Source: an uncultured Acidobacteriota bacterium (GTDB lineage: Bacteria; Acidobacteriota; Thermoanaerobaculia; Multivoradales; JAHEKO01). Taken from it: a stretch of 64,000 bases of DNA. Both the position numbers and the translations under genes were made by a program. Every line of letters begins with the position of its first letter. Positions within the stretch are counted from its first letter, which is position 1. This document shows positions 1 through 64,000 of this stretch, in pieces. Location of the stretch: contig CAVQNG010000003.1 of assembly GCA_963713825.1 (NCBI GenBank), forward strand, positions 768,001 to 832,000, written 5' to 3'. The notes under the pieces were generated by a model. The model was not told the origin of the DNA and did not search any database. It worked only from the letters and a program-made list of their open reading frames with translations.

Positions 1-1210
1 GCTGCGCCCAGAGCTTGCGGGCGACAGCTTCGCCAAGGTCGGCGAAGAAGGGCAGGGCGATCTCTTCGTATTCGTACTCGTCGTCGTTGAGGATGCCGTC
101 GGCGTTGGTGTAGATCGTCGCGGCCAGAAAGAAACCCTGGCCGGTCTCGGTATCCACTACCCATGCGTTCTCGGTGCTGAACCCGTAGGCCTGCCCGGTT
201 TTGTTGTAGATCTGCAAACGCTCTTTGGGGATCACTCTCTCGAGCCCAGGCAGCAGGTCCTTGACATAGGTGTCCGGGTACTCCTCGGGGTCGTAGACCG
301 GATTCGTCGATTCGCGTGGGTACTGCGACATGGCCTCCAGCATCACCTGCCGGTCTGTCTCGTCGAGCTCGAAGCCAGGGCCCCCACAATCGACGTCGGG
401 ACGTACCAGCATACATAGACCTCGCTGCAGATCGACCAGAGGGAAATGATTCTTGGGAGTGAAGTCCATCGGCTGGTCGATCCGCTCGTCGCCGGAAAAG
501 TACCCCTCGCCGACCAGAATCCGCTGCGCCGGCACCGCTGGTGCCAAGGGCTCAGCCGTGCGCTCGGGAAGCGTGTAGGAGAAGTCCTCTCCGAGAAAAT
601 CGATCCTGGGTGACTGGAGGTTTTCCTCGGCTGTGCGGAATTCCGACAGGCGGTGGACGATGCGCGGCGACTCCAGGCCGGCCCGCCGCATCGCTTCGGT
701 CAAACCGTCCTGCCCCACGAGCTCGTAGAGATAGTTGAACGCCTGGTTGTCGGAGACGAGAAAGATCTTGCGAATCTGTTGCCGCACCGTAATCGCGCCG
801 CCCGCGACATTCTCCTCGTCCAGCGACTCCATCTCGCCGTCTTCGAATTGCGGGTGGTATACGAGTGGCGTGTCCAGGTCGATGGGCAACTCGGTCGTTT
901 CCCGCAGCTCAGCCAATTTCTGGGCCGCCGCTACTGCGGCAAACAGCTTCACCGTGCTGGCTGGATAGAAATACTCGGCTCCAGCCCGGAACTCCTGCTG
1001 ACGCAAGATGGGCGTGCCCTCGGGCCCCTCCTCCACCAGGCCCAAGACGACCTGCAGGCGATAGTCGGCAGCATGATCCACAACTTCGGCTGGGTCCTCA
1101 TGGGAAGCGAGTATCGTTGCAAGCGGTTCTTCTTGGTCCATCCCACAACCTCCCAGGACACCACCGAGTCCAACGACTAGAAGAAGCGAGACAACAAGCC
1201 GGCTTTGCAT
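1..1210 (-). CDS. Class A beta-lactamase-related serine hydrolase, lipoprotein (3' end outside window)
   Basis: Hand-translated, not in the ORF track: MQSRLVVSLLLVVGLGGVLGGC lipobox, SxxK motif YPASTVK, and IYNKTGQAYGF (KTG motif). The frame is still open at the window edge. Confidence 0.8.
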   Translation of the reverse strand, partial: MQSRLVVSLLLVVGLGGVLGGCGMDQEEPLATILASHEDPAEVVDHAADYRLQVVLGLVEEGPEGTPILRQQEFRAGAEYFYPASTVKLFAAVAAAQKLAELRETTELPIDLDTPLVYHPQFEDGEMESLDEENVAGGAITVRQQIRKIFLVSDNQAFNYLYELVGQDGLTEAMRRAGLESPRIVHRLSEFRTAEENLQSPRIDFLGEDFSYTLPERTAEPLAPAVPAQRILVGEGYFSGDERIDQPMDFTPKNHFPLVDLQRGLCMLVRPDVDCGGPGFELDETDRQVMLEAMSQYPRESTNPVYDPEEYPDTYVKDLLPGLERVIPKERLQIYNKTGQAYGFSTENAWVVDTETGQGFFLAATIYTNADGILNDDEYEYEEIALPFFADLGEAVARKLWAQ

Positions 1211-1220
1211 CACTTCTCTC

Positions 1221-2600
1221 CTACGGACGGTCGAGATCCAACTCTCGGGTCTGTTGCTCCGTCGCCAGCACGGTGGCCAATGGCTGCCGTTCGTTGATCA
1301 CCGTCGCCCCATCCCCATCCACCAGGACCTCAGCCGGCCGGCCGTGATCGTTGTAGTTGGAGACCATGGACATTCCATAGGCACCGGCCGAGAAGATGGT
1401 CACGAGGTCACCCCGCGCCATCGGCGGGAGCTGTCGATTCCTGGCCAAGAAGTCTCCCGTCTCGCAGATGGGTCCCACGACATCACAGGTTTCGAGACCT
1501 GGCAGCCCGGGATCCTCGAGGAGCCTTGGAGCCTCCCCGGTCCAGGCGACTGGCCAGACAAAATGGAAGGCGCGGTAAAGGGCCGGCCGGATCAGGCTGT
1601 GCATACCGGCGTCACAGATCACAAAGGTCTTGCCCCGCCCTTTCTTGACGTGCTGTACGCGGGTGACCAGGACGCCGGAATTGGCCATGATGCAGCGACC
1701 CGGCTCCATCAAGACCTGCAGGCCCTTCTGGGTGCGCTCAGCAAGCAACGGCACGAGTCGCTCCGCATAGTCCTCCAGCGGTGGTACCTCACCCTCGACA
1801 TAGTTGATCGGCCAACCACCGCCGAGATCCAGCACCTCGATCTTGTGTCCGCGGCGCTCGAGCTCGTCGACCAGTTCGAGCAGCACCTCGACAGCTTCGG
1901 CAAAGGGCTCGACTTTCGGTACTGGAGAGCCGATATGGACGTGCAGCCCCACCAGGTCGACGCCTCTGTCCCGGCCCCAGGCATCGAAGATCTCTGGGAT
2001 CTGGTGGGCGTCGATGCCGAATTTGTTCTCTTCCTTCCCCGTTGTCGTGTACTCGTGCGTGTGGGGGTCGACATCGGGGTTGACTCGCAGACAGACCCGG
2101 GGTCTGACGCCGAGCTCGTTGCCCCAGTAGGCGATGCGCTCGAGCTCCGAAGTGGATTCCGCGTTGAGGATGCCAACCGGGCCCCGGCTCTCGGGCTCAC
2201 GCTCCGGCAGTCCGGAAATGCCCTCCAGTGTGTGAAAGCGCCCATCGAGGGCCGAGCGAATCTCTTCGTCGGTCTTACCAACACCGGCGAAGACCATGCC
2301 AGCTGTTGGCGCTCCGGCAAACCAGGCCCGGTCGAGCTCGCCTCCCGAGACCACGTCCATGCCGGCGCCCAGGTCGTGCATGAGGCGACACAAGTGGAGA
2401 TTGGGGCTGGACTTGACTGCATATTGAAAGCGCACTCCCAGAGGGGAAAAAGCCGCCTCCAGCCGGCGATAGGCGGCTCGGATCGCCGTCGCCGAGTAGA
2501 TATAGGTCGGTGTCCCGACCGAATCGACGATCGCTGGGATGGGCACCCCGTCTGCGTGTAGAACTCCGTTCTGATAAACGAATGCCTCGATGTCTTTCAT
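1221..2600 (-). CDS. lysA: Diaminopimelate decarboxylase
   Basis: YAVKS (PLP lysine), HVHIGS, DLGGG, EPGR, GPICETGD, GAYG. Confidence 0.93.
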   Translation of the reverse strand: MKDIEAFVYQNGVLHADGVPIPAIVDSVGTPTYIYSATAIRAAYRRLEAAFSPLGVRFQYAVKSSPNLHLCRLMHDLGAGMDVVSGGELDRAWFAGAPTAGMVFAGVGKTDEEIRSALDGRFHTLEGISGLPEREPESRGPVGILNAESTSELERIAYWGNELGVRPRVCLRVNPDVDPHTHEYTTTGKEENKFGIDAHQIPEIFDAWGRDRGVDLVGLHVHIGSPVPKVEPFAEAVEVLLELVDELERRGHKIEVLDLGGGWPINYVEGEVPPLEDYAERLVPLLAERTQKGLQVLMEPGRCIMANSGVLVTRVQHVKKGRGKTFVICDAGMHSLIRPALYRAFHFVWPVAWTGEAPRLLEDPGLPGLETCDVVGPICETGDFLARNRQLPPMARGDLVTIFSAGAYGMSMVSNYNDHGRPAEVLVDGDGATVINERQPLATVLATEQQTRELDLDRP

Positions 2601-2640
2601 GGGATAACCCTACCTCGTGTGCTTGTTGGTCAGTCGCCGG

Positions 2641-4089
2641 TCAGCGCGCTACCGGATACAGATACTCATACCGTCGTCGGATCCGTTCGACGCCGCCCGC
2701 GTCATTCATTTCGAAGACCACCAGCTCGCCGTCCGACATCTTGAAGGTGTTGCCCCCGGCAGGCTCGAGTCGTGTCAGGCCCTCGGTCGCATCATCTTCC
2801 GGCGGATAGTTGTGCGAGTAAAGTGCCAGTCCGTCGTCGAGGATCATGACCTGGTACTCCCAGCCCCACGGATCGGTGTAGACACCCAGGTACCCCTGCC
2901 AGGCGGGATCGACGCGTCTCTCAGCTGGAGCTACTGCTGTGCTCTCGGTAATGGCGTCTCCAACCAGGTCGAGCGCCTGGTAGCTGAACAGATAGGGGCT
3001 TGCATCGTCGGCGTTGACCATGGCGATGATGGCGAGATTCTCATCCGGCGCCAGAAGGAAGTGGGTCCTGTTGCCGCCGATCCACCCTCCGTGGGAGACG
3101 AGAGTCTTCTCGTTTCGCCGGGAGATTCCGAATCCCAGGCCGCGCCCTCCCGTCCAACTGGAGTAGACCCAGTGCGAACGCTGCATCTCATGCAGGGTGC
3201 TGGGCTTGACAACTTCGCTGTCACCGGACTCTGGGGCCGCGCTCAGATGCAGCGTTGCGAAACGAGTCATATCATCTACAGACGAGACAATGTTGGCGGC
3301 CGGCGCCATTGCATTGGTCTCGTAGTACTCCATCTCTCGTCGGCTGCCATCGGCCTGCCGCCGCATGTAGGCCGTCGCCATCCTCTGGCGGTCCTCGTCA
3401 GCGGGAATGACGACGGACTGATTCATCCCCAGGGGCTCGAAGATGTGCTGCTGGATGTACTCCGCATAGCTCTGCCCGGAAGCAGCAACCACGACCTCTC
3501 CCAATAGGGCCATCCCCAGGTTCGAGTACTTATAGGTCTTGTCTGGAGGGTAGATCGCGGATTGCGTGCGAACGGCGGCGATCAACTCTTCGGTCGAAGG
3601 AAACTCGTGCGTCGTCCAGTAGGGAAAAGCAGCCTCCCGCGGCAGGCCCGCCGTGTGGGTCAGCAGGTGCCGCAGAGTGATCTCGGGCGCACCTTCGAAA
3701 GTGCTTCGCAGCTCGAATCCGGGAAGGTGACGAGTCACCGGGTCATCGAGTCGCAGCTTGCCCTGGTCGCGCAGTTGCAGGATCGCCGTGGCGGTGAAGA
3801 GCTTGGTGACCGAGCCGAGCCGAAAGAGCGTCGCCGGAGTCACGGGGTCTTGTGACTCCAGATCTTCGACGCCATAGCCCTTCGACCAGATCACCTCCTG
3901 GTCATGGACGATGCCGATGGCCAGGCCCGGGATCTGTTGGTAGGCCATCTGCTCCTGGATCCAGAGATCCAACAGGCTCACGGCGTCCCGAACCTGTCGG
4001 TGCTCTTCCAGAAAGTCGGCAGCTCGAGCAATCGCCGGCAGCACCAGAAGCAGAAGCGTCAGAAGGACGGGGGATCTTGCTCTCAACAC
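2641..4089 (-). CDS. Secreted serine hydrolase, beta-lactamase (class C-like) family
   Basis: Signal peptide, GSVTK (SxxK), LLTHTAG, YSN, HGG. Confidence 0.88.
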   Translation of the reverse strand: MLRARSPVLLTLLLLVLPAIARAADFLEEHRQVRDAVSLLDLWIQEQMAYQQIPGLAIGIVHDQEVIWSKGYGVEDLESQDPVTPATLFRLGSVTKLFTATAILQLRDQGKLRLDDPVTRHLPGFELRSTFEGAPEITLRHLLTHTAGLPREAAFPYWTTHEFPSTEELIAAVRTQSAIYPPDKTYKYSNLGMALLGEVVVAASGQSYAEYIQQHIFEPLGMNQSVVIPADEDRQRMATAYMRRQADGSRREMEYYETNAMAPAANIVSSVDDMTRFATLHLSAAPESGDSEVVKPSTLHEMQRSHWVYSSWTGGRGLGFGISRRNEKTLVSHGGWIGGNRTHFLLAPDENLAIIAMVNADDASPYLFSYQALDLVGDAITESTAVAPAERRVDPAWQGYLGVYTDPWGWEYQVMILDDGLALYSHNYPPEDDATEGLTRLEPAGGNTFKMSDGELVVFEMNDAGGVERIRRRYEYLYPVAR

Positions 4090-4132
4090 AAATGCCGCTC
4101 CTTTCTACGCACTGTCTCGGGCGACCCGGGAC

Positions 4133-5782
4133 TCAATGGCCGCCAACCCATCCGGGGCCCTTGACGAACCGGCCCGGCATGGCCCCGGTGTGTTCACCTT
4201 CCTTCAAAACCTGCTCGCCGTTGACGAAGACATGGATGACACCGGTCGCCAACTGGTGGGGCTCCTCGAAGGTCGCTCGGTCGATCACCGCTGCGGGGTC
4301 GAATACGACCACGTCGGCGAAGGCGTCCGGCGCCAGCTTGCCGCGGCCTTCCAGCTTCAGGTTGCTCGCTGGCAAACCTGTCAGGCGATGGATCGCCTCT
4401 TCGAGCGAGATGACCCCCTCCTCGCGTACGTACTTGCCGAGCAGTCGGGCAAACGAGCCGTAGGCCCGTGGGTGGGGTTGGGAGTTGGTGAAAGGCGGCT
4501 CGGGTGCCAGCGAGGCGGAGTCGGAGCAGAAGCTGACCCATGGCAGCGCGATTTTTCGGCGAATGTTGTCCTCGTTCATCGTGAACCGCACGGTGCCGAT
4601 TCGACTGTCGTCCTCGATGACCAGATCCATCGTCGTGACGACGGGAGAGGTACCCCGCATCGCGGCCACTTCGGCCAGGGTCTTGCCCGTCAGATGGCGC
4701 AGGTCTTCATTGCGAAAGCTCACCAGAAGAATGTCCTCCGGGGGAATCATCTCGGTCTCGGCGATGACACGCTCGCGAACGGCAGGATCTTTGAGGCGCG
4801 CGGTGCGTTCCTCGTGATCGCCCTCCTTCACCCAGGCTGGTAGGTCGTAATTCAGGCCCGTCGAGCTTGCATGGTAGGTGTAGATGTCAGCGGTGACGGC
4901 AAGCCCTTCCTGCCGTGCCGCCTCGATCAGTGCCACAACGTCGTCGAGCTTGTCCCAGTTGCGCTTGTGCGACACCTTCAGGTGGTAGATCTCGCCGCGG
5001 ACGCCAGCCTCCCGGACGATCGTCACGAACTCCTCGAGGGCTGCGAAGATCTCGTCGCCCTCGTTGCGGATATGGGAGATGTACATGCCGTCGTGCTCGG
5101 CCGCCACCCGGGCCAAGGCGATCAACTCCTCCGTCGAAGCGAACGGCGCCGGAATATAGGGCAGCGAGGAGCCCACTCCCACAGCGCCCTCCTCCATGGC
5201 TTCCCGTACGAGTTGCAGCATCGCGTCGAGTTCCTCAGGCGTCGGATCCCGATCCTCGTATCCCATCTCGTGGATCCGCACCGTCGCAGCACCCACGAAT
5301 GACGCAACGTTGGTGGAGATGCCACGAGCCTCCAGGTGCTGCAGATACTCGCCCAGCGTCGTCCAGTCGACGTCGAACTCGATGTCGCTTTGGCGCTCGA
5401 CCATCTCCTGCTTCATGGTCTCGTTGAGCGGCCCCATCGAGTTTCCCTCACCCATGACCTCCAGCGTCACCCCTTGGCGGATGTCGCTCATGGAGCGCCC
5501 ATCCTGGATCAGCGATTCATTGGCCCAGCTCAGCATATTGATGAAGCCGGGCGCGACGGCCAGCCCGCTGGCGTCGATCTCGGCTCGGCCGGCGTGACCC
5601 TTCAAGTCACCGACCGCCACGATACGGTCGCCATCAATGGCCAGATCGCCCACGACGGGCGGCCCTCCGCTGCCGTCATAGAGGGTGCCCCCGCGGATGA
5701 CGACGTCGACTTCCTTCTTGCCACAGGCGCTGATCAGAAGAAGCGCTGACGGAATCACCAGCGCCAGAACGAGACTCTTCAT
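4133..5782 (-). CDS. N-acyl-D-amino-acid deacylase family amidohydrolase, lipoprotein
   Basis: Start moved to MKSLVLAL, lipobox ISAC, APGFI, SHIR, HPRAYGSF, ADVVVFDP. Confidence 0.85.
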   Translation of the reverse strand: MKSLVLALVIPSALLLISACGKKEVDVVIRGGTLYDGSGGPPVVGDLAIDGDRIVAVGDLKGHAGRAEIDASGLAVAPGFINMLSWANESLIQDGRSMSDIRQGVTLEVMGEGNSMGPLNETMKQEMVERQSDIEFDVDWTTLGEYLQHLEARGISTNVASFVGAATVRIHEMGYEDRDPTPEELDAMLQLVREAMEEGAVGVGSSLPYIPAPFASTEELIALARVAAEHDGMYISHIRNEGDEIFAALEEFVTIVREAGVRGEIYHLKVSHKRNWDKLDDVVALIEAARQEGLAVTADIYTYHASSTGLNYDLPAWVKEGDHEERTARLKDPAVRERVIAETEMIPPEDILLVSFRNEDLRHLTGKTLAEVAAMRGTSPVVTTMDLVIEDDSRIGTVRFTMNEDNIRRKIALPWVSFCSDSASLAPEPPFTNSQPHPRAYGSFARLLGKYVREEGVISLEEAIHRLTGLPASNLKLEGRGKLAPDAFADVVVFDPAAVIDRATFEEPHQLATGVIHVFVNGEQVLKEGEHTGAMPGRFVKGPGWVGGH

Positions 5783-5887
5783 GGTTGGTCCCCCCTCGCT
5801 CGAGAAAGCATAGACTACCAGCCGGGAGGCGCTTCGCGACACCGCCATGCCGCGCAATTCGCACCGTTTTAGATTCCGGAGATTTCC

Positions 5888-7543
5888 TTGGTGATCAGGC
5901 TTTCTACTCTGTTTTTCGCCGCACTGCTGTCTTTCGCAGCGCACGGTTTCACCCCTCAGGAGCTGTGGCAAGACTGGCCGGAGGAACGCTTCGAGACGGC
6001 CGTCGCGCCCTGCCTGCGCCACGCCCAGTTGATGCAGAGCTTGCAAGCTCTGCAGTCCCGGTTTCCGGACAGCCTGCAAATCGAGACAGTCGGAGAGTCC
6101 TTCCTGGGACGCTCCATCCGCATGGTCACCCTGGGGCGGGGAGAGAGGAAGATCCTGCTCTGGTCGCAGATGCACGGCGACGAGCCCTCGGCCACCCCGG
6201 CCCTACTCGACATCGCCCACTATCTTCTCGAGCATCGGCAAGAGCCGGCCTCTCAATCGATCCTCGACAGCTTCACCCTGCTGATGATCCCGATGCTCAA
6301 CCCTGACGGCGCCGAGATCTACCAAAGACGCAATGCTCAGGCGATCGACATCAACCGTGACGCGCTGAATCTGGTCACTCCCGAGGGGAGAATTCTCAAG
6401 CGGGTGCGAGATGAGCACGAGCCCATGCTGGGCTTCAACCTGCACGACCAGAACCGCCGCACTGCCGTCGGTGACACGGGCCTCCTGGCGACCAATGCGG
6501 TCCTGGCTGTGGCCGGTGATCCGGAGAACACGCTGACACCCGGCCGGCTCCGGGCCAAACGTGCCTGCGCGGCAATCGTCGAGGCTCTGGCCCCTTTCAT
6601 GCCTGGCGGGATGGCGCGCTACGACGAAGATTGGAGCCCGCGGGCCTTCGGCGACAACCTGACCGCCTGGGGAACGCCAGTGGTGCTGATCGAGAGTGGC
6701 GGTATACCGTCCGGGCATGATTTCACGGTGCTGACACGTCTCAATTTCGTGGCCATTCTCACCGCTCTCGAAGGTCTGGCCCGAGACGATCTTGCCGGCT
6801 ACGACCCGCGTGTTTACGAGGACCTCCTACGCAACCAATCCAACTCGTGGTCCGACGTCGTCGTTCGCGACGCCTACGTCCTGCAACCTGGCACCACTCG
6901 GGCCTACCGGGCCGATCTCGCTTTCGATCGCCTCCGCAGCGACCGTCAGGATGTCGGCTGCTCCCAAGGTGCCACTGTGCGCTCGCGGATCTCCGAGATC
7001 GGAGATGCTCGCTTCCTGGGGGCAGGAGAGAGCCTGGAGGCCAATGACAGCCTGTTGCTGGCTCCGTTCGAAGTCGGCGTCGAGGGGTGGTCAGCCCGCA
7101 AGTGGCTCGATGAAGCCCGTCTCGCCCGCCTCGCCGACCTTGGGGTCGGAACTCTCTACTGGTCGGTCAACCAGCGTCGCAGCGCGGCGGCGCGTAACCT
7201 CGCCAACCAGTCGAGGGCCAGCGGCCTGCCCAGCATCGAGGTTGTAACAGCACCTTCCCCCTTGCCAACGCTGGTCCTCTCGGGACCGCCAGGAGAAGCG
7301 GCATCGGCATCACTCGCCGCCGTCCTCGAGGCACTGGGAGCCGAAGGATGGAACACCTTGGAACAGCTACAGGCTCTCTGGGTACAGCGGCCCGGTACCG
7401 AGCCCAACCCTCCCCGTCTGCGGCAGGGACTGGCGGCCTCGTTTCTCCTCCTTTCGCCCGCACCCGAGGGTCGCGTCGATTTCACCAAAGCCCGCCTGAC
7501 CGCCGTCTGGCTCGATGGCCACAAGATCGAAGGGACGCCGTGA
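5888..7543 (+). CDS. Secreted M14 zinc carboxypeptidase
   Basis: Signal peptide, QMHGDE (HxxE), NPDG, RRNAQAIDINRD, NLHDQ. Confidence 0.85.
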   Translation: MVIRLSTLFFAALLSFAAHGFTPQELWQDWPEERFETAVAPCLRHAQLMQSLQALQSRFPDSLQIETVGESFLGRSIRMVTLGRGERKILLWSQMHGDEPSATPALLDIAHYLLEHRQEPASQSILDSFTLLMIPMLNPDGAEIYQRRNAQAIDINRDALNLVTPEGRILKRVRDEHEPMLGFNLHDQNRRTAVGDTGLLATNAVLAVAGDPENTLTPGRLRAKRACAAIVEALAPFMPGGMARYDEDWSPRAFGDNLTAWGTPVVLIESGGIPSGHDFTVLTRLNFVAILTALEGLARDDLAGYDPRVYEDLLRNQSNSWSDVVVRDAYVLQPGTTRAYRADLAFDRLRSDRQDVGCSQGATVRSRISEIGDARFLGAGESLEANDSLLLAPFEVGVEGWSARKWLDEARLARLADLGVGTLYWSVNQRRSAAARNLANQSRASGLPSIEVVTAPSPLPTLVLSGPPGEAASASLAAVLEALGAEGWNTLEQLQALWVQRPGTEPNPPRLRQGLAASFLLLSPAPEGRVDFTKARLTAVWLDGHKIEGTP

Positions 7544-10500
7544 TGCGCCGATTCCTCCGCACGACCTGCCTACTCTCGACTCTGCTTGCGGTAGCTCTAG
7601 CGCTGCCTGTCGTCGAGACCGCAGCTGTTCCCGTCTCCGACACCAATACCCAGACGCTCTCACCCCTGCCCCTTTCGAAGTCGGCCCGCAAATGGGTCAA
7701 TTCCACACTTGGGGATTTGAGCCTGGAAGAGAAAGCGGCTCAGTTGGTCATGGTCCGAGCCCATGGCCTCTACCAGAACCCTGCCTCGGAGTCGTCTCGG
7801 GAACTGGTGTCCGAGGTGCGAGATCTCGGTGTTGGTGGCCTGGTTGTCTTCCGCTCGGAGCTGGAGAGCATTCCCCGTCTGCTCAACGAGCTCCAAGCCG
7901 CGGCCACGGTTCCTCTGCTGGTGTCGGCCGACGTCGAAAGGGGCATGGCATTTCGCGTTCCCGAAGGCACCGTTCCCCTGCCGTGGGCCATGGCTGTCGG
8001 GGCGAGCCGCTCGGAGGCTGCGGCGCGCTTCACCGGCGAAGTAACCGCCCGAGAGGGACGTGCCCTGGGAATTCACTGGGCTCTCGCCCCTGTGGCCGAC
8101 GTCAACAACAACCCTGCCAATCCGGTCATCAACATCCGCTCCTACGGTGAAGACCCGGAGCTCGTGTCGCGAATGGTGCGGTCCTACATCGAGGGCGCGC
8201 GACAGGGCGGCATGTTGACAACCGCGAAGCACTTTCCTGGCCATGGGGACACCTCGACGGATAGTCACCACGAACGTCCCGTGGTCGGCGTCGACCGCGA
8301 GCGCCTGGAAGCTGTCGAGTTGCTTCCCTTCCGTGCGGCGGTTGCGGCGGGCGTCGACTCGATCATGACCGCCCATGTGGCGTTGCCTGCCATCGATGCC
8401 TCGGGCGCGCCAGCAACGCTGTCACCAGCCATTTCGCACGCCTTGCTACGTGACGAGCTTGGCTTCACCGGGCTTGTCGTCACCGATGCTCTGGAGATGG
8501 CCGGCATCCGGCCGGCTTGGGCCGGCGAGGCTGCCGTGCGCTCCGTTCTGGCTGGGGCAGATGTCGTTCTCCTGCCTTCCGACGTCCGGGTCGCCATCCA
8601 ATCCCTGGTTCGAGCCATTGAAGAAGGACAACTGACCGAAGAGCGCCTCGACGCTTCGGTGCGACGAATTCTCGAGACGAAAGCGCGACTGGGCCTACAC
8701 AAGAACCGCCTGGTGAACCGAGAGGCACTCGGACAAAGCGTGGCTCGCCCGCAAGATCTGGAGCGCGCCCTCGAGGTAGCCAAAGCCTCCGTCACGGTAG
8801 TTCGCAACGAGAGCGACATCCTGCCTCTCCTGGCCGAGAAGCCCTTGCGGATCCTCCATGTCGTCATCTCCACCGGTCTGCGCGATCGGGCCATCCAGGG
8901 GCTACCCGAAGCCGAGCTCAGGACCCGCGGTATCGAGACCAGGACCTTCACTCTGGGGCGCGAAGTCTCGCCCGAAACGATGGACAGGATCCTCGAGGCG
9001 GCTCCCGACTACACCCACGTGCTGGTTTCCTCCTTCATCTGGGTGCGGTCTTCGGACGACCTGTCTCCCAGCCAGGCCCGTTTGATCCATCGTCTCGGAG
9101 AGACCGGGACGCCGGTCATCGTTCTATCCTTCGGCAGCCCCTACTTCCTCGCCGAAATCCCCGAGGTCCCGGTCTTCGTCACCACGTATGGCTCGGCGGC
9201 TTCGAGTCAGAGGGCGGCGATCGCGGCCCTCTTCGGAGAGTTCGCTGTCCGCGGCAAGCTGCCGGTGACCTTGCCGGACCTCTACCCCTACGGCCACGGC
9301 GTCGAGTTGGCCCAACGCGCGATGACGCTGCCGCAGGCGGTGCCGGATGAAGTTGGCTTTCGACCCGGCGGCTTCGAAGAAGTGGATCGGGTTCTCCAGG
9401 CGTTCCTCGACCAGAAGGCGTTTCCGGGCGGAGTCCTCGCTGTCGGCTACCAGGGAACCCTGGCCTATCTCCAGCCCTTCGGCCGGCTTTCCTACGACGA
9501 CGAAGCGCCGGAGGTCACGGTCGACACCATCTACGACCTTGCCAGCCTGACCAAGGTGGTCGCTACCACGATCATGGCCATGATCCTGGTGGACGAAGGG
9601 GCTTTGGAGCTAGACAAACCGGTCGTGGACTACCTGCCTCTGTTCTTGGGTTCTGGCAAGGAAGACGTCACCGTCCGCCAGTTGCTGACCCACTCCTCGG
9701 GTCTCGTGGCCTACGGAGATCTGTACAACGAGGTGAGCGGTAAGAAGGCCTATCTGGAGCGGATCCAGGGCATGGAACTGGACTACGAGCCGGGTTCCAA
9801 GTCGGTCTACAGCGACTACGGGATGATCCTCCTGGGTGAAATCCTGGAGCGGGTGGCAGGACGGCCCATGGATGTCTTCCTCGAAGAGAGGGTCTACGGG
9901 CCCCTGGGGATGACCGACACCGGTTTCCTACCCGGTGACGACCTGCTCGAACGCATCGCGCCGACAGAGGACGACCCTTGGCGCGGCTACATGGTGCGCG
10001 GAGAGGTGCACGACGAGAACGCCCACGCCTTGGGTGGCATCGCACCACATGCGGGCCTTTTCAGCACGGCCACAGACCTGGCCCGGTACCTCCAGATGAT
10101 CTTGAACGGCGGGGTCTTCGAGCACAAGAGGATCGTCTCGCGCAGGATCGTCGAGGAGTGGACGCAGAGGGCCGAAGTTCCCGACTCGGACCGCGCCATT
10201 GGATGGGACACCAAATCAGCGGAGAACTCCTCTGCTGGGAACCTCTTCTCGCCCAACTCGTTTGGGCATCTCGGCTATACCGGCACCTCGATGTGGGTCG
10301 ACCCCGAGCGCGAGCTTTTTGTCATCCTGCTGACCAATCGGGTGCACCCGACCCGCGAGAACAACCTCATCCGACAGGTCAGACCTGCGGTAGCCGACGC
10401 CGTCGTCAAGGCTCTGGAGGAGCCTGTCGTTGAGGTCGGCCTCGAGCGAGTCGAGGCGGGTGAGCTCGACTCCCTGAAAGGCAAACGTCTCGGCCTCGTC

Positions 10501-11571
10501 GTCCACGCCGCCTCCGTCACGGACAACGGCCGACACGCCATTGACGTGCTGCGCGAGCAGGATCTCGACGTAGTGCGGCTCTTCTCGCCTGAGCACGGAT
10601 TGCGGGGCAGGGCGGCGGCCGGCGAGCACGTCGCGAGCGGTGTCGATGCGGTCAGCGGATTGCCTGTGGTGAGCCTCTACGGCGACCAGAAGCGGCCATC
10701 TCCCGCCTCTCTGGCCGATTTGGATGCGCTGGTGTTCGATCTACAGGGTGCCGGAGTCCGCTTCTACACCTACGTCAGCACCCTGATCCACTGCCTGGAG
10801 GCCGCAGCAGAGGCCGGCCTGGAGCTCATCGTGCTGGACCGCCCCAACCCCTTGGGAGGGGCTCGAATCGAAGGCCCGGTCAGCGCGCCCCGAGACCTGG
10901 TGCCAGCCTCGTTTGTCAATCTGGCGCCAGGGCCATTGGTGCACGGGATGACGCTCGGTGAGATGGCTCGCTTTGTCAATTCCCGTCTCGAGGTTCCGGC
11001 CCGCTTGACCGTCGTTCCCATGCTCGGATGGAACCGCAACATGGTCTGGGCGGACACCGGGCGGGACTGGATCTCTCCGTCACCCAATCTGAGGAGTGCC
11101 GAAGCCGCCCTGGCCTATCCCGGCACCGCGCTGCTGGAAGCGACCAATCTCTCCGAGGGACGCGGGACGCCGGACCCTTTCCTGTTGTTCGGAGCCCCCT
11201 GGCTGAGGCCCGACGAGCTCCAGTTGTCGGTACCGGGCTTCGCCCTCGAAGCCGCTCGCTTCACGCCCGTGGCTTCCAAGGCGGCGCCCCGCCCGAAGTT
11301 TCTTGACCAGTCATGCGTTGGCCGACGGGTTCGAATCATCGATGCCCATGCTGCGGAGCCTTACTCCTTGGGCATAGCCCTACTGCATGCGTCGATGGGT
11401 CGCGCCGAGTTCGAGTGGCTGAAAAACGGCGACAATCTCACTTCGTTGCTGGGAACACCCAGGGTGCTCGAAGACCTGAAGGTTGGAAGATCCATCGAGG
11501 AGATCCTGGCGGCGGATAGCGCCGACCACGACGCCTGGCGCGAGACCCGAAAGGGCGCCCTTCTCTACTAG
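7543..11571 (+). CDS. Secreted triple fusion: GH3 beta-N-acetylglucosaminidase (NagZ) + beta-lactamase-family amidase (AmiE-like) + exo-beta-N-acetylmuramidase (NamZ/DUF1343)
   Basis: ATG overlaps the upstream stop (TGATG). Motifs in one open frame: KHFPGHGDTSTDSH; ASLTK, YSD, GHLGYTG; FSPEHG, RFYTY, DRPNPLGG, PSPN, SEGRGT. Confidence 0.9.
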   Translation: MRRFLRTTCLLSTLLAVALALPVVETAAVPVSDTNTQTLSPLPLSKSARKWVNSTLGDLSLEEKAAQLVMVRAHGLYQNPASESSRELVSEVRDLGVGGLVVFRSELESIPRLLNELQAAATVPLLVSADVERGMAFRVPEGTVPLPWAMAVGASRSEAAARFTGEVTAREGRALGIHWALAPVADVNNNPANPVINIRSYGEDPELVSRMVRSYIEGARQGGMLTTAKHFPGHGDTSTDSHHERPVVGVDRERLEAVELLPFRAAVAAGVDSIMTAHVALPAIDASGAPATLSPAISHALLRDELGFTGLVVTDALEMAGIRPAWAGEAAVRSVLAGADVVLLPSDVRVAIQSLVRAIEEGQLTEERLDASVRRILETKARLGLHKNRLVNREALGQSVARPQDLERALEVAKASVTVVRNESDILPLLAEKPLRILHVVISTGLRDRAIQGLPEAELRTRGIETRTFTLGREVSPETMDRILEAAPDYTHVLVSSFIWVRSSDDLSPSQARLIHRLGETGTPVIVLSFGSPYFLAEIPEVPVFVTTYGSAASSQRAAIAALFGEFAVRGKLPVTLPDLYPYGHGVELAQRAMTLPQAVPDEVGFRPGGFEEVDRVLQAFLDQKAFPGGVLAVGYQGTLAYLQPFGRLSYDDEAPEVTVDTIYDLASLTKVVATTIMAMILVDEGALELDKPVVDYLPLFLGSGKEDVTVRQLLTHSSGLVAYGDLYNEVSGKKAYLERIQGMELDYEPGSKSVYSDYGMILLGEILERVAGRPMDVFLEERVYGPLGMTDTGFLPGDDLLERIAPTEDDPWRGYMVRGEVHDENAHALGGIAPHAGLFSTATDLARYLQMILNGGVFEHKRIVSRRIVEEWTQRAEVPDSDRAIGWDTKSAENSSAGNLFSPNSFGHLGYTGTSMWVDPERELFVILLTNRVHPTRENNLIRQVRPAVADAVVKALEEPVVEVGLERVEAGELDSLKGKRLGLVVHAASVTDNGRHAIDVLREQDLDVVRLFSPEHGLRGRAAAGEHVASGVDAVSGLPVVSLYGDQKRPSPASLADLDALVFDLQGAGVRFYTYVSTLIHCLEAAAEAGLELIVLDRPNPLGGARIEGPVSAPRDLVPASFVNLAPGPLVHGMTLGEMARFVNSRLEVPARLTVVPMLGWNRNMVWADTGRDWISPSPNLRSAEAALAYPGTALLEATNLSEGRGTPDPFLLFGAPWLRPDELQLSVPGFALEAARFTPVASKAAPRPKFLDQSCVGRRVRIIDAHAAEPYSLGIALLHASMGRAEFEWLKNGDNLTSLLGTPRVLEDLKVGRSIEEILAADSADHDAWRETRKGALLY

Positions 11572-11590
11572 TTATTCCTGCGGGCTCTCA

Positions 11591-13045
11591 CTATGGGCCG
11601 GCTACCAGGCTCTCGCGAGGCCACACATAGCTGGCCGCCAGGCCAACTGCGAACGTCCCCAACGAGCCAACCAGGGCGAACCAGGGCCACGCCAGGGGTG
11701 TGGCGAAGAAGACGATCAACATGCCGACCAGGCCCACGACGAGGCCGACCAGGGCAGCTCGCTGACCGACCCGCTCGGTGAAGATGCCGAGAAAGAAGAC
11801 GCCGAGAACGATCCCCGTGGTGAACGCGGCGATGCCGAGAACGCTCGCCACAACGGTCGATTGGAGCCACTGCCCGGCAATACCGACGCCGATCTGCACC
11901 AGGCCGAAGCAAGCGGTCAGGATGCGGATCACCCGCAGTTTCCGCGCCGGTGTGATCTCGCTCCCGACCAGGGGAAAGTACAGGTCGTTCGCTGCCGCCG
12001 TCGCGCACGAGTTGAGCGAGCTCGACAGCGTCGACATCGCCGCGGCAAAGATGGCGCCCAAGAGCACTCCCAGGACGCCCACCGGTATGTGGTCCAGAAT
12101 GAACCGCGCGAAGACGCGATCGTTGCGCTCGAAGGCGACCTCCGGCGGCAAGAGCTGATAGAAGCAGTAGAGCCCGACGCCGATCAGCAGAAATAGCGCA
12201 AACTGGGCGAGAACGACGAAGCCGCTCGCAATCAGGGCAAGTCGTGCATCGGAGAGATTGCGCGCCGCGAGATAGCGCTGCACCATCATCTGGTCGACGC
12301 CGTGCGACCCGAGGGTGATGAACATCCCTCCGATGAGTCCGGCCCAAAGCCCGTATGGCTCACTCCAATCGAGCGTCGTGTCGAAGACCCGCAGCTTCCC
12401 TGCCGCCTCTCCCATGCTCATCATCTGCTGCCAGCCTCCCGGCAGGTGGTCTAGAAGGAGCCAGAACGCCAGCAGCGCCCCTCCCATGTAGACCATGAAC
12501 TGCAAGAAGTCGGTCCACAGGACGGCTCTCATCCCGCCGAGATAGGTATAGACGATCGTGGCAACGCCAATCACAATCACCGCCCAGACCATGGAGATGC
12601 CCGTCATCTCCTGCAAGACGATGGCCGAGAGAAAGAGTCTCAGGCCGTCCGCCAGGCTGCGGGTGACGATGAAGATCAGCGAGGCCGTCCTCTTGGTGGC
12701 TCCACCAAAGCGCTGGTCGAGAACCTCGTAGGCGGTGAAGAAGTTGCCTTTGAAGTACTGGGGCAACAGCAGGAACGCGACGAGAAAGCGGCCCAGTACG
12801 AAGCCGAAGACAATCTGCAGCCACGACATGTCCCGGCCGTAGGCGAAGCCCGGGATGCTCAAGAAGGTCACCGTGCTGGTTTCGGTGGCGACGATGGAGA
12901 AGAGGATCACCCACCACGGCAAGTCCCGCCCACCAAGCATGAAGTCGGCGGCCGTGCGCGTCGCCCGGCCGACCCACATGCCGAGAAACACGACGCCAGC
13001 CATGTAGGTCAGCAGGATCGCCAGGTCGATGGCTCCGACGCTCAA
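11591..13045 (-). CDS. Sodium:solute symporter (probable amino-sugar/MurNAc uptake)
   Basis: SIVATETSTVTFLSIPG, GGMRAVLWTD, DQMMVQRYLA, AAMSTLSSSLNS, many hydrophobic segments. Confidence 0.88.
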   Translation of the reverse strand: MSVGAIDLAILLTYMAGVVFLGMWVGRATRTAADFMLGGRDLPWWVILFSIVATETSTVTFLSIPGFAYGRDMSWLQIVFGFVLGRFLVAFLLLPQYFKGNFFTAYEVLDQRFGGATKRTASLIFIVTRSLADGLRLFLSAIVLQEMTGISMVWAVIVIGVATIVYTYLGGMRAVLWTDFLQFMVYMGGALLAFWLLLDHLPGGWQQMMSMGEAAGKLRVFDTTLDWSEPYGLWAGLIGGMFITLGSHGVDQMMVQRYLAARNLSDARLALIASGFVVLAQFALFLLIGVGLYCFYQLLPPEVAFERNDRVFARFILDHIPVGVLGVLLGAIFAAAMSTLSSSLNSCATAAANDLYFPLVGSEITPARKLRVIRILTACFGLVQIGVGIAGQWLQSTVVASVLGIAAFTTGIVLGVFFLGIFTERVGQRAALVGLVVGLVGMLIVFFATPLAWPWFALVGSLGTFAVGLAASYVWPRESLVAGP

Positions 13046-13097
13046 TCGTCACCTCCCCCGATCGACGCTCGCCAGGCTCGTGCTACGAGAGATTGGG

Positions 13098-13838
13098 TCA
13101 TCCGCGCGGCATTATATGTCTCAACGCCGGCCATTCACCGCCGGCCGCCGCGAGATCGAGGACCACATCGAGCCTGTCGTGGCCGCGGAGCAACGAGCAG
13201 GGCCACGCGGGCGTTTCCGGTCCGTCCAGCAGCGCGTGCACGGCCTTCGCCTTGGCTTCGCCGACCGCCAGCATGACTAGACGACGGGCGGAGAGCAGCG
13301 TTTCCACCCCCATGGTGACAGCCCGCAGGGGTCTCCAGTCCTCGGGTACTTCCAGGGACTCTGCCAAATCCGGGGGAAGCAGCACAGGGTGGGTTGTTGC
13401 CTGTGGTGGTCCAGGTAGGTTGTAGGCCACATGGCCATCCGCTCCAACTCCCAGGAACACCAGGTCCAGGCCTCCCGCCGCCGCCACGGCTTCATCGTAG
13501 CGCGTGCATTCGAGCCCGGGCTCTGCCTCTGCTTTGGGGATGTCGCATCGCTCGGGGTCGAGACCGATGCGCGTCCAAGCGTGGCGCCGCATGAAGCTCT
13601 GAAAGGAGGCCGGATGATCCCCGGGCAGTAGCAACTCGTCGAGGTTGAAAGCCTTGGCCCGGGAGAGATCCAGGTCTCCCTGGGAGTGGAGCCTCGACAA
13701 CTCCTCGTAAACGGGAATCGGCGTGCGGCCCGTAGGTAACCCCAGAACCAGCTCGGGCTCGTCGCTGGCGGCGAGCGCGATCAATGCCGCGACCGATCTC
13801 GCGGCGGCGTGCGCATCGCTGTGGATCAGAAGGTTCAA
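13098..13838 (-). CDS. nagB: Glucosamine-6-phosphate deaminase-like protein
   Basis: LGLPTGRTP, FNLDE, GVGADGHVAYN. Confidence 0.75.
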   Translation of the reverse strand: MNLLIHSDAHAAARSVAALIALAASDEPELVLGLPTGRTPIPVYEELSRLHSQGDLDLSRAKAFNLDELLLPGDHPASFQSFMRRHAWTRIGLDPERCDIPKAEAEPGLECTRYDEAVAAAGGLDLVFLGVGADGHVAYNLPGPPQATTHPVLLPPDLAESLEVPEDWRPLRAVTMGVETLLSARRLVMLAVGEAKAKAVHALLDGPETPAWPCSLLRGHDRLDVVLDLAAAGGEWPALRHIMPRG

Positions 13839-14596
13839 AGCTCTCCAAAATGGGTCAGCAGAATGCCCCCCTCACTGATGGCTCGGAGCGCCTCAGGATG
13901 GGTCAGAACTGCGAGCTCTTGTTCGCGCTCATCGGCATAGCTGCTGTCGAGGCGTAGTGCCTCATCGACCCTGGCCGGATGGCACATCAACTCCGTGACT
14001 CCCGGCGCGAGATTGCCCAGGATCTCCAGAAGAACCTCCAGCCGCGCCTCGGAGCCGAAGAAGCGCTCGACAAAAAAGTCACTGGTCGCGACACCCGCCT
14101 GGCGCAGCCGCTCTCCGACTTCGTCCGAGGCGTTACGGACCGGCAAGCTGTACCTCTCAGCAATCTTGACCAGGGCATCGCAGACCATGGGTAAGCGGTG
14201 AGAGTGGTGGTGGCTGTCGAGATGCGTTGGCAAGCGACCAGCCAGGGCACGGAAGCGCTCGAACTGGGCCTCGACCTCGGCCATCACCTCCTCGGGGCGC
14301 GCCCCCTCGAGGCCCTCTGGCTTGGCGGGAAATCTCCCCTCCCCATCAACCAGACTGGGCACCTCCTCTGATGGCAAGATTGGCCTCCCCCCTGTCAGGG
14401 CGACGTGAAGGCCGATACCGATTTCCGGGGAGCTTGCCCATGCCTCGGTTGCTTCCTTGGCGGGGGTGAATCCCACCATGAGCGTTGCGCTGGTGACCAG
14501 GCCCCGGGCGTGTGCCTCGAAGATCCCGGCATTGATGCCCGGAGTCCGCCCCAGATCGTCGGCATTGACGATGAGTCGCTTCTCTGTTTCAGGCAT
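13835..14596 (-). CDS. ChbG/HpnK (YdjC) family carbohydrate deacetylase
   Basis: Start moved to MPETEK. IVNADDLG, GLH, HLDSHHH, ELMCHP. Confidence 0.88.
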   Translation of the reverse strand: MPETEKRLIVNADDLGRTPGINAGIFEAHARGLVTSATLMVGFTPAKEATEAWASSPEIGIGLHVALTGGRPILPSEEVPSLVDGEGRFPAKPEGLEGARPEEVMAEVEAQFERFRALAGRLPTHLDSHHHSHRLPMVCDALVKIAERYSLPVRNASDEVGERLRQAGVATSDFFVERFFGSEARLEVLLEILGNLAPGVTELMCHPARVDEALRLDSSYADEREQELAVLTHPEALRAISEGGILLTHFGEL

Positions 14597-15492
14597 TAGC
14601 TCAACAGCTCGAGGGCTAGCGTCACGGCACCGGTCGCCGGCTCTTTCTCCAGTCGAACAACCTCTGCCTTGGGCAGATCCAGATTGCTCTCGACTCGCTC
14701 GAAGAGACTGGGACAGGCTCGGAAGGCGCCACCGGCGAGTACCAGCGGGTAGTTCTCGGTGAACGTCAGCTTTCGATCGACGGCCCTGGCCGCCCGTGCC
14801 AGATGCTGTGCCGCCTGATCCAAGAGTGAGTTCGCCGCCACGTCGCCGTCGTCGGCCGCCTCCTGGACGACACTGGCCAGCTTGGCCACGCGGTCGCGGG
14901 ACAGCTCCTGGTCGTAGAACCACTTGACGAGACCCTCGGGAACGTCCAGGTCGAGCTTCTGGGAGATGAGATCGAAGAGCGTTGTCGCCGGCCCTCGGCC
15001 GTCCACCGCCCGCACGCCCTGCCGCACCGCCGCGTGACCCAACCAGAAGGCCGACCCTTCGTCACCCAGGAGGTAGCCCCAACCACCAGAGCGAGCCGTC
15101 TCGCCGCTCGGGTCCACCCCGTAGGCGATCGAGCCGGTCCCCGCCGAGACCACGATGCCGATCCCCTCCGGCGCTCCCGCCACCAGGGCGATGAGCGCGT
15201 CGTTGACGATCGAAATATTCTTGCGCAGTCCTAGTCGGCGTAGCAGGCCCTGGATCAAAGCCTTCTCTTCGGGTCTGTCCACACCCGCCATGCCGAGGCA
15301 AATCGTGTCGATCGGACCTGGGGCCTCCAGGTCTTCGATGACCTGATAGAGGACCTTCTCCACGCTCAACTCGCCGTGGATGACGAGATTCGCTCCCCCG
15401 CCGCGGGCCTTGGCGAGAACCTTGCCCGTCTCGTCCGCCAACAGACCTACCGTCTTCGTGCCACCCGAATCGATGCCGACGACATATCGCAA
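14596..15492 (-). CDS. BadF/BadG-type N-acetylglucosamine/N-acetylmuramic acid kinase
   Basis: GIDSGGTKT, VNDA, AGTGSIA, GGWGYLLGDEGSA. Confidence 0.87.
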   Translation of the reverse strand: MRYVVGIDSGGTKTVGLLADETGKVLAKARGGGANLVIHGELSVEKVLYQVIEDLEAPGPIDTICLGMAGVDRPEEKALIQGLLRRLGLRKNISIVNDALIALVAGAPEGIGIVVSAGTGSIAYGVDPSGETARSGGWGYLLGDEGSAFWLGHAAVRQGVRAVDGRGPATTLFDLISQKLDLDVPEGLVKWFYDQELSRDRVAKLASVVQEAADDGDVAANSLLDQAAQHLARAARAVDRKLTFTENYPLVLAGGAFRACPSLFERVESNLDLPKAEVVRLEKEPATGAVTLALELLS

Positions 15493-15535
15493 GAGATCAC
15501 CCCTCCTCCAGACGGTTCAGAGAATACAGGACTTC

Positions 15536-16546
15536 CTACCCTTCACGTGGTCGTACTCCCAGTCCCGGTTCCTTCGGCAGGAGGAGTCGGCCGTCCCTGA
15601 CCGTGACACCGACAAAGGGATCGTCCTTGATCAGAAGGTTGCCATCGAGATCGGCATGGTCGACGAGCGGCGACAGGTGGGCAGCGGCAGTGATGGCCAG
15701 GGACGACTCCACCATGCACCCCAGCATGACTTGCATCCCGTGAGCCCGGGCCACGGCGATCATCCGTCGGGCCTCGGCAATACCACCGCACTTCATGAGC
15801 TTGATGTTGATCCCATCGAAGGCTCCAGCCAGGCGGGGAATGTCGGTAGCCCGGTGGACGCTTTCGTCGGCAAACAGAGGCAGGGGGCTGAGCCGACGCA
15901 ACTCGCGCATCTCCTCGATCTGCCCGGCCGGCAGCGGCTGCTCGACCAACTCGACGCCCATGAACTCGAGCCACTCGAGCCTCGCTTGGGCTCCCTCCAG
16001 CGTCCAACCTTCGTTGGCATCGACCCGCAAGGGTCGATCTGTAACCCCTCGAACGGCTTCCAGAATCTGCCGATCATCGTCCGACCCCAGCTTGACCTTG
16101 AGTACCTCGTAGTCGCCGGCCTCCTTGACCTTCGCCTCCACGACCTCCGGCGTGTCCATTCCGATCGTGAAGGAGGTCACCGGCGCCTGCCGTGCATCGA
16201 TCCCCAGCAACTCATAGAGAGGCACCCCCAGCCTCTTGCCCGCCATGTCGCAAAGCGCCATGTCCATCGCGGCCTCGGCGGCAGCTTCGCCAGGGACGGC
16301 GACACTATTCGCCGCCGAGTCGTAAGCCGCAGGGTTGGTCAATCGCTCCGCCATCGACTCTGCGGCCCTGGCTGCCGAATCGCAATCCTGACCATAGCGC
16401 TCGATGGGCGCCGCCTCTCCGAGCCCCACGACTCCGCCCTGCTCCAGTTCCAAGACAAGCGTCTTTCGGGTGTCGCTCGCCCCGCGCGCCAGGCGAAAGG
16501 TGTGGCGCAGCTCGAGGCTCTGTTGAAGGTGTCGTAGCTGGATCAT
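15536..16546 (-). CDS. L-Ala-D/L-Glu dipeptide epimerase (enolase superfamily)
   Basis: LKVKLG, VDANEGW, VEQP, ADES, NIKLMKCGG, GCMVES, DLDG. Confidence 0.88.
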   Translation of the reverse strand: MIQLRHLQQSLELRHTFRLARGASDTRKTLVLELEQGGVVGLGEAAPIERYGQDCDSAARAAESMAERLTNPAAYDSAANSVAVPGEAAAEAAMDMALCDMAGKRLGVPLYELLGIDARQAPVTSFTIGMDTPEVVEAKVKEAGDYEVLKVKLGSDDDRQILEAVRGVTDRPLRVDANEGWTLEGAQARLEWLEFMGVELVEQPLPAGQIEEMRELRRLSPLPLFADESVHRATDIPRLAGAFDGINIKLMKCGGIAEARRMIAVARAHGMQVMLGCMVESSLAITAAAHLSPLVDHADLDGNLLIKDDPFVGVTVRDGRLLLPKEPGLGVRPREG

Positions 16547-16689
16547 GCCTCGCCTTCCCTTGTTTCCCTCGGCCAACCGGAGCATTTTATCTCGGCGACA
16601 GAGCCCCACCTGCGGGCTGGAAGTCCCGCTTGCTGTGTTATACAAAGTCCCTCTCACAACGAATCCGATAACAGAGCTGCCTGCCGACC

Positions 16690-18753
16690 ATGCGCGCTAC
16701 AAACTCCATCCTTGCATCACTCCTGGCGATCGGCTTCACGCTACTGGCCTGCGGCCCCGAGTCTTCGAAACCCGGGTCGGCAGCGAAGTTCGAGTCTCGT
16801 GCCTCGCAACCCCCCTCCATTCTCCTGGTCACCCTCGACACGACAAGGGCCGACGCCCTGGGTTTCGAGACGGACAGCGTCGATACCCCCTCTTTGGATG
16901 CTCTGGCGGCGCGCGGCCAAGTATTTTCGCAGGCCTATGCCACCGCCCCTATGACGCTACCGGCCCACACCTCGATCCTGACCGGTCTCTACCCGTCAGA
17001 GCACGGCATCCATGAGAACGGCAGGAGATTCGCCGATTCCGAAAGCCTGTTGGCAGGCAAGCTCCAACGTCTCGGCTACAGCACTGCAGCCTTCGTCTCC
17101 GCCTTTCCCTTAGCGGCCGAGTTCGGACTGGCCTCGGGCTTCGATCACTACGACGACGGGCTGCCGGCCAATCAATCCGAGCGGCCGGCCAACGAGACCA
17201 CTGCCCGGGCGTTGGATTTCCTGAAGCAGACTTCGGCCACCCCGCTGTTCGTCTGGGTTCACTATTTCGATCCGCATGAACCCTATGAACCTCCGGAGCC
17301 CTTTCGGTCCCAGTACCCGAAGGACCCCTATCTCGGCGAGATCGCCTTCATGGATCGAGAGTTGGGCCGCTTGACGAGCGCCTTCGAAGCGCGGCTCGAA
17401 GGCAAGCCCTACAAGATCGTGGTGGCTGGAGACCATGGTCAGGGTCTCGGGGACCATGGCGAAGCCTTACACGGCAACCTGCTCTACCAGGGTGTGACGC
17501 GGGTTCCACTCATTGTTGCGGGGTCCGCAGTCGCTGCCGGCCGGATCGACGTTGCTGTCAGCACTCGCCGCATCTTCGACACCCTCCTCGGCTGGGCCAG
17601 CAGTGAAGACGCGAGCCCTGGTCTGTTGAGTGCCGCAACCGAATCCGTGCTGGCTGAGGCGTTCAAGCCCTATCTGCAGTACGGCTGGCAACCGCAAGTC
17701 ATGGCGGTCGATGGATCGACGAAGATCATCCTCTCGGGAGAGCTGGAAGTCTTCGACATCATTGCCGACCCGGCGGAAGCGACTGACCTCGCGGGTCGCG
17801 TCCAGGTCGATCCGGAGGTGATGAAGACGGTTCGAGACCACTGGGAGCGAGCCCTCTCTGGCCCCTTGGAGTCCGGTGCCATCTTGGGGCAGGAGGCGAC
17901 GGAGCGGCTGGCAAGCCTCGGCTATATCGGCTCTGAAGGGAACCCGCTGCTGCGCGACGGAGCGCCCAATCCGAAGGACATGGTCGACTTGTTCCACGAT
18001 CTCGATGTCGGCTCGGTGCTTTTCGTCCGCAAGGAGTACGAAAAAGCCTTGCCGCTCTACGAGCGCGTCCTCTCCGCTGATCCCTACAATCGTGCCGTCT
18101 GTCTCCATCTTGCCGTGGCTCATTCCGTGCTCGGTCATGAACAACGCGCTCTCGAGTACTTCGACCGCGCCAGGAAGATCAGTCCCGACTCTGTGGATCT
18201 ACAGCACTACCAGGCTATGCATCACTTTCGTCTTCAGCAGTGGGAGGAGGCCGAGCCCCTCTTCGAGATCGTCCTCGCCGCAACACCCGACAGGCTGCCG
18301 GCGCTAGAGTGTCTGGCTCAGATCCGCGAACGGCAAGGCCGCATCGAGGAAGCGAGCTCACTTCTCGAACGCATCGTGACCCTGAAGAGCGAACCGCAAG
18401 CCGAGTTTGTGAAGTTGGGTGAGATGAGAATGTCGGTCGGCGACACCCAGGAGGCGATCCGAGCTTTCGAGAGCGCTCGGGTACTTCAAGAGCAGGAGTT
18501 TGATCATTCCCTGGAGTTGGGGGTGCTCTATCTGGCCGACCGGCGACTCGTCGAGGCGGCAGCGAGCCTGGACAGGGTGACCCCTACCCACCCGGCCTAC
18601 CCCTTGGCGCTCTTCAAGCGCGCCCAGGTCAGCGTCCTGCTCGGTGAGCCCGACCGCGACCAGCGCATCCAACTGGCGCGCGACAACGCCGATGCCACGA
18701 CCGCACCTCTGATCGCCAACGAAAAACTGTTCAAAGGCCCACCAGCTCCTTAG
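16690..18753 (+). CDS. Sulfatase-like (alkaline phosphatase superfamily) lipoprotein with C-terminal TPR repeats
   Basis: Lipobox LLAC, LVTLDTTRAD, APMTLPAHTSILTG, HYFDPH, DHG, helical repeats at the C-terminus. Confidence 0.82.
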   Translation: MRATNSILASLLAIGFTLLACGPESSKPGSAAKFESRASQPPSILLVTLDTTRADALGFETDSVDTPSLDALAARGQVFSQAYATAPMTLPAHTSILTGLYPSEHGIHENGRRFADSESLLAGKLQRLGYSTAAFVSAFPLAAEFGLASGFDHYDDGLPANQSERPANETTARALDFLKQTSATPLFVWVHYFDPHEPYEPPEPFRSQYPKDPYLGEIAFMDRELGRLTSAFEARLEGKPYKIVVAGDHGQGLGDHGEALHGNLLYQGVTRVPLIVAGSAVAAGRIDVAVSTRRIFDTLLGWASSEDASPGLLSAATESVLAEAFKPYLQYGWQPQVMAVDGSTKIILSGELEVFDIIADPAEATDLAGRVQVDPEVMKTVRDHWERALSGPLESGAILGQEATERLASLGYIGSEGNPLLRDGAPNPKDMVDLFHDLDVGSVLFVRKEYEKALPLYERVLSADPYNRAVCLHLAVAHSVLGHEQRALEYFDRARKISPDSVDLQHYQAMHHFRLQQWEEAEPLFEIVLAATPDRLPALECLAQIRERQGRIEEASSLLERIVTLKSEPQAEFVKLGEMRMSVGDTQEAIRAFESARVLQEQEFDHSLELGVLYLADRRLVEAAASLDRVTPTHPAYPLALFKRAQVSVLLGEPDRDQRIQLARDNADATTAPLIANEKLFKGPPAP

Positions 18754-18778
18754 GGACTCCGGATCGCTGGACTGGAGA

Positions 18779-18933
18779 TTCGTTCGGGTGGTCCGACAGG
18801 GGACGGCGTCGGCTACTCAGACTGCAACGGGAGGCCGCCACATCGTCTCGTCATCACGCCCCCTCTCCTGTGCTCTCTCGTGGACCTTGCGCTGCGCTCG
18901 ACTCGGCGCCCCCTGTCGGACCACCCGAATGAA
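18779..18933. repeat. 24-bp inverted repeat enclosing a ~107-nt spacer (MITE-like element or structured RNA)
   Basis: TTCGTTCGGGTGGTCCGACAGGGG at 18779-18802 pairs with CCCCTGTCGGACCACCCGAATGAA at 18910-18933, with one G.T pair. Confidence 0.8.
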
Positions 18934-18955
18934 CCTCTGGCATCGTTGAAGGCAA

Positions 18956-19003
18956 TAGGGGCTTAGGGCAGTAGGGGCGTAAGGGCCTAGGGGTCTAGAG
19001 GAA
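18956..19003 (+). repeat. Degenerate 8-bp tandem repeat (TAGGGGNN x6) with G-quadruplex potential
   Basis: TAGGGGCT TAGGGCAG TAGGGGCG TAAGGGCC TAGGGGTC TAGAGGAA. Confidence 0.75.
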
Positions 19004-19020
19004 TGGGAGGGGGGCCACGG

Positions 19021-19107
19021 CCTCAAAGAACGGCCGGAGGTACAACGGCCGCCTCAACCCCAAGCACCCAAGGAACGGACGGACGTAGTCCGGGCGCCTC
19101 AACCCTC
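19021..19107 (-). repeat. Two tandem copies of a dispersed GGGTTGAGG-hairpin-TTCYTTG element
   Basis: Minus strand reads GAGGGTTGAGGCGCCCGGACTACGTCCGTCCGTTCCTTGGG, then GGGGTTGAGGCGGCCGTTGTACCTCCGGCCGTTCTTTGAGG. Confidence 0.7.
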
Positions 19108-20027
19108 TAGGACACGGCTCCTTCGAGGGCGACGAGCGTGCCGTTCGTGGCATCCAGGTGAACCTCGGTGCCGTAGGGTAGGGCCGTGTTGCGGTCTCCG
19201 TGGCCAAAAGTGCCACCGAAAACAACCGGAACAGCGAGCCTCTCGAGGCGCTCAACGAGGACCTCGCGGGTCGTGGGGTGCTGCTCGACCCCTACTTGGA
19301 TGTCGTCACAATCGGTGAAATCGCCAACCACGACTCCCGACACCCGGGACAGCACACCGGCCAGCTCGAAGTGCGTCAACAGTCGATCGACGCGGTAGGG
19401 AAGCTCTCCAACGTCCTCGAGAAACAGCACCGCACCGTCGAACTCGGGCTGCAGGCTTGTGCCCAGAAGTCGCGACAGCACTTCCAGGTTGCCTCCCAGA
19501 AGAGGCCCTCGCGCCACACCCGAAACCACATTCTCGAGCCCAAGCAACAGGATGCCGGGCTCCGGATTCTCGAGCAGTCTGAAGAGGGACTCTCTGTCTT
19601 CACGGGGAAGTCCCGCGAACTGACTGATCATCGGCCCGTGGATCGCTGCCACTCCGGACCGGGCGCATGTCGCGAGCAGCGCCGTGACATCGGAGAAACC
19701 GACGATCGGTTTCGGTCTCTCCAGAAGGGCCCGGCTGTCGATTTGCGCCAGGATTCGCAGCAAGCCGTACCCCCCACGGGCGAGAAAGATGGCTCTGCAC
19801 TCGGGGTCCGCGATGGCGGTGTTGAGCGCCTCCAACCGATGGTCGTCGTCGCCGGCCAGGAAGCCGTGCTTGGAGAAGAGGCTGGCCTCGTCGAAACATA
19901 GATCGTAGCGCCCCTCCAGGGCCTCGAGACCAGCCATGAACCGCTGCCTGTCGACCGGCCCTGAAGCCGCTACGACTCGAACCCGGTCCCCGACTTCCAG
20001 GCGGGGGGGGCGAAGGATCGCGCTCAT
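19107..20027 (-). CDS. ldcA: LD-carboxypeptidase (peptidase S66)
   Basis: ARGGYG, GFSDVT, GGNL, FLEDVGE, FGHG. Confidence 0.9.
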   Translation of the reverse strand: MSAILRPPRLEVGDRVRVVAASGPVDRQRFMAGLEALEGRYDLCFDEASLFSKHGFLAGDDDHRLEALNTAIADPECRAIFLARGGYGLLRILAQIDSRALLERPKPIVGFSDVTALLATCARSGVAAIHGPMISQFAGLPREDRESLFRLLENPEPGILLLGLENVVSGVARGPLLGGNLEVLSRLLGTSLQPEFDGAVLFLEDVGELPYRVDRLLTHFELAGVLSRVSGVVVGDFTDCDDIQVGVEQHPTTREVLVERLERLAVPVVFGGTFGHGDRNTALPYGTEVHLDATNGTLVALEGAVS

Positions 20028-20122
20028 CCCCCGATCCTATCCGCTCATCCTCGGAAGCGGGCCGAGCGACGGCCCCGAATACCTTACAATCGAACCCTCT
20101 CGCGCTGCCGGAGTCGACACCA

Positions 20123-20836
20123 ATGCCTCAGAGAACCCGCTTCGCTGATCTCCTCTCTGCCTGTACCGGAATCGTACTTATGGCGGCGTTGGCAGGCTGC
20201 GCCTCCTCGCCGGCGATTCATGATCGACCCGTCTCCTTTTCTGCCGCCCGACAACAGGCAACGCTCGATTACATCGCCAAGCATTACGGTAAAGAACCCT
20301 TGGACATCTCGATCGAGCCCCGAATCATCGTTTTGCATTGGACGGCGATCCCCGACCTCGCCGGCTCTTTTGCTGCCTTCGAGGCCGAGCAGCTGCCGAG
20401 CTCTCGCCCAGACCTGGCAATGGCTGGACAGGTCAACGTCTCGATCCAGTTCCTCGTCGATCGCGACGGCACCGTCTACCGCCTCATGCCCGAGACGTGG
20501 ATGGCGCGGCATACGATCGGACTCAACTACAACTCCATTGGGGTCGAGAATGTCGGCGGTGGCGACAGCGTCGACAACATGACCGCTGCCCAGATCGAGG
20601 CCAACATCCGGCTCGTGCGTTACTTGGCCAAGAAATACCCATCGATCGAGTACCTGATCGGGCACTCGGAGTATCGCGAATTCGAAGGTCACCCCTTGTG
20701 GCTCGAACTGGACGACGACTACCGCACCGAGAAGGTCGATCCCGGAGATCGTTTCATGACGGCGGTCCGCGATGCGGTCGCTACGATCGGCTTGAAAGGT
20801 CCGGACGACGTTCGAGCCGAAAAGGAAGTCGAGTGA
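20123..20836 (+). CDS. N-acetylmuramoyl-L-alanine amidase (Amidase_2/PGRP-like), lipoprotein
   Basis: Lipobox LAGC, IVLHWT, ARHTIGLN, SIGVENVG, IGHSE, KVDPG. Confidence 0.87.
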   Translation: MPQRTRFADLLSACTGIVLMAALAGCASSPAIHDRPVSFSAARQQATLDYIAKHYGKEPLDISIEPRIIVLHWTAIPDLAGSFAAFEAEQLPSSRPDLAMAGQVNVSIQFLVDRDGTVYRLMPETWMARHTIGLNYNSIGVENVGGGDSVDNMTAAQIEANIRLVRYLAKKYPSIEYLIGHSEYREFEGHPLWLELDDDYRTEKVDPGDRFMTAVRDAVATIGLKGPDDVRAEKEVE

Positions 20837-20860
20837 GCAGCCGGGCTTGCTGAATTCCCG

Positions 20861-21988
20861 TCATTTGGACATCGGCCGCAGGAGGCCGACCGTCAATCTC
20901 GCCGCGCCACCGAGGCCGAGGCTTCTCAACGGCTGCTCGCGAGAGTGGATCGCCAGAAGTCGCGAGAACAAGACCGGGCTGTCAGACAGCGTCTCGATCA
21001 GGCGGTGGCGCAGGACGGGGCGCCGCTCGACGAAAAGTAGGCCAGCGATGAGAGCGTTGGGCAGGCGCGCGAGACGAGCTACTCGCCGTTCGTACTCGAG
21101 AAGGTCATCGTTCTCGATGGCTGCCGCCAAGGCCGACGCCTGAAGAAAGGCCATCGACAACCCCTCTCCAGTGATCGCGTCTCGATAGCCAGCCGCGTCA
21201 CCCACCAGGACCACTCTCTCTCTCGCTATCCGGGAGGCTCGGTGACGCAAAGGGCCCGCACCGCGGACCCGACTCGCGGGCTCTGCGCCCTGCAGTCGTC
21301 GTTCCAGAGCGGGAAATCTTGCGAGCAATTGCTCGAAATTGGCCTTCTGCCCACTCCACAGGAGAGCCACGCCAACCTCGCTCGACCCCACCGGCGTCAC
21401 GTAGGCCTCGCATTCAGATCCCCAGTAGACCTCGACCAGGTCGGTCCATGGCTGGCTCCGGAAGTGCCGCCTGACCCCGAAGCGCTGCGGTCCGATCGAC
21501 GATCCCTCGAGCCCAGCCCATCGCCGAACCCGGGACCTGAGGCCATCAGCACCCACAATCCACCGGGCCGAGATCCGCCCGCGCTCGGTCATCACTCCCT
21601 GAGCCGAGACCCCATGCACTTTTTCTCCCCAAACGAGCTCTGCGCCACCGTCCGCGGCCCTTTCCACCATGGCTGTGTGCAGCTCCGTGCGGCGTACTCC
21701 CATCGCACATCGTGAAGGGAACCGAGCCTCTGCAACCGTCTCGCCGTCGATATATCGGATGCCCCTGATCTTGTAGCAGGCTCTCTGATCGAGATCGATC
21801 CCCATCGCCTTCAGTCGCGCCACGCCTTCGGGCATGATCCCCTCACCGCATGCCTTGTCGACCGGGGGTCGCGACCCCTCCAAGACCATGACCTCGATTC
21901 CCCGCTGACGCAGCTCGATCGCCGTGGCCAGACCGGCCGGTCCGCCACCAATCACCACCACCTCGCGATCATGTGCTCTTCCAGCCAC
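20861..21988 (-). CDS. FAD-dependent oxidoreductase/monooxygenase of the type III PKS cluster
   Basis: VIGGGPAG, DKACGEG, GADG, LVGDAAG..D.ITGEG. Confidence 0.85.
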   Translation of the reverse strand: MAGRAHDREVVVIGGGPAGLATAIELRQRGIEVMVLEGSRPPVDKACGEGIMPEGVARLKAMGIDLDQRACYKIRGIRYIDGETVAEARFPSRCAMGVRRTELHTAMVERAADGGAELVWGEKVHGVSAQGVMTERGRISARWIVGADGLRSRVRRWAGLEGSSIGPQRFGVRRHFRSQPWTDLVEVYWGSECEAYVTPVGSSEVGVALLWSGQKANFEQLLARFPALERRLQGAEPASRVRGAGPLRHRASRIARERVVLVGDAAGYRDAITGEGLSMAFLQASALAAAIENDDLLEYERRVARLARLPNALIAGLLFVERRPVLRHRLIETLSDSPVLFSRLLAIHSREQPLRSLGLGGAARLTVGLLRPMSK

Positions 21989-23741
21989 CTCGCCTCCTCC
22001 GTCGCCAACGCTGGAAGGCCCTGGAAGACCGCCACCACGATCTGGTCAACACCAGCGCAGAGACTGGGCCAGCCGGAGTCAGCTCGTCAGCCAAGAATCG
22101 CCGCAGGGTTTCCGCCCGCCGAATCTTGCCCGAAGAGGTTCGCGGCAGGGTCCCCGGCTCCAGCACCACGACCCGGTCAACCGCTATGCCACTCGTCTTG
22201 AGGACTTCTTGGCGGCAACTCTCCTCGATTGCCTCGGGGGTCTGCCGAGAACCACTCGAGCTGCGTTCGACAAAAAGCCACACCGCCTCGGCCTCAGAGC
22301 TCTCTGGGCGATGACTGACCGCTGCCACGCAACCCTTGCGGACGCTCTTCAAGCCCGCTAGGGCAAATTCCAACTCCTCTGGTGCGTGGTTCTGCCCGCG
22401 CACGATCAGGACATCCTTCGCCCTGCCGGTGATGAACAGCTCGCCTTCGACACGAACGCCGAGATCTCCTGTGTCGAGCCACCCGTCCCTGAGCACCGCT
22501 GCAGTGCTGCCGGGACGGTCCAGATACTCCTTCATGAGAGATGGCCCCTGTACCCAGATCCGGCCCACAGAACCGTCTCTGTTCTCCTGTCCAGCCTCGT
22601 CCCGGACCGAGATTCGAAATCCGGGAAGTGGTTGCCCCACGGACACCAGTTCGATGCCATCTGGCTCCGGTATTGCCAAGCCTTGCTCGGACAGGGCTCG
22701 GCGCTCGAATCTCTGACTGAGAAAGCCCCGTTCAATAGGGCTGAAGGTTACAGCCAGAGAAGCCTCCGAAAGACCGTACACCGGCGTCAGTGCCCGCGGT
22801 GAGAATCCCCATCGGGCAAAACGCTCTGCAAACCTCCGCAACACCGCGGGCGCGACCGGCTCCGAGCCGTTCAGGGCCACCTTCCAGCAGGACAGGTCGA
22901 CCCCCTCCATCGCTTCGTCGGACACCTTGTCGACGCAAAGCCCATAGGCGAAGTTGGGGGCCGGAGAAACGGTTGCGCGATAGCGGGAGATGGCTCGCAA
23001 CCAGACCTCGGGGCGCGCCACGAAGACCTCGGGTGGGATCAGGGTCAACACCGATGGCCGCTCCAGTGCCGGGAAGACGCAGCCGATCAATCCCATGTCG
23101 TGGTAGAGCGGCAGCCACGAAGCGCCGGAGTGGCGCACCTCGGCCGTGTCTGGCCAGTATCGATTCAGCGCCTTGACCTGCGCCATCACCGCGCGGTGGG
23201 TAAGCGCTACCGGTTTCGGGTCTACCGTCGTTCCCGACGAGAATTGCACCAGGGCGAGGTCCTCTGGGCTCGCCTCAGGAAGACGGCCATCACCGCTCGG
23301 CAGTTCGTCGAGGACCAGACAACCCAACTCGGGGTCGGCCCGCTCCATGGTCTGGCCGAGAATGCCGCGAACTCGCGACGAAACCAGCACGACCCGCGCT
23401 GAGACTGCCTGTAGAAGGCTTGCTGTTCGAGCGTGGTACTCCTCCAACCTTCCCAGGCGAACCGGCGGGTAGAGCGGTACGGGGATAGCACCGACCAACA
23501 AGGCTCCAAAGAAGGCGAAAAAGAAGCCCTTTTCAGTGGGGAACACCAGCGCGACCCTGTCACCACGACTCACCCCGAGCCGACGAAGCCCCGAGGCCAC
23601 CCTGAGCGACTCTTCGAAGACGTCCGACCAACTCAGCCACTCGGGTTGCTCTCTTCTGTCGAGCAGGCGAAGACCCGCGTCTGGAAACTCCACCGCTCTC
23701 TCCAGGGCCTTCTGCAGCGTGGTGGCTTTCGCTCTCTGCAT
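21969..23741 (-). CDS. Fatty acyl-AMP ligase
   Basis: QFSSGTT.DPK, SWLPLYHDMGLIG, APNFAY, YGLSEA, TGDLG, PRTSSGK. Confidence 0.88.
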   Translation of the reverse strand: MQRAKATTLQKALERAVEFPDAGLRLLDRREQPEWLSWSDVFEESLRVASGLRRLGVSRGDRVALVFPTEKGFFFAFFGALLVGAIPVPLYPPVRLGRLEEYHARTASLLQAVSARVVLVSSRVRGILGQTMERADPELGCLVLDELPSGDGRLPEASPEDLALVQFSSGTTVDPKPVALTHRAVMAQVKALNRYWPDTAEVRHSGASWLPLYHDMGLIGCVFPALERPSVLTLIPPEVFVARPEVWLRAISRYRATVSPAPNFAYGLCVDKVSDEAMEGVDLSCWKVALNGSEPVAPAVLRRFAERFARWGFSPRALTPVYGLSEASLAVTFSPIERGFLSQRFERRALSEQGLAIPEPDGIELVSVGQPLPGFRISVRDEAGQENRDGSVGRIWVQGPSLMKEYLDRPGSTAAVLRDGWLDTGDLGVRVEGELFITGRAKDVLIVRGQNHAPEELEFALAGLKSVRKGCVAAVSHRPESSEAEAVWLFVERSSSGSRQTPEAIEESCRQEVLKTSGIAVDRVVVLEPGTLPRTSSGKIRRAETLRRFLADELTPAGPVSALVLTRSWWRSSRAFQRWRRRRRGGWKST

Positions 23742-23748
23742 CACAGCT

Positions 23749-23991
23749 TCAACCGACGCTCTTCTGCTCAATGACTCGCACCAGGTCTCCGACGGTCTCG
23801 ATTCCCGCCTCGTCATCCTCGTCCAAGCAAATCCGAAAGTGGTTCTCTACCTCGACCGCCAGTGTCAGGAGCTTCAAGGAGTCGAGCTCCAGGTCCTCGA
23901 TCAGGTGCATATCCGGGCGCAGCTCCCCCTTCCAGCCCAGATGCCTCTGCGCTACCAGAGCCACACCTTCCAAGGTCGACTCCTGTTTCAT
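23749..23991 (-). CDS. Acyl carrier protein
   Basis: 80 aa and acidic, with DLELDSL (phosphopantetheine Ser) and IETVGDL. Confidence 0.88.
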   Translation of the reverse strand: MKQESTLEGVALVAQRHLGWKGELRPDMHLIEDLELDSLKLLTLAVEVENHFRICLDEDDEAGIETVGDLVRVIEQKSVG

Positions 23992-24518
23992 TCAACCACC
24001 TCGGCTCCCTCTCGCAGCGCCGTCTCTTCCACTCTGATGCGCGTCCTCAGGAGACTGGCGTTGAGAATGCTGTAGATCAGAGCGGTAAGCCAAGCGGTGT
24101 GGACCAAGGGAAGAGCTGCGATCTCCAAGACAACGGCCAGATAGTTCGGATGGTCGAGGAAACGAAATGGGCCCGCTGTGATCCTGGATTCTTTGGCCCG
24201 CAGCACCCGCGTCGTCCAGCGCCGGCCCAAGGTCACGACCACCCAATAGCGCAGAGCCATCGCCACCATCAAGAGCAGCAGCATCGCCAGCGCCAGCGGT
24301 GGAATCAGTGGCCGCTCCAGGAACCATACTTCCATGGGGGCCGCCAACAGAAAGGTCGAGTGGAGCATGACCATCCAAGGATAGTGGGACTCGCCCACCT
24401 CGACGGCGCCACGAGCCAGCAACCAGCGCCGGTTGCGACTCGCCAGCCGCAACTCCACGAGCCGCTCCAGACCAACCAATGCGATCAGGGCGGTAAAAAG
24501 CCACCGACTGTCTACCAT
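23988..24518 (-). CDS. Isoprenylcysteine carboxyl methyltransferase family protein (SrsB/BpsB-like)
   Basis: ERLVEL, HYPWMVMLH, LGRRWTTR, GPFRFLDHPNY, RIRVEE. Confidence 0.88.
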   Translation of the reverse strand: MVDSRWLFTALIALVGLERLVELRLASRNRRWLLARGAVEVGESHYPWMVMLHSTFLLAAPMEVWFLERPLIPPLALAMLLLLMVAMALRYWVVVTLGRRWTTRVLRAKESRITAGPFRFLDHPNYLAVVLEIAALPLVHTAWLTALIYSILNASLLRTRIRVEETALREGAEVVE

Positions 24519-25561
24519 TCCAACAGCACCAGCTCGGAGCAGAAGCCCGGCCCCATGGCCAGCAGCATTCCATAGCTGCCCGGTTCGGGTGGTCGAGATC
24601 TCATCGTCTCTTGCAGCACGAGAAGGACAGATGTCGAGGAGAGATTTCCAACCGTCTCGAGGCTCTCTCTGGTCAAGTCCAACGCGTCGGGCTGGAGCTC
24701 GAGGGCGGTCTCGAGGGCGCTCACGACCTTCGGTCCGCCAGGATGAGCCACCCAGGAGACGATATCGCTGCGGCTCAGCCCCTGTGCGCCGAGAAAAGCG
24801 TCGACGTCTTGTCGCAGGTTCCGCCGGGCCATCTCCGGGACGTCGGCCGAGAGAACGACCTGGAAACCCTTCTCGGAGATGTCCCAGCCCATGACCCTCT
24901 CGGTATCTGGATAAAAGACCGAGCGAGTGGCCACAATGCGCGGACCTGATGCCGGCCGCTCCTCACCCACCACGATTACGGCCGCTGCACCATCGCCGAA
25001 CAGGCCTGATGAAATGAGGTTGGGAATCGATAGATCCTGAAGCTGCAATGTCAGAGAACAAAGCTCCACCGAGAGCAGCACCGCAACCTCATCGGGGTAG
25101 GCCTTCACATAGTCGGCTGCCCTGGAGATCCCCGCCGCTCCGCCGACGCATCCCAGGCCGAAGATCGGCAGACGCTTGACTCTCGGCGACAGATCCAGCC
25201 GATTGACCAGACGCGCATCGATGGACGGTGTCGCCACGCCCGTCACCGAAACAAAAATAAGGCAGTCGACGTCGGCAGGTTCGAGCCTGGCCTGGGCGAG
25301 GGCTTCGCGAACGGCCTGCTCGCCGACATCCTGGGCGACTCGTATCCAAGCGTCATTGGACTGCCCCCAGCCCTCGAGCTGCGAATACTCTTCGATGGGA
25401 AGGGCCAGGTGTCTTCCACCAACCAACACATTCTTGTGCAGGGCCTCGAGACGGCCCTGGTTGTAGAGCTGCCGAGACCAGGTCCGTTTGAACTCCTCCA
25501 GCAACCGCTCTTGAGAGTAGTAATGGGGAGGAAACGCCGCACCCACGGATGCGATCTTCAT
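24512..25561 (-). CDS. Type III polyketide synthase (SrsA/FtpA-like)
   Basis: Catalytic triad in GLGCVGG, HPGG and GNLSS; LFGDGAAA; MGPGF. Confidence 0.92.
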   Translation of the reverse strand: MKIASVGAAFPPHYYSQERLLEEFKRTWSRQLYNQGRLEALHKNVLVGGRHLALPIEEYSQLEGWGQSNDAWIRVAQDVGEQAVREALAQARLEPADVDCLIFVSVTGVATPSIDARLVNRLDLSPRVKRLPIFGLGCVGGAAGISRAADYVKAYPDEVAVLLSVELCSLTLQLQDLSIPNLISSGLFGDGAAAVIVVGEERPASGPRIVATRSVFYPDTERVMGWDISEKGFQVVLSADVPEMARRNLRQDVDAFLGAQGLSRSDIVSWVAHPGGPKVVSALETALELQPDALDLTRESLETVGNLSSTSVLLVLQETMRSRPPEPGSYGMLLAMGPGFCSELVLLEW

Positions 25562-25802
25562 TGCTTGAACACCTCGATCTTCCGCCCGGTCAAGACTCGT
25601 ACTCCGAGAGTTGGACTACTGCCCATTGTACGGGTTCGCGCGCGGGCTGGATCCGGTTCATTCGACCCCCTTGGGGTGGTCGATCATAGACCACGCGACT
25701 CCTTCGCGGTTCCCTCGAGCATGGGCTGGCTGTAGACTCGTCCACGCTCTACCCCTGGGTGATCCGAAACTCGCTGCATTTCGTATAGGCCCAGTAGACG
25801 TC

Positions 25803-26558
25803 ATGCGCCCGCTTCAGCCACAGCCTCTGCTCCTCGTCTTCACTCTCGGGCCGCACCGTGAGCAGCGACGCCGCAGTCTGCTGCCCGCGTGGCTACAGGG
25901 TGCCGAGCGGCGGCTCCACGAACAAAGCCTGGAATCGATTCTCGCCGCAGGGCGTTCTGCTGGCTGTGATTGCCGAGTGGCGGCACCATCGCCTCTCGAC
26001 CTGACCCCGAACTCGAAGCAGATCGAACAAACAGGCCGGTCCTTCGGAGAGCGACTCCGGGGCTCCATCCGGTCGGTCGAGTCGGACTCTGCGGGGCGGC
26101 CTACGATCGTCGTGGGGTCCGACTGCCCAGAGCTCTCGGCGGATCATCTGCGCGAGACCCTGCGCCATCTCGCCGACAATCCAGACCGCGTCGTGATCGG
26201 CCCAGCATCCGATGGCGGCTTTTATCTCTTGGCCTTCAATCGCCCTGTCGATACCGAGCTGTCCCGCGTCCGCTGGTGCCGGGAGGACACACTGAAGTGC
26301 CTGCTGGCGGCTCTACAGGAGAGCGGGCGCCCTGTCACCCTTCTCGAAGCGCTCGCAGATCTCGACACCACGAACGATCTCGAAAGATGGCTGGCGGCCA
26401 AGGTTCCAGCTCTCTCCGCATGGCGCCAGCTTCACCACTACCTCCGGCGCCTACTGTCTGGTCTCCGGCGCCCTTCAGTTCCCGCCGTGATGGGGACACC
26501 GATACCGGTCTCTGCCCATCCCCGCCGGGGACGCTCTCCTCCAGCCCGTCGACACTGA
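25803..26558 (+). CDS. DUF2064/TIGR04282-like GT-A-fold protein with a C-terminal RSPP tail
   Basis: Q.GRSFGERL, VGSDCPEL, VIGPASDGGFYLL, LADLDT..DL; start placed at MRPLQ. Confidence 0.78.
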   Translation: MRPLQPQPLLLVFTLGPHREQRRRSLLPAWLQGAERRLHEQSLESILAAGRSAGCDCRVAAPSPLDLTPNSKQIEQTGRSFGERLRGSIRSVESDSAGRPTIVVGSDCPELSADHLRETLRHLADNPDRVVIGPASDGGFYLLAFNRPVDTELSRVRWCREDTLKCLLAALQESGRPVTLLEALADLDTTNDLERWLAAKVPALSAWRQLHHYLRRLLSGLRRPSVPAVMGTPIPVSAHPRRGRSPPARRH

Positions 26559-26658
26559 GAGCCGATCATCTCCTGCCGCCGTCGAAACAGTCGGCTGGCC
26601 GAAAACCCTGTCGTCCGACCCGGAGATTCGCGTCTCCCTTTCGAGGTAGTTAGACATC

Positions 26659-27816
26659 ATGACAACAGTCAGTGTGGAGCAAGTGGTCAGGGACCGCTAC
26701 AGCCTGGGTGCCGAAACGCGAGTGGCAGCGCTGTGCTGCCCAACGGACTATGACCCGCGGTACCTCGAGGTGATCCCGCAGGAAGTCCTCGAGCGCGACT
26801 ATGGTTGCGGCGACCCCAGCCAATACCTCAAAGAGGGCGAGACGGTCCTCGACCTGGGCAGCGGCACGGGGAAGATCTGCTTCATCGCCGCTCAGGTCGT
26901 GGGGGAGACGGGGCGCGTTATCGGCATCGACATGACTCCGGAGATGCTGACCGTGGCGCGCCAGGCAGCACCAGCGGTCGCCTCGCAGCTCGGCTTTTCC
27001 AACGTCGAGTTTCGACGTGGCCGAATCCAGGACTTGAGGCTCGACCTCGACCTGTTGGAGGAAGTCATGGTCGAGAATCCGGTGGGCGACGTGGAAGGCC
27101 TGCTAGAGATTCAGGGACGCAGCGACGAGTTACGTGCCAACCAACCTCTCGTAGACAATGACTCGGTCGATGTCGTGGTTTCCAACTGCGTCCTCAACCT
27201 GGTGGACAATCGCCAGAAGGAGGTGCTATTCGAGGAGATCTATCGCGTCCTGCGGCGCGGCGGGCGCGCCGTTATCTCCGACATCGTCAGTGACGAACCG
27301 GTTCCAGATGCGATGCAGAACGACCCCGATCTTTGGAGCGGCTGTCTCTCTGGAGCGCTGACGGAAGAGGGGTTCTTGGCCGCCTTCGAAGAGGCCGGGT
27401 TTCACGGTGTCCGCATCCTGATTCGCCAGCAGGAGCCCTGGCAAACGGTGAGTGGCATCGAGTTCCGCTCGGTGACCGTGGAGGCCTTTAAGGGCAAAGA
27501 GGGACCCTGTTGGGAGCGCAATCAGGCCGTCATCTACAGGGGCCCGTTCAAGGAGGTTCTGGACGACGACGACCACCGACTAGAGCGCGGCCGACGCTAC
27601 GCGGTCTGTGACAAGACCTACAACCTCTACCGTCAGGAGCCCTATCGCGACTCCTTCGAGTTCGTGGAGCCGCTGGAGGAGATTGCCCTCGAGGAGGCCC
27701 AGCCCTTCGACTGTTCTAGAACTCCTCTGCGTCAGCCCAAGGAAACCAAGGGGCGGGACTACGATCTGACGTCTACAGCGGCCGAATCCTGCTGCGGCCC
27801 GGAGGGCTGCTGTTAG
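26659..27816 (+). CDS. arsM: ArsM/AS3MT-like arsenite S-adenosylmethionine methyltransferase
   Basis: LCCP, YGCG, VLDLGSGTG, SNCVLNL, WSGCLSGA, C-terminal CCGPEGCC. Confidence 0.75.
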   Translation: MTTVSVEQVVRDRYSLGAETRVAALCCPTDYDPRYLEVIPQEVLERDYGCGDPSQYLKEGETVLDLGSGTGKICFIAAQVVGETGRVIGIDMTPEMLTVARQAAPAVASQLGFSNVEFRRGRIQDLRLDLDLLEEVMVENPVGDVEGLLEIQGRSDELRANQPLVDNDSVDVVVSNCVLNLVDNRQKEVLFEEIYRVLRRGGRAVISDIVSDEPVPDAMQNDPDLWSGCLSGALTEEGFLAAFEEAGFHGVRILIRQQEPWQTVSGIEFRSVTVEAFKGKEGPCWERNQAVIYRGPFKEVLDDDDHRLERGRRYAVCDKTYNLYRQEPYRDSFEFVEPLEEIALEEAQPFDCSRTPLRQPKETKGRDYDLTSTAAESCCGPEGCC

Positions 27817-28700
27817 TGCCGACCCTCGAGGCCTCTGAGGCCCCGGCGCCGCGAGTCGCCCTGAGCGCACTCGACACACTCTGGTTCCAGGTGGCCGGCA
27901 CGGTGTGCAACCTGGCTTGCACCCACTGCTTCGTTTCCAGCTCTCCCACCAACAGGACCCACGACTTCCTCTCCTTGAAAGCGATCCTCCCTTATCTCGA
28001 AGAAGCCTCGAAGCTCGGGGTCAAGGAGCTCTACTTCACTGGCGGCGAGCCCTTCTTGAACCCGGAGTTGGAATCGATTCTCGTTAGAGCTCTCGACGTC
28101 GGCCCCGTAACGGTGTTGACGAACGGCCTGCTGTTGGACCCGCCTCGCTGCCGCCGGCTGAGCAGGTTCGCCGAGCAGACCGACTACTCTCTCGATTTTC
28201 GGATCTCTCTGGATGGCTACGCTGCCGAGACCAACGACCCCATTCGCGGTGAGGGCACCTTTGAGAGAATCCTCCAGGGCGTGTCGAACCTGGTTGCGGC
28301 GGGCTTGAATCCTGTCATTACGGTCACCGAAGTCTACGAGGAGAACGGCTCCGTGCATGGCAAGGAGCGCTTTTTCGACCTCCTGCGAAGCCTGGGGGTG
28401 GCCAAGCCGCGGCTCAAGATGCTACCTGTTTTTCAGATCGGGGCCGAAGCAGAGCGCACCGGTGCCTACGAGACTTGGCAACGACTGCGAGACTCGGACA
28501 CCCCGGATGAGGGTTGGAGCCATCTCCAGTGCAGCTCTTGCCGGATGGTGACGGACCAGGGTGTGTGGGTCTGTCCCATTCTCGTCAACGAGCCACAAGG
28601 CAAGATGGGACAGACCCTGTCCGACACACTCGCGCCGTTCGCCCTGGATCACCCTGCCTGTTGGACATGCCACGTCTACGGAGTCTCCTGCAAGACATGA
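27816..28700 (+). CDS. Radical SAM protein (ArsS-related)
   Basis: CNLACTHC (CxxxCxxC), FTGGEPF, TNG, Cys-rich C-terminus; GTG start overlaps the arsM stop. Confidence 0.82.
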   Translation: MPTLEASEAPAPRVALSALDTLWFQVAGTVCNLACTHCFVSSSPTNRTHDFLSLKAILPYLEEASKLGVKELYFTGGEPFLNPELESILVRALDVGPVTVLTNGLLLDPPRCRRLSRFAEQTDYSLDFRISLDGYAAETNDPIRGEGTFERILQGVSNLVAAGLNPVITVTEVYEENGSVHGKERFFDLLRSLGVAKPRLKMLPVFQIGAEAERTGAYETWQRLRDSDTPDEGWSHLQCSSCRMVTDQGVWVCPILVNEPQGKMGQTLSDTLAPFALDHPACWTCHVYGVSCKT

Positions 28701-29674
28701 GCGACGACACGGACCACGGCAAGCTGACCGCCCATAGAGGTCTGGCCACCTGGGGCGAGCGGCTGGTTCCTCTCGACAGGTTTCGCCAGGCAACCGAGAG
28801 TGCGGGCCGCCGATTGTCCGAGGTCGAACGCGTGGCGGAGCGAGGCGATTTTCTCGCCCGAGAGCAAGACGCCCTTCCGCACGAGGGCCCCTACTCGAAG
28901 ATCGCGGTCTTCGGTGGCGTCTACAACAACCATCGCGCCTTGGAGGCGGTCTTGGCGGCTGCCCAGAGGAGCGGCGCCGAAGCCGTCTACTGCCTCGGTG
29001 ACCTCGGAGGGTTCGGACCTTCGCCGGAAAAAGTCTGGCCACTGCTGCTCGACGGTGGGGTCGAGACGATCCAAGGCAACTACGAGGCATCGTTGTCCAG
29101 TGGCCGAGAGGACTGCAACTGCGGCTATACCGACCCCAGGGACAACCACTTCGCAACACTGTCCTACCGCTACACCGCCGAGAACTGCTCCTCCGAATTC
29201 AAACGCTGGATGGGCGAGTTACCGCTCCGGCGGCGTGTCCGCGTCGGCCAGCGCAAACTTCTCCTGGTGCACGGGTCACCCCGCCGGATCAACGAATTCT
29301 TGTTTCATTCCACCTCGCCCGTGGCCTTTCTCGAGGTGCTCCTGGACCAGGAATGCTGCGACGGCCTGCTCTGCACCCACACCGGCCTCCAGTGGCACCG
29401 CCGCCTGCCCTCGGGCCGCGATGTGGTGAACGTGGGCGTCATCGGCAGGCCATCCAACAACGGCCAGACCGAGGTCTGGTACTCCCTGCTCGAAGATCGG
29501 GACGGCGTTCTGGGAGTGCAATTGCTTCCCCTCGAGTACGATCATGTCTCTCTGGCGGCCGAGATGCAGCAGCAGGGTCTGCCGCAGGAGTTCATCGACA
29601 CTATCCTCCAGGGCTGGTGGACGACCTGCCTGGAGATCCTGCCCGCTCGCGAACGCGCCAGGTCGCGTTACTAG
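28697..29674 (+). CDS. Calcineurin-like metallophosphoesterase
   Basis: CLGDLGGFG, QGNY, DCNCGY, HGSPR, THTG, NVG; ATGA overlap with the upstream gene. Confidence 0.82.
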   Translation: MSDDTDHGKLTAHRGLATWGERLVPLDRFRQATESAGRRLSEVERVAERGDFLAREQDALPHEGPYSKIAVFGGVYNNHRALEAVLAAAQRSGAEAVYCLGDLGGFGPSPEKVWPLLLDGGVETIQGNYEASLSSGREDCNCGYTDPRDNHFATLSYRYTAENCSSEFKRWMGELPLRRRVRVGQRKLLLVHGSPRRINEFLFHSTSPVAFLEVLLDQECCDGLLCTHTGLQWHRRLPSGRDVVNVGVIGRPSNNGQTEVWYSLLEDRDGVLGVQLLPLEYDHVSLAAEMQQQGLPQEFIDTILQGWWTTCLEILPARERARSRY

Positions 29675-29721
29675 GGCCCCAGAATCTTGGAAGAAGAGTC
29701 CATTCCCCTCGGAGACCCCTT

Positions 29722-30930
29722 GTGAGCTCGAATCCTCGACGTATCGCCATCATCGGAGCCGGCCCGACCGGACTCGAAGCCGCCCTGGCCGCCGCCGAGG
29801 CGAACCTGTCTTTCACTCTCTACGAAGCAGGCCCCACGACGGCCGCCTTCCTGCGAATGTGGGGCCACGTCAGGCTCTTCTCCCCCTGGGACTTGAGTGT
29901 CTCCCCCCGGGCTCGCAAAGCGCTGGAGACAGCAGGCCACGACGTACCCTCGGGCCCCGACTGTCCGACGGCCGAGGAGTTGGCTGATGCGGTCTTCGAG
30001 CCACTGGCGAAGCTGCCCCTTCTCGAGGACAACCTCCGCTTGCGCACCCCTGTTCTGGCCGTGAGTCGGGAGGGCCTTCTCAAACACGAGGAGATCGGTA
30101 CTCCAGGACGGGCCCAGCACCCCTTCCGGCTTCTTCTCACCGATTCTCAGGATCGTGAGTGGACCGAGCAGGCCGAGATCGTGATCGACTGCACCGGCAA
30201 CTACGGCACCCCCAACTCCCTGGGCGATGGCGGTATCCCGGCCCCAGGTGAAGAAAACCTGGAGGATGTCATCGTGCGGTGGGTCCCCAACTTCGCGATC
30301 CAGGAGGGTGTCTGGGCCGGCAAGGAGATCCTGCTGGTCGGCGCCGGTCATTCGGCGAAGACCGCTGCGGTGGAGCTGGCGGCTCTGGCGCAGCGACACC
30401 CCAGTACCCGGATTCTCTGGGCTGTCCGACGAGCCGAGCCGAGCTGGGAAGTCCAACAGGACGACCCGCTTCCAGAGCGTGCCCACCTCATTCGTCAGGC
30501 GCAAGCGATCGCCACCGGAGGCTCGGCCAATGTCGAGATGATCACCGGTGTGGTGGTGGACGCACTCGAGAGAAAGGGTCAAAGGGTGGGCGTCACCTTC
30601 AGGGATCAGCAAGGCGAGCACTGCAGTGTAGAGGTCGACCGAGTTCTCTCCCTGACGGGCTTTGTCGGCGATCACCAGCTCTACCGTCAACTCCAGGTCC
30701 ACGAGTGCTATGCGACCTGCGGTCCCATGAAGCTGGCCGCCTCGCTGCTCTCGTCGAGCTCCGATTGTCTTACTCAGACCAGCCAGGGCATCGAAACCCT
30801 GACCAACCCCGAGCCCGACTTCTACATCCTGGGATCCAAGTCTTACGGCAGAAATAGCTCGTTCTTGATGCGCCTGGGCTGGCAACAAGTGGACGATGTT
30901 TTCGACTTCGTCACCACCGGAGTCGCCTAG
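29722..30930 (+). CDS. Flavin-dependent oxidoreductase/monooxygenase (ArsO-like)
   Basis: IIGAGPTGL, WGHVRLFSPW, VGAGHSA, GSKSYGRNSSFL. Confidence 0.8.
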   Translation: MSSNPRRIAIIGAGPTGLEAALAAAEANLSFTLYEAGPTTAAFLRMWGHVRLFSPWDLSVSPRARKALETAGHDVPSGPDCPTAEELADAVFEPLAKLPLLEDNLRLRTPVLAVSREGLLKHEEIGTPGRAQHPFRLLLTDSQDREWTEQAEIVIDCTGNYGTPNSLGDGGIPAPGEENLEDVIVRWVPNFAIQEGVWAGKEILLVGAGHSAKTAAVELAALAQRHPSTRILWAVRRAEPSWEVQQDDPLPERAHLIRQAQAIATGGSANVEMITGVVVDALERKGQRVGVTFRDQQGEHCSVEVDRVLSLTGFVGDHQLYRQLQVHECYATCGPMKLAASLLSSSSDCLTQTSQGIETLTNPEPDFYILGSKSYGRNSSFLMRLGWQQVDDVFDFVTTGVA

Positions 30931-30980
30931 TCCATCCCTGCGCCGGCGGGAATCTCCTCGGAGCCCTTAATCCCTTCTTC

Positions 30981-31415
30981 TCACGCCGCCTCGTCTCCCC
31001 CTTCTCTGGGGAACTGGGCCCTGAGACACTCCGCAAAGCTACGGCAGGCATCGGTGACGGTGAAAATACCGGCCAGCCTGCCCTCCTTGACCACCAGGAC
31101 GGAGCCGGTTTGGCGTCGAGCCATCTTCGCGAGGACCTGGTCCAGTGGCTCCGACAAGTCGACCTCGAAGGTTTCCTGGTGAGCAACGTCGGCGACTTTG
31201 AGGGCCCCGCCGCCAGCTCTCTCGGCACGCCGAAGATCCGACTCGCCAACGACGCCAATGAGTTCTCCGTGATCCATCACGGGAAGATGATGGAAGCCGA
31301 ACCCCACCATCATCTCCTTGGCCTCCGTCGTCGACGCAGTCGCCTCGATGGAGTGCGGGAAGGGGGTCATTACGGCCTTTACCGGTGGAATGCTCTTCGC
31401 TGTGCGGGGCCACAT
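30981..31415 (-). CDS. CBS domain protein
   Basis: VMTPFP, HHLPV, GIFTVTD; tandem CBS pattern. Confidence 0.8.
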   Translation of the reverse strand: MWPRTAKSIPPVKAVMTPFPHSIEATASTTEAKEMMVGFGFHHLPVMDHGELIGVVGESDLRRAERAGGGALKVADVAHQETFEVDLSEPLDQVLAKMARRQTGSVLVVKEGRLAGIFTVTDACRSFAECLRAQFPREGGDEAA

Positions 31416-31418
31416 GAT

Positions 31419-32114
31419 TCATCCTCCCTCAGGAGACAGCCAGGCGGGCAGCTGTGTCGCCCTGTCGAGGCAGATCAAGGGTTCTGCCTTCTCGAGGACG
31501 CTGCGGCTCTCTGAGCCGCTACAGACGGCGACCACGCCCGTGCTGGCGTTGTGGGCCATCTGCAAATCGTGAATCGTGTCGCCGATCATCAGGGTTCGAT
31601 CGGTCTTCACGCCCAACTCGTCCGAAATATCGAGAATCATCTGTGGGTCGGGCTTGCTGCGGGCCTCGTCCACCGTCCGGGTAGCCAGGAAGAACTCCCC
31701 CATCCCTGTCGCTTCGAGATCCCGGCTCAGACCCTTGCGACCCTTGGCGGTAGCCAGGCCCAGAAGATACCCCTCTTCTCGCAGGTCCTCCAGAAGAGAG
31801 GGTACGCCAGGAAAGAGTCGTGGCTGATGAGAATAGGTCTCGAGCCAATGCCGACCGTAGGTTTCCACGATGGCGTGAAACATCGCCTCGTCACACCCGG
31901 GAGCAAAGCGTTCCACGGTCTCTCGCAAACCCAAACCGATGGCGCTGCGAATCTGCTCGTCAGGGACCGGTGGTTGATCGAGGTCCCGCAAAGCCTCCTG
32001 GGTGCAGGCCACGATGCTGGAGATGGAATCCAGCAGGGTTCCGTCCCAGTCGAAGATCAGCAGACTGAACGGGCCGGGGACCGGGACTGCTACCGTTTCG
32101 TCTGTCGCTGCCAT
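31419..32114 (-). CDS. HAD-IA hydrolase (phosphoglycolate phosphatase-like)
   Basis: FDWDGTLLDS, SKPDP, MIGDT..D. Confidence 0.85.
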   Translation of the reverse strand: MAATDETVAVPVPGPFSLLIFDWDGTLLDSISSIVACTQEALRDLDQPPVPDEQIRSAIGLGLRETVERFAPGCDEAMFHAIVETYGRHWLETYSHQPRLFPGVPSLLEDLREEGYLLGLATAKGRKGLSRDLEATGMGEFFLATRTVDEARSKPDPQMILDISDELGVKTDRTLMIGDTIHDLQMAHNASTGVVAVCSGSESRSVLEKAEPLICLDRATQLPAWLSPEGG

Positions 32115-32160
32115 CGCTGATCGGCCGCCTTGCTCTCGTTCGAGTCTAGCAATGCTCTCT

Positions 32161-33213
32161 TCATTGGCCCTCGGGGACCAACGGTGAATAGACCAGGCCA
32201 CCGACGACCGAATCCTCAGCTCGCGGGCTCGAGCTTGCCCGTACCGTGGTGACCAATCTCGCCTCCACGCTCGTGCCGGGTGGCAGCACCACCCCGAAGC
32301 CCAGGATCGACCCCGACACGCGGCACCGCTCGCCGACCCGTGCCCCCGGCAGCAACAGAGTGTCCTGCAGTTGGCTCCCGGCGTTGATTCGACAGTCCCT
32401 TTCGACGATGGCTCGTCTCAACTTCACCCCGGTGGCGACCTGTGCCTCTTCGGACACCCAGTTCTGGGAACCCACCCGGAAAAGCAAGCCTCGGCCGACC
32501 CAATCACGAACACCCTCGAGGTAGCGTTGCGGGGTCCCCAGGTCGTGCCAGGCGCGCTTCGTTTCCACCGCCCCGACGACCCCGCCCCGAGCGACCATGG
32601 GCTCATAGAGAACGCTGACGAAATCCGCTGGCTGCCCCTTCTTCACCTCGGCCAGGATCTCAGGAGAGAACACGTGGGCTCCCATGAAGACTCGGTGCCG
32701 ATCCTTCTCCGTGGCTCCGGCGGGGCCGCGAAAGGCCACGATGTGGTTGTCTTCGTTCAGTCGGACACCACCCCCAAAGGGTCCCGGATCGACGCGACGA
32801 GAGACCAAAAGCGTCGCCTGTGCAGAGCTCTTACGGTGCTTCTTGACCAAGCGCTTGAGAGGCCACCGACAGAGACTGTCACCATTGACGACCAGGACCA
32901 GGTCGGCTGGCCTGAGGAACTCCTCCAAGGGGCCAAGAGCTCCCAGCGTTCCGAGTAGCTGCTCTTCGGGAGAGTAGGTCAGGGGCATTCCATCCACGGA
33001 GTCACCGAGGTGTTGTCGGATGTCGTCTCCCCTGTAGTGGAGATTGATGGCTGTCGCCTCACATCCGAGGCGAGCCAACTGTCGCAAGGTTCGCTGCGCG
33101 ATCGATTCGCCCTGGACCGGCAACAGCGGTTTGGGGGCGAATTCGGTGAGCGGCCGCAGGCGGTTGCCCTGTCCCGCGGCCAGCACGACGGCCCGCAGTC
33201 GAAGCTCTTTCAA
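32161..33213 (-). CDS. NDP-sugar synthase / sugar-phosphate nucleotidyltransferase
   Basis: VLAAGQGNRLRPLT...PKPLLPV, VNGD, WHDLGTP, C-terminal hexapeptide-like region. Confidence 0.85.
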   Translation of the reverse strand: MKELRLRAVVLAAGQGNRLRPLTEFAPKPLLPVQGESIAQRTLRQLARLGCEATAINLHYRGDDIRQHLGDSVDGMPLTYSPEEQLLGTLGALGPLEEFLRPADLVLVVNGDSLCRWPLKRLVKKHRKSSAQATLLVSRRVDPGPFGGGVRLNEDNHIVAFRGPAGATEKDRHRVFMGAHVFSPEILAEVKKGQPADFVSVLYEPMVARGGVVGAVETKRAWHDLGTPQRYLEGVRDWVGRGLLFRVGSQNWVSEEAQVATGVKLRRAIVERDCRINAGSQLQDTLLLPGARVGERCRVSGSILGFGVVLPPGTSVEARLVTTVRASSSPRAEDSVVGGLVYSPLVPEGQ

Positions 33214-33788
33214 GAAAAAACCATGTCCGGCGGCGCCTCTGGGTGCTCCTGCCGGTAGTCCTCGTACAGCTCGAGGTAGGTACGCATCTCTGCCTGCTCG
33301 ACGTCGAATTCACACCGTCGCGCGACCGCTGCCGCACCGCCACCCTCGAACTCGACGAAATCTCCGATGGGTGTGTGGTCCAAGGCCACCTTGACTCCGC
33401 CCAGCCGCCACTCTTCACGCTTCTTTTCGTAGCGCTTCACGACTTCATAACCCAGACCCAGCAGAATGGCATGAACTTCGTCGCCGTTCTCGACCTTGCT
33501 CTCGCGTTCCGTGCGGATTTTGACTCCGTCTTCGAAGACAGGGGCTCCCTTGAACGTCAACGACCAGCCGCTCCGATCGCGACGCAGCCGCAAGATTTCA
33601 CGCTTTTCCAGAAGCCTCCCCTTACGATCGTAAACCACGTTCTCTTCGGCCCCTCCGGCGGCCAGACGTTCGGCCTCGAATGCCAACAAGCGCTCACGCA
33701 TCCCTTCCAAGTTGTCGCACGGAAACTTCAACTCCCTTTCGACGGTCTCGGTCTGCCGACTAGCTGATTCGGGTTCGTCTCGACTCAT
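33210..33788 (-). CDS. CYTH domain protein (class IV adenylate cyclase family)
   Basis: ERELKF (ExExK), LRLR, YEKKRE, FVEFEG. Confidence 0.82.
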   Translation of the reverse strand: MSRDEPESASRQTETVERELKFPCDNLEGMRERLLAFEAERLAAGGAEENVVYDRKGRLLEKREILRLRRDRSGWSLTFKGAPVFEDGVKIRTERESKVENGDEVHAILLGLGYEVVKRYEKKREEWRLGGVKVALDHTPIGDFVEFEGGGAAAVARRCEFDVEQAEMRTYLELYEDYRQEHPEAPPDMVFS

Positions 33789-35170
33789 GCTGTTTCACCG
33801 ACCTCGTCCAGGAGTCGCACGATCGTACGAATCCCCTTGTAGAAATGGCTGATGTTGAACTTTTCGTTCGGAGCATGCAGGCGATCGTCTGGCAGGCCGT
33901 GACCAATCAGCAGGACGGGCACCTGCAAGACCTTCGAAAACGTGGCCACGATGGGGATAGAGCCACCTTCGCGAATTCGCACGGGTCGGGCGCCCCAGAC
34001 CTGTTCCTGCGCGTCCATCGCCGCGTCGGCGATCGGCCCCTGGATATCGACGAGTACCGGCTCGGCTCCATGCAGATCGCTCACCTCCACCTCGACTCCC
34101 GGCGGCGCGATCTTCTTGACATAGTCGCTGAAGAGCCGGGCGATCTTCGCGGGGTCCTGGTTCGGCACCAGGCGCATCGAGACCTTCGCTCCCGCCCAGG
34201 CCGGTATCACGGTCTTGGCGCCTTCGCCCTGGTACCCACCGTAGATACCGTTCACATCGCAGGTCGGGCGGGTCCAGGCTCTCTCAAGGGTGCTGTAGCC
34301 CTCTTCACCGAACAGCTCGCTGACGCCCAGATCGGCCATATATTCGGCTTCGTCGAAGGGAAGCTTGGCGAACTCTTCACGCTCCCAACTCTCGAGCGGC
34401 AGCGCGTCGTCGTAGAACCCAGGAATGAGGATCTTGCCGGTCTTCGGGTCCTGGAGTTGAGCGATGATCTGACTCAACGCGTTTCCAGGGTTGGCGACGG
34501 CACCGCCGAAGGTTCCCGAGTGCAGATCCCGATCGGGGCCCTTGACCTTGATCTCCATGTACGCCAGGCCCTTCAAGCCGTAGAGCAGGGACGGCTGACC
34601 GGGCGCGAACAGCGAAGTGTCCGAGACAACCACGGCGTCACAGGCCAGGCGCTTGCCGGCGTCCTCGATGACGAAGTTCTCGATGCCATGACCACCGATT
34701 TCCTCTTCGCCCTCGACCAGGAACTTCACGTTGACCGGCAACTCTCCCCGCGTCTCGAGAAGAGCCTCGACCGCCTTGACGTGAGTGAAGGACTGTCCCT
34801 TGTCGTCGGTGGCTCCTCGACAGACCAGCAGGTCCCCCTCCTCGGTCGGCTCGAACGGAGGATTGCGCCATTCTTCGATCGGGTCGGCTGGCTGCACGTC
34901 GTAATGCCCATAGAAGAGCACCGTCGGCTTGCCCTCCGCCTTGGTCCATTCGGCGTAGATCAGTGGGTTGCCATCGATCGCGATGGACTCGGCCTCCAGT
35001 CCTGCCGCCTCGAGCTTCCCGAGCAGAAACTCGCTGCACCGTAAGACGTCGGCTTTGTGTTCGGGGTCGGTCGAGACCGAGGGAATCCTTAGATACTCTT
35101 TGAGCTCCTCTAGATAGCCGGCTTGCTTTTCGTCGAGGATGGTGAAGACGTCCTGGCTGCCTGCTGTCAT
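33785..35170 (-). CDS. M20 family dipeptidase
   Basis: YGHYDVQP, RGATDDKGQ, EGEEEIG, DLHSG, GGSIP, HAPNE. Confidence 0.9.
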   Translation of the reverse strand: MTAGSQDVFTILDEKQAGYLEELKEYLRIPSVSTDPEHKADVLRCSEFLLGKLEAAGLEAESIAIDGNPLIYAEWTKAEGKPTVLFYGHYDVQPADPIEEWRNPPFEPTEEGDLLVCRGATDDKGQSFTHVKAVEALLETRGELPVNVKFLVEGEEEIGGHGIENFVIEDAGKRLACDAVVVSDTSLFAPGQPSLLYGLKGLAYMEIKVKGPDRDLHSGTFGGAVANPGNALSQIIAQLQDPKTGKILIPGFYDDALPLESWEREEFAKLPFDEAEYMADLGVSELFGEEGYSTLERAWTRPTCDVNGIYGGYQGEGAKTVIPAWAGAKVSMRLVPNQDPAKIARLFSDYVKKIAPPGVEVEVSDLHGAEPVLVDIQGPIADAAMDAQEQVWGARPVRIREGGSIPIVATFSKVLQVPVLLIGHGLPDDRLHAPNEKFNISHFYKGIRTIVRLLDEVGETA

Positions 35171-35254
35171 GCGCTTGAACCCTCCGGTATTTCTCTCGTT
35201 TTTCGCAACGATTGCAGTCTAGCAGAGCCCTAGACCGACGACGTTCATCCCGAC

Positions 35255-35836
35255 TCAGGGAGATTCGGGGTGTTCTTGGCGGACGAGATGATCCAGGTTC
35301 ACGGCGTTGACGACAACGTGGGCCAGAACTGGCGCTAGCAGGTTGCCTCGCCACAGCATGAGACCCGCCAGAGCCACGCCGGCCACCCCTGCGAAGGCCG
35401 TCCATGCCCGGTAGGTGCTACCCGGTCCCGTGTGCAGCAAGGTGAACAGCACCGTGGCCGGAATCCAACCCCAAGCCCCTTGGACAGCGCCGCGAAAGAA
35501 CAACTCCTCCGCAAAGCCCGACAACAGTGCCAAGGCGACGATCTCGTGTCGCTCCAAGGGTCCCAGAAGTGCCGCGAGTTGTCGCTCGAGTAGGTGAGCG
35601 CTGGTCAGTTTTTGCCGCGCCAGCCTCCAGAGAACGATCAGGAGCCCGCCGACAGTGACTCCGAGCAAGGCGTCGAGCCACCACTTTTTGGGGTCGATGA
35701 AGAGAGTGGGGAGGATCGCTCCCTGGCGCCAACCCACCCAGAGGGCGCCAGTGATCGCCAGGACCAGATAGAAGACCCAGGCGAAGCGATAGACCAGGCT
35801 GGTTGTGCGGTGGTGTTGAACGGTTCCGCCCTCCAA
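35255..35836 (-). CDS. CPBP family intramembrane glutamic endopeptidase
   Basis: EELFFRG, F.LLH, AHVVVN. Confidence 0.82.
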   Translation of the reverse strand: MEGGTVQHHRTTSLVYRFAWVFYLVLAITGALWVGWRQGAILPTLFIDPKKWWLDALLGVTVGGLLIVLWRLARQKLTSAHLLERQLAALLGPLERHEIVALALLSGFAEELFFRGAVQGAWGWIPATVLFTLLHTGPGSTYRAWTAFAGVAGVALAGLMLWRGNLLAPVLAHVVVNAVNLDHLVRQEHPESP

Positions 35837-35887
35837 ACCCCGGGGCAGTCGAGGTTGGTGACCTCTCCTGCTGCCGTCGGCTGGCCG

Positions 35888-40849
<4,962 letters not shown>

Positions 40850-40968
40850 CTATTCGCCTTCAAGGGTCCCGCTCTTGCACCTCGCCGGGCGCGCCGATAT
40901 GTAGCAGGTCGAGTCCCTGTTCAGGATCGATTTCGGGCGGTTGTTCACGGCCTTCGAAATCAGCGCTC

Positions 40969-40997
40969 ACACTATCATGGAACCATTAAAAAATCAA
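40969..40997 (-). promoter_or_regulatory. Putative sigma70 promoter of gyrB
   Basis: Minus strand TTGATT-N17-TAGTGT with an extended -10 TG, inside an AT-rich patch. Confidence 0.5.
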
Positions 40998-41045
40998 ACT
41001 TTAAGTAGCTTATTTTTCAACAAGTTACAGCCATTGTTCGGGTAT

Positions 41046-42107
41046 TCAGGAAGGGGCCAGATTTCCCCCCTCCAATCGCCATCGGGTGGCCCCATCGGCC
41101 ATACCCCAGACCTCGGCCCGATTGGAGGTGACCACGACCTGCTTCGCCGCCAGAAAGACCCCGAACACCGCTTCCAATCGGCTTCTGTCCAGTTCGGTAT
41201 CCGCATCGTCCAGGAGATAGATCGGATCTCTTTCGGCGCTTCTGAGAAGTTGCCCTCGAGCCGCGGCGAGAAGCAGTCCCAGGACCTTTCTTTCGCCGGC
41301 GGAACCGACCCGCCGAATACCCCGACCATCGAAGAGGATCTCGACATCATCCAGATGTGGCCCAACCAATGGCCTACCTTTCTCTCGCTCACGAAGCTCG
41401 AAGCTCTCGATGGTGTCGAGCACGAGGTCTTGCGACAGGTCCTGCTTGGAGATCGACGGTCGATACCGAAGCTCTACCGGTGGCAAGGAGAGCCCGCTCA
41501 ATGTGACAGCCGCAGCGAACTCGGTCGATACCCTCTCTAAATAGTCGCGACGCAGACTCATGATCTCGCTCGCCGCTCGGGCGAGGACCTCGTTCCAGGA
41601 ACCGATCTCCTTTCGTCGCTCTGCCAGGAGAATCCTCTTACTTGCCAACGCCTGTCGGTACCGGGCCAGTATCTCGAGAGTCCTAGGCTTCTCAGCGACA
41701 ATCCCCTGATCGACGAACCGACGTCTAAGGGCCGGGGGACCGGTCAATAGATCTCGATCAGCATCGGTCCAGGCGACGACCGGCAGAACTCGAAGATGCT
41801 CTACAAGGGGGGCCGTTTTGTCGTTCAGGCGGCGATGTCTTCCTCCACCAACCCAACCCACCTCCAGTCGGCTTCTCACACCACTGTCTACCTCGCCCGC
41901 GACGCGGAAATCGCTTTCACCGTGCCGCACACAGTCGCTCGACTGGGAGGTGCGGAAGCTCCGTGTCGTGGCCAGTAGATAGATCGCTTCCAGTAGGCTG
42001 GACTTACCCGACCCATTGGGACCGAGAAGTAGATGGCAGCCGGGGCCGGGCTGCCACTCGAGGTCCTTCAGATTGCGAAAGGAATGGCTGGCAAGATGGA
42101 CGATCAA
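41046..42107 (-). CDS. recF: DNA replication/repair protein RecF
   Basis: FRNL, GPNGSGKS, GPHLDD, LLDDADTELD. Confidence 0.93.
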   Translation of the reverse strand: MIVHLASHSFRNLKDLEWQPGPGCHLLLGPNGSGKSSLLEAIYLLATTRSFRTSQSSDCVRHGESDFRVAGEVDSGVRSRLEVGWVGGGRHRRLNDKTAPLVEHLRVLPVVAWTDADRDLLTGPPALRRRFVDQGIVAEKPRTLEILARYRQALASKRILLAERRKEIGSWNEVLARAASEIMSLRRDYLERVSTEFAAAVTLSGLSLPPVELRYRPSISKQDLSQDLVLDTIESFELREREKGRPLVGPHLDDVEILFDGRGIRRVGSAGERKVLGLLLAAARGQLLRSAERDPIYLLDDADTELDRSRLEAVFGVFLAAKQVVVTSNRAEVWGMADGATRWRLEGGNLAPS

Positions 42108-42174
42108 GCGGTGTCGATCTCCGTCAGGGACGGATTACGGGACGCTCCAACACCCGAAGAGGGCTCGGCGGCAT

Positions 42175-43272
42175 CTAGATTCTCATGGGCATGATGACGC
42201 ACAGGTAGCGTCGATCCTGTCCCTCGACCGGTACACCGATGCACTGGGTGTTCTCGTCCTTCATTTCGAGCATGACCTTGTCCGTTTCCAGAGCCGACAG
42301 GAACTGAGCCATGTAGTCGGGATTGACTCCCAGGCGCAACTCGTCTCCGCCATGCTCACAGGTCACCTCTTCTGCAGCCTCTCCCAGATCAGGATTGGCC
42401 GCCGATATCACCAGTCTCTCGGCATCGAACTGCAGGCTCACGGCTCGCGCTCGATCCCCCGTCAATAGCGCTACCCGCTGAATCGCAGCGGAGAGATTCT
42501 TGCGCTCGAAGATGGCCTTTTTGTCGTTGTCCTTGGCGATAACTCTGTCGTAGTCGGGAAAGGTGCCTTCCAGGATGCGACAGATCAACTCCCTTCTTCC
42601 CAACCGAAACGACAAATGGTGCTCGCCCCTGCGAAACAGAACCGTCTCTTCGCCCTCGAACCGCAGCAACTCCTGCAGGGCCTTGCGCGGCACGAGAACT
42701 CCATCTTCGGCTGTGGCACCTTTGAGATCGTTCTCCACCAGGGCCAGACGGTGACCATCGGTCGCCACCATCTCGAGAGAGTCTTCCTTGAGCTTGAACA
42801 ACGCCCCGTTGAGCTGAAACCGAGACTCTTCCACAGAGACCGCAAAGATGACCTTGCCTATCATCGCCTTGAGTTGGGCAAAAGGAATCTCCGTGCCCCC
42901 CTCATCGCCGACATCGGGCAGCGTCGGAAAGTCCGCCGGTGACAGCCCATTGATCTTGAAACGGGACTTCCCTGCCACGATCGTCAGGCGCTTTTCGTCC
43001 TCCAGAATCAGCCGCACTTCCTCTCCCACGACGGCCCGAATGATCTCGAGGAACTTCCTCGCCTGTACCGCAATTCCACCGACACCTTCGACATCTGCCG
43101 CACAACTCGTTGTCAGGGAAACATCCAGGTCTGTGGCAGCGAGGTGTAACTGATCCGCCTCGCCGCGCAAAAGGATGTGAGAGAGCACGGGAATTGTCGT
43201 TCGACGTTCGACAATACCCTGCATCGGTGCAAGCTCATTCAAGAACTCAGAACGCTTTACGCGGATTTCCAT
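42175..43272 (-). CDS. dnaN: DNA polymerase III beta clamp
   Basis: TIPVLS, ATDGHRL, GTFPDY, VIMPMRI; start placed at MEIRV. Confidence 0.96.
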   Translation of the reverse strand: MEIRVKRSEFLNELAPMQGIVERRTTIPVLSHILLRGEADQLHLAATDLDVSLTTSCAADVEGVGGIAVQARKFLEIIRAVVGEEVRLILEDEKRLTIVAGKSRFKINGLSPADFPTLPDVGDEGGTEIPFAQLKAMIGKVIFAVSVEESRFQLNGALFKLKEDSLEMVATDGHRLALVENDLKGATAEDGVLVPRKALQELLRFEGEETVLFRRGEHHLSFRLGRRELICRILEGTFPDYDRVIAKDNDKKAIFERKNLSAAIQRVALLTGDRARAVSLQFDAERLVISAANPDLGEAAEEVTCEHGGDELRLGVNPDYMAQFLSALETDKVMLEMKDENTQCIGVPVEGQDRRYLCVIMPMRI

Positions 43273-43516
43273 GGGGTCTTCTCCGATTAGAAAGGAACCT
43301 GAATATATCATAGTGGTAGTAGTAGTAGGTGCTGTTGAAAGCTCTGAAAACTACCGCAAGTTGTTCAAATCTAAGAACCTTAGGGACCTCCTCAGAGAGC
43401 GGATTCAGGCTGTGCATCGACTGTGGAAGGGGCGGAAAAAAGGCCCAAGTCGGAGACTTTCCACAGAGTGTCCGCAGAACGGACCGCAGCTTGTCAACAG
43501 GCTAGAAGCGCGAAGG
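43273..43516. promoter_or_regulatory. oriC: oriC unwinding region: DnaA-trios, DnaA boxes and AT patch
   Basis: TAG TGG TAG TAG TAG TAG at 43311-43328, flanked by GTGC plus box-like TGTTGAAAG on one side and AATATATCA on the other; further box-like CTTTCCACA and TTGTCAACA. Confidence 0.8.
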
Positions 43517-44800
43517 TCAAGAAAAGTGCTGGGCGATGCTGTGTAGGGTTCGATCGAGGTCGGAGTCCTCCGCGCGGAGCTTCTCGATTTTGTCCACGGA
43601 GTACATGACCGTCGAGTGATGCTTGTTATTGAAGTGCTTGCCGATATCCGGAAATGACAGATCCGTGAGCTGTTTGCACAGGTACATGGCGACCTGTCTC
43701 GGAAAGGCGATCTGCTTGGCGTTGTTGCGACTCTTGATCTCGCTCACCTTGAGACCGTAGTGACGAGCCACGAACTTGATGATCTCGGGCGCCAAGACGC
43801 GCTCGTAATCGGCTGGCAGGATGTCCCTCAGGGTTTCCTTGACGAGATCCAGGGAGAGGGGTTTGCCCGTCAGAGAAGAGAAAGCAACGACTCGGTTGAG
43901 CATGCCCTCGAGCTCCCTGATGTTGGACTTCACTTGTCTGGCGATGAAAAGCGCCACGTCATCCGAAAGAGCGATCCCTTCCTGGTCGGATTTTCGCCTG
44001 AGAATCGCGACTTTTGTCTCCAGATCCGGAGGTTGGATGTCGGCGATGAGGCCCCATTCGAAGCGACTCCTCAGGCGCTCCTCGAGGGCGGGGATATTTC
44101 GTGGCGAAGAGTCCGAAGACAGGACGATCTGCCGCTGGCTCGAGTAGAGGGTGTTGAAGGTGTGAAAGAACTCTTCCTGTGTGCGCTCTTTGTTGGCCAG
44201 AAACTGAATATCGTCGACCATGAAGACGTCGATGTTTCTGTACCTCTCCCGAAAATCGGGCATCCGATTGAAGCGTAGGGAGCTGATGAGCTCGTTGACG
44301 AACTGCTCGGCGGGCAGATACATCACCTGCAACTTGGGGTGCTTGCGGTGAATGGTGTGCCCAATAGCATGCAGCAGGTGAGTCTTTCCCAGTCCGACGC
44401 CTCCGTACAGGAACAGAGGGTTGTAACTGCGTGCAGGGTTCTCGGCGATGGCGCGAGCCGCCGCGTGGGCGAATTGGTTGGAGTTACCGACGACAAAGGA
44501 CTGGAATTGGTACCTGGGATTGAACTGTGAGCTCGCGATGTCGGTCTCGGTGGTGTCGCCCTCTCGGACCGTGAAGAGAACGCGGTAAGAGGGTCCCTCG
44601 AGGCTCGAGACGGCTTGCTCGATTGTCGTCCTGTAGCTTTCCTCCAGGGCGAAGAGAAACCGCCTGTTCGGCGCCACCAACTCGAGAGAGCTCTCCTTTT
44701 CGGAGTGGACCTGTAGGGGTGCAAACCAGGTCGAGAACTCCTCGGGGTCGAGCTCTTCCTTGAGCTTCGTTTGAAGACGCTGCCAAACAGATGGCGGCAT
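43517..44800 (-). CDS. dnaA: Chromosomal replication initiator DnaA
   Basis: YNPLFLYGGVGLGKTHL, DDIQF, RLRSRFEWGL, NIRELEG, HSTV. Confidence 0.98.
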   Translation of the reverse strand: MPPSVWQRLQTKLKEELDPEEFSTWFAPLQVHSEKESSLELVAPNRRFLFALEESYRTTIEQAVSSLEGPSYRVLFTVREGDTTETDIASSQFNPRYQFQSFVVGNSNQFAHAAARAIAENPARSYNPLFLYGGVGLGKTHLLHAIGHTIHRKHPKLQVMYLPAEQFVNELISSLRFNRMPDFRERYRNIDVFMVDDIQFLANKERTQEEFFHTFNTLYSSQRQIVLSSDSSPRNIPALEERLRSRFEWGLIADIQPPDLETKVAILRRKSDQEGIALSDDVALFIARQVKSNIRELEGMLNRVVAFSSLTGKPLSLDLVKETLRDILPADYERVLAPEIIKFVARHYGLKVSEIKSRNNAKQIAFPRQVAMYLCKQLTDLSFPDIGKHFNNKHHSTVMYSVDKIEKLRAEDSDLDRTLHSIAQHFS

Positions 44801-44831
44801 GTTTTACCCCCCAAAAACCCTCACGAGTTAG

Positions 44832-44852
44832 TTTTCCACAACCTGTGGAAAA
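44832..44852. promoter_or_regulatory. Inverted pair of DnaA boxes upstream of dnaA
   Basis: TTTTCCACA (44832-44840) and TGTGGAAAA (44844-44852) both match TTWTNCACA. Confidence 0.8.
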
Positions 44853-44955
44853 ACTGCGGATCGAAATTGCTGGAAGTGCCCAAAAAGACGGGTCGAAGCG
44901 CGCGGCATTTTAGCACAGCGGGAGTCTCGGACAAGGAGCCTGGCACAAGCGAGAT

Positions 44956-46674
44956 TCAGTCGAAATCAACAAGGAAATCCAACACCTCGGGCGGCAACTC
45001 GAGAGGCATTGGCGCTGATGGAAGGGACCGTAAAAGGAGACTCTCGGCAGGCGGGCGCCCCAGAAAAGGCTCGAGGTTCTGGCTCAGAAAGTCCATCAGG
45101 GAGGGTGGCCGAGGGTAGAAGTCGATCGCGGTCGCCTCTTCCGTCTCCAGCCCTGCTTGTTGGCGGGCCATCTCCAGCGCTACATCCAGCCCGCCCAACT
45201 GATCGACAAGACCGAGATCGAGGGCCTGTCTTCCGGTCCATATCCTCCCCTGCGCAACCGAGTCGACTTCCTCTCGGGTCATCTCCCGACCCTCGGCCAC
45301 GTGCCCCACGAAGGTGTCGTAGATGCGTAGCATCAGGCGCTCGTATTGCTCCGCTTGTTCAGGTGAGAAAGGGTCCAGGGTGGAGAAGAAATCGGCGTTC
45401 GCTCCCCGCGCCAGGGTGTCGTGGGTGATGCCCAGAAGCTCTTCTTGAAACTGGCGAAGAACGAACTTTCCCCCGACGACACCGATCGATCCGGTGATGG
45501 TCGCTGGCTCTGCCACGATTCCGGTAGCCTGGCTCGCAATGTAGTAACCGCCGGATGCGGCGACATCGGACATGGACACGACCACCGGCTTGCTCTCGGC
45601 GAGCCGGATGACCTCGCGCAGCATCAAGTCGGAAGCCAGGGCAGACCCACCCGGACTATCGACCCGCAGGACGACTGCGGAGACACCGGGATCGTCGGCC
45701 AACTCGCGAAGGATAGCCCCGAGCGACTCAGAGCCAGCAAAGCGCTGCTGTGACCAAGGATCGGTACCGTTCGAGCCCCGCACGATGGTGCCCTGGGTAA
45801 AGACGACGGCGACTCGCTCTCCGGCCAGGGGCCGACCCGTCGGTGCGTAGTCGGACAGCGGCACCATTCGGGGCTCCTCAGAGGAGAGCTCCAAAAGGCT
45901 GGCCTCGAACTCATCGGGGTAGCCGAGGCTATCCACGAGGCCGGCTTGCAGGGCCTCGTCTGCGGTCAGTGGGGCTTGGTCGATAAGGCCGCGGACCGCC
46001 TCCTCTGTGAGCTCTCGATCCGTCGCGATCGTGGTGACGATCTGTTCGAAAAGGTCGTCCAACACACTCGACAGCGCTTCTTCGGCAGCCGGTGAATGTT
46101 CTGTGTTGGTGAATTGCTCTGCAGCGCTCTTGTACTGCCCGGCGTGAGAGAACTCGGTCTCGATCTTCAGTTTGTCGAGCGTACCCCGTAGAAAGTAGGC
46201 GTCGGAGAACAATCCAACCAGGTTCACGTCGCCCATGGGAGCCAGGGTAATGTGGTCACAGACACTGACCAGGAAGTAGGCCAGGGTTCCGTTCGTGCCC
46301 TCGCCCGCGGTCTCCATGAAGCAATTGACGAATTTTCCGGATTCCTGAAAGCTCTGCAGCAACGTGCGGAGCTCCTGAGCCTTACCAAAGCCGAAGCGAG
46401 CATTCCTCAAGTAGACCGAGAGACCCAGGACCTCAGGGTCATTGCGCGCTCGAGCCAGCCCGGCCCAAACGTCGGCCAGGCTCTGGGGGGAACCCCGCCG
46501 GATCCAGGATACGGACGGGGCCTCCAGATAGTCGTGCACGGGGCGATCGAGTGTCAGGGTGACGATCTTCTCGCCTGGTAGCGTGGCGCCACCCCTGGAA
46601 AGAAGAATCCCCGCGGTGGCGACCACGACGGCCAAGACCAGCAGCACAAGAAAGATGACGAGGAGTCTTTTCAT
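44956..46674 (-). CDS. sppA: Signal peptide peptidase SppA (67K type)
   Basis: GQYKSAAE, RVDSPGGS, AASGGYY, TITGSIGV, GRIWTG. Confidence 0.92.
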   Translation of the reverse strand: MKRLLVIFLVLLVLAVVVATAGILLSRGGATLPGEKIVTLTLDRPVHDYLEAPSVSWIRRGSPQSLADVWAGLARARNDPEVLGLSVYLRNARFGFGKAQELRTLLQSFQESGKFVNCFMETAGEGTNGTLAYFLVSVCDHITLAPMGDVNLVGLFSDAYFLRGTLDKLKIETEFSHAGQYKSAAEQFTNTEHSPAAEEALSSVLDDLFEQIVTTIATDRELTEEAVRGLIDQAPLTADEALQAGLVDSLGYPDEFEASLLELSSEEPRMVPLSDYAPTGRPLAGERVAVVFTQGTIVRGSNGTDPWSQQRFAGSESLGAILRELADDPGVSAVVLRVDSPGGSALASDLMLREVIRLAESKPVVVSMSDVAASGGYYIASQATGIVAEPATITGSIGVVGGKFVLRQFQEELLGITHDTLARGANADFFSTLDPFSPEQAEQYERLMLRIYDTFVGHVAEGREMTREEVDSVAQGRIWTGRQALDLGLVDQLGGLDVALEMARQQAGLETEEATAIDFYPRPPSLMDFLSQNLEPFLGRPPAESLLLRSLPSAPMPLELPPEVLDFLVDFD

Positions 46675-47052
46675 GATGTCCGCGTCGTGAACTGTCCCAG
46701 AAACAGTGAGAGAAGTCCAGATTTCCACCGCTCGCTCGAGGCCCAGCCGAGAGGGCACGAGATTTGCTTGTGAAACTTGTAACAAGGCTTTCGGGGAGGT
46801 TTCCCTACATCAACTATCCCACCCCCATGGTCGAATTCGAAAGAGATCGACACATATCAAACAAGCCCGCCAAAGTCCCCTAGATAAACAGGGGTAACAC
46901 CACAAACACCCACCAACGACGAAACCTCCCCCGCAAGCCCTTCCCCCGAAGGGCGCGCCGGGAAGAGACCGGTAGTATGGGAGATGAATGGGGCCACGCT
47001 GCCGCCAAAATGGCGCAGTGCGGCAATTTTGGCAGGCGTGGCGCCGGAATCG

Positions 47053-48117
47053 ATGTCAGAAATGGCGGCTCGGGAAGACAGGGAGCAAGGTCGGAAGCTG
47101 CTGGAGTGGTTCGATGCCCAGCAAAGAGATTTGCCATGGCGCAAGTCGAGAGACCCTTATCCGGTCTGGGTTTCCGAAGTCATGCTGCAGCAGACCCGGG
47201 TGGAAGCGGCGCGACCCTACTTCGATCGATTTCTCGAGGCATTCCCGTCAGTCGAGGCCCTCGCAGCAGCTTCCGAGGAGTCGGTTCTGAGCCTGTGGTC
47301 GGGACTGGGGTACTACCAGCGGGCTCGACGCCTTCATGCCGCCGCCCGCCAGATTGTCGCCAACAAGGGTGAGTTTCCGACCACCACCGAGGGCTGGCTT
47401 CAGCTGCCTGGTGTTGGGCGCTATACCGCCGCAGCCGTTGCAAGCATCGTCTTCGGAGCTCGGGAGCCGGCTATCGACGGCAATGTCATGCGAGTCGTTG
47501 CCAGATTGCTGGTCCTCGAGGAGGATCCTAAGAAGAATGCGGGATTCCAGGCGATAGAGACCAAGGCGCGGGATCTTCTGGACTCCGAACGACCCGGTGA
47601 CAGCAACCAGGCGATCATGGAGATCGGTGCGACGATCTGCCGACCTCGCAAGCCCCTGTGTTCGACATGTCCCTTGGAAGAAGGATGTCTGGCAACTGCC
47701 ACTGGAGAGCCGGACCGATACCCACTGGCGGGACGCAAGGCACCGGTTTTGAGACACCATCGAAGGCTGGCCGTGGTCGAACACGGGGACCGGTTGCTTC
47801 TGTTTCGGCGCCCACCGGAGAGCAAACGTCTGGCCGGCCTTTGGGAGTTTCCCTGGATCGAGGGCTGCTCCGAAGATGACTCGGATGCGGCGTTCGCGCG
47901 TCGCTACGGCGGCAGGTGGGAAGTCGGGCCCCAGAAAGGCCGAGTCAACCATTCCGTCACCAACCGGTCGTTCCAGATCGATGTCGTCCAGGCGAGCCTG
48001 AGTGCAGATGAGGCGGTGGCGGAGGGTCCAGAAGCGGGTTGGTTTTGTCGCTCCGAGTTGGCGGCCGTCCCCGTGACGGGCCTGGTTGGCAAGGTGCTGG
48101 GAGTGCTCGACGCCTAA
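47053..48117 (+). CDS. mutY: A/G-specific adenine glycosylase
   Basis: RDLPWR, VSEVMLQQT, WSGLGYY, LPGVGRYTA, DGNV, CxxxxPxCxxCP FeS motif; start uncertain. Confidence 0.93.
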   Translation: MSEMAAREDREQGRKLLEWFDAQQRDLPWRKSRDPYPVWVSEVMLQQTRVEAARPYFDRFLEAFPSVEALAAASEESVLSLWSGLGYYQRARRLHAAARQIVANKGEFPTTTEGWLQLPGVGRYTAAAVASIVFGAREPAIDGNVMRVVARLLVLEEDPKKNAGFQAIETKARDLLDSERPGDSNQAIMEIGATICRPRKPLCSTCPLEEGCLATATGEPDRYPLAGRKAPVLRHHRRLAVVEHGDRLLLFRRPPESKRLAGLWEFPWIEGCSEDDSDAAFARRYGGRWEVGPQKGRVNHSVTNRSFQIDVVQASLSADEAVAEGPEAGWFCRSELAAVPVTGLVGKVLGVLDA

Positions 48118-49166
48118 CCCGCGTGGCCGGCCGACAGGAGAAACCACCCCACGAGCTTGTCGTCACTCTCCAGGAGTCGCCGAGAGGCCATGTTGCAGAG
48201 CAGGGTGAGCAAGCGGGTGGAGGAAGCCTTCTGGACATCGAGAATGCCCTCCGCGACATTGCGAGCAATGGCGAGAACCACGGCACCGGAAGTGTGAGCA
48301 CGGGCGCTGGCGGAGCGAGGAACATGGTCCATGACGGCCATCTCGCCGAAGTACTCGCCACGGCCCAGAAAAGCCAAGCCCTCATCGCCCCCGCCCGGGA
48401 TGAACTTGCTGATCAGGACCGTGCCATCGAGCACGACGTACATGGCTTCCCCGCTCTCGCCTTCATGGAAGATCGCTTCGTTGGGGCCGTAGCTCTCCTC
48501 GCGCGACAGCGAGGCCAGAAAATTGATCTCCATCGGAGTCAAGTGCTGCTCGTCGAACAAGTCACGCTTGGCCGCCATGTCGATCCTAAAGCTCCCTTGC
48601 CGAGGAGGTTTCCTCTCGGTGGGCTCTTCGTCGCGGCTCGCTGCATCATCGGAGGCGAAGAACTCAGCCAACTTCTGATTCGAAAGGCGCAGCTTCAAGG
48701 AGAGGCCCTTCCAGAGTACCCAGGACAGGGCCATCTCGAACGATGGCCGAGTTTCGGCGGCGGCGCGAAGGCTAGTCAGGTCGAGCGCCACCAACTCGAC
48801 TCGCGTTTCGGCCATGGCACCGAGAGTGCGCTCTTCCGATCGCAACAGGAACCGCTCATCGAAGAGGTCCCCCCGGTTCATTGTTGTCAGAGTGAAGGGT
48901 CCGAGCTGGGTGTCCCTCTGCAGTCGGACAGCGCCTTTGACAATGACGTACAGGGACTCGGCAAGGCTACCCTGGCCAAAGATCTCCTCGCCTGCCTGAT
49001 AGCGCAGAATAGTTCCACAAGACGCCAATTGCTTCAGCAGTGCGTCGTCGAACGGCTCCAGAATCTCGCAGTGTCGGAGTTTCTTCGCAATGCTCAAGAT
49101 GAGCCCTATCTTAACTCGTGCGAACCATGCGCCCTGCTGTTTTTGGACCCCGCGCATGGCGGGCAC
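48114..49166 (-). CDS. Tandem cyclic nucleotide-binding domain protein
   Basis: Two CNB domains (IFGQG..LYVIVKG; IFHEGE..GEYFGEMA..PRSASA) and no HTH. The real start may be TTG at 49097. Confidence 0.8.
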   Translation of the reverse strand: MPAMRGVQKQQGAWFARVKIGLILSIAKKLRHCEILEPFDDALLKQLASCGTILRYQAGEEIFGQGSLAESLYVIVKGAVRLQRDTQLGPFTLTTMNRGDLFDERFLLRSEERTLGAMAETRVELVALDLTSLRAAAETRPSFEMALSWVLWKGLSLKLRLSNQKLAEFFASDDAASRDEEPTERKPPRQGSFRIDMAAKRDLFDEQHLTPMEINFLASLSREESYGPNEAIFHEGESGEAMYVVLDGTVLISKFIPGGGDEGLAFLGRGEYFGEMAVMDHVPRSASARAHTSGAVVLAIARNVAEGILDVQKASSTRLLTLLCNMASRRLLESDDKLVGWFLLSAGHAG

Positions 49167-49173
49167 CAGGGGC

Positions 49174-49743
49174 TCAAAGCAGCTGCAGTTGCGGTGGGCG
49201 GAGCACTTCGGCCACTCGCTTCTCTGCTAGTTCCAACCAGTCGTCACGCACCGTGGCGTCCAAGCCGTAGACCTCGAGGCCGCGCCGCGCGATCTCGAGT
49301 CTGAGCCGGTCCTCTACGGCAGCCTGGAAGGTCGGGTCAGTGGCCCGCAGGCCGTCCGCGCTCGGAGCTTCCACGACCGGTACATGGAGGAGGAGGTCGT
49401 AAGTGGCCATCCAGCTCTCCACCAGGCCCGCGAGGGTGGGCTGGGGCCCGGCCGCAAGGAGCAGGTAGACGTAGTTGTCGAGCACGCTACGATCACAGAG
49501 CACGACGTCATACTCGGATTGGGCAGCCAGCTCCTCGGCGATCTGGGTGTGGAGGATCCATGACTGAGCCGGCAGGTTGGTGTCCTGGTTGATGGGCAGC
49601 GGGCATCGCCGCGCCACTTCCCGAACCATCTCGAGGTGGATGTCCCGTGCCTTGAGACGGGCGGCGAGGCCGTAGCACAGAGTGGTTTTGCCGACCCCGT
49701 GACTGCCGATAAAGGCGAGTTTGAAACTGCGGTCTCGTGCCAT
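49174..49743 (-). CDS. NadR/AAA_28-like P-loop nucleotide kinase
   Basis: GSHGVGKTT, EVAR, CDRSVLD, DGLR; start placed at MARDR. Confidence 0.78.
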   Translation of the reverse strand: MARDRSFKLAFIGSHGVGKTTLCYGLAARLKARDIHLEMVREVARRCPLPINQDTNLPAQSWILHTQIAEELAAQSEYDVVLCDRSVLDNYVYLLLAAGPQPTLAGLVESWMATYDLLLHVPVVEAPSADGLRATDPTFQAAVEDRLRLEIARRGLEVYGLDATVRDDWLELAEKRVAEVLRPPQLQLL

Positions 49744-49786
49744 CGCTTGGGGCATTCTAGCTGGCCCCGTTCGGTCTGGGTCGTGT

Positions 49787-50257
49787 TCAGTCGCTCTGCC
49801 TGGGCAGATGGAGGGAGCGATTGCCGTCGGTGTCGTAGAAGCTGAGACTTCCCGACCCATCATAGTAGAGGGCTGCGGCACCCTTGGAGTCCGGCCCGTG
49901 GAGAGCGAAGCCACCGCCGCCATGCTCGAAGTGAGCCGCACCGAGCCGAATGACGCCCTTTTGGTCGCGAATAAAGAGCGCGGTTCCCCCGGCATCGTGG
50001 TTGAGTGACAACCGGTCCCGCCCGGCGGCATCCAATAGAGAGAAGACAGGAGCACCATCTTGCAGGGAAAGCTCACCCCGAACGCGCCCCTCGGAATCCA
50101 CCAATTCGAAGCGGTTGGCGCGAACCACTTGGTTCTCGGCCGGCGGAGAGGCTGCCGCCCCGAGGAGGGCGAGACTTGTCACGACAAGCAGGGCACCGAC
50201 GAGAAGGCGAGTTCGCTTCTCAAGTGCTTCGATTCGAGATTCGAGATCGTTTCGCAT
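49787..50257 (-). CDS. Hypothetical membrane-anchored protein
   Basis: N-terminal coiled coil, one hydrophobic segment, then repeated beta-hairpin-like units; co-oriented with the neighbouring genes. Confidence 0.6.
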   Translation of the reverse strand: MRNDLESRIEALEKRTRLLVGALLVVTSLALLGAAASPPAENQVVRANRFELVDSEGRVRGELSLQDGAPVFSLLDAAGRDRLSLNHDAGGTALFIRDQKGVIRLGAAHFEHGGGGFALHGPDSKGAAALYYDGSGSLSFYDTDGNRSLHLPRQSD

Positions 50258-50293
50258 GGTTCCTCCAGCCAAGAATCTTTGGAACAGTCGACC

Positions 50294-51580
50294 CTAGATA
50301 GCCGGTAGGTGAGTCTCGATGGAATCCAGGGCGAAAGCGAGTTGGCGGTGCGTGACAACGAGGGGAGGGCAGATCTGGACTACACAACCCTCGGGACCAC
50401 CGGCCAGGGCGAGAAGGCCATCACCCAGCATCCGACCGAGGAGCGCTCGGGCGGCTCCTGGGGAAGCCATTTCGACTCCCCACGCCAGGCCCATGCCACG
50501 GGTCTCGACGACCAACGGAGAAAGTCCTGGCCAGTTCTTGGTTCTCGTGGCGATGATACGTCCGAGACTTGCGGCTCTCGCCGGCAGGTCTTGTCGCTCG
50601 AGAATCTCCAACACGGCCAAACTGGAGGCGCAGGAAAGTGGGTTAGCGACAAAGGTCGCTGTGTGCAGGGCTTCAGGGCTTCCCTGCCAGGCATCCATCA
50701 AGGCCTCGCGGCCTAGGACCGCGCCGATGGGAAGACCACCGGCCAGAGCCTTGCCGCAGCAGAGCAGGTCGGGCCGCACTCCCTCGGCTTCGACGGCGAA
50801 CCAGGCACCGGTGCGCCCGAAACCGGTAAAGATCTCGTCAGCGATGAACACAACACCGCGGCGTCGGCAGAGATCGGAGAGCTCGCGAATCCAGTCGGTT
50901 GGCGCCGGAAGGACACCCTCGCGCCCCACCATCGGCTCGAGGAGCACGCTACCGAGGTCGGGATCACCCTCGACGAGCTCTACGACCTTCTCTATGGGAC
51001 AGCCGAACGGCAGGCGCTGAACCCAGGGATGGAACAAGAGCCGAAAGGGCTCCCGAAACTCCGGGCGCGAGGTGACCTGGAGAGAGCCGAGGGTCAGTCC
51101 GTGGTATGCCGGGTCGAAGGCCAGGATCCCCGGCTTTCCCGTCGCGAGACAGGCCGTCTTGAGTGCAATCTCCACAGCGTCGGACCCGGAGGCTGCGAAG
51201 TAGACACGCGGGTTCTCGACCGGGGCTCGTCGACAGAGCTCGCGTGCCAACCGCACCCGAGAGGGGTGAGCGTGAACGTCGCCGAGGCCGTGAATTAGTC
51301 TCGAGGCCTGTTGACGAATCGCGGCCAGAACCTGGGGGTGTCGATGGCCCACGGCCGCGACGCCGAAACCGGCGGTCAGGTCGAGAAAGCGGTTGCCATC
51401 CACGTCGAGCACATTGGAGCCCAGCGCCTCTTCCCAAACCAAGGTGTCTTCGCCCGAGCCGAGGGTATTGATCCCAGGGGCCTCGAAGTCGCTGAGATCG
51501 CGACACAGCTGTTGTGACCGCGGCCCCGGAGGAGCGACTTCGATCTTGGGTAGCAGCTCTCCGGAGGACAGACTGGGCAT
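50294..51580 (-). CDS. Class III PLP aminotransferase (GabT-like)
   Basis: DVDGNRFLD, SGSDAVE, YHG, ADEIFTGFGRTG, GKALAGG. Confidence 0.88.
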   Translation of the reverse strand: MPSLSSGELLPKIEVAPPGPRSQQLCRDLSDFEAPGINTLGSGEDTLVWEEALGSNVLDVDGNRFLDLTAGFGVAAVGHRHPQVLAAIRQQASRLIHGLGDVHAHPSRVRLARELCRRAPVENPRVYFAASGSDAVEIALKTACLATGKPGILAFDPAYHGLTLGSLQVTSRPEFREPFRLLFHPWVQRLPFGCPIEKVVELVEGDPDLGSVLLEPMVGREGVLPAPTDWIRELSDLCRRRGVVFIADEIFTGFGRTGAWFAVEAEGVRPDLLCCGKALAGGLPIGAVLGREALMDAWQGSPEALHTATFVANPLSCASSLAVLEILERQDLPARAASLGRIIATRTKNWPGLSPLVVETRGMGLAWGVEMASPGAARALLGRMLGDGLLALAGGPEGCVVQICPPLVVTHRQLAFALDSIETHLPAI

Positions 51581-51597
51581 GGGCAGGGTCGAGCCCG

Positions 51598-52182
51598 TCA
51601 GATCGCCCGCCTACCGGTCAGGGATCGGGCGAGCGTCACCTCGTCGGTGTACTCGATGTCGCCGCCGACCGGCATGCCGAACGCGAGGCGGGTGACTTCA
51701 ATGCTACGAGGCTTGAGCAGACGCGCGAGGTAGAGGGCGGTGGCCTCTCCTTCGACATCGGGGTTGGTGGCCAGGATGACCTCGTCGATGCCCTCGAGAC
51801 GCTCGAGGAGCCCGGCAATGCGGAGCTGCTCCGGGCCAATCCCGCGTTGGGGAGAGAGAGCCCCCATGAGAACGTGATAGCGGCCATGATACTCGCGGGT
51901 CCTCTCGATGGGCTGGATGTTGAACGGCTCCTCGACGACGCAGATACGAGTCGCATCTCGCTGCTCATCCGTGCAGATTCTGCAGGGATCGATATCCGTG
52001 ATCGCGTTGCAACGGGAACAGTGAAACAGTTTGTCCTTGACCTCGAGGATCGACTCCGCCAGCACCGCGGCGTCGGCTTTGGAGACCTTGAGGAGGTGAT
52101 GCGCCAAGCGGGTGGCGGTCTTTGGGCCGATTCCGGGCAGGCGAGAGAGCTCTCCAACGAGCCGCGACAGAGGGTCAGGCAT
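51598..52182 (-). CDS. recR: Recombination mediator RecR
   Basis: LPGIGPKTA, C4 zinc finger, EVILATNPDVEGEATA. Confidence 0.95.
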   Translation of the reverse strand: MPDPLSRLVGELSRLPGIGPKTATRLAHHLLKVSKADAAVLAESILEVKDKLFHCSRCNAITDIDPCRICTDEQRDATRICVVEEPFNIQPIERTREYHGRYHVLMGALSPQRGIGPEQLRIAGLLERLEGIDEVILATNPDVEGEATALYLARLLKPRSIEVTRLAFGMPVGGDIEYTDEVTLARSLTGRRAI

Positions 52183-52198
52183 CCGCGGAGCGCTCCCC

Positions 52199-52492
52199 TT
52201 AGAAGAGACCGCCCATACCGCCGGCCATGCCGCCAAGCTTCTGCTGAAGCTCTTCGTCCACTTTGCGACCGGCCTCGTTGACGGCCGCCACCAGGAGATC
52301 CTGCAGCATGCCGGGATCCTCCGGGTCGAGGACCTCGGGGTCGATCTGAGCGCCAACGAGCTGCTTGTGGCCGTTCATCGTGACGGTGACCATGCCTCCC
52401 CCGACACTGGCTTCAACGGTCAACGCACCCTGCTCCTCCTGGAGCTTCTCCTGCATTTGCTGCGCCTGCTTCATGAGTTTCTGGATGTTCAT
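52199..52492 (-). CDS. ybaB: YbaB/EbfC nucleoid-associated protein
   Basis: MKQAQQMQ, GGGMVTV, LQDLLVAAVNEA; lies between dnaX and recR. Confidence 0.93.
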   Translation of the reverse strand: MNIQKLMKQAQQMQEKLQEEQGALTVEASVGGGMVTVTMNGHKQLVGAQIDPEVLDPEDPGMLQDLLVAAVNEAGRKVDEELQQKLGGMAGGMGGLF

Positions 52493-52513
52493 GGGCTCGT
52501 CCTCAATGGGGTC

Positions 52514-54190
52514 TTATCTTTCCTCGCTCTCCGCGGTATGGGCCGTGCCTCCGAAGATATCGAGGGCGGTCTGTACCGTGGGGTGTGCGAGCGCGGGGTC
52601 GGGTTCGGATGACGGGGTTGTCGCCGGCTGGTCGGAAGGTCGGCTGACTTGCAGCCCCCAACGGCTCGTCTCACCCCAGACCGCCGCCGAACACTCGTCA
52701 AGGATCGATCGATTGCTCTTGCGGCTCAGCGCGTTGGATAGCCAGGAGTCGTCGGGGCGACTGTAGATCGTCAACTCTCCGTCGGAGAATGCCAGTCGCT
52801 CCGCTTCCTCGAGGTGCGCGGCCAGGGGTTGCTTTCGCTGGCTCACCAGGTCGAGGAATTGGCGAAGCTCATTGTCGGAGGTTTTCTTGTTGGAGGCCGT
52901 GGGGGCTTCAGGCTCAGTCTTGTTGGAGGCAGTCTCTTCTTTCTTTGCAGGGGGCTCGTTCGGGGAAGTGGGTTCAGTAGAGCTTACAGTTGGGGTCGAC
53001 TCGGCCTTTGCAGGGGGAGGTGTCTTCCTGGCGGGCTCTGCGGGTGTCGACACCGGGAGCTCGGGGAGAGAGCCGCCGCCGAGCAGGGTTTCGATACGGG
53101 TCAGCTTGGGTAACTCGGCCGCTCTCAGCCAGGCGATCTCGAGAGCCAGTAGCCCCGCCTCGCTGCGCCTGACGGCGACTTCGCTGTTGAGCAGTTGGTG
53201 AAGCAGCCGGAGAAGATTCTCATAGCCGAATTCCTTGGCGAGCGCCTCGAGCCGGTCGGTATCTTCCTGTGGTAGGTCAACCTCTTCTCGGGGTACGTCG
53301 AGAGCCAGGTGAAGCGCGTCGCGGCAGAAGACGAGGAACTCACGATAGACGTGCCGCGGATCCCAGCCCTCCTGCTCGATCTCGTTGACGAGCGCCGAGA
53401 CCTTGGCGCTTTGGCCCCGAAGGATCGCCTCGAGCAGCTGATGACGGACCGCCGAATCCACCCCCCCGAGAATGCGAGCCGCGTCTTCGTCGGCGATCTT
53501 CCCCGAGCCGAATGTCGCCATCTGGTCGAGCAAAGCGACGGCGTCTCGGACGCTGCCTTCCCCTGCTCGGGAGAGCATTCGCAACGCGGCATCCCCAACC
53601 TCGATGCCCTCTTTATCCGCCATCTTGCGGAGATGTTCCGTCAGGTCTGTCGGCCGGACGCGGCGAAAATGAAATTCCTGGCAGCGGGAGAGAACCGTCG
53701 CCGGGACGGTGTCGATCTCCGTTGTGGCGAAAATGAAGACGAGGTGGGGCGGTGGCTCCTCGACGATCTTGAGGAGAGCGTCGAAAGCCTGCCGCGAGAG
53801 GCGGTGGATCTCGTCGATGACCACGACCTTATAGCGGTCGCGGGCCGGTCCGTACTTGAGGCTCTCCGTGAGCTCGCGAACCTGCTCGACCTTGGAATAG
53901 GTTGCGGCATCGACTTCGATGACATCGAGGTCGGAGCCGGCGGTGATCTCGCTGCAGGTCTGGCAGTGATTACAGGGGTCTGCGGCAGGCCCGTTCTCAC
54001 AGTTGAGCGCCTTGGCGAGCACTCGCGCAACGCTGGTCTTGCCAACCCCGCGGATACCGGAGAAGAGGTAGGCCTGGGCGATTCTGCCGTCCTGCAACGC
54101 GTTGCGTAGCGCGGTGACGATGGGCTCTTGACCCACTACGGTGGAGAAATCTTGCGGGCGCCACTTGCGGGCGAGAACCTGGTAGGCCAT
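52514..54190 (-). CDS. dnaX: DNA polymerase III subunit gamma/tau
   Basis: MAYQVLARKWRP, GIRGVGKTS, IDEIH, LLKIVEEPP, SRCQ. Confidence 0.96.
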   Translation of the reverse strand: MAYQVLARKWRPQDFSTVVGQEPIVTALRNALQDGRIAQAYLFSGIRGVGKTSVARVLAKALNCENGPAADPCNHCQTCSEITAGSDLDVIEVDAATYSKVEQVRELTESLKYGPARDRYKVVVIDEIHRLSRQAFDALLKIVEEPPPHLVFIFATTEIDTVPATVLSRCQEFHFRRVRPTDLTEHLRKMADKEGIEVGDAALRMLSRAGEGSVRDAVALLDQMATFGSGKIADEDAARILGGVDSAVRHQLLEAILRGQSAKVSALVNEIEQEGWDPRHVYREFLVFCRDALHLALDVPREEVDLPQEDTDRLEALAKEFGYENLLRLLHQLLNSEVAVRRSEAGLLALEIAWLRAAELPKLTRIETLLGGGSLPELPVSTPAEPARKTPPPAKAESTPTVSSTEPTSPNEPPAKKEETASNKTEPEAPTASNKKTSDNELRQFLDLVSQRKQPLAAHLEEAERLAFSDGELTIYSRPDDSWLSNALSRKSNRSILDECSAAVWGETSRWGLQVSRPSDQPATTPSSEPDPALAHPTVQTALDIFGGTAHTAESEER

Positions 54191-54202
54191 ATCGAATGAA
54201 GA

Positions 54203-54338
54203 GGCCAGCGTTTGGTGAAGGGTTCCGGTTGGACTGCGGCACCCGACCTGAAGTGCCTTATCGCTGCTCCCTTCCGGGCCTGACGAGGTTCGGTACCGAT
54301 CGGTGCACAGGACCCGAACCCTTCGCCAAACGCTGGCC
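54203..54338 (-). ncRNA. ffs: Signal recognition particle RNA (4.5S) with extended closing stem
   Basis: Minus strand TCAGGCCCGGAAGGGAGCAGC (helix 8, GGAA loop) inside a long hairpin, upstream of dnaX. Confidence 0.92.
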
Positions 54339-54488
54339 AGGTTCATGCTACGCGCTGCTCGGCGGGATGTAAAGCTGAGGCATCTGCGGCCGAGTTGGCA
54401 GTCGAAGTTCGCTAGTCGATCGAGAGATCGAAGCTGGTAACATGAGCCAGGGTCGGCGGCAGCGCGAGAGACTCCCTTAATTTCTGCG

Positions 54489-54956
54489 ATGGATGATGTG
54501 AAGTGGATGCGCCAGGCGCTGGCCGAGGCCCGACAGGCGGCCTCGTTGGGAGAGGTGCCGGTCGGGGCAGTGGTGGTTTGTGCCGATGAGATTGTCGGTC
54601 GTGGCCACAACCGTCGGGAAGTCGATGGCGACCCGATGGCTCACGCCGAGATCCTGGCGATTCGGCAGGCGGCGGAAGAAGTCGGTAACTGGCGGTTGGT
54701 GGGTTGCTGTCTCTACGTGACCCTGGAGCCCTGCCCCATGTGTGCCGGGGCGCTGGTCAATAGCCGGGTCGAGCGGTTGGTGTTTGGAACCAGGGACCCA
54801 AAGGCGGGTTATTGCGGTAGTCTCGGCAACCTGGTGGCGGACCCGCGGTTGAATCACCGGATGGAAGTCACCGAGGGGGTGCTCGCGGAAGAGTGCTCGC
54901 GGGAGATCCGGGAGTTCTTCAGCCGACTGCGCCAGGACCGAAGTTCTTTGAAGTAG
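54489..54956 (+). CDS. tadA: tRNA adenosine(34) deaminase
   Basis: EVPVGAV, HAEI, TLEPCPMCAGA. Confidence 0.94.
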   Translation: MDDVKWMRQALAEARQAASLGEVPVGAVVVCADEIVGRGHNRREVDGDPMAHAEILAIRQAAEEVGNWRLVGCCLYVTLEPCPMCAGALVNSRVERLVFGTRDPKAGYCGSLGNLVADPRLNHRMEVTEGVLAEECSREIREFFSRLRQDRSSLK

Positions 54957-54981
54957 CAGCAGTTCGAGGTTGATGTTTCGA

Positions 54982-55071
<90 letters not shown>

Positions 55072-55088
55072 ACCCCCCCCCGCCCGCC

Positions 55089-55121
55089 CTGAGGGTTGAG
55101 GCGGCCGGCTGTTTTTGGAGG
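55089..55121 (+). repeat. Dispersed GGGTTGAGG-hairpin element, degenerate copy after tRNA-Ser(GGA)
   Basis: CTGAGGGTTGAGGCGGCCGGCTGTTTTTGGAGG. Confidence 0.6.
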
Positions 55122-55196
55122 CAGTGGGGCGGTGAGGCCTTGGGCAATGAAGTGAGCGGGAGCTCGAGTGCTCGAGAAGTAGAGAAGTTCAAGTAC

Positions 55197-55286
55197 GGAG
55201 AGGTGCCAGAGTGGTCGAATGGGGCGGTCTCGAAAACCGTTGACCGTTCACGCGGTCCGTGGGTTCGAATCCCACCCTCTCCGCCA
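55197..55286 (+). tRNA. tRNA-Ser(CGA)
   Basis: GCGGT-CT CGA AA-ACCGT anticodon arm, long variable arm, 3' GCCA. Confidence 0.96.
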
Positions 55287-55304
55287 TCTACCCACCCACC
55301 CACG

Positions 55305-55348
55305 CTGAGGGTTGAGGCGCCCGGCTCACAGCCGGGCGTTCTTTGAGG
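55305..55348 (+). repeat. Dispersed GGGTTGAGG-hairpin element after tRNA-Ser(CGA), possibly terminator-like
   Basis: GGGTTGAGG CGCCCGGCT-CAC-AGCCGGGCG TTCTTTGAGG. Confidence 0.7.
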
Positions 55349-55388
55349 GCTTGGGGGTGAAGGATCTGGACCCCACAGTCCCACCTCG

Positions 55389-56240
55389 TCAGACAACCCG
55401 TCGAATCAGCCTTGTCGCCAGCAAGGCGATCGGGAATTGAACAACGAGAAAGACGGCGCCGAAGAGCAGATAGTCGAGGCGACCGAGAACAGACACGGCG
55501 ACCAAGGCCATGACGCCCAGGTTGCGCACCGAGAACTCGAGGGCCAGGCTCGCTGTCGCGGCGGAGCTGATCTTCAAGACCCAACCCAGGGCGGCGCCCA
55601 CCGCAAAGCTGAGGAGGGTAAAGAGGACAGCCAGAAGCACGATCGAAACGACACCACTGGAGAAGGTGCCCAACTGATCGACGAAGACCACCAGGAGCAC
55701 CAAAACCAGCGCCACCAGACACACCCGGTTGAGCGTCGGAAGCCACCGAAGCGTCGCGGTGGACCGCCGGGCTCGGGTCGACATGCCGACCAGGAGGGGA
55801 AGCAGAACGAAGAGCGTGAGCTGCAAGAGGATCCGAACGACCGGAACCGAAACGCGGCCCTCCACGTTGCCCAGGAGAAGAAAGCCCAGATGGGCTGCGA
55901 GAGGCAAGGTGAGGAGGCTCGCCAGGCTGGCGACAGCCGTGAGGACTACGGAAAAGGCAACATCCGCCCGCGCCAGGTGGCAGTAGTAGTTGGAGAGTGC
56001 ACCACCCGGACAGGCGGCGAGAAGGATCAGACCGGCGGCGATATGTGGTTCGGGATAGAAGACCCAAACCAGACCGGCAGCGAGGAGGGGGAGGAGCGTT
56101 GCCTGGGCCACGGTTGCCAACATCACCGCACCTTTGCGATCTCGAATCCGGACGAAATCAGCACCGGTAAGCCCCAATCCGACAACGAACATCAGGAGCA
56201 AGAGAACTGCCGGGACCAACAGATCCAGTATTGGATTCAT
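55389..56240 (-). CDS. Bile acid:sodium symporter (BASS) family transporter
   Basis: MFVVGLGL, ACPGGALSN, EFSVRN, hydrophobic throughout. Confidence 0.85.
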   Translation of the reverse strand: MNPILDLLVPAVLLLLMFVVGLGLTGADFVRIRDRKGAVMLATVAQATLLPLLAAGLVWVFYPEPHIAAGLILLAACPGGALSNYYCHLARADVAFSVVLTAVASLASLLTLPLAAHLGFLLLGNVEGRVSVPVVRILLQLTLFVLLPLLVGMSTRARRSTATLRWLPTLNRVCLVALVLVLLVVFVDQLGTFSSGVVSIVLLAVLFTLLSFAVGAALGWVLKISSAATASLALEFSVRNLGVMALVAVSVLGRLDYLLFGAVFLVVQFPIALLATRLIRRVV

Positions 56241-56244
56241 CCTG

Positions 56245-57795
56245 TCAGCTGGGCCGATGAATTCCGAGCTTCTTCATCCGATGCCGCAAGGTGTTCGGGT
56301 GGATGCCCAAGCGTTCCGCAGCATTGTCGGGGCCGTTGATTCGCCAACTGCAGTCCCCGAGGACTCGTTGAATATGAGCTCTCTGTACCGAGTCGAGCCG
56401 GTCGTCCTGCCCTTCGGAGGGTTGTTCTTGAACAGGTCCCAGTGAGCCCGGGTCGAGCCGCAGCTCGTTTTCGGGGGAGAGAATCACGGCCCGCTCGATG
56501 ACGTTCTTGAGCTCTCGAACGTTGCCGGGCCACGAATAGGTCGTCAGCGCCTCCATGACCGCCGCGGGCACCTTGTCCATTCGATGACCCCACTCCTGCT
56601 CGCATCTGGTGAGGAAATGCCAGGCCAAGAGGGGAATATCATTCCTCCGCTCCCGGAGTGACGGCACTGTGATCGGCACAGTATTGAGACGGTGATAGAG
56701 ATCTTCCCGGAACTCCCCGCCGAGGACCAGTTTCTGTAAGTCTCGATGGGTCGCGGCGATGATCCGAACGTCGGCCACGACCGTCTCGGTCGACCCGACC
56801 CGCTCGAGCTCCCCCGACTGCAGAACCCGAAGCAGTTTGACCTGGAGCTCCAGGTCCAGGTCGCCGATCTCATCGAGGAACAGAGTGCCGCCATCAGCCA
56901 CCTCGAAGCGTCCCTTCTTGGCTGCGATCGCCCCCGAGAAGGCGCCTTTGGTGTGACCGAAAAGCTCACTTTCGATCAGTGAACTCGGCAGCGCGGCGCA
57001 GTTGATCTTGATCAGCGCTCTCGACGACCTGGCGCTGCGTTCGTGGATGGCGTGAGCCAGGAGCTCTTTTCCGGTACCGGTCTCCCCGAGCAGAAGAACA
57101 GCCGCACCGGTCGGTGCCACCCGCTCGACTCGAGACAGCGCCGCCTGCAGCACCTCGCTGGTTCCCACGATGTTCTCGAAGTCGTGAGCGACTTTGATCT
57201 CCTCTTGAAGATAGAGATTCTCCTCTTCGATCAATTCCCGGAGAGCCTCGACCTCACTCTCTCGGTGTCGTCTGTCGAGTGCAGCACCAAGAATTTCTCC
57301 TGCGAGCTGCAAGTTGTCGACGATGTCGTCGTGCCAAGTGACAGCCTTCTGAAAACTCCCGATCGCCAGAGCGCAGACGGGACGCTCGCCGACGACGACC
57401 GGGATCGTCAGATTCGAACGGATTCCGACCCGACGAATGTACTCCCTCTCCTTAACTGCCTCGGGCGGTAGGTCGTCGAGAGCGTTGCTCATCATTACCA
57501 CCTCGCCCCGAGCGAGTTGTTCGTGGTACCAGGGGATATCCGCTTGGAAGGCTCCGAGCGGAAAAGGTTCGATGCCGCTGCGGGAACAGGAATGGATGGC
57601 CACGAGGGGCGCAGCGCCGTCTGAGAACTCGAACAGAGTCGAGCGGTCCACATCTAAGAAGTCGATGATCGCGTGCAGGCCATCCTCGATGGCTTCGTCG
57701 ATCTCAGCGGCCGGTAGACGTATGAAGCGCGCCGAGAGGTTGCGCAGCCACTGCCTGAGCTCATGGCTGGTGTCGTCGGGGTAAGTGCCGGCCAC
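56245..57795 (-). CDS. GAF-containing sigma54-dependent activator (FhlA-like)
   Basis: GETGTGKE, ESELFGH, GAFSGA, FLDEIG, WPGNVREL, C-terminal Fis-type HTH. Confidence 0.9.
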   Translation of the reverse strand: MAGTYPDDTSHELRQWLRNLSARFIRLPAAEIDEAIEDGLHAIIDFLDVDRSTLFEFSDGAAPLVAIHSCSRSGIEPFPLGAFQADIPWYHEQLARGEVVMMSNALDDLPPEAVKEREYIRRVGIRSNLTIPVVVGERPVCALAIGSFQKAVTWHDDIVDNLQLAGEILGAALDRRHRESEVEALRELIEEENLYLQEEIKVAHDFENIVGTSEVLQAALSRVERVAPTGAAVLLLGETGTGKELLAHAIHERSARSSRALIKINCAALPSSLIESELFGHTKGAFSGAIAAKKGRFEVADGGTLFLDEIGDLDLELQVKLLRVLQSGELERVGSTETVVADVRIIAATHRDLQKLVLGGEFREDLYHRLNTVPITVPSLRERRNDIPLLAWHFLTRCEQEWGHRMDKVPAAVMEALTTYSWPGNVRELKNVIERAVILSPENELRLDPGSLGPVQEQPSEGQDDRLDSVQRAHIQRVLGDCSWRINGPDNAAERLGIHPNTLRHRMKKLGIHRPS

Positions 57796-58107
57796 CCTTG
57801 GTCTCCTCCTGGGGATCCAAAGGGAGGATCCTACAGCATTCCTGCCTTGAAATGCCCATATTTGGTCATCTTCTCATGCCTGTCGAGAGGCTACTCGGCG
57901 CGAGGTTTTTGAGGTTTCTTGGCGATTCTCCCAGCCGTGGAGGGTCCGGGATAAGGGGGAAATCTTGAAAGTAACGAAATATGGTGGCGCCAGATCACAA
58001 TATATGGTGAATTAGACGCAGGTGACGTCCTTCGGTTCGCCAACTTTGTTTTTGTAAACAATACATTATAGGGCACTTATGACTTGTTTTGACTTGTCGC
58101 GCCGACC

Positions 58108-58123
58108 TGGTATCAGCCTTGCT
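58108..58123 (+). promoter_or_regulatory. Sigma54 -24/-12 promoter
   Basis: TGGTAT-CAGCC-TTGCT with GG-N10-GC spacing, divergent from the activator gene, with an IHF-like AAACAATACATTA upstream. Confidence 0.75.
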
Positions 58124-58135
58124 ATTCATGGTTGT

Positions 58136-58426
58136 ATGGACTTGTGGATCAGCGTAGAGGACCGTGGAGAGGTGCGAGAGGTCCGACTCGAGGGCCGCTT
58201 GGCTGGCGAAGCCGTAGCCGAACTCGAACGGGCGACGCGGAACCTGGAGCCTCCGATTCGCCTCGAGCTCAGGGAACTGTTATCGGCGGACGAGTCGGGG
58301 TTGATAGCGCTTCGGGCCCGACAGAAGGCCGGTGAGGAGTTGATCGGCGCCCGTCCACTGATCCAGCACCTTCTGGACCAGGCCGATGACGAGTCGGCCA
58401 TCACATTCAACGAGTCGGGCCGATAG
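58136..58426 (+). CDS. Small STAS-like protein
   Basis: VRLEGRLAGEAVAEL, LELRELLSADESGLIAL (STAS-like pattern). Confidence 0.65.
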   Translation: MDLWISVEDRGEVREVRLEGRLAGEAVAELERATRNLEPPIRLELRELLSADESGLIALRARQKAGEELIGARPLIQHLLDQADDESAITFNESGR

Positions 58427-58501
58427 GCCGCGGCTCGAGGCACCAAGGACAGAGATTCAAGGACTCCAAGACGGAGGAGAACCAAAAAAGGAGAAGAAGA
58501 T

Positions 58502-60064
58502 ATGAGGATGAAGCAAACAAGACGGATCTGGGCGGTAGCCGTAATGATGCTCGTGGTGGGCGTCGGCACGGCGGCAGCACAGGACAAACCGAACATCCTG
58601 GTCGTCTGGGGAGACGATGTCGGTCAATCGAACATCAGTGCCTACACCCATGGGCTGGTGGGCTACGAGACGCCGAACATCGACCGCATTTCCGAAGAGG
58701 GAATGACCTTCACGGACTACTATGCCGAGCAGTCGTGCACTGCGGGACGTTCTTCCTTCATCATGGGGCAGAGCGTGTTCCGCACCGGCCTCTCGAAGGT
58801 TGGACTGCCGGGCGCCGCGCTCGGCATGCGGGAAGAGGAGCCGACAATCGCCGGTCTGCTGAAAGCTCAGGGCTACAGGACGGGGCAGTTCGGCAAGAAC
58901 CATCTTGGTGATCGCGATGAGCACCTGCCGACGAACCACGGTTTCGACGAGTTCTTCGGCAATCTCTATCACCTGAACGCCGAAGAAGAGCCGGAGAACG
59001 AGGACTACCCGGGCGACATGATGCTCGCCGATGGCACGACCTTCGGCGAGAAGTTCGGCCCGAGGGGAGTCATTCACAGCTTTGCCGATGGAGACATCGA
59101 AGATACTGGACCGTTGACCAAGAAGCGCATGGAGACGGTCGACGACGACACCTCCGACGCAGCGGTTGCCTTTATCAAGAAGGCCCACGCGGCGGGTGAA
59201 CCCTTCTTTGTCTGGTGGAACGGCAGCCGGATGCACTTCCGGACCCATGTCAAGGCAGAGAACCGCGGGATCTCGGGTCAGGACGAGTATGCCGACGGCA
59301 TGGTCGAGCACGACATGCACATCGGCAAGTTCCTCGACGTGCTGGATGAGCTGGGCATTGCGGACAACACGATCATCTTCTACTCCACCGACAACGGTCC
59401 GCACATGAACACCTGGCCCGATGCCGGCTGGAATCCCTTCCGCGGCGAGAAGAACACCAACTGGGAAGGTGGCTGGCGCGTCCCGGCCATGGTTCGCTGG
59501 CCTGGCAAGATCGAAGCCGGAACCTGGTCGAACGAGATCGTCCATCACATGGATTGGTTGCCGACCCTGCTGGCCGCGGCCGGTGAGCCCGACATCAAGG
59601 AGAAGCTCAAGGCCGGTGGCGTTTCTGCCATCGGGAGGAGCTACAAGGTACATCTCGACGGCTACAACATCCTGCCATTGCTGACTGGTGAGACCGACGA
59701 CAGCCCCCGCAAGGAGATCTTCTATTTCTCCGATGACGGTGATCTGACAGCCCTGCGTTATGAGGACTGGAAGATCCTGTTCATGGAGCAGAAGTCGACG
59801 GGGACCTTCCGGGTCTGGATGGAGCCCTTCGTGACGATGCGAACTCCGATCATCGTCAATCTCCGGCGTGACCCGTACGAGAAGGGGCTGATCACCTCGA
59901 ACAGCTACTTCGATTGGATGCTGGATCGTGCCTACATGTATGTTCCGGCTCAGAGCTACGTGGGGAACTTCATGGCGACGTTTGAAGAGTTTCCACCACG
60001 CCAGAAGGCGGCGAGCTTCAGCCTCGATCAGGTTATGGAGAAGCTGACTCCACCTGGAGGTTGA
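58502..60064 (+). CDS. Secreted arylsulfatase (Cys-type)
   Basis: Signal peptide, PNILVVWGDD, SCTAGR, GKNHLG, TDNG, WEGGWRVP. Confidence 0.93.
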   Translation: MRMKQTRRIWAVAVMMLVVGVGTAAAQDKPNILVVWGDDVGQSNISAYTHGLVGYETPNIDRISEEGMTFTDYYAEQSCTAGRSSFIMGQSVFRTGLSKVGLPGAALGMREEEPTIAGLLKAQGYRTGQFGKNHLGDRDEHLPTNHGFDEFFGNLYHLNAEEEPENEDYPGDMMLADGTTFGEKFGPRGVIHSFADGDIEDTGPLTKKRMETVDDDTSDAAVAFIKKAHAAGEPFFVWWNGSRMHFRTHVKAENRGISGQDEYADGMVEHDMHIGKFLDVLDELGIADNTIIFYSTDNGPHMNTWPDAGWNPFRGEKNTNWEGGWRVPAMVRWPGKIEAGTWSNEIVHHMDWLPTLLAAAGEPDIKEKLKAGGVSAIGRSYKVHLDGYNILPLLTGETDDSPRKEIFYFSDDGDLTALRYEDWKILFMEQKSTGTFRVWMEPFVTMRTPIIVNLRRDPYEKGLITSNSYFDWMLDRAYMYVPAQSYVGNFMATFEEFPPRQKAASFSLDQVMEKLTPPGG

Positions 60065-60181
60065 GGAGTCGTAGGCTGATCGGGGTGTAGAAGTCGATTC
60101 ATCGGGGAACCGGGAGGCAGCATGGTTCCTGGTTCCCCGAGTTGTCTTGAAATACTCTTTGTTCCTTTAGGGGGTTTGAAT

Positions 60182-61252
60182 ATGTACCAAGAGAGAGGGT
60201 CGCGAGGGGATTCCCGTTGGCTCCTGCTGTTGGGGCTGGCGGCTGTGGTAATCACCGCGGGTTGTGGTGGCGCGACGGGAGAGCGCTCCGCGACGAGAGG
60301 AGTTGCACAGGACGGAACCGAGGCAAGCGCGGTTGGCGATTCGAACCCACTGCCATCGTGGAACGATAGAGCCTCCAAAGAGGCCATTGTCGATTTCGTG
60401 AAGAGGGTGACGAACCCAGCGAGCCCCGACTTCGTGCCCGAAGCGGAGCGCATCGCAACCTTCGACAACGACGGGTGCCTTTGGTCCGAGAAACCGGTCT
60501 ACTTCCAGTTGTTGTTCGCCATCGATCGGGTCAAGGCCCTAGCGCCCGAGCATCCAGAGTGGAAGGAGAAGCAACCCTTCAAGGCGGTGCTCGAAGGAGA
60601 CATGGCCGCGCTGGCGGAAGCCGGGGAGCACGGGCTTCTGGAGCTGATCATGGCCAGTCACGCGGGCATGACGACGGTCGAGTTCGAGGCGATCGTCGAA
60701 GACTGGCTGAGCACGGCCAGGCATCCCGAGCTCGATCGCCCCTACACCGAGCTTGTCTTTCAGCCGATGCTAGAGGTGCTCGAGTATCTGCGCTTCAACG
60801 GATTCAAGACCTTCATCACCTCGGGAGGTGGCATCGAGTTCATGCGTCCCTGGGCCGAAGCGGTCTACGGTATCCCTCCAGAGCAGGTCGTAGGCTCGAG
60901 CATCAAGGTGGAATACGAAGTGCGCGATGGTGAGCCGGTCCTGGTTCGCCTCCCGGAGATCGACTTCATCGACGACAAGGAAGGCAAGCCGGTGGGCATC
61001 CACAAGTTCATCGGACGGCGTCCCATCGCCGCGTTCGGGAACTCGGATGGCGATTTCCAGATGCTCGAATGGACGACTGCCGGCGAGGGAGCCCGCTTGG
61101 GTGTCCTGATTCATCACACCGATGGGGAGCGGGAGTGGGCCTACGATCGCGACTCACACGTAGGCGGCCTCTCCAAAGGGTTGGACGAGGCCGGGAATCG
61201 AGGCTGGGTCGTGGTGGACATGAAGCAAGACTGGAAGTCGATCTACGAGTAG
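60182..61252 (+). CDS. HAD family phosphatase, putative lipoprotein
   Basis: LPSWND, FDNDGCLW.E, SGGG, GKP, FGNSDGD. Confidence 0.87.
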   Translation: MYQERGSRGDSRWLLLLGLAAVVITAGCGGATGERSATRGVAQDGTEASAVGDSNPLPSWNDRASKEAIVDFVKRVTNPASPDFVPEAERIATFDNDGCLWSEKPVYFQLLFAIDRVKALAPEHPEWKEKQPFKAVLEGDMAALAEAGEHGLLELIMASHAGMTTVEFEAIVEDWLSTARHPELDRPYTELVFQPMLEVLEYLRFNGFKTFITSGGGIEFMRPWAEAVYGIPPEQVVGSSIKVEYEVRDGEPVLVRLPEIDFIDDKEGKPVGIHKFIGRRPIAAFGNSDGDFQMLEWTTAGEGARLGVLIHHTDGEREWAYDRDSHVGGLSKGLDEAGNRGWVVVDMKQDWKSIYE

Positions 61253-61498
61253 AGCGAGAGACCATGGAGCCAAGCAGCCGGATGCCCGCCTGGAATCTTG
61301 CAGTGCCGCAGACTTTTGATTCTGGGCATAAATGGTATCGTTGGGCCTGTAACGGGTTGAGTCTGGGTCGTTGAGAGGCACAAGCTGGAAGCAGCTAGAA
61401 GACCTGAGCGCCGTCGACGCGCGTCGGGAGGAGCTGTCTTTGACCGAAGGTCAAGTGCCCGATGAAGGCAACGGAGTGGAACAACACAGGAGGGGTGC

Positions 61499-62062
61499 AT
61501 GAACGACGAACTGGGAAGTGGTATCAAACAGGCTTCGAACCGAGGAATGGTCTTCGGGATCGCTTTGGTGATTCTCGGTTTCCTTTCCATTCTCGCTCCA
61601 ATGGTTGCTGGGGGAATGGTGTCGGTGCTGGTCGGAGTCTTCATGATCGCGGCGGGAATCGCGAGATTGATGTGGGCGTTTCAAGCTGGGTCTTTTGGCA
61701 AGGGCGCGCTGACCTTTCTTCTGGGAGGTCTGTTGATCATCACGGGGCTCGCGCTGATCTTCCGGCCCATGATCGGCATGGCCTCGATGGCTCTGATGTT
61801 GGCCATCTTTTTTCTCGCAGACGGAATCTTCGAGCTGGTTGCGGCCTTTAAGGTCAAGCCCAAGAAAGGCTGGGGTTGGATGCTGTTTGGAGGCATCGTC
61901 TCCATCGTGCTGGCGGGCTTCATCTTTTATGAGTGGCCATTCTCGGGCGTCTGGGCGGTCGGGATTCTCGTCGGCGTGAAGCTGCTGTTCGCAGGGTTCG
62001 CCATGATCGCCTTGGGCTCGATGGGCCGAGGGGTGGCCAGGCGGGCGGCAGAGCTCGGGTAG
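61499..62062 (+). CDS. HdeD/DUF308 family membrane protein
   Basis: About 6 hydrophobic segments, GWGWML.GG, WP.SG.WAVGILVG. Confidence 0.85.
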   Translation: MNDELGSGIKQASNRGMVFGIALVILGFLSILAPMVAGGMVSVLVGVFMIAAGIARLMWAFQAGSFGKGALTFLLGGLLIITGLALIFRPMIGMASMALMLAIFFLADGIFELVAAFKVKPKKGWGWMLFGGIVSIVLAGFIFYEWPFSGVWAVGILVGVKLLFAGFAMIALGSMGRGVARRAAELG

Positions 62063-62196
62063 AACAGTTGTGGGGATTTTCCGCGGAAGCCCGATGTTTC
62101 GACCGGGAAGGAATGACGAGCGAGAGAGCGGCGCTCGACCCGGGGGAGACAATTGGGCTCCGCGAGTAGTAAGATCAATGGTTCAGTTGTCAATCA

Positions 62197-63288
62197 ATGA
62201 CGAAAGGGGAAATGAGCATGCGGAGTAGAAATACAGCACTGTTGTGTCTGTTGCTGGTGGCCATGTTCGCTGTCGCCACGACAGGGTTCGCCTACAACCC
62301 GAAGGCGATCGACAAGAAGGTAGAGGAGGGGCTCGCTGAGTTCGACAAAGTCGTGAAGAATTCTGACGAGGTGTTCGAGGCCTCTGTTGGCATTCTGGTT
62401 TGTCCGAGGATCGGTAAAGTGGGCCTGGGAATTGGCCTCGAGAAGGGACTTTGTTCCCTGATGATCGACGGCAAGACCGTCGAGTATTGGCGCGCCTCCG
62501 GAGCCTCGCTTGGTTTGACTGCGGGAATCCAATCTGCCGGCCTGGTCGTGGCCTTCACAGAGCAGGCTGCTCTGGACAAGTTCCGTGCGTCCAACAGAGG
62601 GTGGACTTTCGGCGTTGACGGTTCCGTCGCCGTGGCCAAGCTGGGCGCAAATGGAATGGTCAACACCGCGGAGTTCAAGAAGCCGATCTATGCCTTCAGC
62701 TACAGCCCGAAGGGGCTGATGGCCGACCTGTCTCTCGCGACCTCGACCCTCAAGAAAATCGGCACCGAGGAGGATCTCGCCAGGTACGAGGATCCGTACC
62801 ACCGATTCACGGTAACAGCCGACGTCTCGGGCTCGGGCTTTGGGACCTCGGGAGGCGCCGAGACGCAACAGGTGAGGATTGATATCGACGGCTGGGTCAC
62901 CATCGCGCAGATCGAAGCCATGCAGGAGTTGGTCCGTGACAAGAGCACGGCCGAGGCCAGCATGGCGATGGCCGAGATGGAGCCGCTCGGAACGATCATG
63001 CAGGGCAACAAGAGGATCCCCATCCACTGGGCTCGGGCACTTCAAATGGGCGACACGTATCGGGTGTTGCTCGCCACCAACGAGCCGATGGGTTTCTCCT
63101 GGGCCAAGCAGCCCGAGAACACCGTGACGGTCTTCCAACTGGACCTGGATACCAAGCGCCTCGGTACTGGCGTGATGGTGATGAATCCAGAGCTCGGTTG
63201 GGATGACGAACGGAACGGTATCACCGTCCAGCAGACGAACCTCAAACCCATTAAGCTGACCTCGGTGAGTTACAAGAAGATCGAGTAG
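62197..63288 (+). CDS. Secreted YSC84/SYLF lipid-binding domain protein with an additional C-terminal domain
   Basis: Signal peptide, ASLGLTAGIQ, GWTFGVDGSVAV, KGLMADLSL. Confidence 0.75.
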   Translation: MTKGEMSMRSRNTALLCLLLVAMFAVATTGFAYNPKAIDKKVEEGLAEFDKVVKNSDEVFEASVGILVCPRIGKVGLGIGLEKGLCSLMIDGKTVEYWRASGASLGLTAGIQSAGLVVAFTEQAALDKFRASNRGWTFGVDGSVAVAKLGANGMVNTAEFKKPIYAFSYSPKGLMADLSLATSTLKKIGTEEDLARYEDPYHRFTVTADVSGSGFGTSGGAETQQVRIDIDGWVTIAQIEAMQELVRDKSTAEASMAMAEMEPLGTIMQGNKRIPIHWARALQMGDTYRVLLATNEPMGFSWAKQPENTVTVFQLDLDTKRLGTGVMVMNPELGWDDERNGITVQQTNLKPIKLTSVSYKKIE

Positions 63289-63319
63289 TCGTCCTCACGA
63301 CGAGTAACTCGCAAGTTCT

Positions 63320-63359
63320 GGCGGGGCGGGAGGTCTTCGGACCCCCCGCCCTGTTTCTT
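63320..63359 (+). terminator. Rho-independent terminator
   Basis: GCGGGGCGGGAGGTC-TTCG-GACCCCCCGCCCTGT followed by TTCTT. Confidence 0.75.
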
Positions 63360-63385
63360 GCCAGGGGGAAGGCTCGGTTGCACTC

Positions 63386-63414
63386 TTGACCGGGCGGGTG
63401 GAATCCAGTAAGGT
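63386..63414 (+). promoter_or_regulatory. Putative sigma70 promoter of rpmH
   Basis: TTGACC-N17-TAAGGT. Confidence 0.5.
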
Positions 63415-63518
63415 ATTGCGTTCTTGAGGGTTATGGGAGTCAAGGCGGCTACCCACGAGTGCTGAAGGCCGCTTCCCGAGACAGCCAAAATAGTTGATAT
63501 CGAGAAAGCGGCATCACC

Positions 63519-63653
63519 GTGAAGAGAACTTACCAGCCGAACAATCGCCGTCGGAAACGCACCCACGGCTTTCGTCTTCGGATGCGCACCCGCCAGGGTC
63601 GAGCCATCATCAATCGGCGGCGCAGAAAAGGGCGTAAGCGCCTCGCTGTCTGA
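63519..63653 (+). CDS. rpmH: 50S ribosomal protein L34
   Basis: Hand-translated from GTG: [44 protein letters not shown]. Confidence 0.97.
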
Positions 63654-63656
63654 GCC

Positions 63657-64000
63657 ATGTCCTCTCGGCAGGCCTCTCCCATGAGCGGAGAGTCTCTGCG
63701 CCGCGAGGAAGGGCTCAGGAGACGGGCGGACTTCCTGCAATGCTACAGATCCGGACGCCGGCGTCACGGCTCGCTGGTGATTCTCTATTTTCTGAAGCGT
63801 CCTCCAGAACCGCCCTTTGCACGCATCGGCATCACGGCGAGCCGCAAGGTGGGCGGCTCGGTCGTGCGGCACCGAGTCAAGCGCCGGATCCGGGAGATCT
63901 TTCGACGCTGGGACGAGCGCCGGCAGTTGCCCCCGTACGACATCGTGGTGCACGTGCTTCCAGCGGCTCGACAGGCCGGGTTCCTGGACCTGAAGCAGGA
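63657..64000 (+). CDS. rnpA: Ribonuclease P protein component (3' end outside window)
   Basis: LRRRADF, RIGITASRKVGGSVVRHRVKRRIRE; directly follows rpmH. Confidence 0.93.
   Translation, partial: MSSRQASPMSGESLRREEGLRRRADFLQCYRSGRRRHGSLVILYFLKRPPEPPFARIGITASRKVGGSVVRHRVKRRIREIFRRWDERRQLPPYDIVVHVLPAARQAGFLDLKQ

Follow-up and report, generated by a model that had tools for sequence, protein, structure and literature searches.

The DNA analyzed here (the window, 64,000 nucleotides) comes from an uncultured Thermoanaerobaculia-type acidobacterium of sediments. Within window positions 1-20836, 13 of the 14 genes can be assigned to a step of murein breakdown, and all of the domains named in the original prediction, which had described a near-complete peptidoglycan-breakdown locus of ~21 kb, were recovered by Pfam or NCBIfam profiles; the models for NagB, YdjC, LdcA, the dipeptide epimerase, and AmpH score below their curated cut-offs. 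The locus does not start at the window edge, however, as a further 13.3 kb of the cluster lies upstream of position 1 on the same contig, giving a total of ~34 kb with 24 genes and one IS481 insertion. Besides MurQ (347.8 bits; cut-off 168) and alr, this upstream part encodes an outer-membrane barrel resembling TonB receptors, an M20 hydrolase, an amine dehydrogenase, two membrane proteins, and another LD-carboxypeptidase, which is a lipoprotein. The outer-membrane protein has no sequence relative in the PDB and no Plug domain was detected in it; homologues 53-58% identical to it do have Plug or TonB barrel domains.

The forward-strand gene at 7543..11571 encodes an exported protein with a signal peptide and three domains recognized by Pfam: a GH3 NagZ-type glucosaminidase (~7723-9279; GH3 288 bits, GH3_C 34.5 bits), an AmiE-like domain of the beta-lactamase fold (~9382-10365; Beta-lactamase 240.8 bits), and a NamZ (GH171) exo-muramidase (~10492-11571; NamZ_N 243.5 bits, NamZ_C 107 bits). 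The three domains had been predicted correctly; our correction is that they form one single ORF, which likely starts at 7543, where its ATG overlaps the stop codon of the M14 gene, giving a protein of 1342 amino acids. The motif KHFPGHGDTSTDSH is present in this protein. Of the top 150 representatives, 105 have the AmiE-like domain joined to NamZ and 15 have it joined to GH3, and the triple GH3-AmiE-NamZ fusion occurs once. The Amidase_2 lipoprotein (20123..20836, forward strand; PF01510, 78.5 bits; LAGC lipobox), a MurNAc-L-Ala amidase of AmiD-like arrangement, is a single copy in the genome.

Several further genes encode hydrolases that would act on the stem peptide. At 1..1213 on the reverse strand lies the gene for a 407-residue serine hydrolase lipoprotein with a class A beta-lactamase-like fold (Pfam Beta-lactamase2, 56 bits), whose last three codons and stop extend 10 nt before the window. 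The protein has an LGGC lipobox and SxxK, SDN, and KTG motifs at residues 86, 154, and 338, respectively. A PDB sequence search with it gave no match, and Foldseek matches its AF2 model (pLDDT 81.5) best to class A beta-lactamases (12-19% identity, TMt 0.64-0.75). The exported class C/AmpH-like serine hydrolase (2641..4089, reverse strand; PF00144, 270 bits; signal peptide) has SVTK and YSN motifs and scores 134 bits with the AmpH model, under its cut-off of 266; it is a putative DD-carboxy/endopeptidase. Next to it, a D-aminoacylase-like amidohydrolase lipoprotein (4133..5782, reverse strand; Amidohydro_3; LISAC lipobox), of 549 residues when counted from a start at M132 of the long ORF, matches D-aminoacylase 1m7j (E 1.7e-75) and N-acyl-D-glutamate deacylase 3gip (E 4.8e-70) in the PDB. 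An LdcA-like LD-carboxypeptidase of family S66 (19107..20027, reverse strand; PF02016 and PF17676) lacks a signal peptide and is assigned to the cytoplasm.

The exported M14 zinc carboxypeptidase (5888..7543, forward strand; PF00246, 71.5 bits) has a C-terminal extension of ~240 residues and belongs to a large uncharacterized family with 7474 homologues at E<=1e-10. Its residues H96xxE99, H186, E269, and N156-R157 are invariant across 24 sequences and, by these conserved residues, the enzyme is catalytically intact. The analogy with MpaA drawn in the original prediction did not hold beyond genomic context: the protein is no nearer MpaA than any other M14 enzyme, and Foldseek matches of its AF2 model (pLDDT 80.9) are generic M14 enzymes, so we rejected a specifically MpaA-like assignment.

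The one gene that the original prediction left unaccounted for encodes a lipoprotein of the sulfatase/alkaline-phosphatase superfamily with TPR repeats (16690..18753, forward strand; PF00884, 119.6 bits, and TPR families). It has an LLAC lipobox and a T-L-P-A-H motif, with Thr at the site of the sulfatase Cys/Ser that becomes formylglycine. When translations were read by eye for export signals, seven of the nine hydrolases in the window were found to be exported, in line with the earlier claim that most of them are: the Beta-lactamase2, Amidohydro_3, sulfatase-TPR, and Amidase_2 proteins by lipoboxes, and the class C-like hydrolase, the M14 enzyme, and the fusion protein by signal peptides. 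No export signal was seen by eye in LdcA, YdjC, the kinase, NagB, the epimerase, or LysA.

The genes for sugar uptake and use lie together on the reverse strand. A sodium:solute symporter (SSS; 11591..13045; PF00474, 151.8 bits; TIGR00813, 220 bits) is a candidate MurNAc/GlcNAc importer; of 79 distant loci, 16 have an SSS gene next to GH3/NamZ genes. It is followed by a NagB-like glucosamine-6-phosphate deaminase (13098..13838; PF01182, 94.9 bits; TIGR00502, 150 bits, under the cut-off of 236.9) and a YdjC-family carbohydrate deacetylase (13835..14596; PF04794, 218 bits), which scores 209.5 bits with the chitin disaccharide deacetylase model, under its cut-off of 227. Since no NagA exceeds its cut-off in the genome (best 27 bits), we propose that YdjC replaces it. 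A MurK-type MurNAc/GlcNAc kinase of the BadF/BcrA family (14596..15492; PF01869, 135 bits) matches PDB entry 8zo3, 'N-acetylmuramic acid/N-acetylglucosamine kinase', over its full length (E 1.3e-49). The adjacent cytoplasmic enolase-superfamily enzyme (15536..16546; MR_MLE_C and MR_MLE_N) is predicted to be a dipeptide epimerase of the L-Ala-D/L-Glu type or an N-acyl-D-Glu racemase; it scores 258.7 bits with the DgcA model (cut-off 400) and 180.3 bits with the YcjG model (cut-off 343), and matches 3iji (E 7.8e-87) and 1jpd, 'L-Ala-D/L-Glu epimerase' (E 1.5e-48).

Gene order across the entire locus is preserved in G003 and G004, two genomes of the same genus that lack the IS element; in G023, from another genus, and G036, from another family, the genes remain clustered but in a different arrangement. 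The receptor-like outer-membrane gene is part of the cluster in G003, G004, G023, G036, and G033, and the sulfatase-TPR gene is kept in the cluster of G003, G023, G036, and G033. The synteny kept in relatives, a check proposed in the original prediction, excludes a chance grouping of murein genes. No regulator gene, common promoter word, or riboswitch tying the cluster's operons together was found.

The families assigned, the export signals, and the clustering and distribution of the genes, all observed here, point to a cluster that is probably a peptidoglycan (muropeptide) utilization and salvage locus, whose substrates and direction of flux we infer. The TonB-receptor-like barrel would let wall fragments pass the outer membrane. 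In the periplasm, the fusion protein would remove GlcNAc, then the stem peptide, and then MurNAc from the non-reducing end, and the Amidase_2 lipoprotein would release additional peptides. Cross-links and stem peptides may be trimmed to D-Ala, mDAP, and Ala-Glu units by the exported serine hydrolases, the lipoprotein LD-carboxypeptidase, the M14 enzyme, and the D-aminoacylase-like lipoprotein. The SSS transporter would import MurNAc and GlcNAc, and the DUF819 and SpmA/B-like membrane proteins may import peptides or amino acids. In the cytoplasm, the sugars would pass from the MurK-type kinase to MurQ, YdjC, and NagB, yielding fructose-6-P, while LdcA, the dipeptide epimerase, and the M20 hydrolase would finish the peptides, alr would convert D-Ala, and LysA would convert mDAP to lysine. 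Because the locus contains no endo-acting muramidase or lytic transglycosylase, it leaves the first attack on intact sacculi without explanation.

The cluster might instead serve only to recycle the cell's own wall turnover, as a diderm version of the extracytoplasmic route of Bacillus subtilis, with the barrel unrelated or serving another substrate. Published accounts describe the same three exo-enzymes as acting on B. subtilis' own turnover (PMC8054146; bioRxiv 10.1101/2021.12.02.470905). In the genome studied here, GH3 (solely the exported fusion protein), murQ (in the upstream part), the kinase, nagB, ydjC, and Amidase_2 are single copies with no other recycling route, so own-wall recycling must also use the locus; LdcA in the cytoplasm and a possible Mpl encoded at another site in the genome (335.1 bits, under the cut-off of 388.7) would suit anabolic tripeptide reuse and leave room for such recycling. 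We nevertheless regard own-wall recycling alone as rather unlikely. The receptor-like gene for the outer membrane accompanies the cluster in relatives, the fused gene is missing altogether from 26 of 40 relatives, which marks the system as accessory and not as core wall maintenance, and the 1,6-anhydro-MurNAc ends that a diderm's turnover of its own wall typically yields would have no known entry, since AnmK was not found. Neither AmpG nor AnmK, both named as genes to look for, exceeds its cut-off in the 96% complete genome. The earlier contrast with cytoplasmic AmpG/AmpD recycling is thus upheld by these absences, the export of the sole GH3, and the clustered receptor-like gene, but a preference for foreign over own wall is not, given the single-copy enzymes. 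It is very improbable that the substrate is another one, such as chitin or GlcNAc glycans, or D-amino-acid peptides or antibiotics with the beta-lactamase-fold proteins conferring drug resistance. YdjC, NagB, the kinase, and GH3 would also suit chitooligosaccharide use, three proteins of the cluster have the beta-lactamase fold, and many D-peptides are substrates for D-aminoacylases and dipeptide epimerases; however, chitin use has no role for LD-carboxypeptidases, Amidase_2, or LysA, none of the cluster's serine hydrolases meets any beta-lactamase family cut-off, and both NamZ (GH171) and MurQ belong specifically to the chemistry of MurNAc.

The lysA gene (1221..2600, reverse strand; TIGR01048, 414.8 bits; cut-off 297.9) lies in an operon with genes for exported hydrolases, separated from its same-strand neighbors by 7 and 40 nt, and the genome has no second copy. 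LysA exceeds the cut-off in 14 of 40 relatives (DapF in 38) and is present in all 11 that have a fused GH3-AmiE gene, although these relatives are kin and the counts are not independent events. In all nine examined of those 11, the locus-type lysA is flanked by cell-wall genes of the locus. The same holds for 13 of 14 public loci whose LysA is at least 62% identical, compared to only 3 of 66 at 51% identity or less. Its commonest neighbor in relatives is the Beta-lactamase2 gene: of 14 close LysA loci, 9 have it directly beside lysA. Sequences of locus-type LysA group in a single clade (SH-aLRT 100) that is nested among those of Planctomycetota, and the gene looks borrowed from another phylum. 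Could it be an ordinary biosynthetic gene that landed here by chance, with wall mDAP no significant source of lysine? As the genome's only lysA, it also serves any de novo lysine synthesis, for which DapF, exceeding its cut-off with 171.9 bits, and a DapA-like gene (181.6 bits, under the cut-off of 206) would make mDAP available. We consider this unlikely: the linkage outlasts rearrangements across at least three families, the neighboring hydrolase genes are very close, no lysine riboswitch was found, and same-order genomes with another lysA type (31-39% identity) lack such neighbors. The predicted routing of mDAP to lysine is therefore supported by linkage across the clade, but not as a role exclusive to salvage; lysA and alr, each a sole copy, may serve housekeeping as well as salvage.

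A peptidoglycan utilization and salvage locus of this kind has partial counterparts elsewhere. B. subtilis is described as digesting intact peptidoglycan sequentially with three separate enzymes, NagZ, AmiE, and NamZ (PMC8054146; bioRxiv 10.1101/2021.12.02.470905). Its murQ-murR-murP-amiE-nagZ-namZ operon, as described there, shares with the acidobacterial locus the exported NagZ, AmiE-type amidase, and NamZ acting from the non-reducing end, and MurQ for MurNAc-6-P. The acidobacterial enzymes, in contrast, form one polypeptide in a diderm periplasm, uptake uses an SSS transporter and kinase instead of the MurP phosphotransferase system, and the locus lacks the MurR regulator and adds peptide-degrading genes, an outer-membrane receptor, and lysA. 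Cytoplasmic murein recycling in E. coli employs AmpG, NagZ, AmpD, AnmK, LdcA, MpaA, YcjG, and Mpl. Its counterparts here are the LdcA-like enzyme, the dipeptide epimerase (by its 1jpd match), MurQ, the M14 peptidase, and possibly Mpl, whereas neither AmpG nor AnmK was found, the sole NagZ carries an export signal, Amidase_2 is a lipoprotein like AmiD and unlike AmpD, and breakdown is placed ahead of uptake.

The murTKQ/NamZ cluster of Tannerella forsythia scavenges the walls of other bacteria (PMC10465942, PMC7670621) and has in common with the acidobacterial locus periplasmic NamZ enzymes, MurQ, a MurNAc kinase of the BadF type, and a MurNAc transporter that is not a PTS. Tannerella also uses AmpG, and its own MurNAc-L-Ala amidase has yet to be identified. 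Its transporter probably belongs to another family, because the Bacteroidota loci in the compared set give kinase matches and no SSS matches. Tannerella salvages MurNAc to build its own wall, whereas the acidobacterial locus has a full catabolic arm (YdjC, NagB) and a peptide arm. SusC/SusD-type polysaccharide utilization loci and TonB GlcNAc clusters of Caulobacter, where a GlcNAc-specific TonB receptor cluster has been described (PMC13046382), likewise combine a TonB-type receptor of the outer membrane with periplasmic and lipoprotein hydrolases, a transporter in the inner membrane, and catabolic enzymes of the cytoplasm. Unlike the polysaccharide loci, no SusD-like gene or regulator was seen among the acidobacterial ORFs scanned, and the substrate would be a glycopeptide, hence the inclusion of peptidases and amino-acid enzymes.

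Genes were called by combining an ORF listing with Pfam and NCBIfam scans and with N-terminal translations. The original prediction of a murein-foraging locus of about 21 kb at window positions 1-20836 was borne out with respect to its murein-breakdown gene content, with 14 genes falling within that interval, but the locus also extends upstream of the window and measures about 34.2 kb, from alr through the gene for an Amidase_2 lipoprotein. Within the window, the minus strand carries the genes for a Beta-lactamase2-type lipoprotein (1-1213), LysA (1221-2600), a class C/AmpH-like exported serine hydrolase (2641-4089) and a D-aminoacylase-like lipoprotein (4133-5782). An exported M14 carboxypeptidase (5888-7543) and an exported 1342-aa protein that joins GH3 NagZ-type, beta-lactamase-fold and NamZ domains (7543-11571) are encoded on the plus strand. 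Five minus-strand genes come next (11591-16546), for an SSS transporter, NagB, YdjC, a BadF-type kinase and a dipeptide epimerase. The rest of the interval encodes a TPR lipoprotein of the sulfatase superfamily on the plus strand (16690-18753), a cytoplasmic LdcA on the minus strand (19107-20027) and, again on the plus strand, the Amidase_2 lipoprotein (20123-20836). When the translations were read by eye, with no predictor, a signal peptide or lipobox was seen on seven of the nine hydrolases of the window.

The upstream part of the locus lies in the 18 kb (L002) directly preceding the window, which itself corresponds to G000:C3:768001-832000. There we found genes for alr (4655-5830), a 962-aa outer-membrane barrel with a CarboxypepD_reg domain (5897-8785) and MurQ (8945-9889) on the minus strand, a DUF819 membrane protein (9892-11202) and an Ord-like amine dehydrogenase (11231-12232) on the plus strand, a two-Gate-domain (SpmA/SpmB-like) membrane protein (12611-13840) and an M20 amidohydrolase (13859 to about 15080) on the minus strand, and a second S66 LD-carboxypeptidase with a lipobox (about 15214-16308) on the plus strand. 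An IS481-family transposase is encoded at 16709-17740 (plus). Its element (L002 about 16618-17970; C3:766618-767970 on the source contig) lies between the convergent S66 lipoprotein and Beta-lactamase2 genes, interrupts neither, and is missing from the same spot in two relatives of the same genus (G003 and G004). Two paralogues of the transposase, at 62% identity, are present elsewhere in the genome. A repeat of about 280 nt, present on at least seven contigs in more than 20 copies that are 80-90% identical, occupies several intergenic gaps of the locus, with copies at C3:766311-766592 (L002:16311-16592) and at about 18760-19100 of the window; the repeat sites coincide with depth spikes in DNA- and RNA-library contigs alike. 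Past the locus, an unrelated group (20861-25561) encodes a geranylgeranyl-reductase-like flavoprotein, an AMP-binding enzyme and a type III polyketide synthase.

The N-terminal GH3 catalytic domain of the three-domain fusion protein scores 288 bits on PF00933 against a Pfam cut-off of 27, and 161 bits on the NCBIfam NagZ model PRK05337, under the cut-off of 207. The glucosaminidase subgroup of GH3 is marked by the signature KH(F/I)PG(H/L)G....D(S/T)H, and the corresponding stretch of the protein reads KHFPGHGDTSTDSH, in agreement with it. NamZ_N (243.5 bits, profile positions 2-202 of 203) and NamZ_C (107 bits, 2-152 of 152) are both full length; the NagZ and NamZ domains of the original prediction are both borne out. 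The middle domain matches PF00144 with 240.8 bits and has its SxxK motif, SLTK, at domain residue 78; its best NCBIfam model is PBP4B, at 179 bits and under the cut-off of 385. We ran a full HMMER scan with the AmiE-like and NamZ part and classed the best 150 representatives at 50% identity by blastp. The AmiE-like domain is fused to NamZ in 105 of these, preceding it in 102 and following it in 3; the others comprise GH3 followed by AmiE-like (15), AmiE-like alone (15), NamZ without an AmiE-like domain (12), one GH3-AmiE-NamZ triple and two partial architectures. Triple fusions were also recovered from Pyrinomonadaceae- and Solibacteraceae-labelled loci in the search for fusion-protein loci. 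The recurrence of these pairings with NamZ and GH3 supports the assignment of the beta-lactamase-fold domain as a putative muramoyl-alanine amidase. In Bacillus subtilis, according to PMC8054146 and bioRxiv 10.1101/2021.12.02.470905, NagZ, AmiE and NamZ sequentially free GlcNAc, peptides and MurNAc from the non-reducing end; PMC8054146 also names a conserved Glu and Arg of NamZ.

Genes for the further use of the sugars are present in the locus. MurQ passes both of its cut-offs (NF003915, 347.8 bits against 168; TIGR00274, 305.8 against 302). The kinase matches a solved structure titled 'N-acetylmuramic acid/N-acetylglucosamine kinase' (8zo3, E 1.3e-49) over residues 1-293 of 298, and this full-length likeness identifies it as a probable MurK-type member of the BadF family. 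The best NagA (TIGR00221) score in the whole genome is 27 bits against a cut-off of 225.65. The ydjC gene is placed between the kinase and nagB genes, and YdjC may act in place of NagA. We do not claim that the SSS transporter is a MurT equivalent; the Bacteroidota loci among those fetched with the fusion protein have no SSS matches.

TonB-dependent receptors pair a Plug domain with a 22-strand barrel. In the outer-membrane protein, only CarboxypepD_reg and OMP_b-brl_4 domains were detected, with no Plug domain. PF07715 or PF00593 is present in its homologues at 53-58% identity, one of which bears the name TonB-dependent receptor. A Sus-like polysaccharide utilisation locus has a SusD-like lipoprotein, whereas none was found beside the putative receptor among the Pfam-scanned ORFs of the window and L002. 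The two-Gate-domain protein clusters with 'spore maturation protein' groups in a protein atlas, and no other protein of the locus is as well conserved (96-98% identity within the genus, 77-79% between families). In Bacillus, spmA and spmB adjoin a DD-carboxypeptidase gene. This neighborhood, together with the conservation of the protein, suggests a wall-fragment carrier.

Of the stem-peptide enzymes, the M14 protein had been set beside MpaA, an M14 enzyme that cleaves gamma-D-Glu-mDAP. It retains the zinc ligands and the catalytic Glu of an M14 enzyme, and H96xxE99, H186 and E269 are invariant. An AF2 model built on 23 of the 120 homologues listed (pLDDT 80.9) resembles generic M14 enzymes, with a Foldseek probability of 1.0. 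No murein peptide amidase is present among its 9 PDB sequence matches or among the 46 Foldseek matches listed (ranks 1-50, with gaps); the best of the matches listed in both searches are generic carboxypeptidases A, B and D. Thus, although the fold and catalytic residues fit, the protein is no closer to MpaA than to other M14 subfamilies, and the specific assignment was not upheld. The protein has about 240 extra C-terminal residues and belongs to a family of approximately 550-aa proteins with 7474 matches at E<=1e-10.

The remaining peptide enzymes were assigned with varying specificity. The Beta-lactamase2 lipoprotein has SxxK, SDN and KTG motifs. Its model was built from 8 relatives, selected from 14 loci by excluding duplicates, truncated genes and those lacking a clear start; the model has a pLDDT of 81.5 and a predicted class A beta-lactamase fold with about 130 extra residues; the fold search yields only this generic fold, and no specific peptidase assignment was made. 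The epimerase matches 3iji (E 7.8e-87), a Bacteroides dipeptide epimerase, and 1jpd, whose entry is titled L-Ala-D/L-Glu epimerase. PDB matches of the D-aminoacylase-like amidohydrolase are D-aminoacylase and N-acyl-D-glutamate deacylase, and relatives of the Ord-like dehydrogenase are titled 'dihydrodipicolinate reductase' (7xdu, 6g1m) and 'amine dehydrogenase' (7qzl, 6iau). The class C-like hydrolase, the Amidohydro_3 protein and the dipeptide epimerase have paralogues at 31-36% identity that sit together in a second small cluster on another contig of the genome (G000:C4:47529-52054). The sulfatase-TPR lipoprotein scores 119.6 bits on Pfam Sulfatase. Formylglycine sulfatases have a C/S-x-P-x-R signature; the aligned site here is T-L-P-A-H, in which Thr and His replace Cys/Ser and Arg, so this protein is not assigned as a formylglycine sulfatase and a phosphoesterase role is likelier. 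Action on wall-linked polymers would be a speculative extension of that role. The gene stays within the cluster in other genera, and the source genome has 8 paralogues of it.

We then considered lysA, which had been described as embedded in the locus. The product passes the equivalog cut-off of TIGR01048 (414.8 bits against 297.9), and the gene is single-copy in the source genome. DapF is over its cut-off in 38 of 40 relatives from the same order, the other two being genomes of 87% and 68% completeness, and LysA is over its cut-off in only 14. A fused GH3-AmiE gene is present in 11 relatives (G001-G006, G011, G023, G033, G035 and G036), and all 11 have LysA (10 of 10 without the unpublished G006). 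LysA occurs without the fusion gene in G030, G031 and G040, and 26 of the 40 have neither, including G026 with a GH3-only match. The lysA genes of fusion-bearing genomes are 59-91% identical to the window copy and are flanked by locus genes in all nine relatives examined (G001-G004, G011, G023, G033, G035 and G036), which bears out the embedding. Those of G030, G031 and G040 are 31-39% identical and have no locus genes within 10 kb. The alpha-aminoadipate lysine route was rejected for the relatives as a group, with LysX (TIGR02144) over its cut-off in only 2 of 41 genomes.

A genome-collection search with LysA gave 14 loci at >=62% identity, a set that includes the same records as G001, G023 and G035; of the labels, 13 are of Acidobacteriota type and one is Acidimicrobiia. 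All but one of these 14, a 4.3 kb contig, have one or more locus genes in the flank. At <=51% identity there are 66 loci, mostly of Planctomycetota, and only 3 of them have even a weak match to locus genes. In a quick maximum-likelihood tree (LG+G4, 86 rows, with 5 of 90 loci dropped as partial or split), the locus-type LysA proteins group into a single clade (SH-aLRT 100, stem 0.53) that falls inside Phycisphaerae-type sequences (98-99). Given the long outgroup branches and the similarity-based sampling, a Planctomycetota-type donor of the locus lysA is a lead only.

The locus is collinear in the same-genus relatives G003 and G004, whose fetched neighborhoods keep the entire 34 kb gene order. 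In G023, from another genus, and G036, from another family, the clusters are rearranged yet compact and have in common lysA, the class C-like hydrolase, amidohydrolase, M14, fusion, SSS, ydjC, kinase, receptor, sulfatase-TPR, Gate-protein and murQ genes; that of G036 additionally has the epimerase and M20 hydrolase. NamZ is also part of the fusion in G003, G004, G005, G023 and G033 and is a separate nearby gene in G006, G011, G035 and G036; in G001 and G002 the fusion gene is cut by a contig end. Between their SSS and NamZ genes, G023 (contig C5, L082:11606-12742) and G036 (contig C19, L092:15807-17048) carry a membrane protein with a DVFRG...ILVNNPG start that is absent from the window's locus and presumably resembles the HGSNAT/DUF1624 family. 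A response regulator and histidine kinase are inserted beside the fusion gene of G036.

At greater distance, a search with the fusion protein yielded 79 public loci, whose parts were scored by tblastn at coverage >=0.5. The GH3 part was found in all 79, the AmiE-like domain in 34, NamZ in 20, SSS in 16, the kinase in 14, murQ in 8, and M14 and lysA in 2 each. These counts indicate a glycan core that recurs in Acidobacteriota, Gemmatimonadota and other groups, with the peptide genes unlinked to it at this distance. The closest named record to the fusion protein is a Thermoanaerobaculia MAG at 66% identity.

The best reading of the family assignments, export signals, clustering, missing AmpG/AnmK route and lysA linkage is that this is a peptidoglycan utilisation and salvage locus, a variant of known peptidoglycan recycling and scavenging systems. 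The predicted substrates and the presumed receptor role would place wall breakdown in the periplasm, following outer-membrane import; the monomers would then enter the cell and supply fructose-6-P, L-Ala, L-Glu and lysine, the last derived from wall mDAP. In agreement with the predicted departure from cytoplasmic recycling, neither the AmpG permease (TIGR00901) nor the AnmK kinase (PF03702) gave a match at E<=0.001 in the source genome, which is 96.4% complete. Of the other genes proposed for a check of the genome, murQ was found in the upstream part of the locus, DapF is present, a DapA-like gene scores 181.6 bits, under the cut-off of 206, and there is no second lysA.

The same locus genes would equally be used if the cell were recycling its own wall. 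By tblastn (E<=1e-15, coverage >=0.6), GH3, murQ, the kinase, nagB, ydjC, alr, M14, Amidase_2 and lysA are single-copy in the genome, and NamZ has one paralogue at 36% identity; with all core enzymes single-copy, the same genes would serve own-wall recycling. The cytoplasmic LdcA fits such a role, as does a possible Mpl, a MurC/Mpl-family ligase outside the dcw region whose scores, 335.1 bits for Mpl and 315.4 for MurC, are under the respective cut-offs. Against own-wall recycling, the putative outer-membrane receptor in the cluster, the accessory distribution of the locus and the failure to find AnmK all favor use of foreign walls. The foraging interpretation is supported in part: it gains from the synteny in relatives, the receptor-like gene, the lysA linkage and the failure to find AmpG and AnmK and loses the MpaA identity, and gene content does not settle foreign versus own wall.

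A fuller scenario, which we regard as somewhat doubtful, is that a lineage whose relatives mostly lack a recognisable DAP-to-lysine step captured a Planctomycetota-type lysA and wired it into an exported wall-peptidase operon of an outer-membrane-to-cytoplasm system, coupling lysine supply to eating the walls of others. The single-chain NagZ-AmiE-NamZ protein would strip glycan strands unit by unit, and YdjC for NagA and SSS for MurP/MurT would be non-orthologous replacements.

Peptidoglycan, muramic acid and D-amino acids make up a large, slowly degraded share of bacterial remains in soils and sediments, and we know of few dedicated systems for peptidoglycan uptake and breakdown outside Bacillus, Tannerella and the enteric recycling pathway. 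At the gene level, the locus provides an almost complete model for a widespread sediment acidobacterium. It also yields predictions for individual proteins: a trifunctional exo-muropeptidase, a large uncharacterised M14 family numbering over 7000 proteins, GlcNAc-6-P deacetylase activity of YdjC, MurNAc transport by the SSS protein, and a role for the SpmA/B-like and DUF819 proteins in carrying peptides or amino acids that derive from the wall. The lysA gene, patchy in its distribution, probably acquired horizontally and linked to genes for wall degradation, illustrates how salvage can be added to a catabolic locus. A literature search, with most subscription journals outside its coverage, found no report of a trifunctional NagZ-AmiE-NamZ protein or of YdjC acting on GlcNAc-6-P, and none of a peptidoglycan locus that combines an outer-membrane receptor with lysA.

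Neither a regulator gene, an Rfam family nor a lysine riboswitch was found at the locus. No 8-10-mer is common to at least three of the five divergent promoter regions, and a scan for consensus promoters and terminators gave fewer sites than in shuffled sequence and no convincing terminator. In one RNA library (X19), contigs align with the fusion gene over 251 nt without a difference and over 249 nt with 2, and with the epimerase gene over 408 nt without a difference. Overall, the matches to these two genes have 0-3 differences over 239-408 nt, which, with DNA carry-over possible, is a weak hint of transcription. Half or more of the sampled words from the stretch that contains the fusion gene (5888-11571) are present in 18 metagenome runs from 12 studies, which come from sediment, marine sediment and salt marsh.
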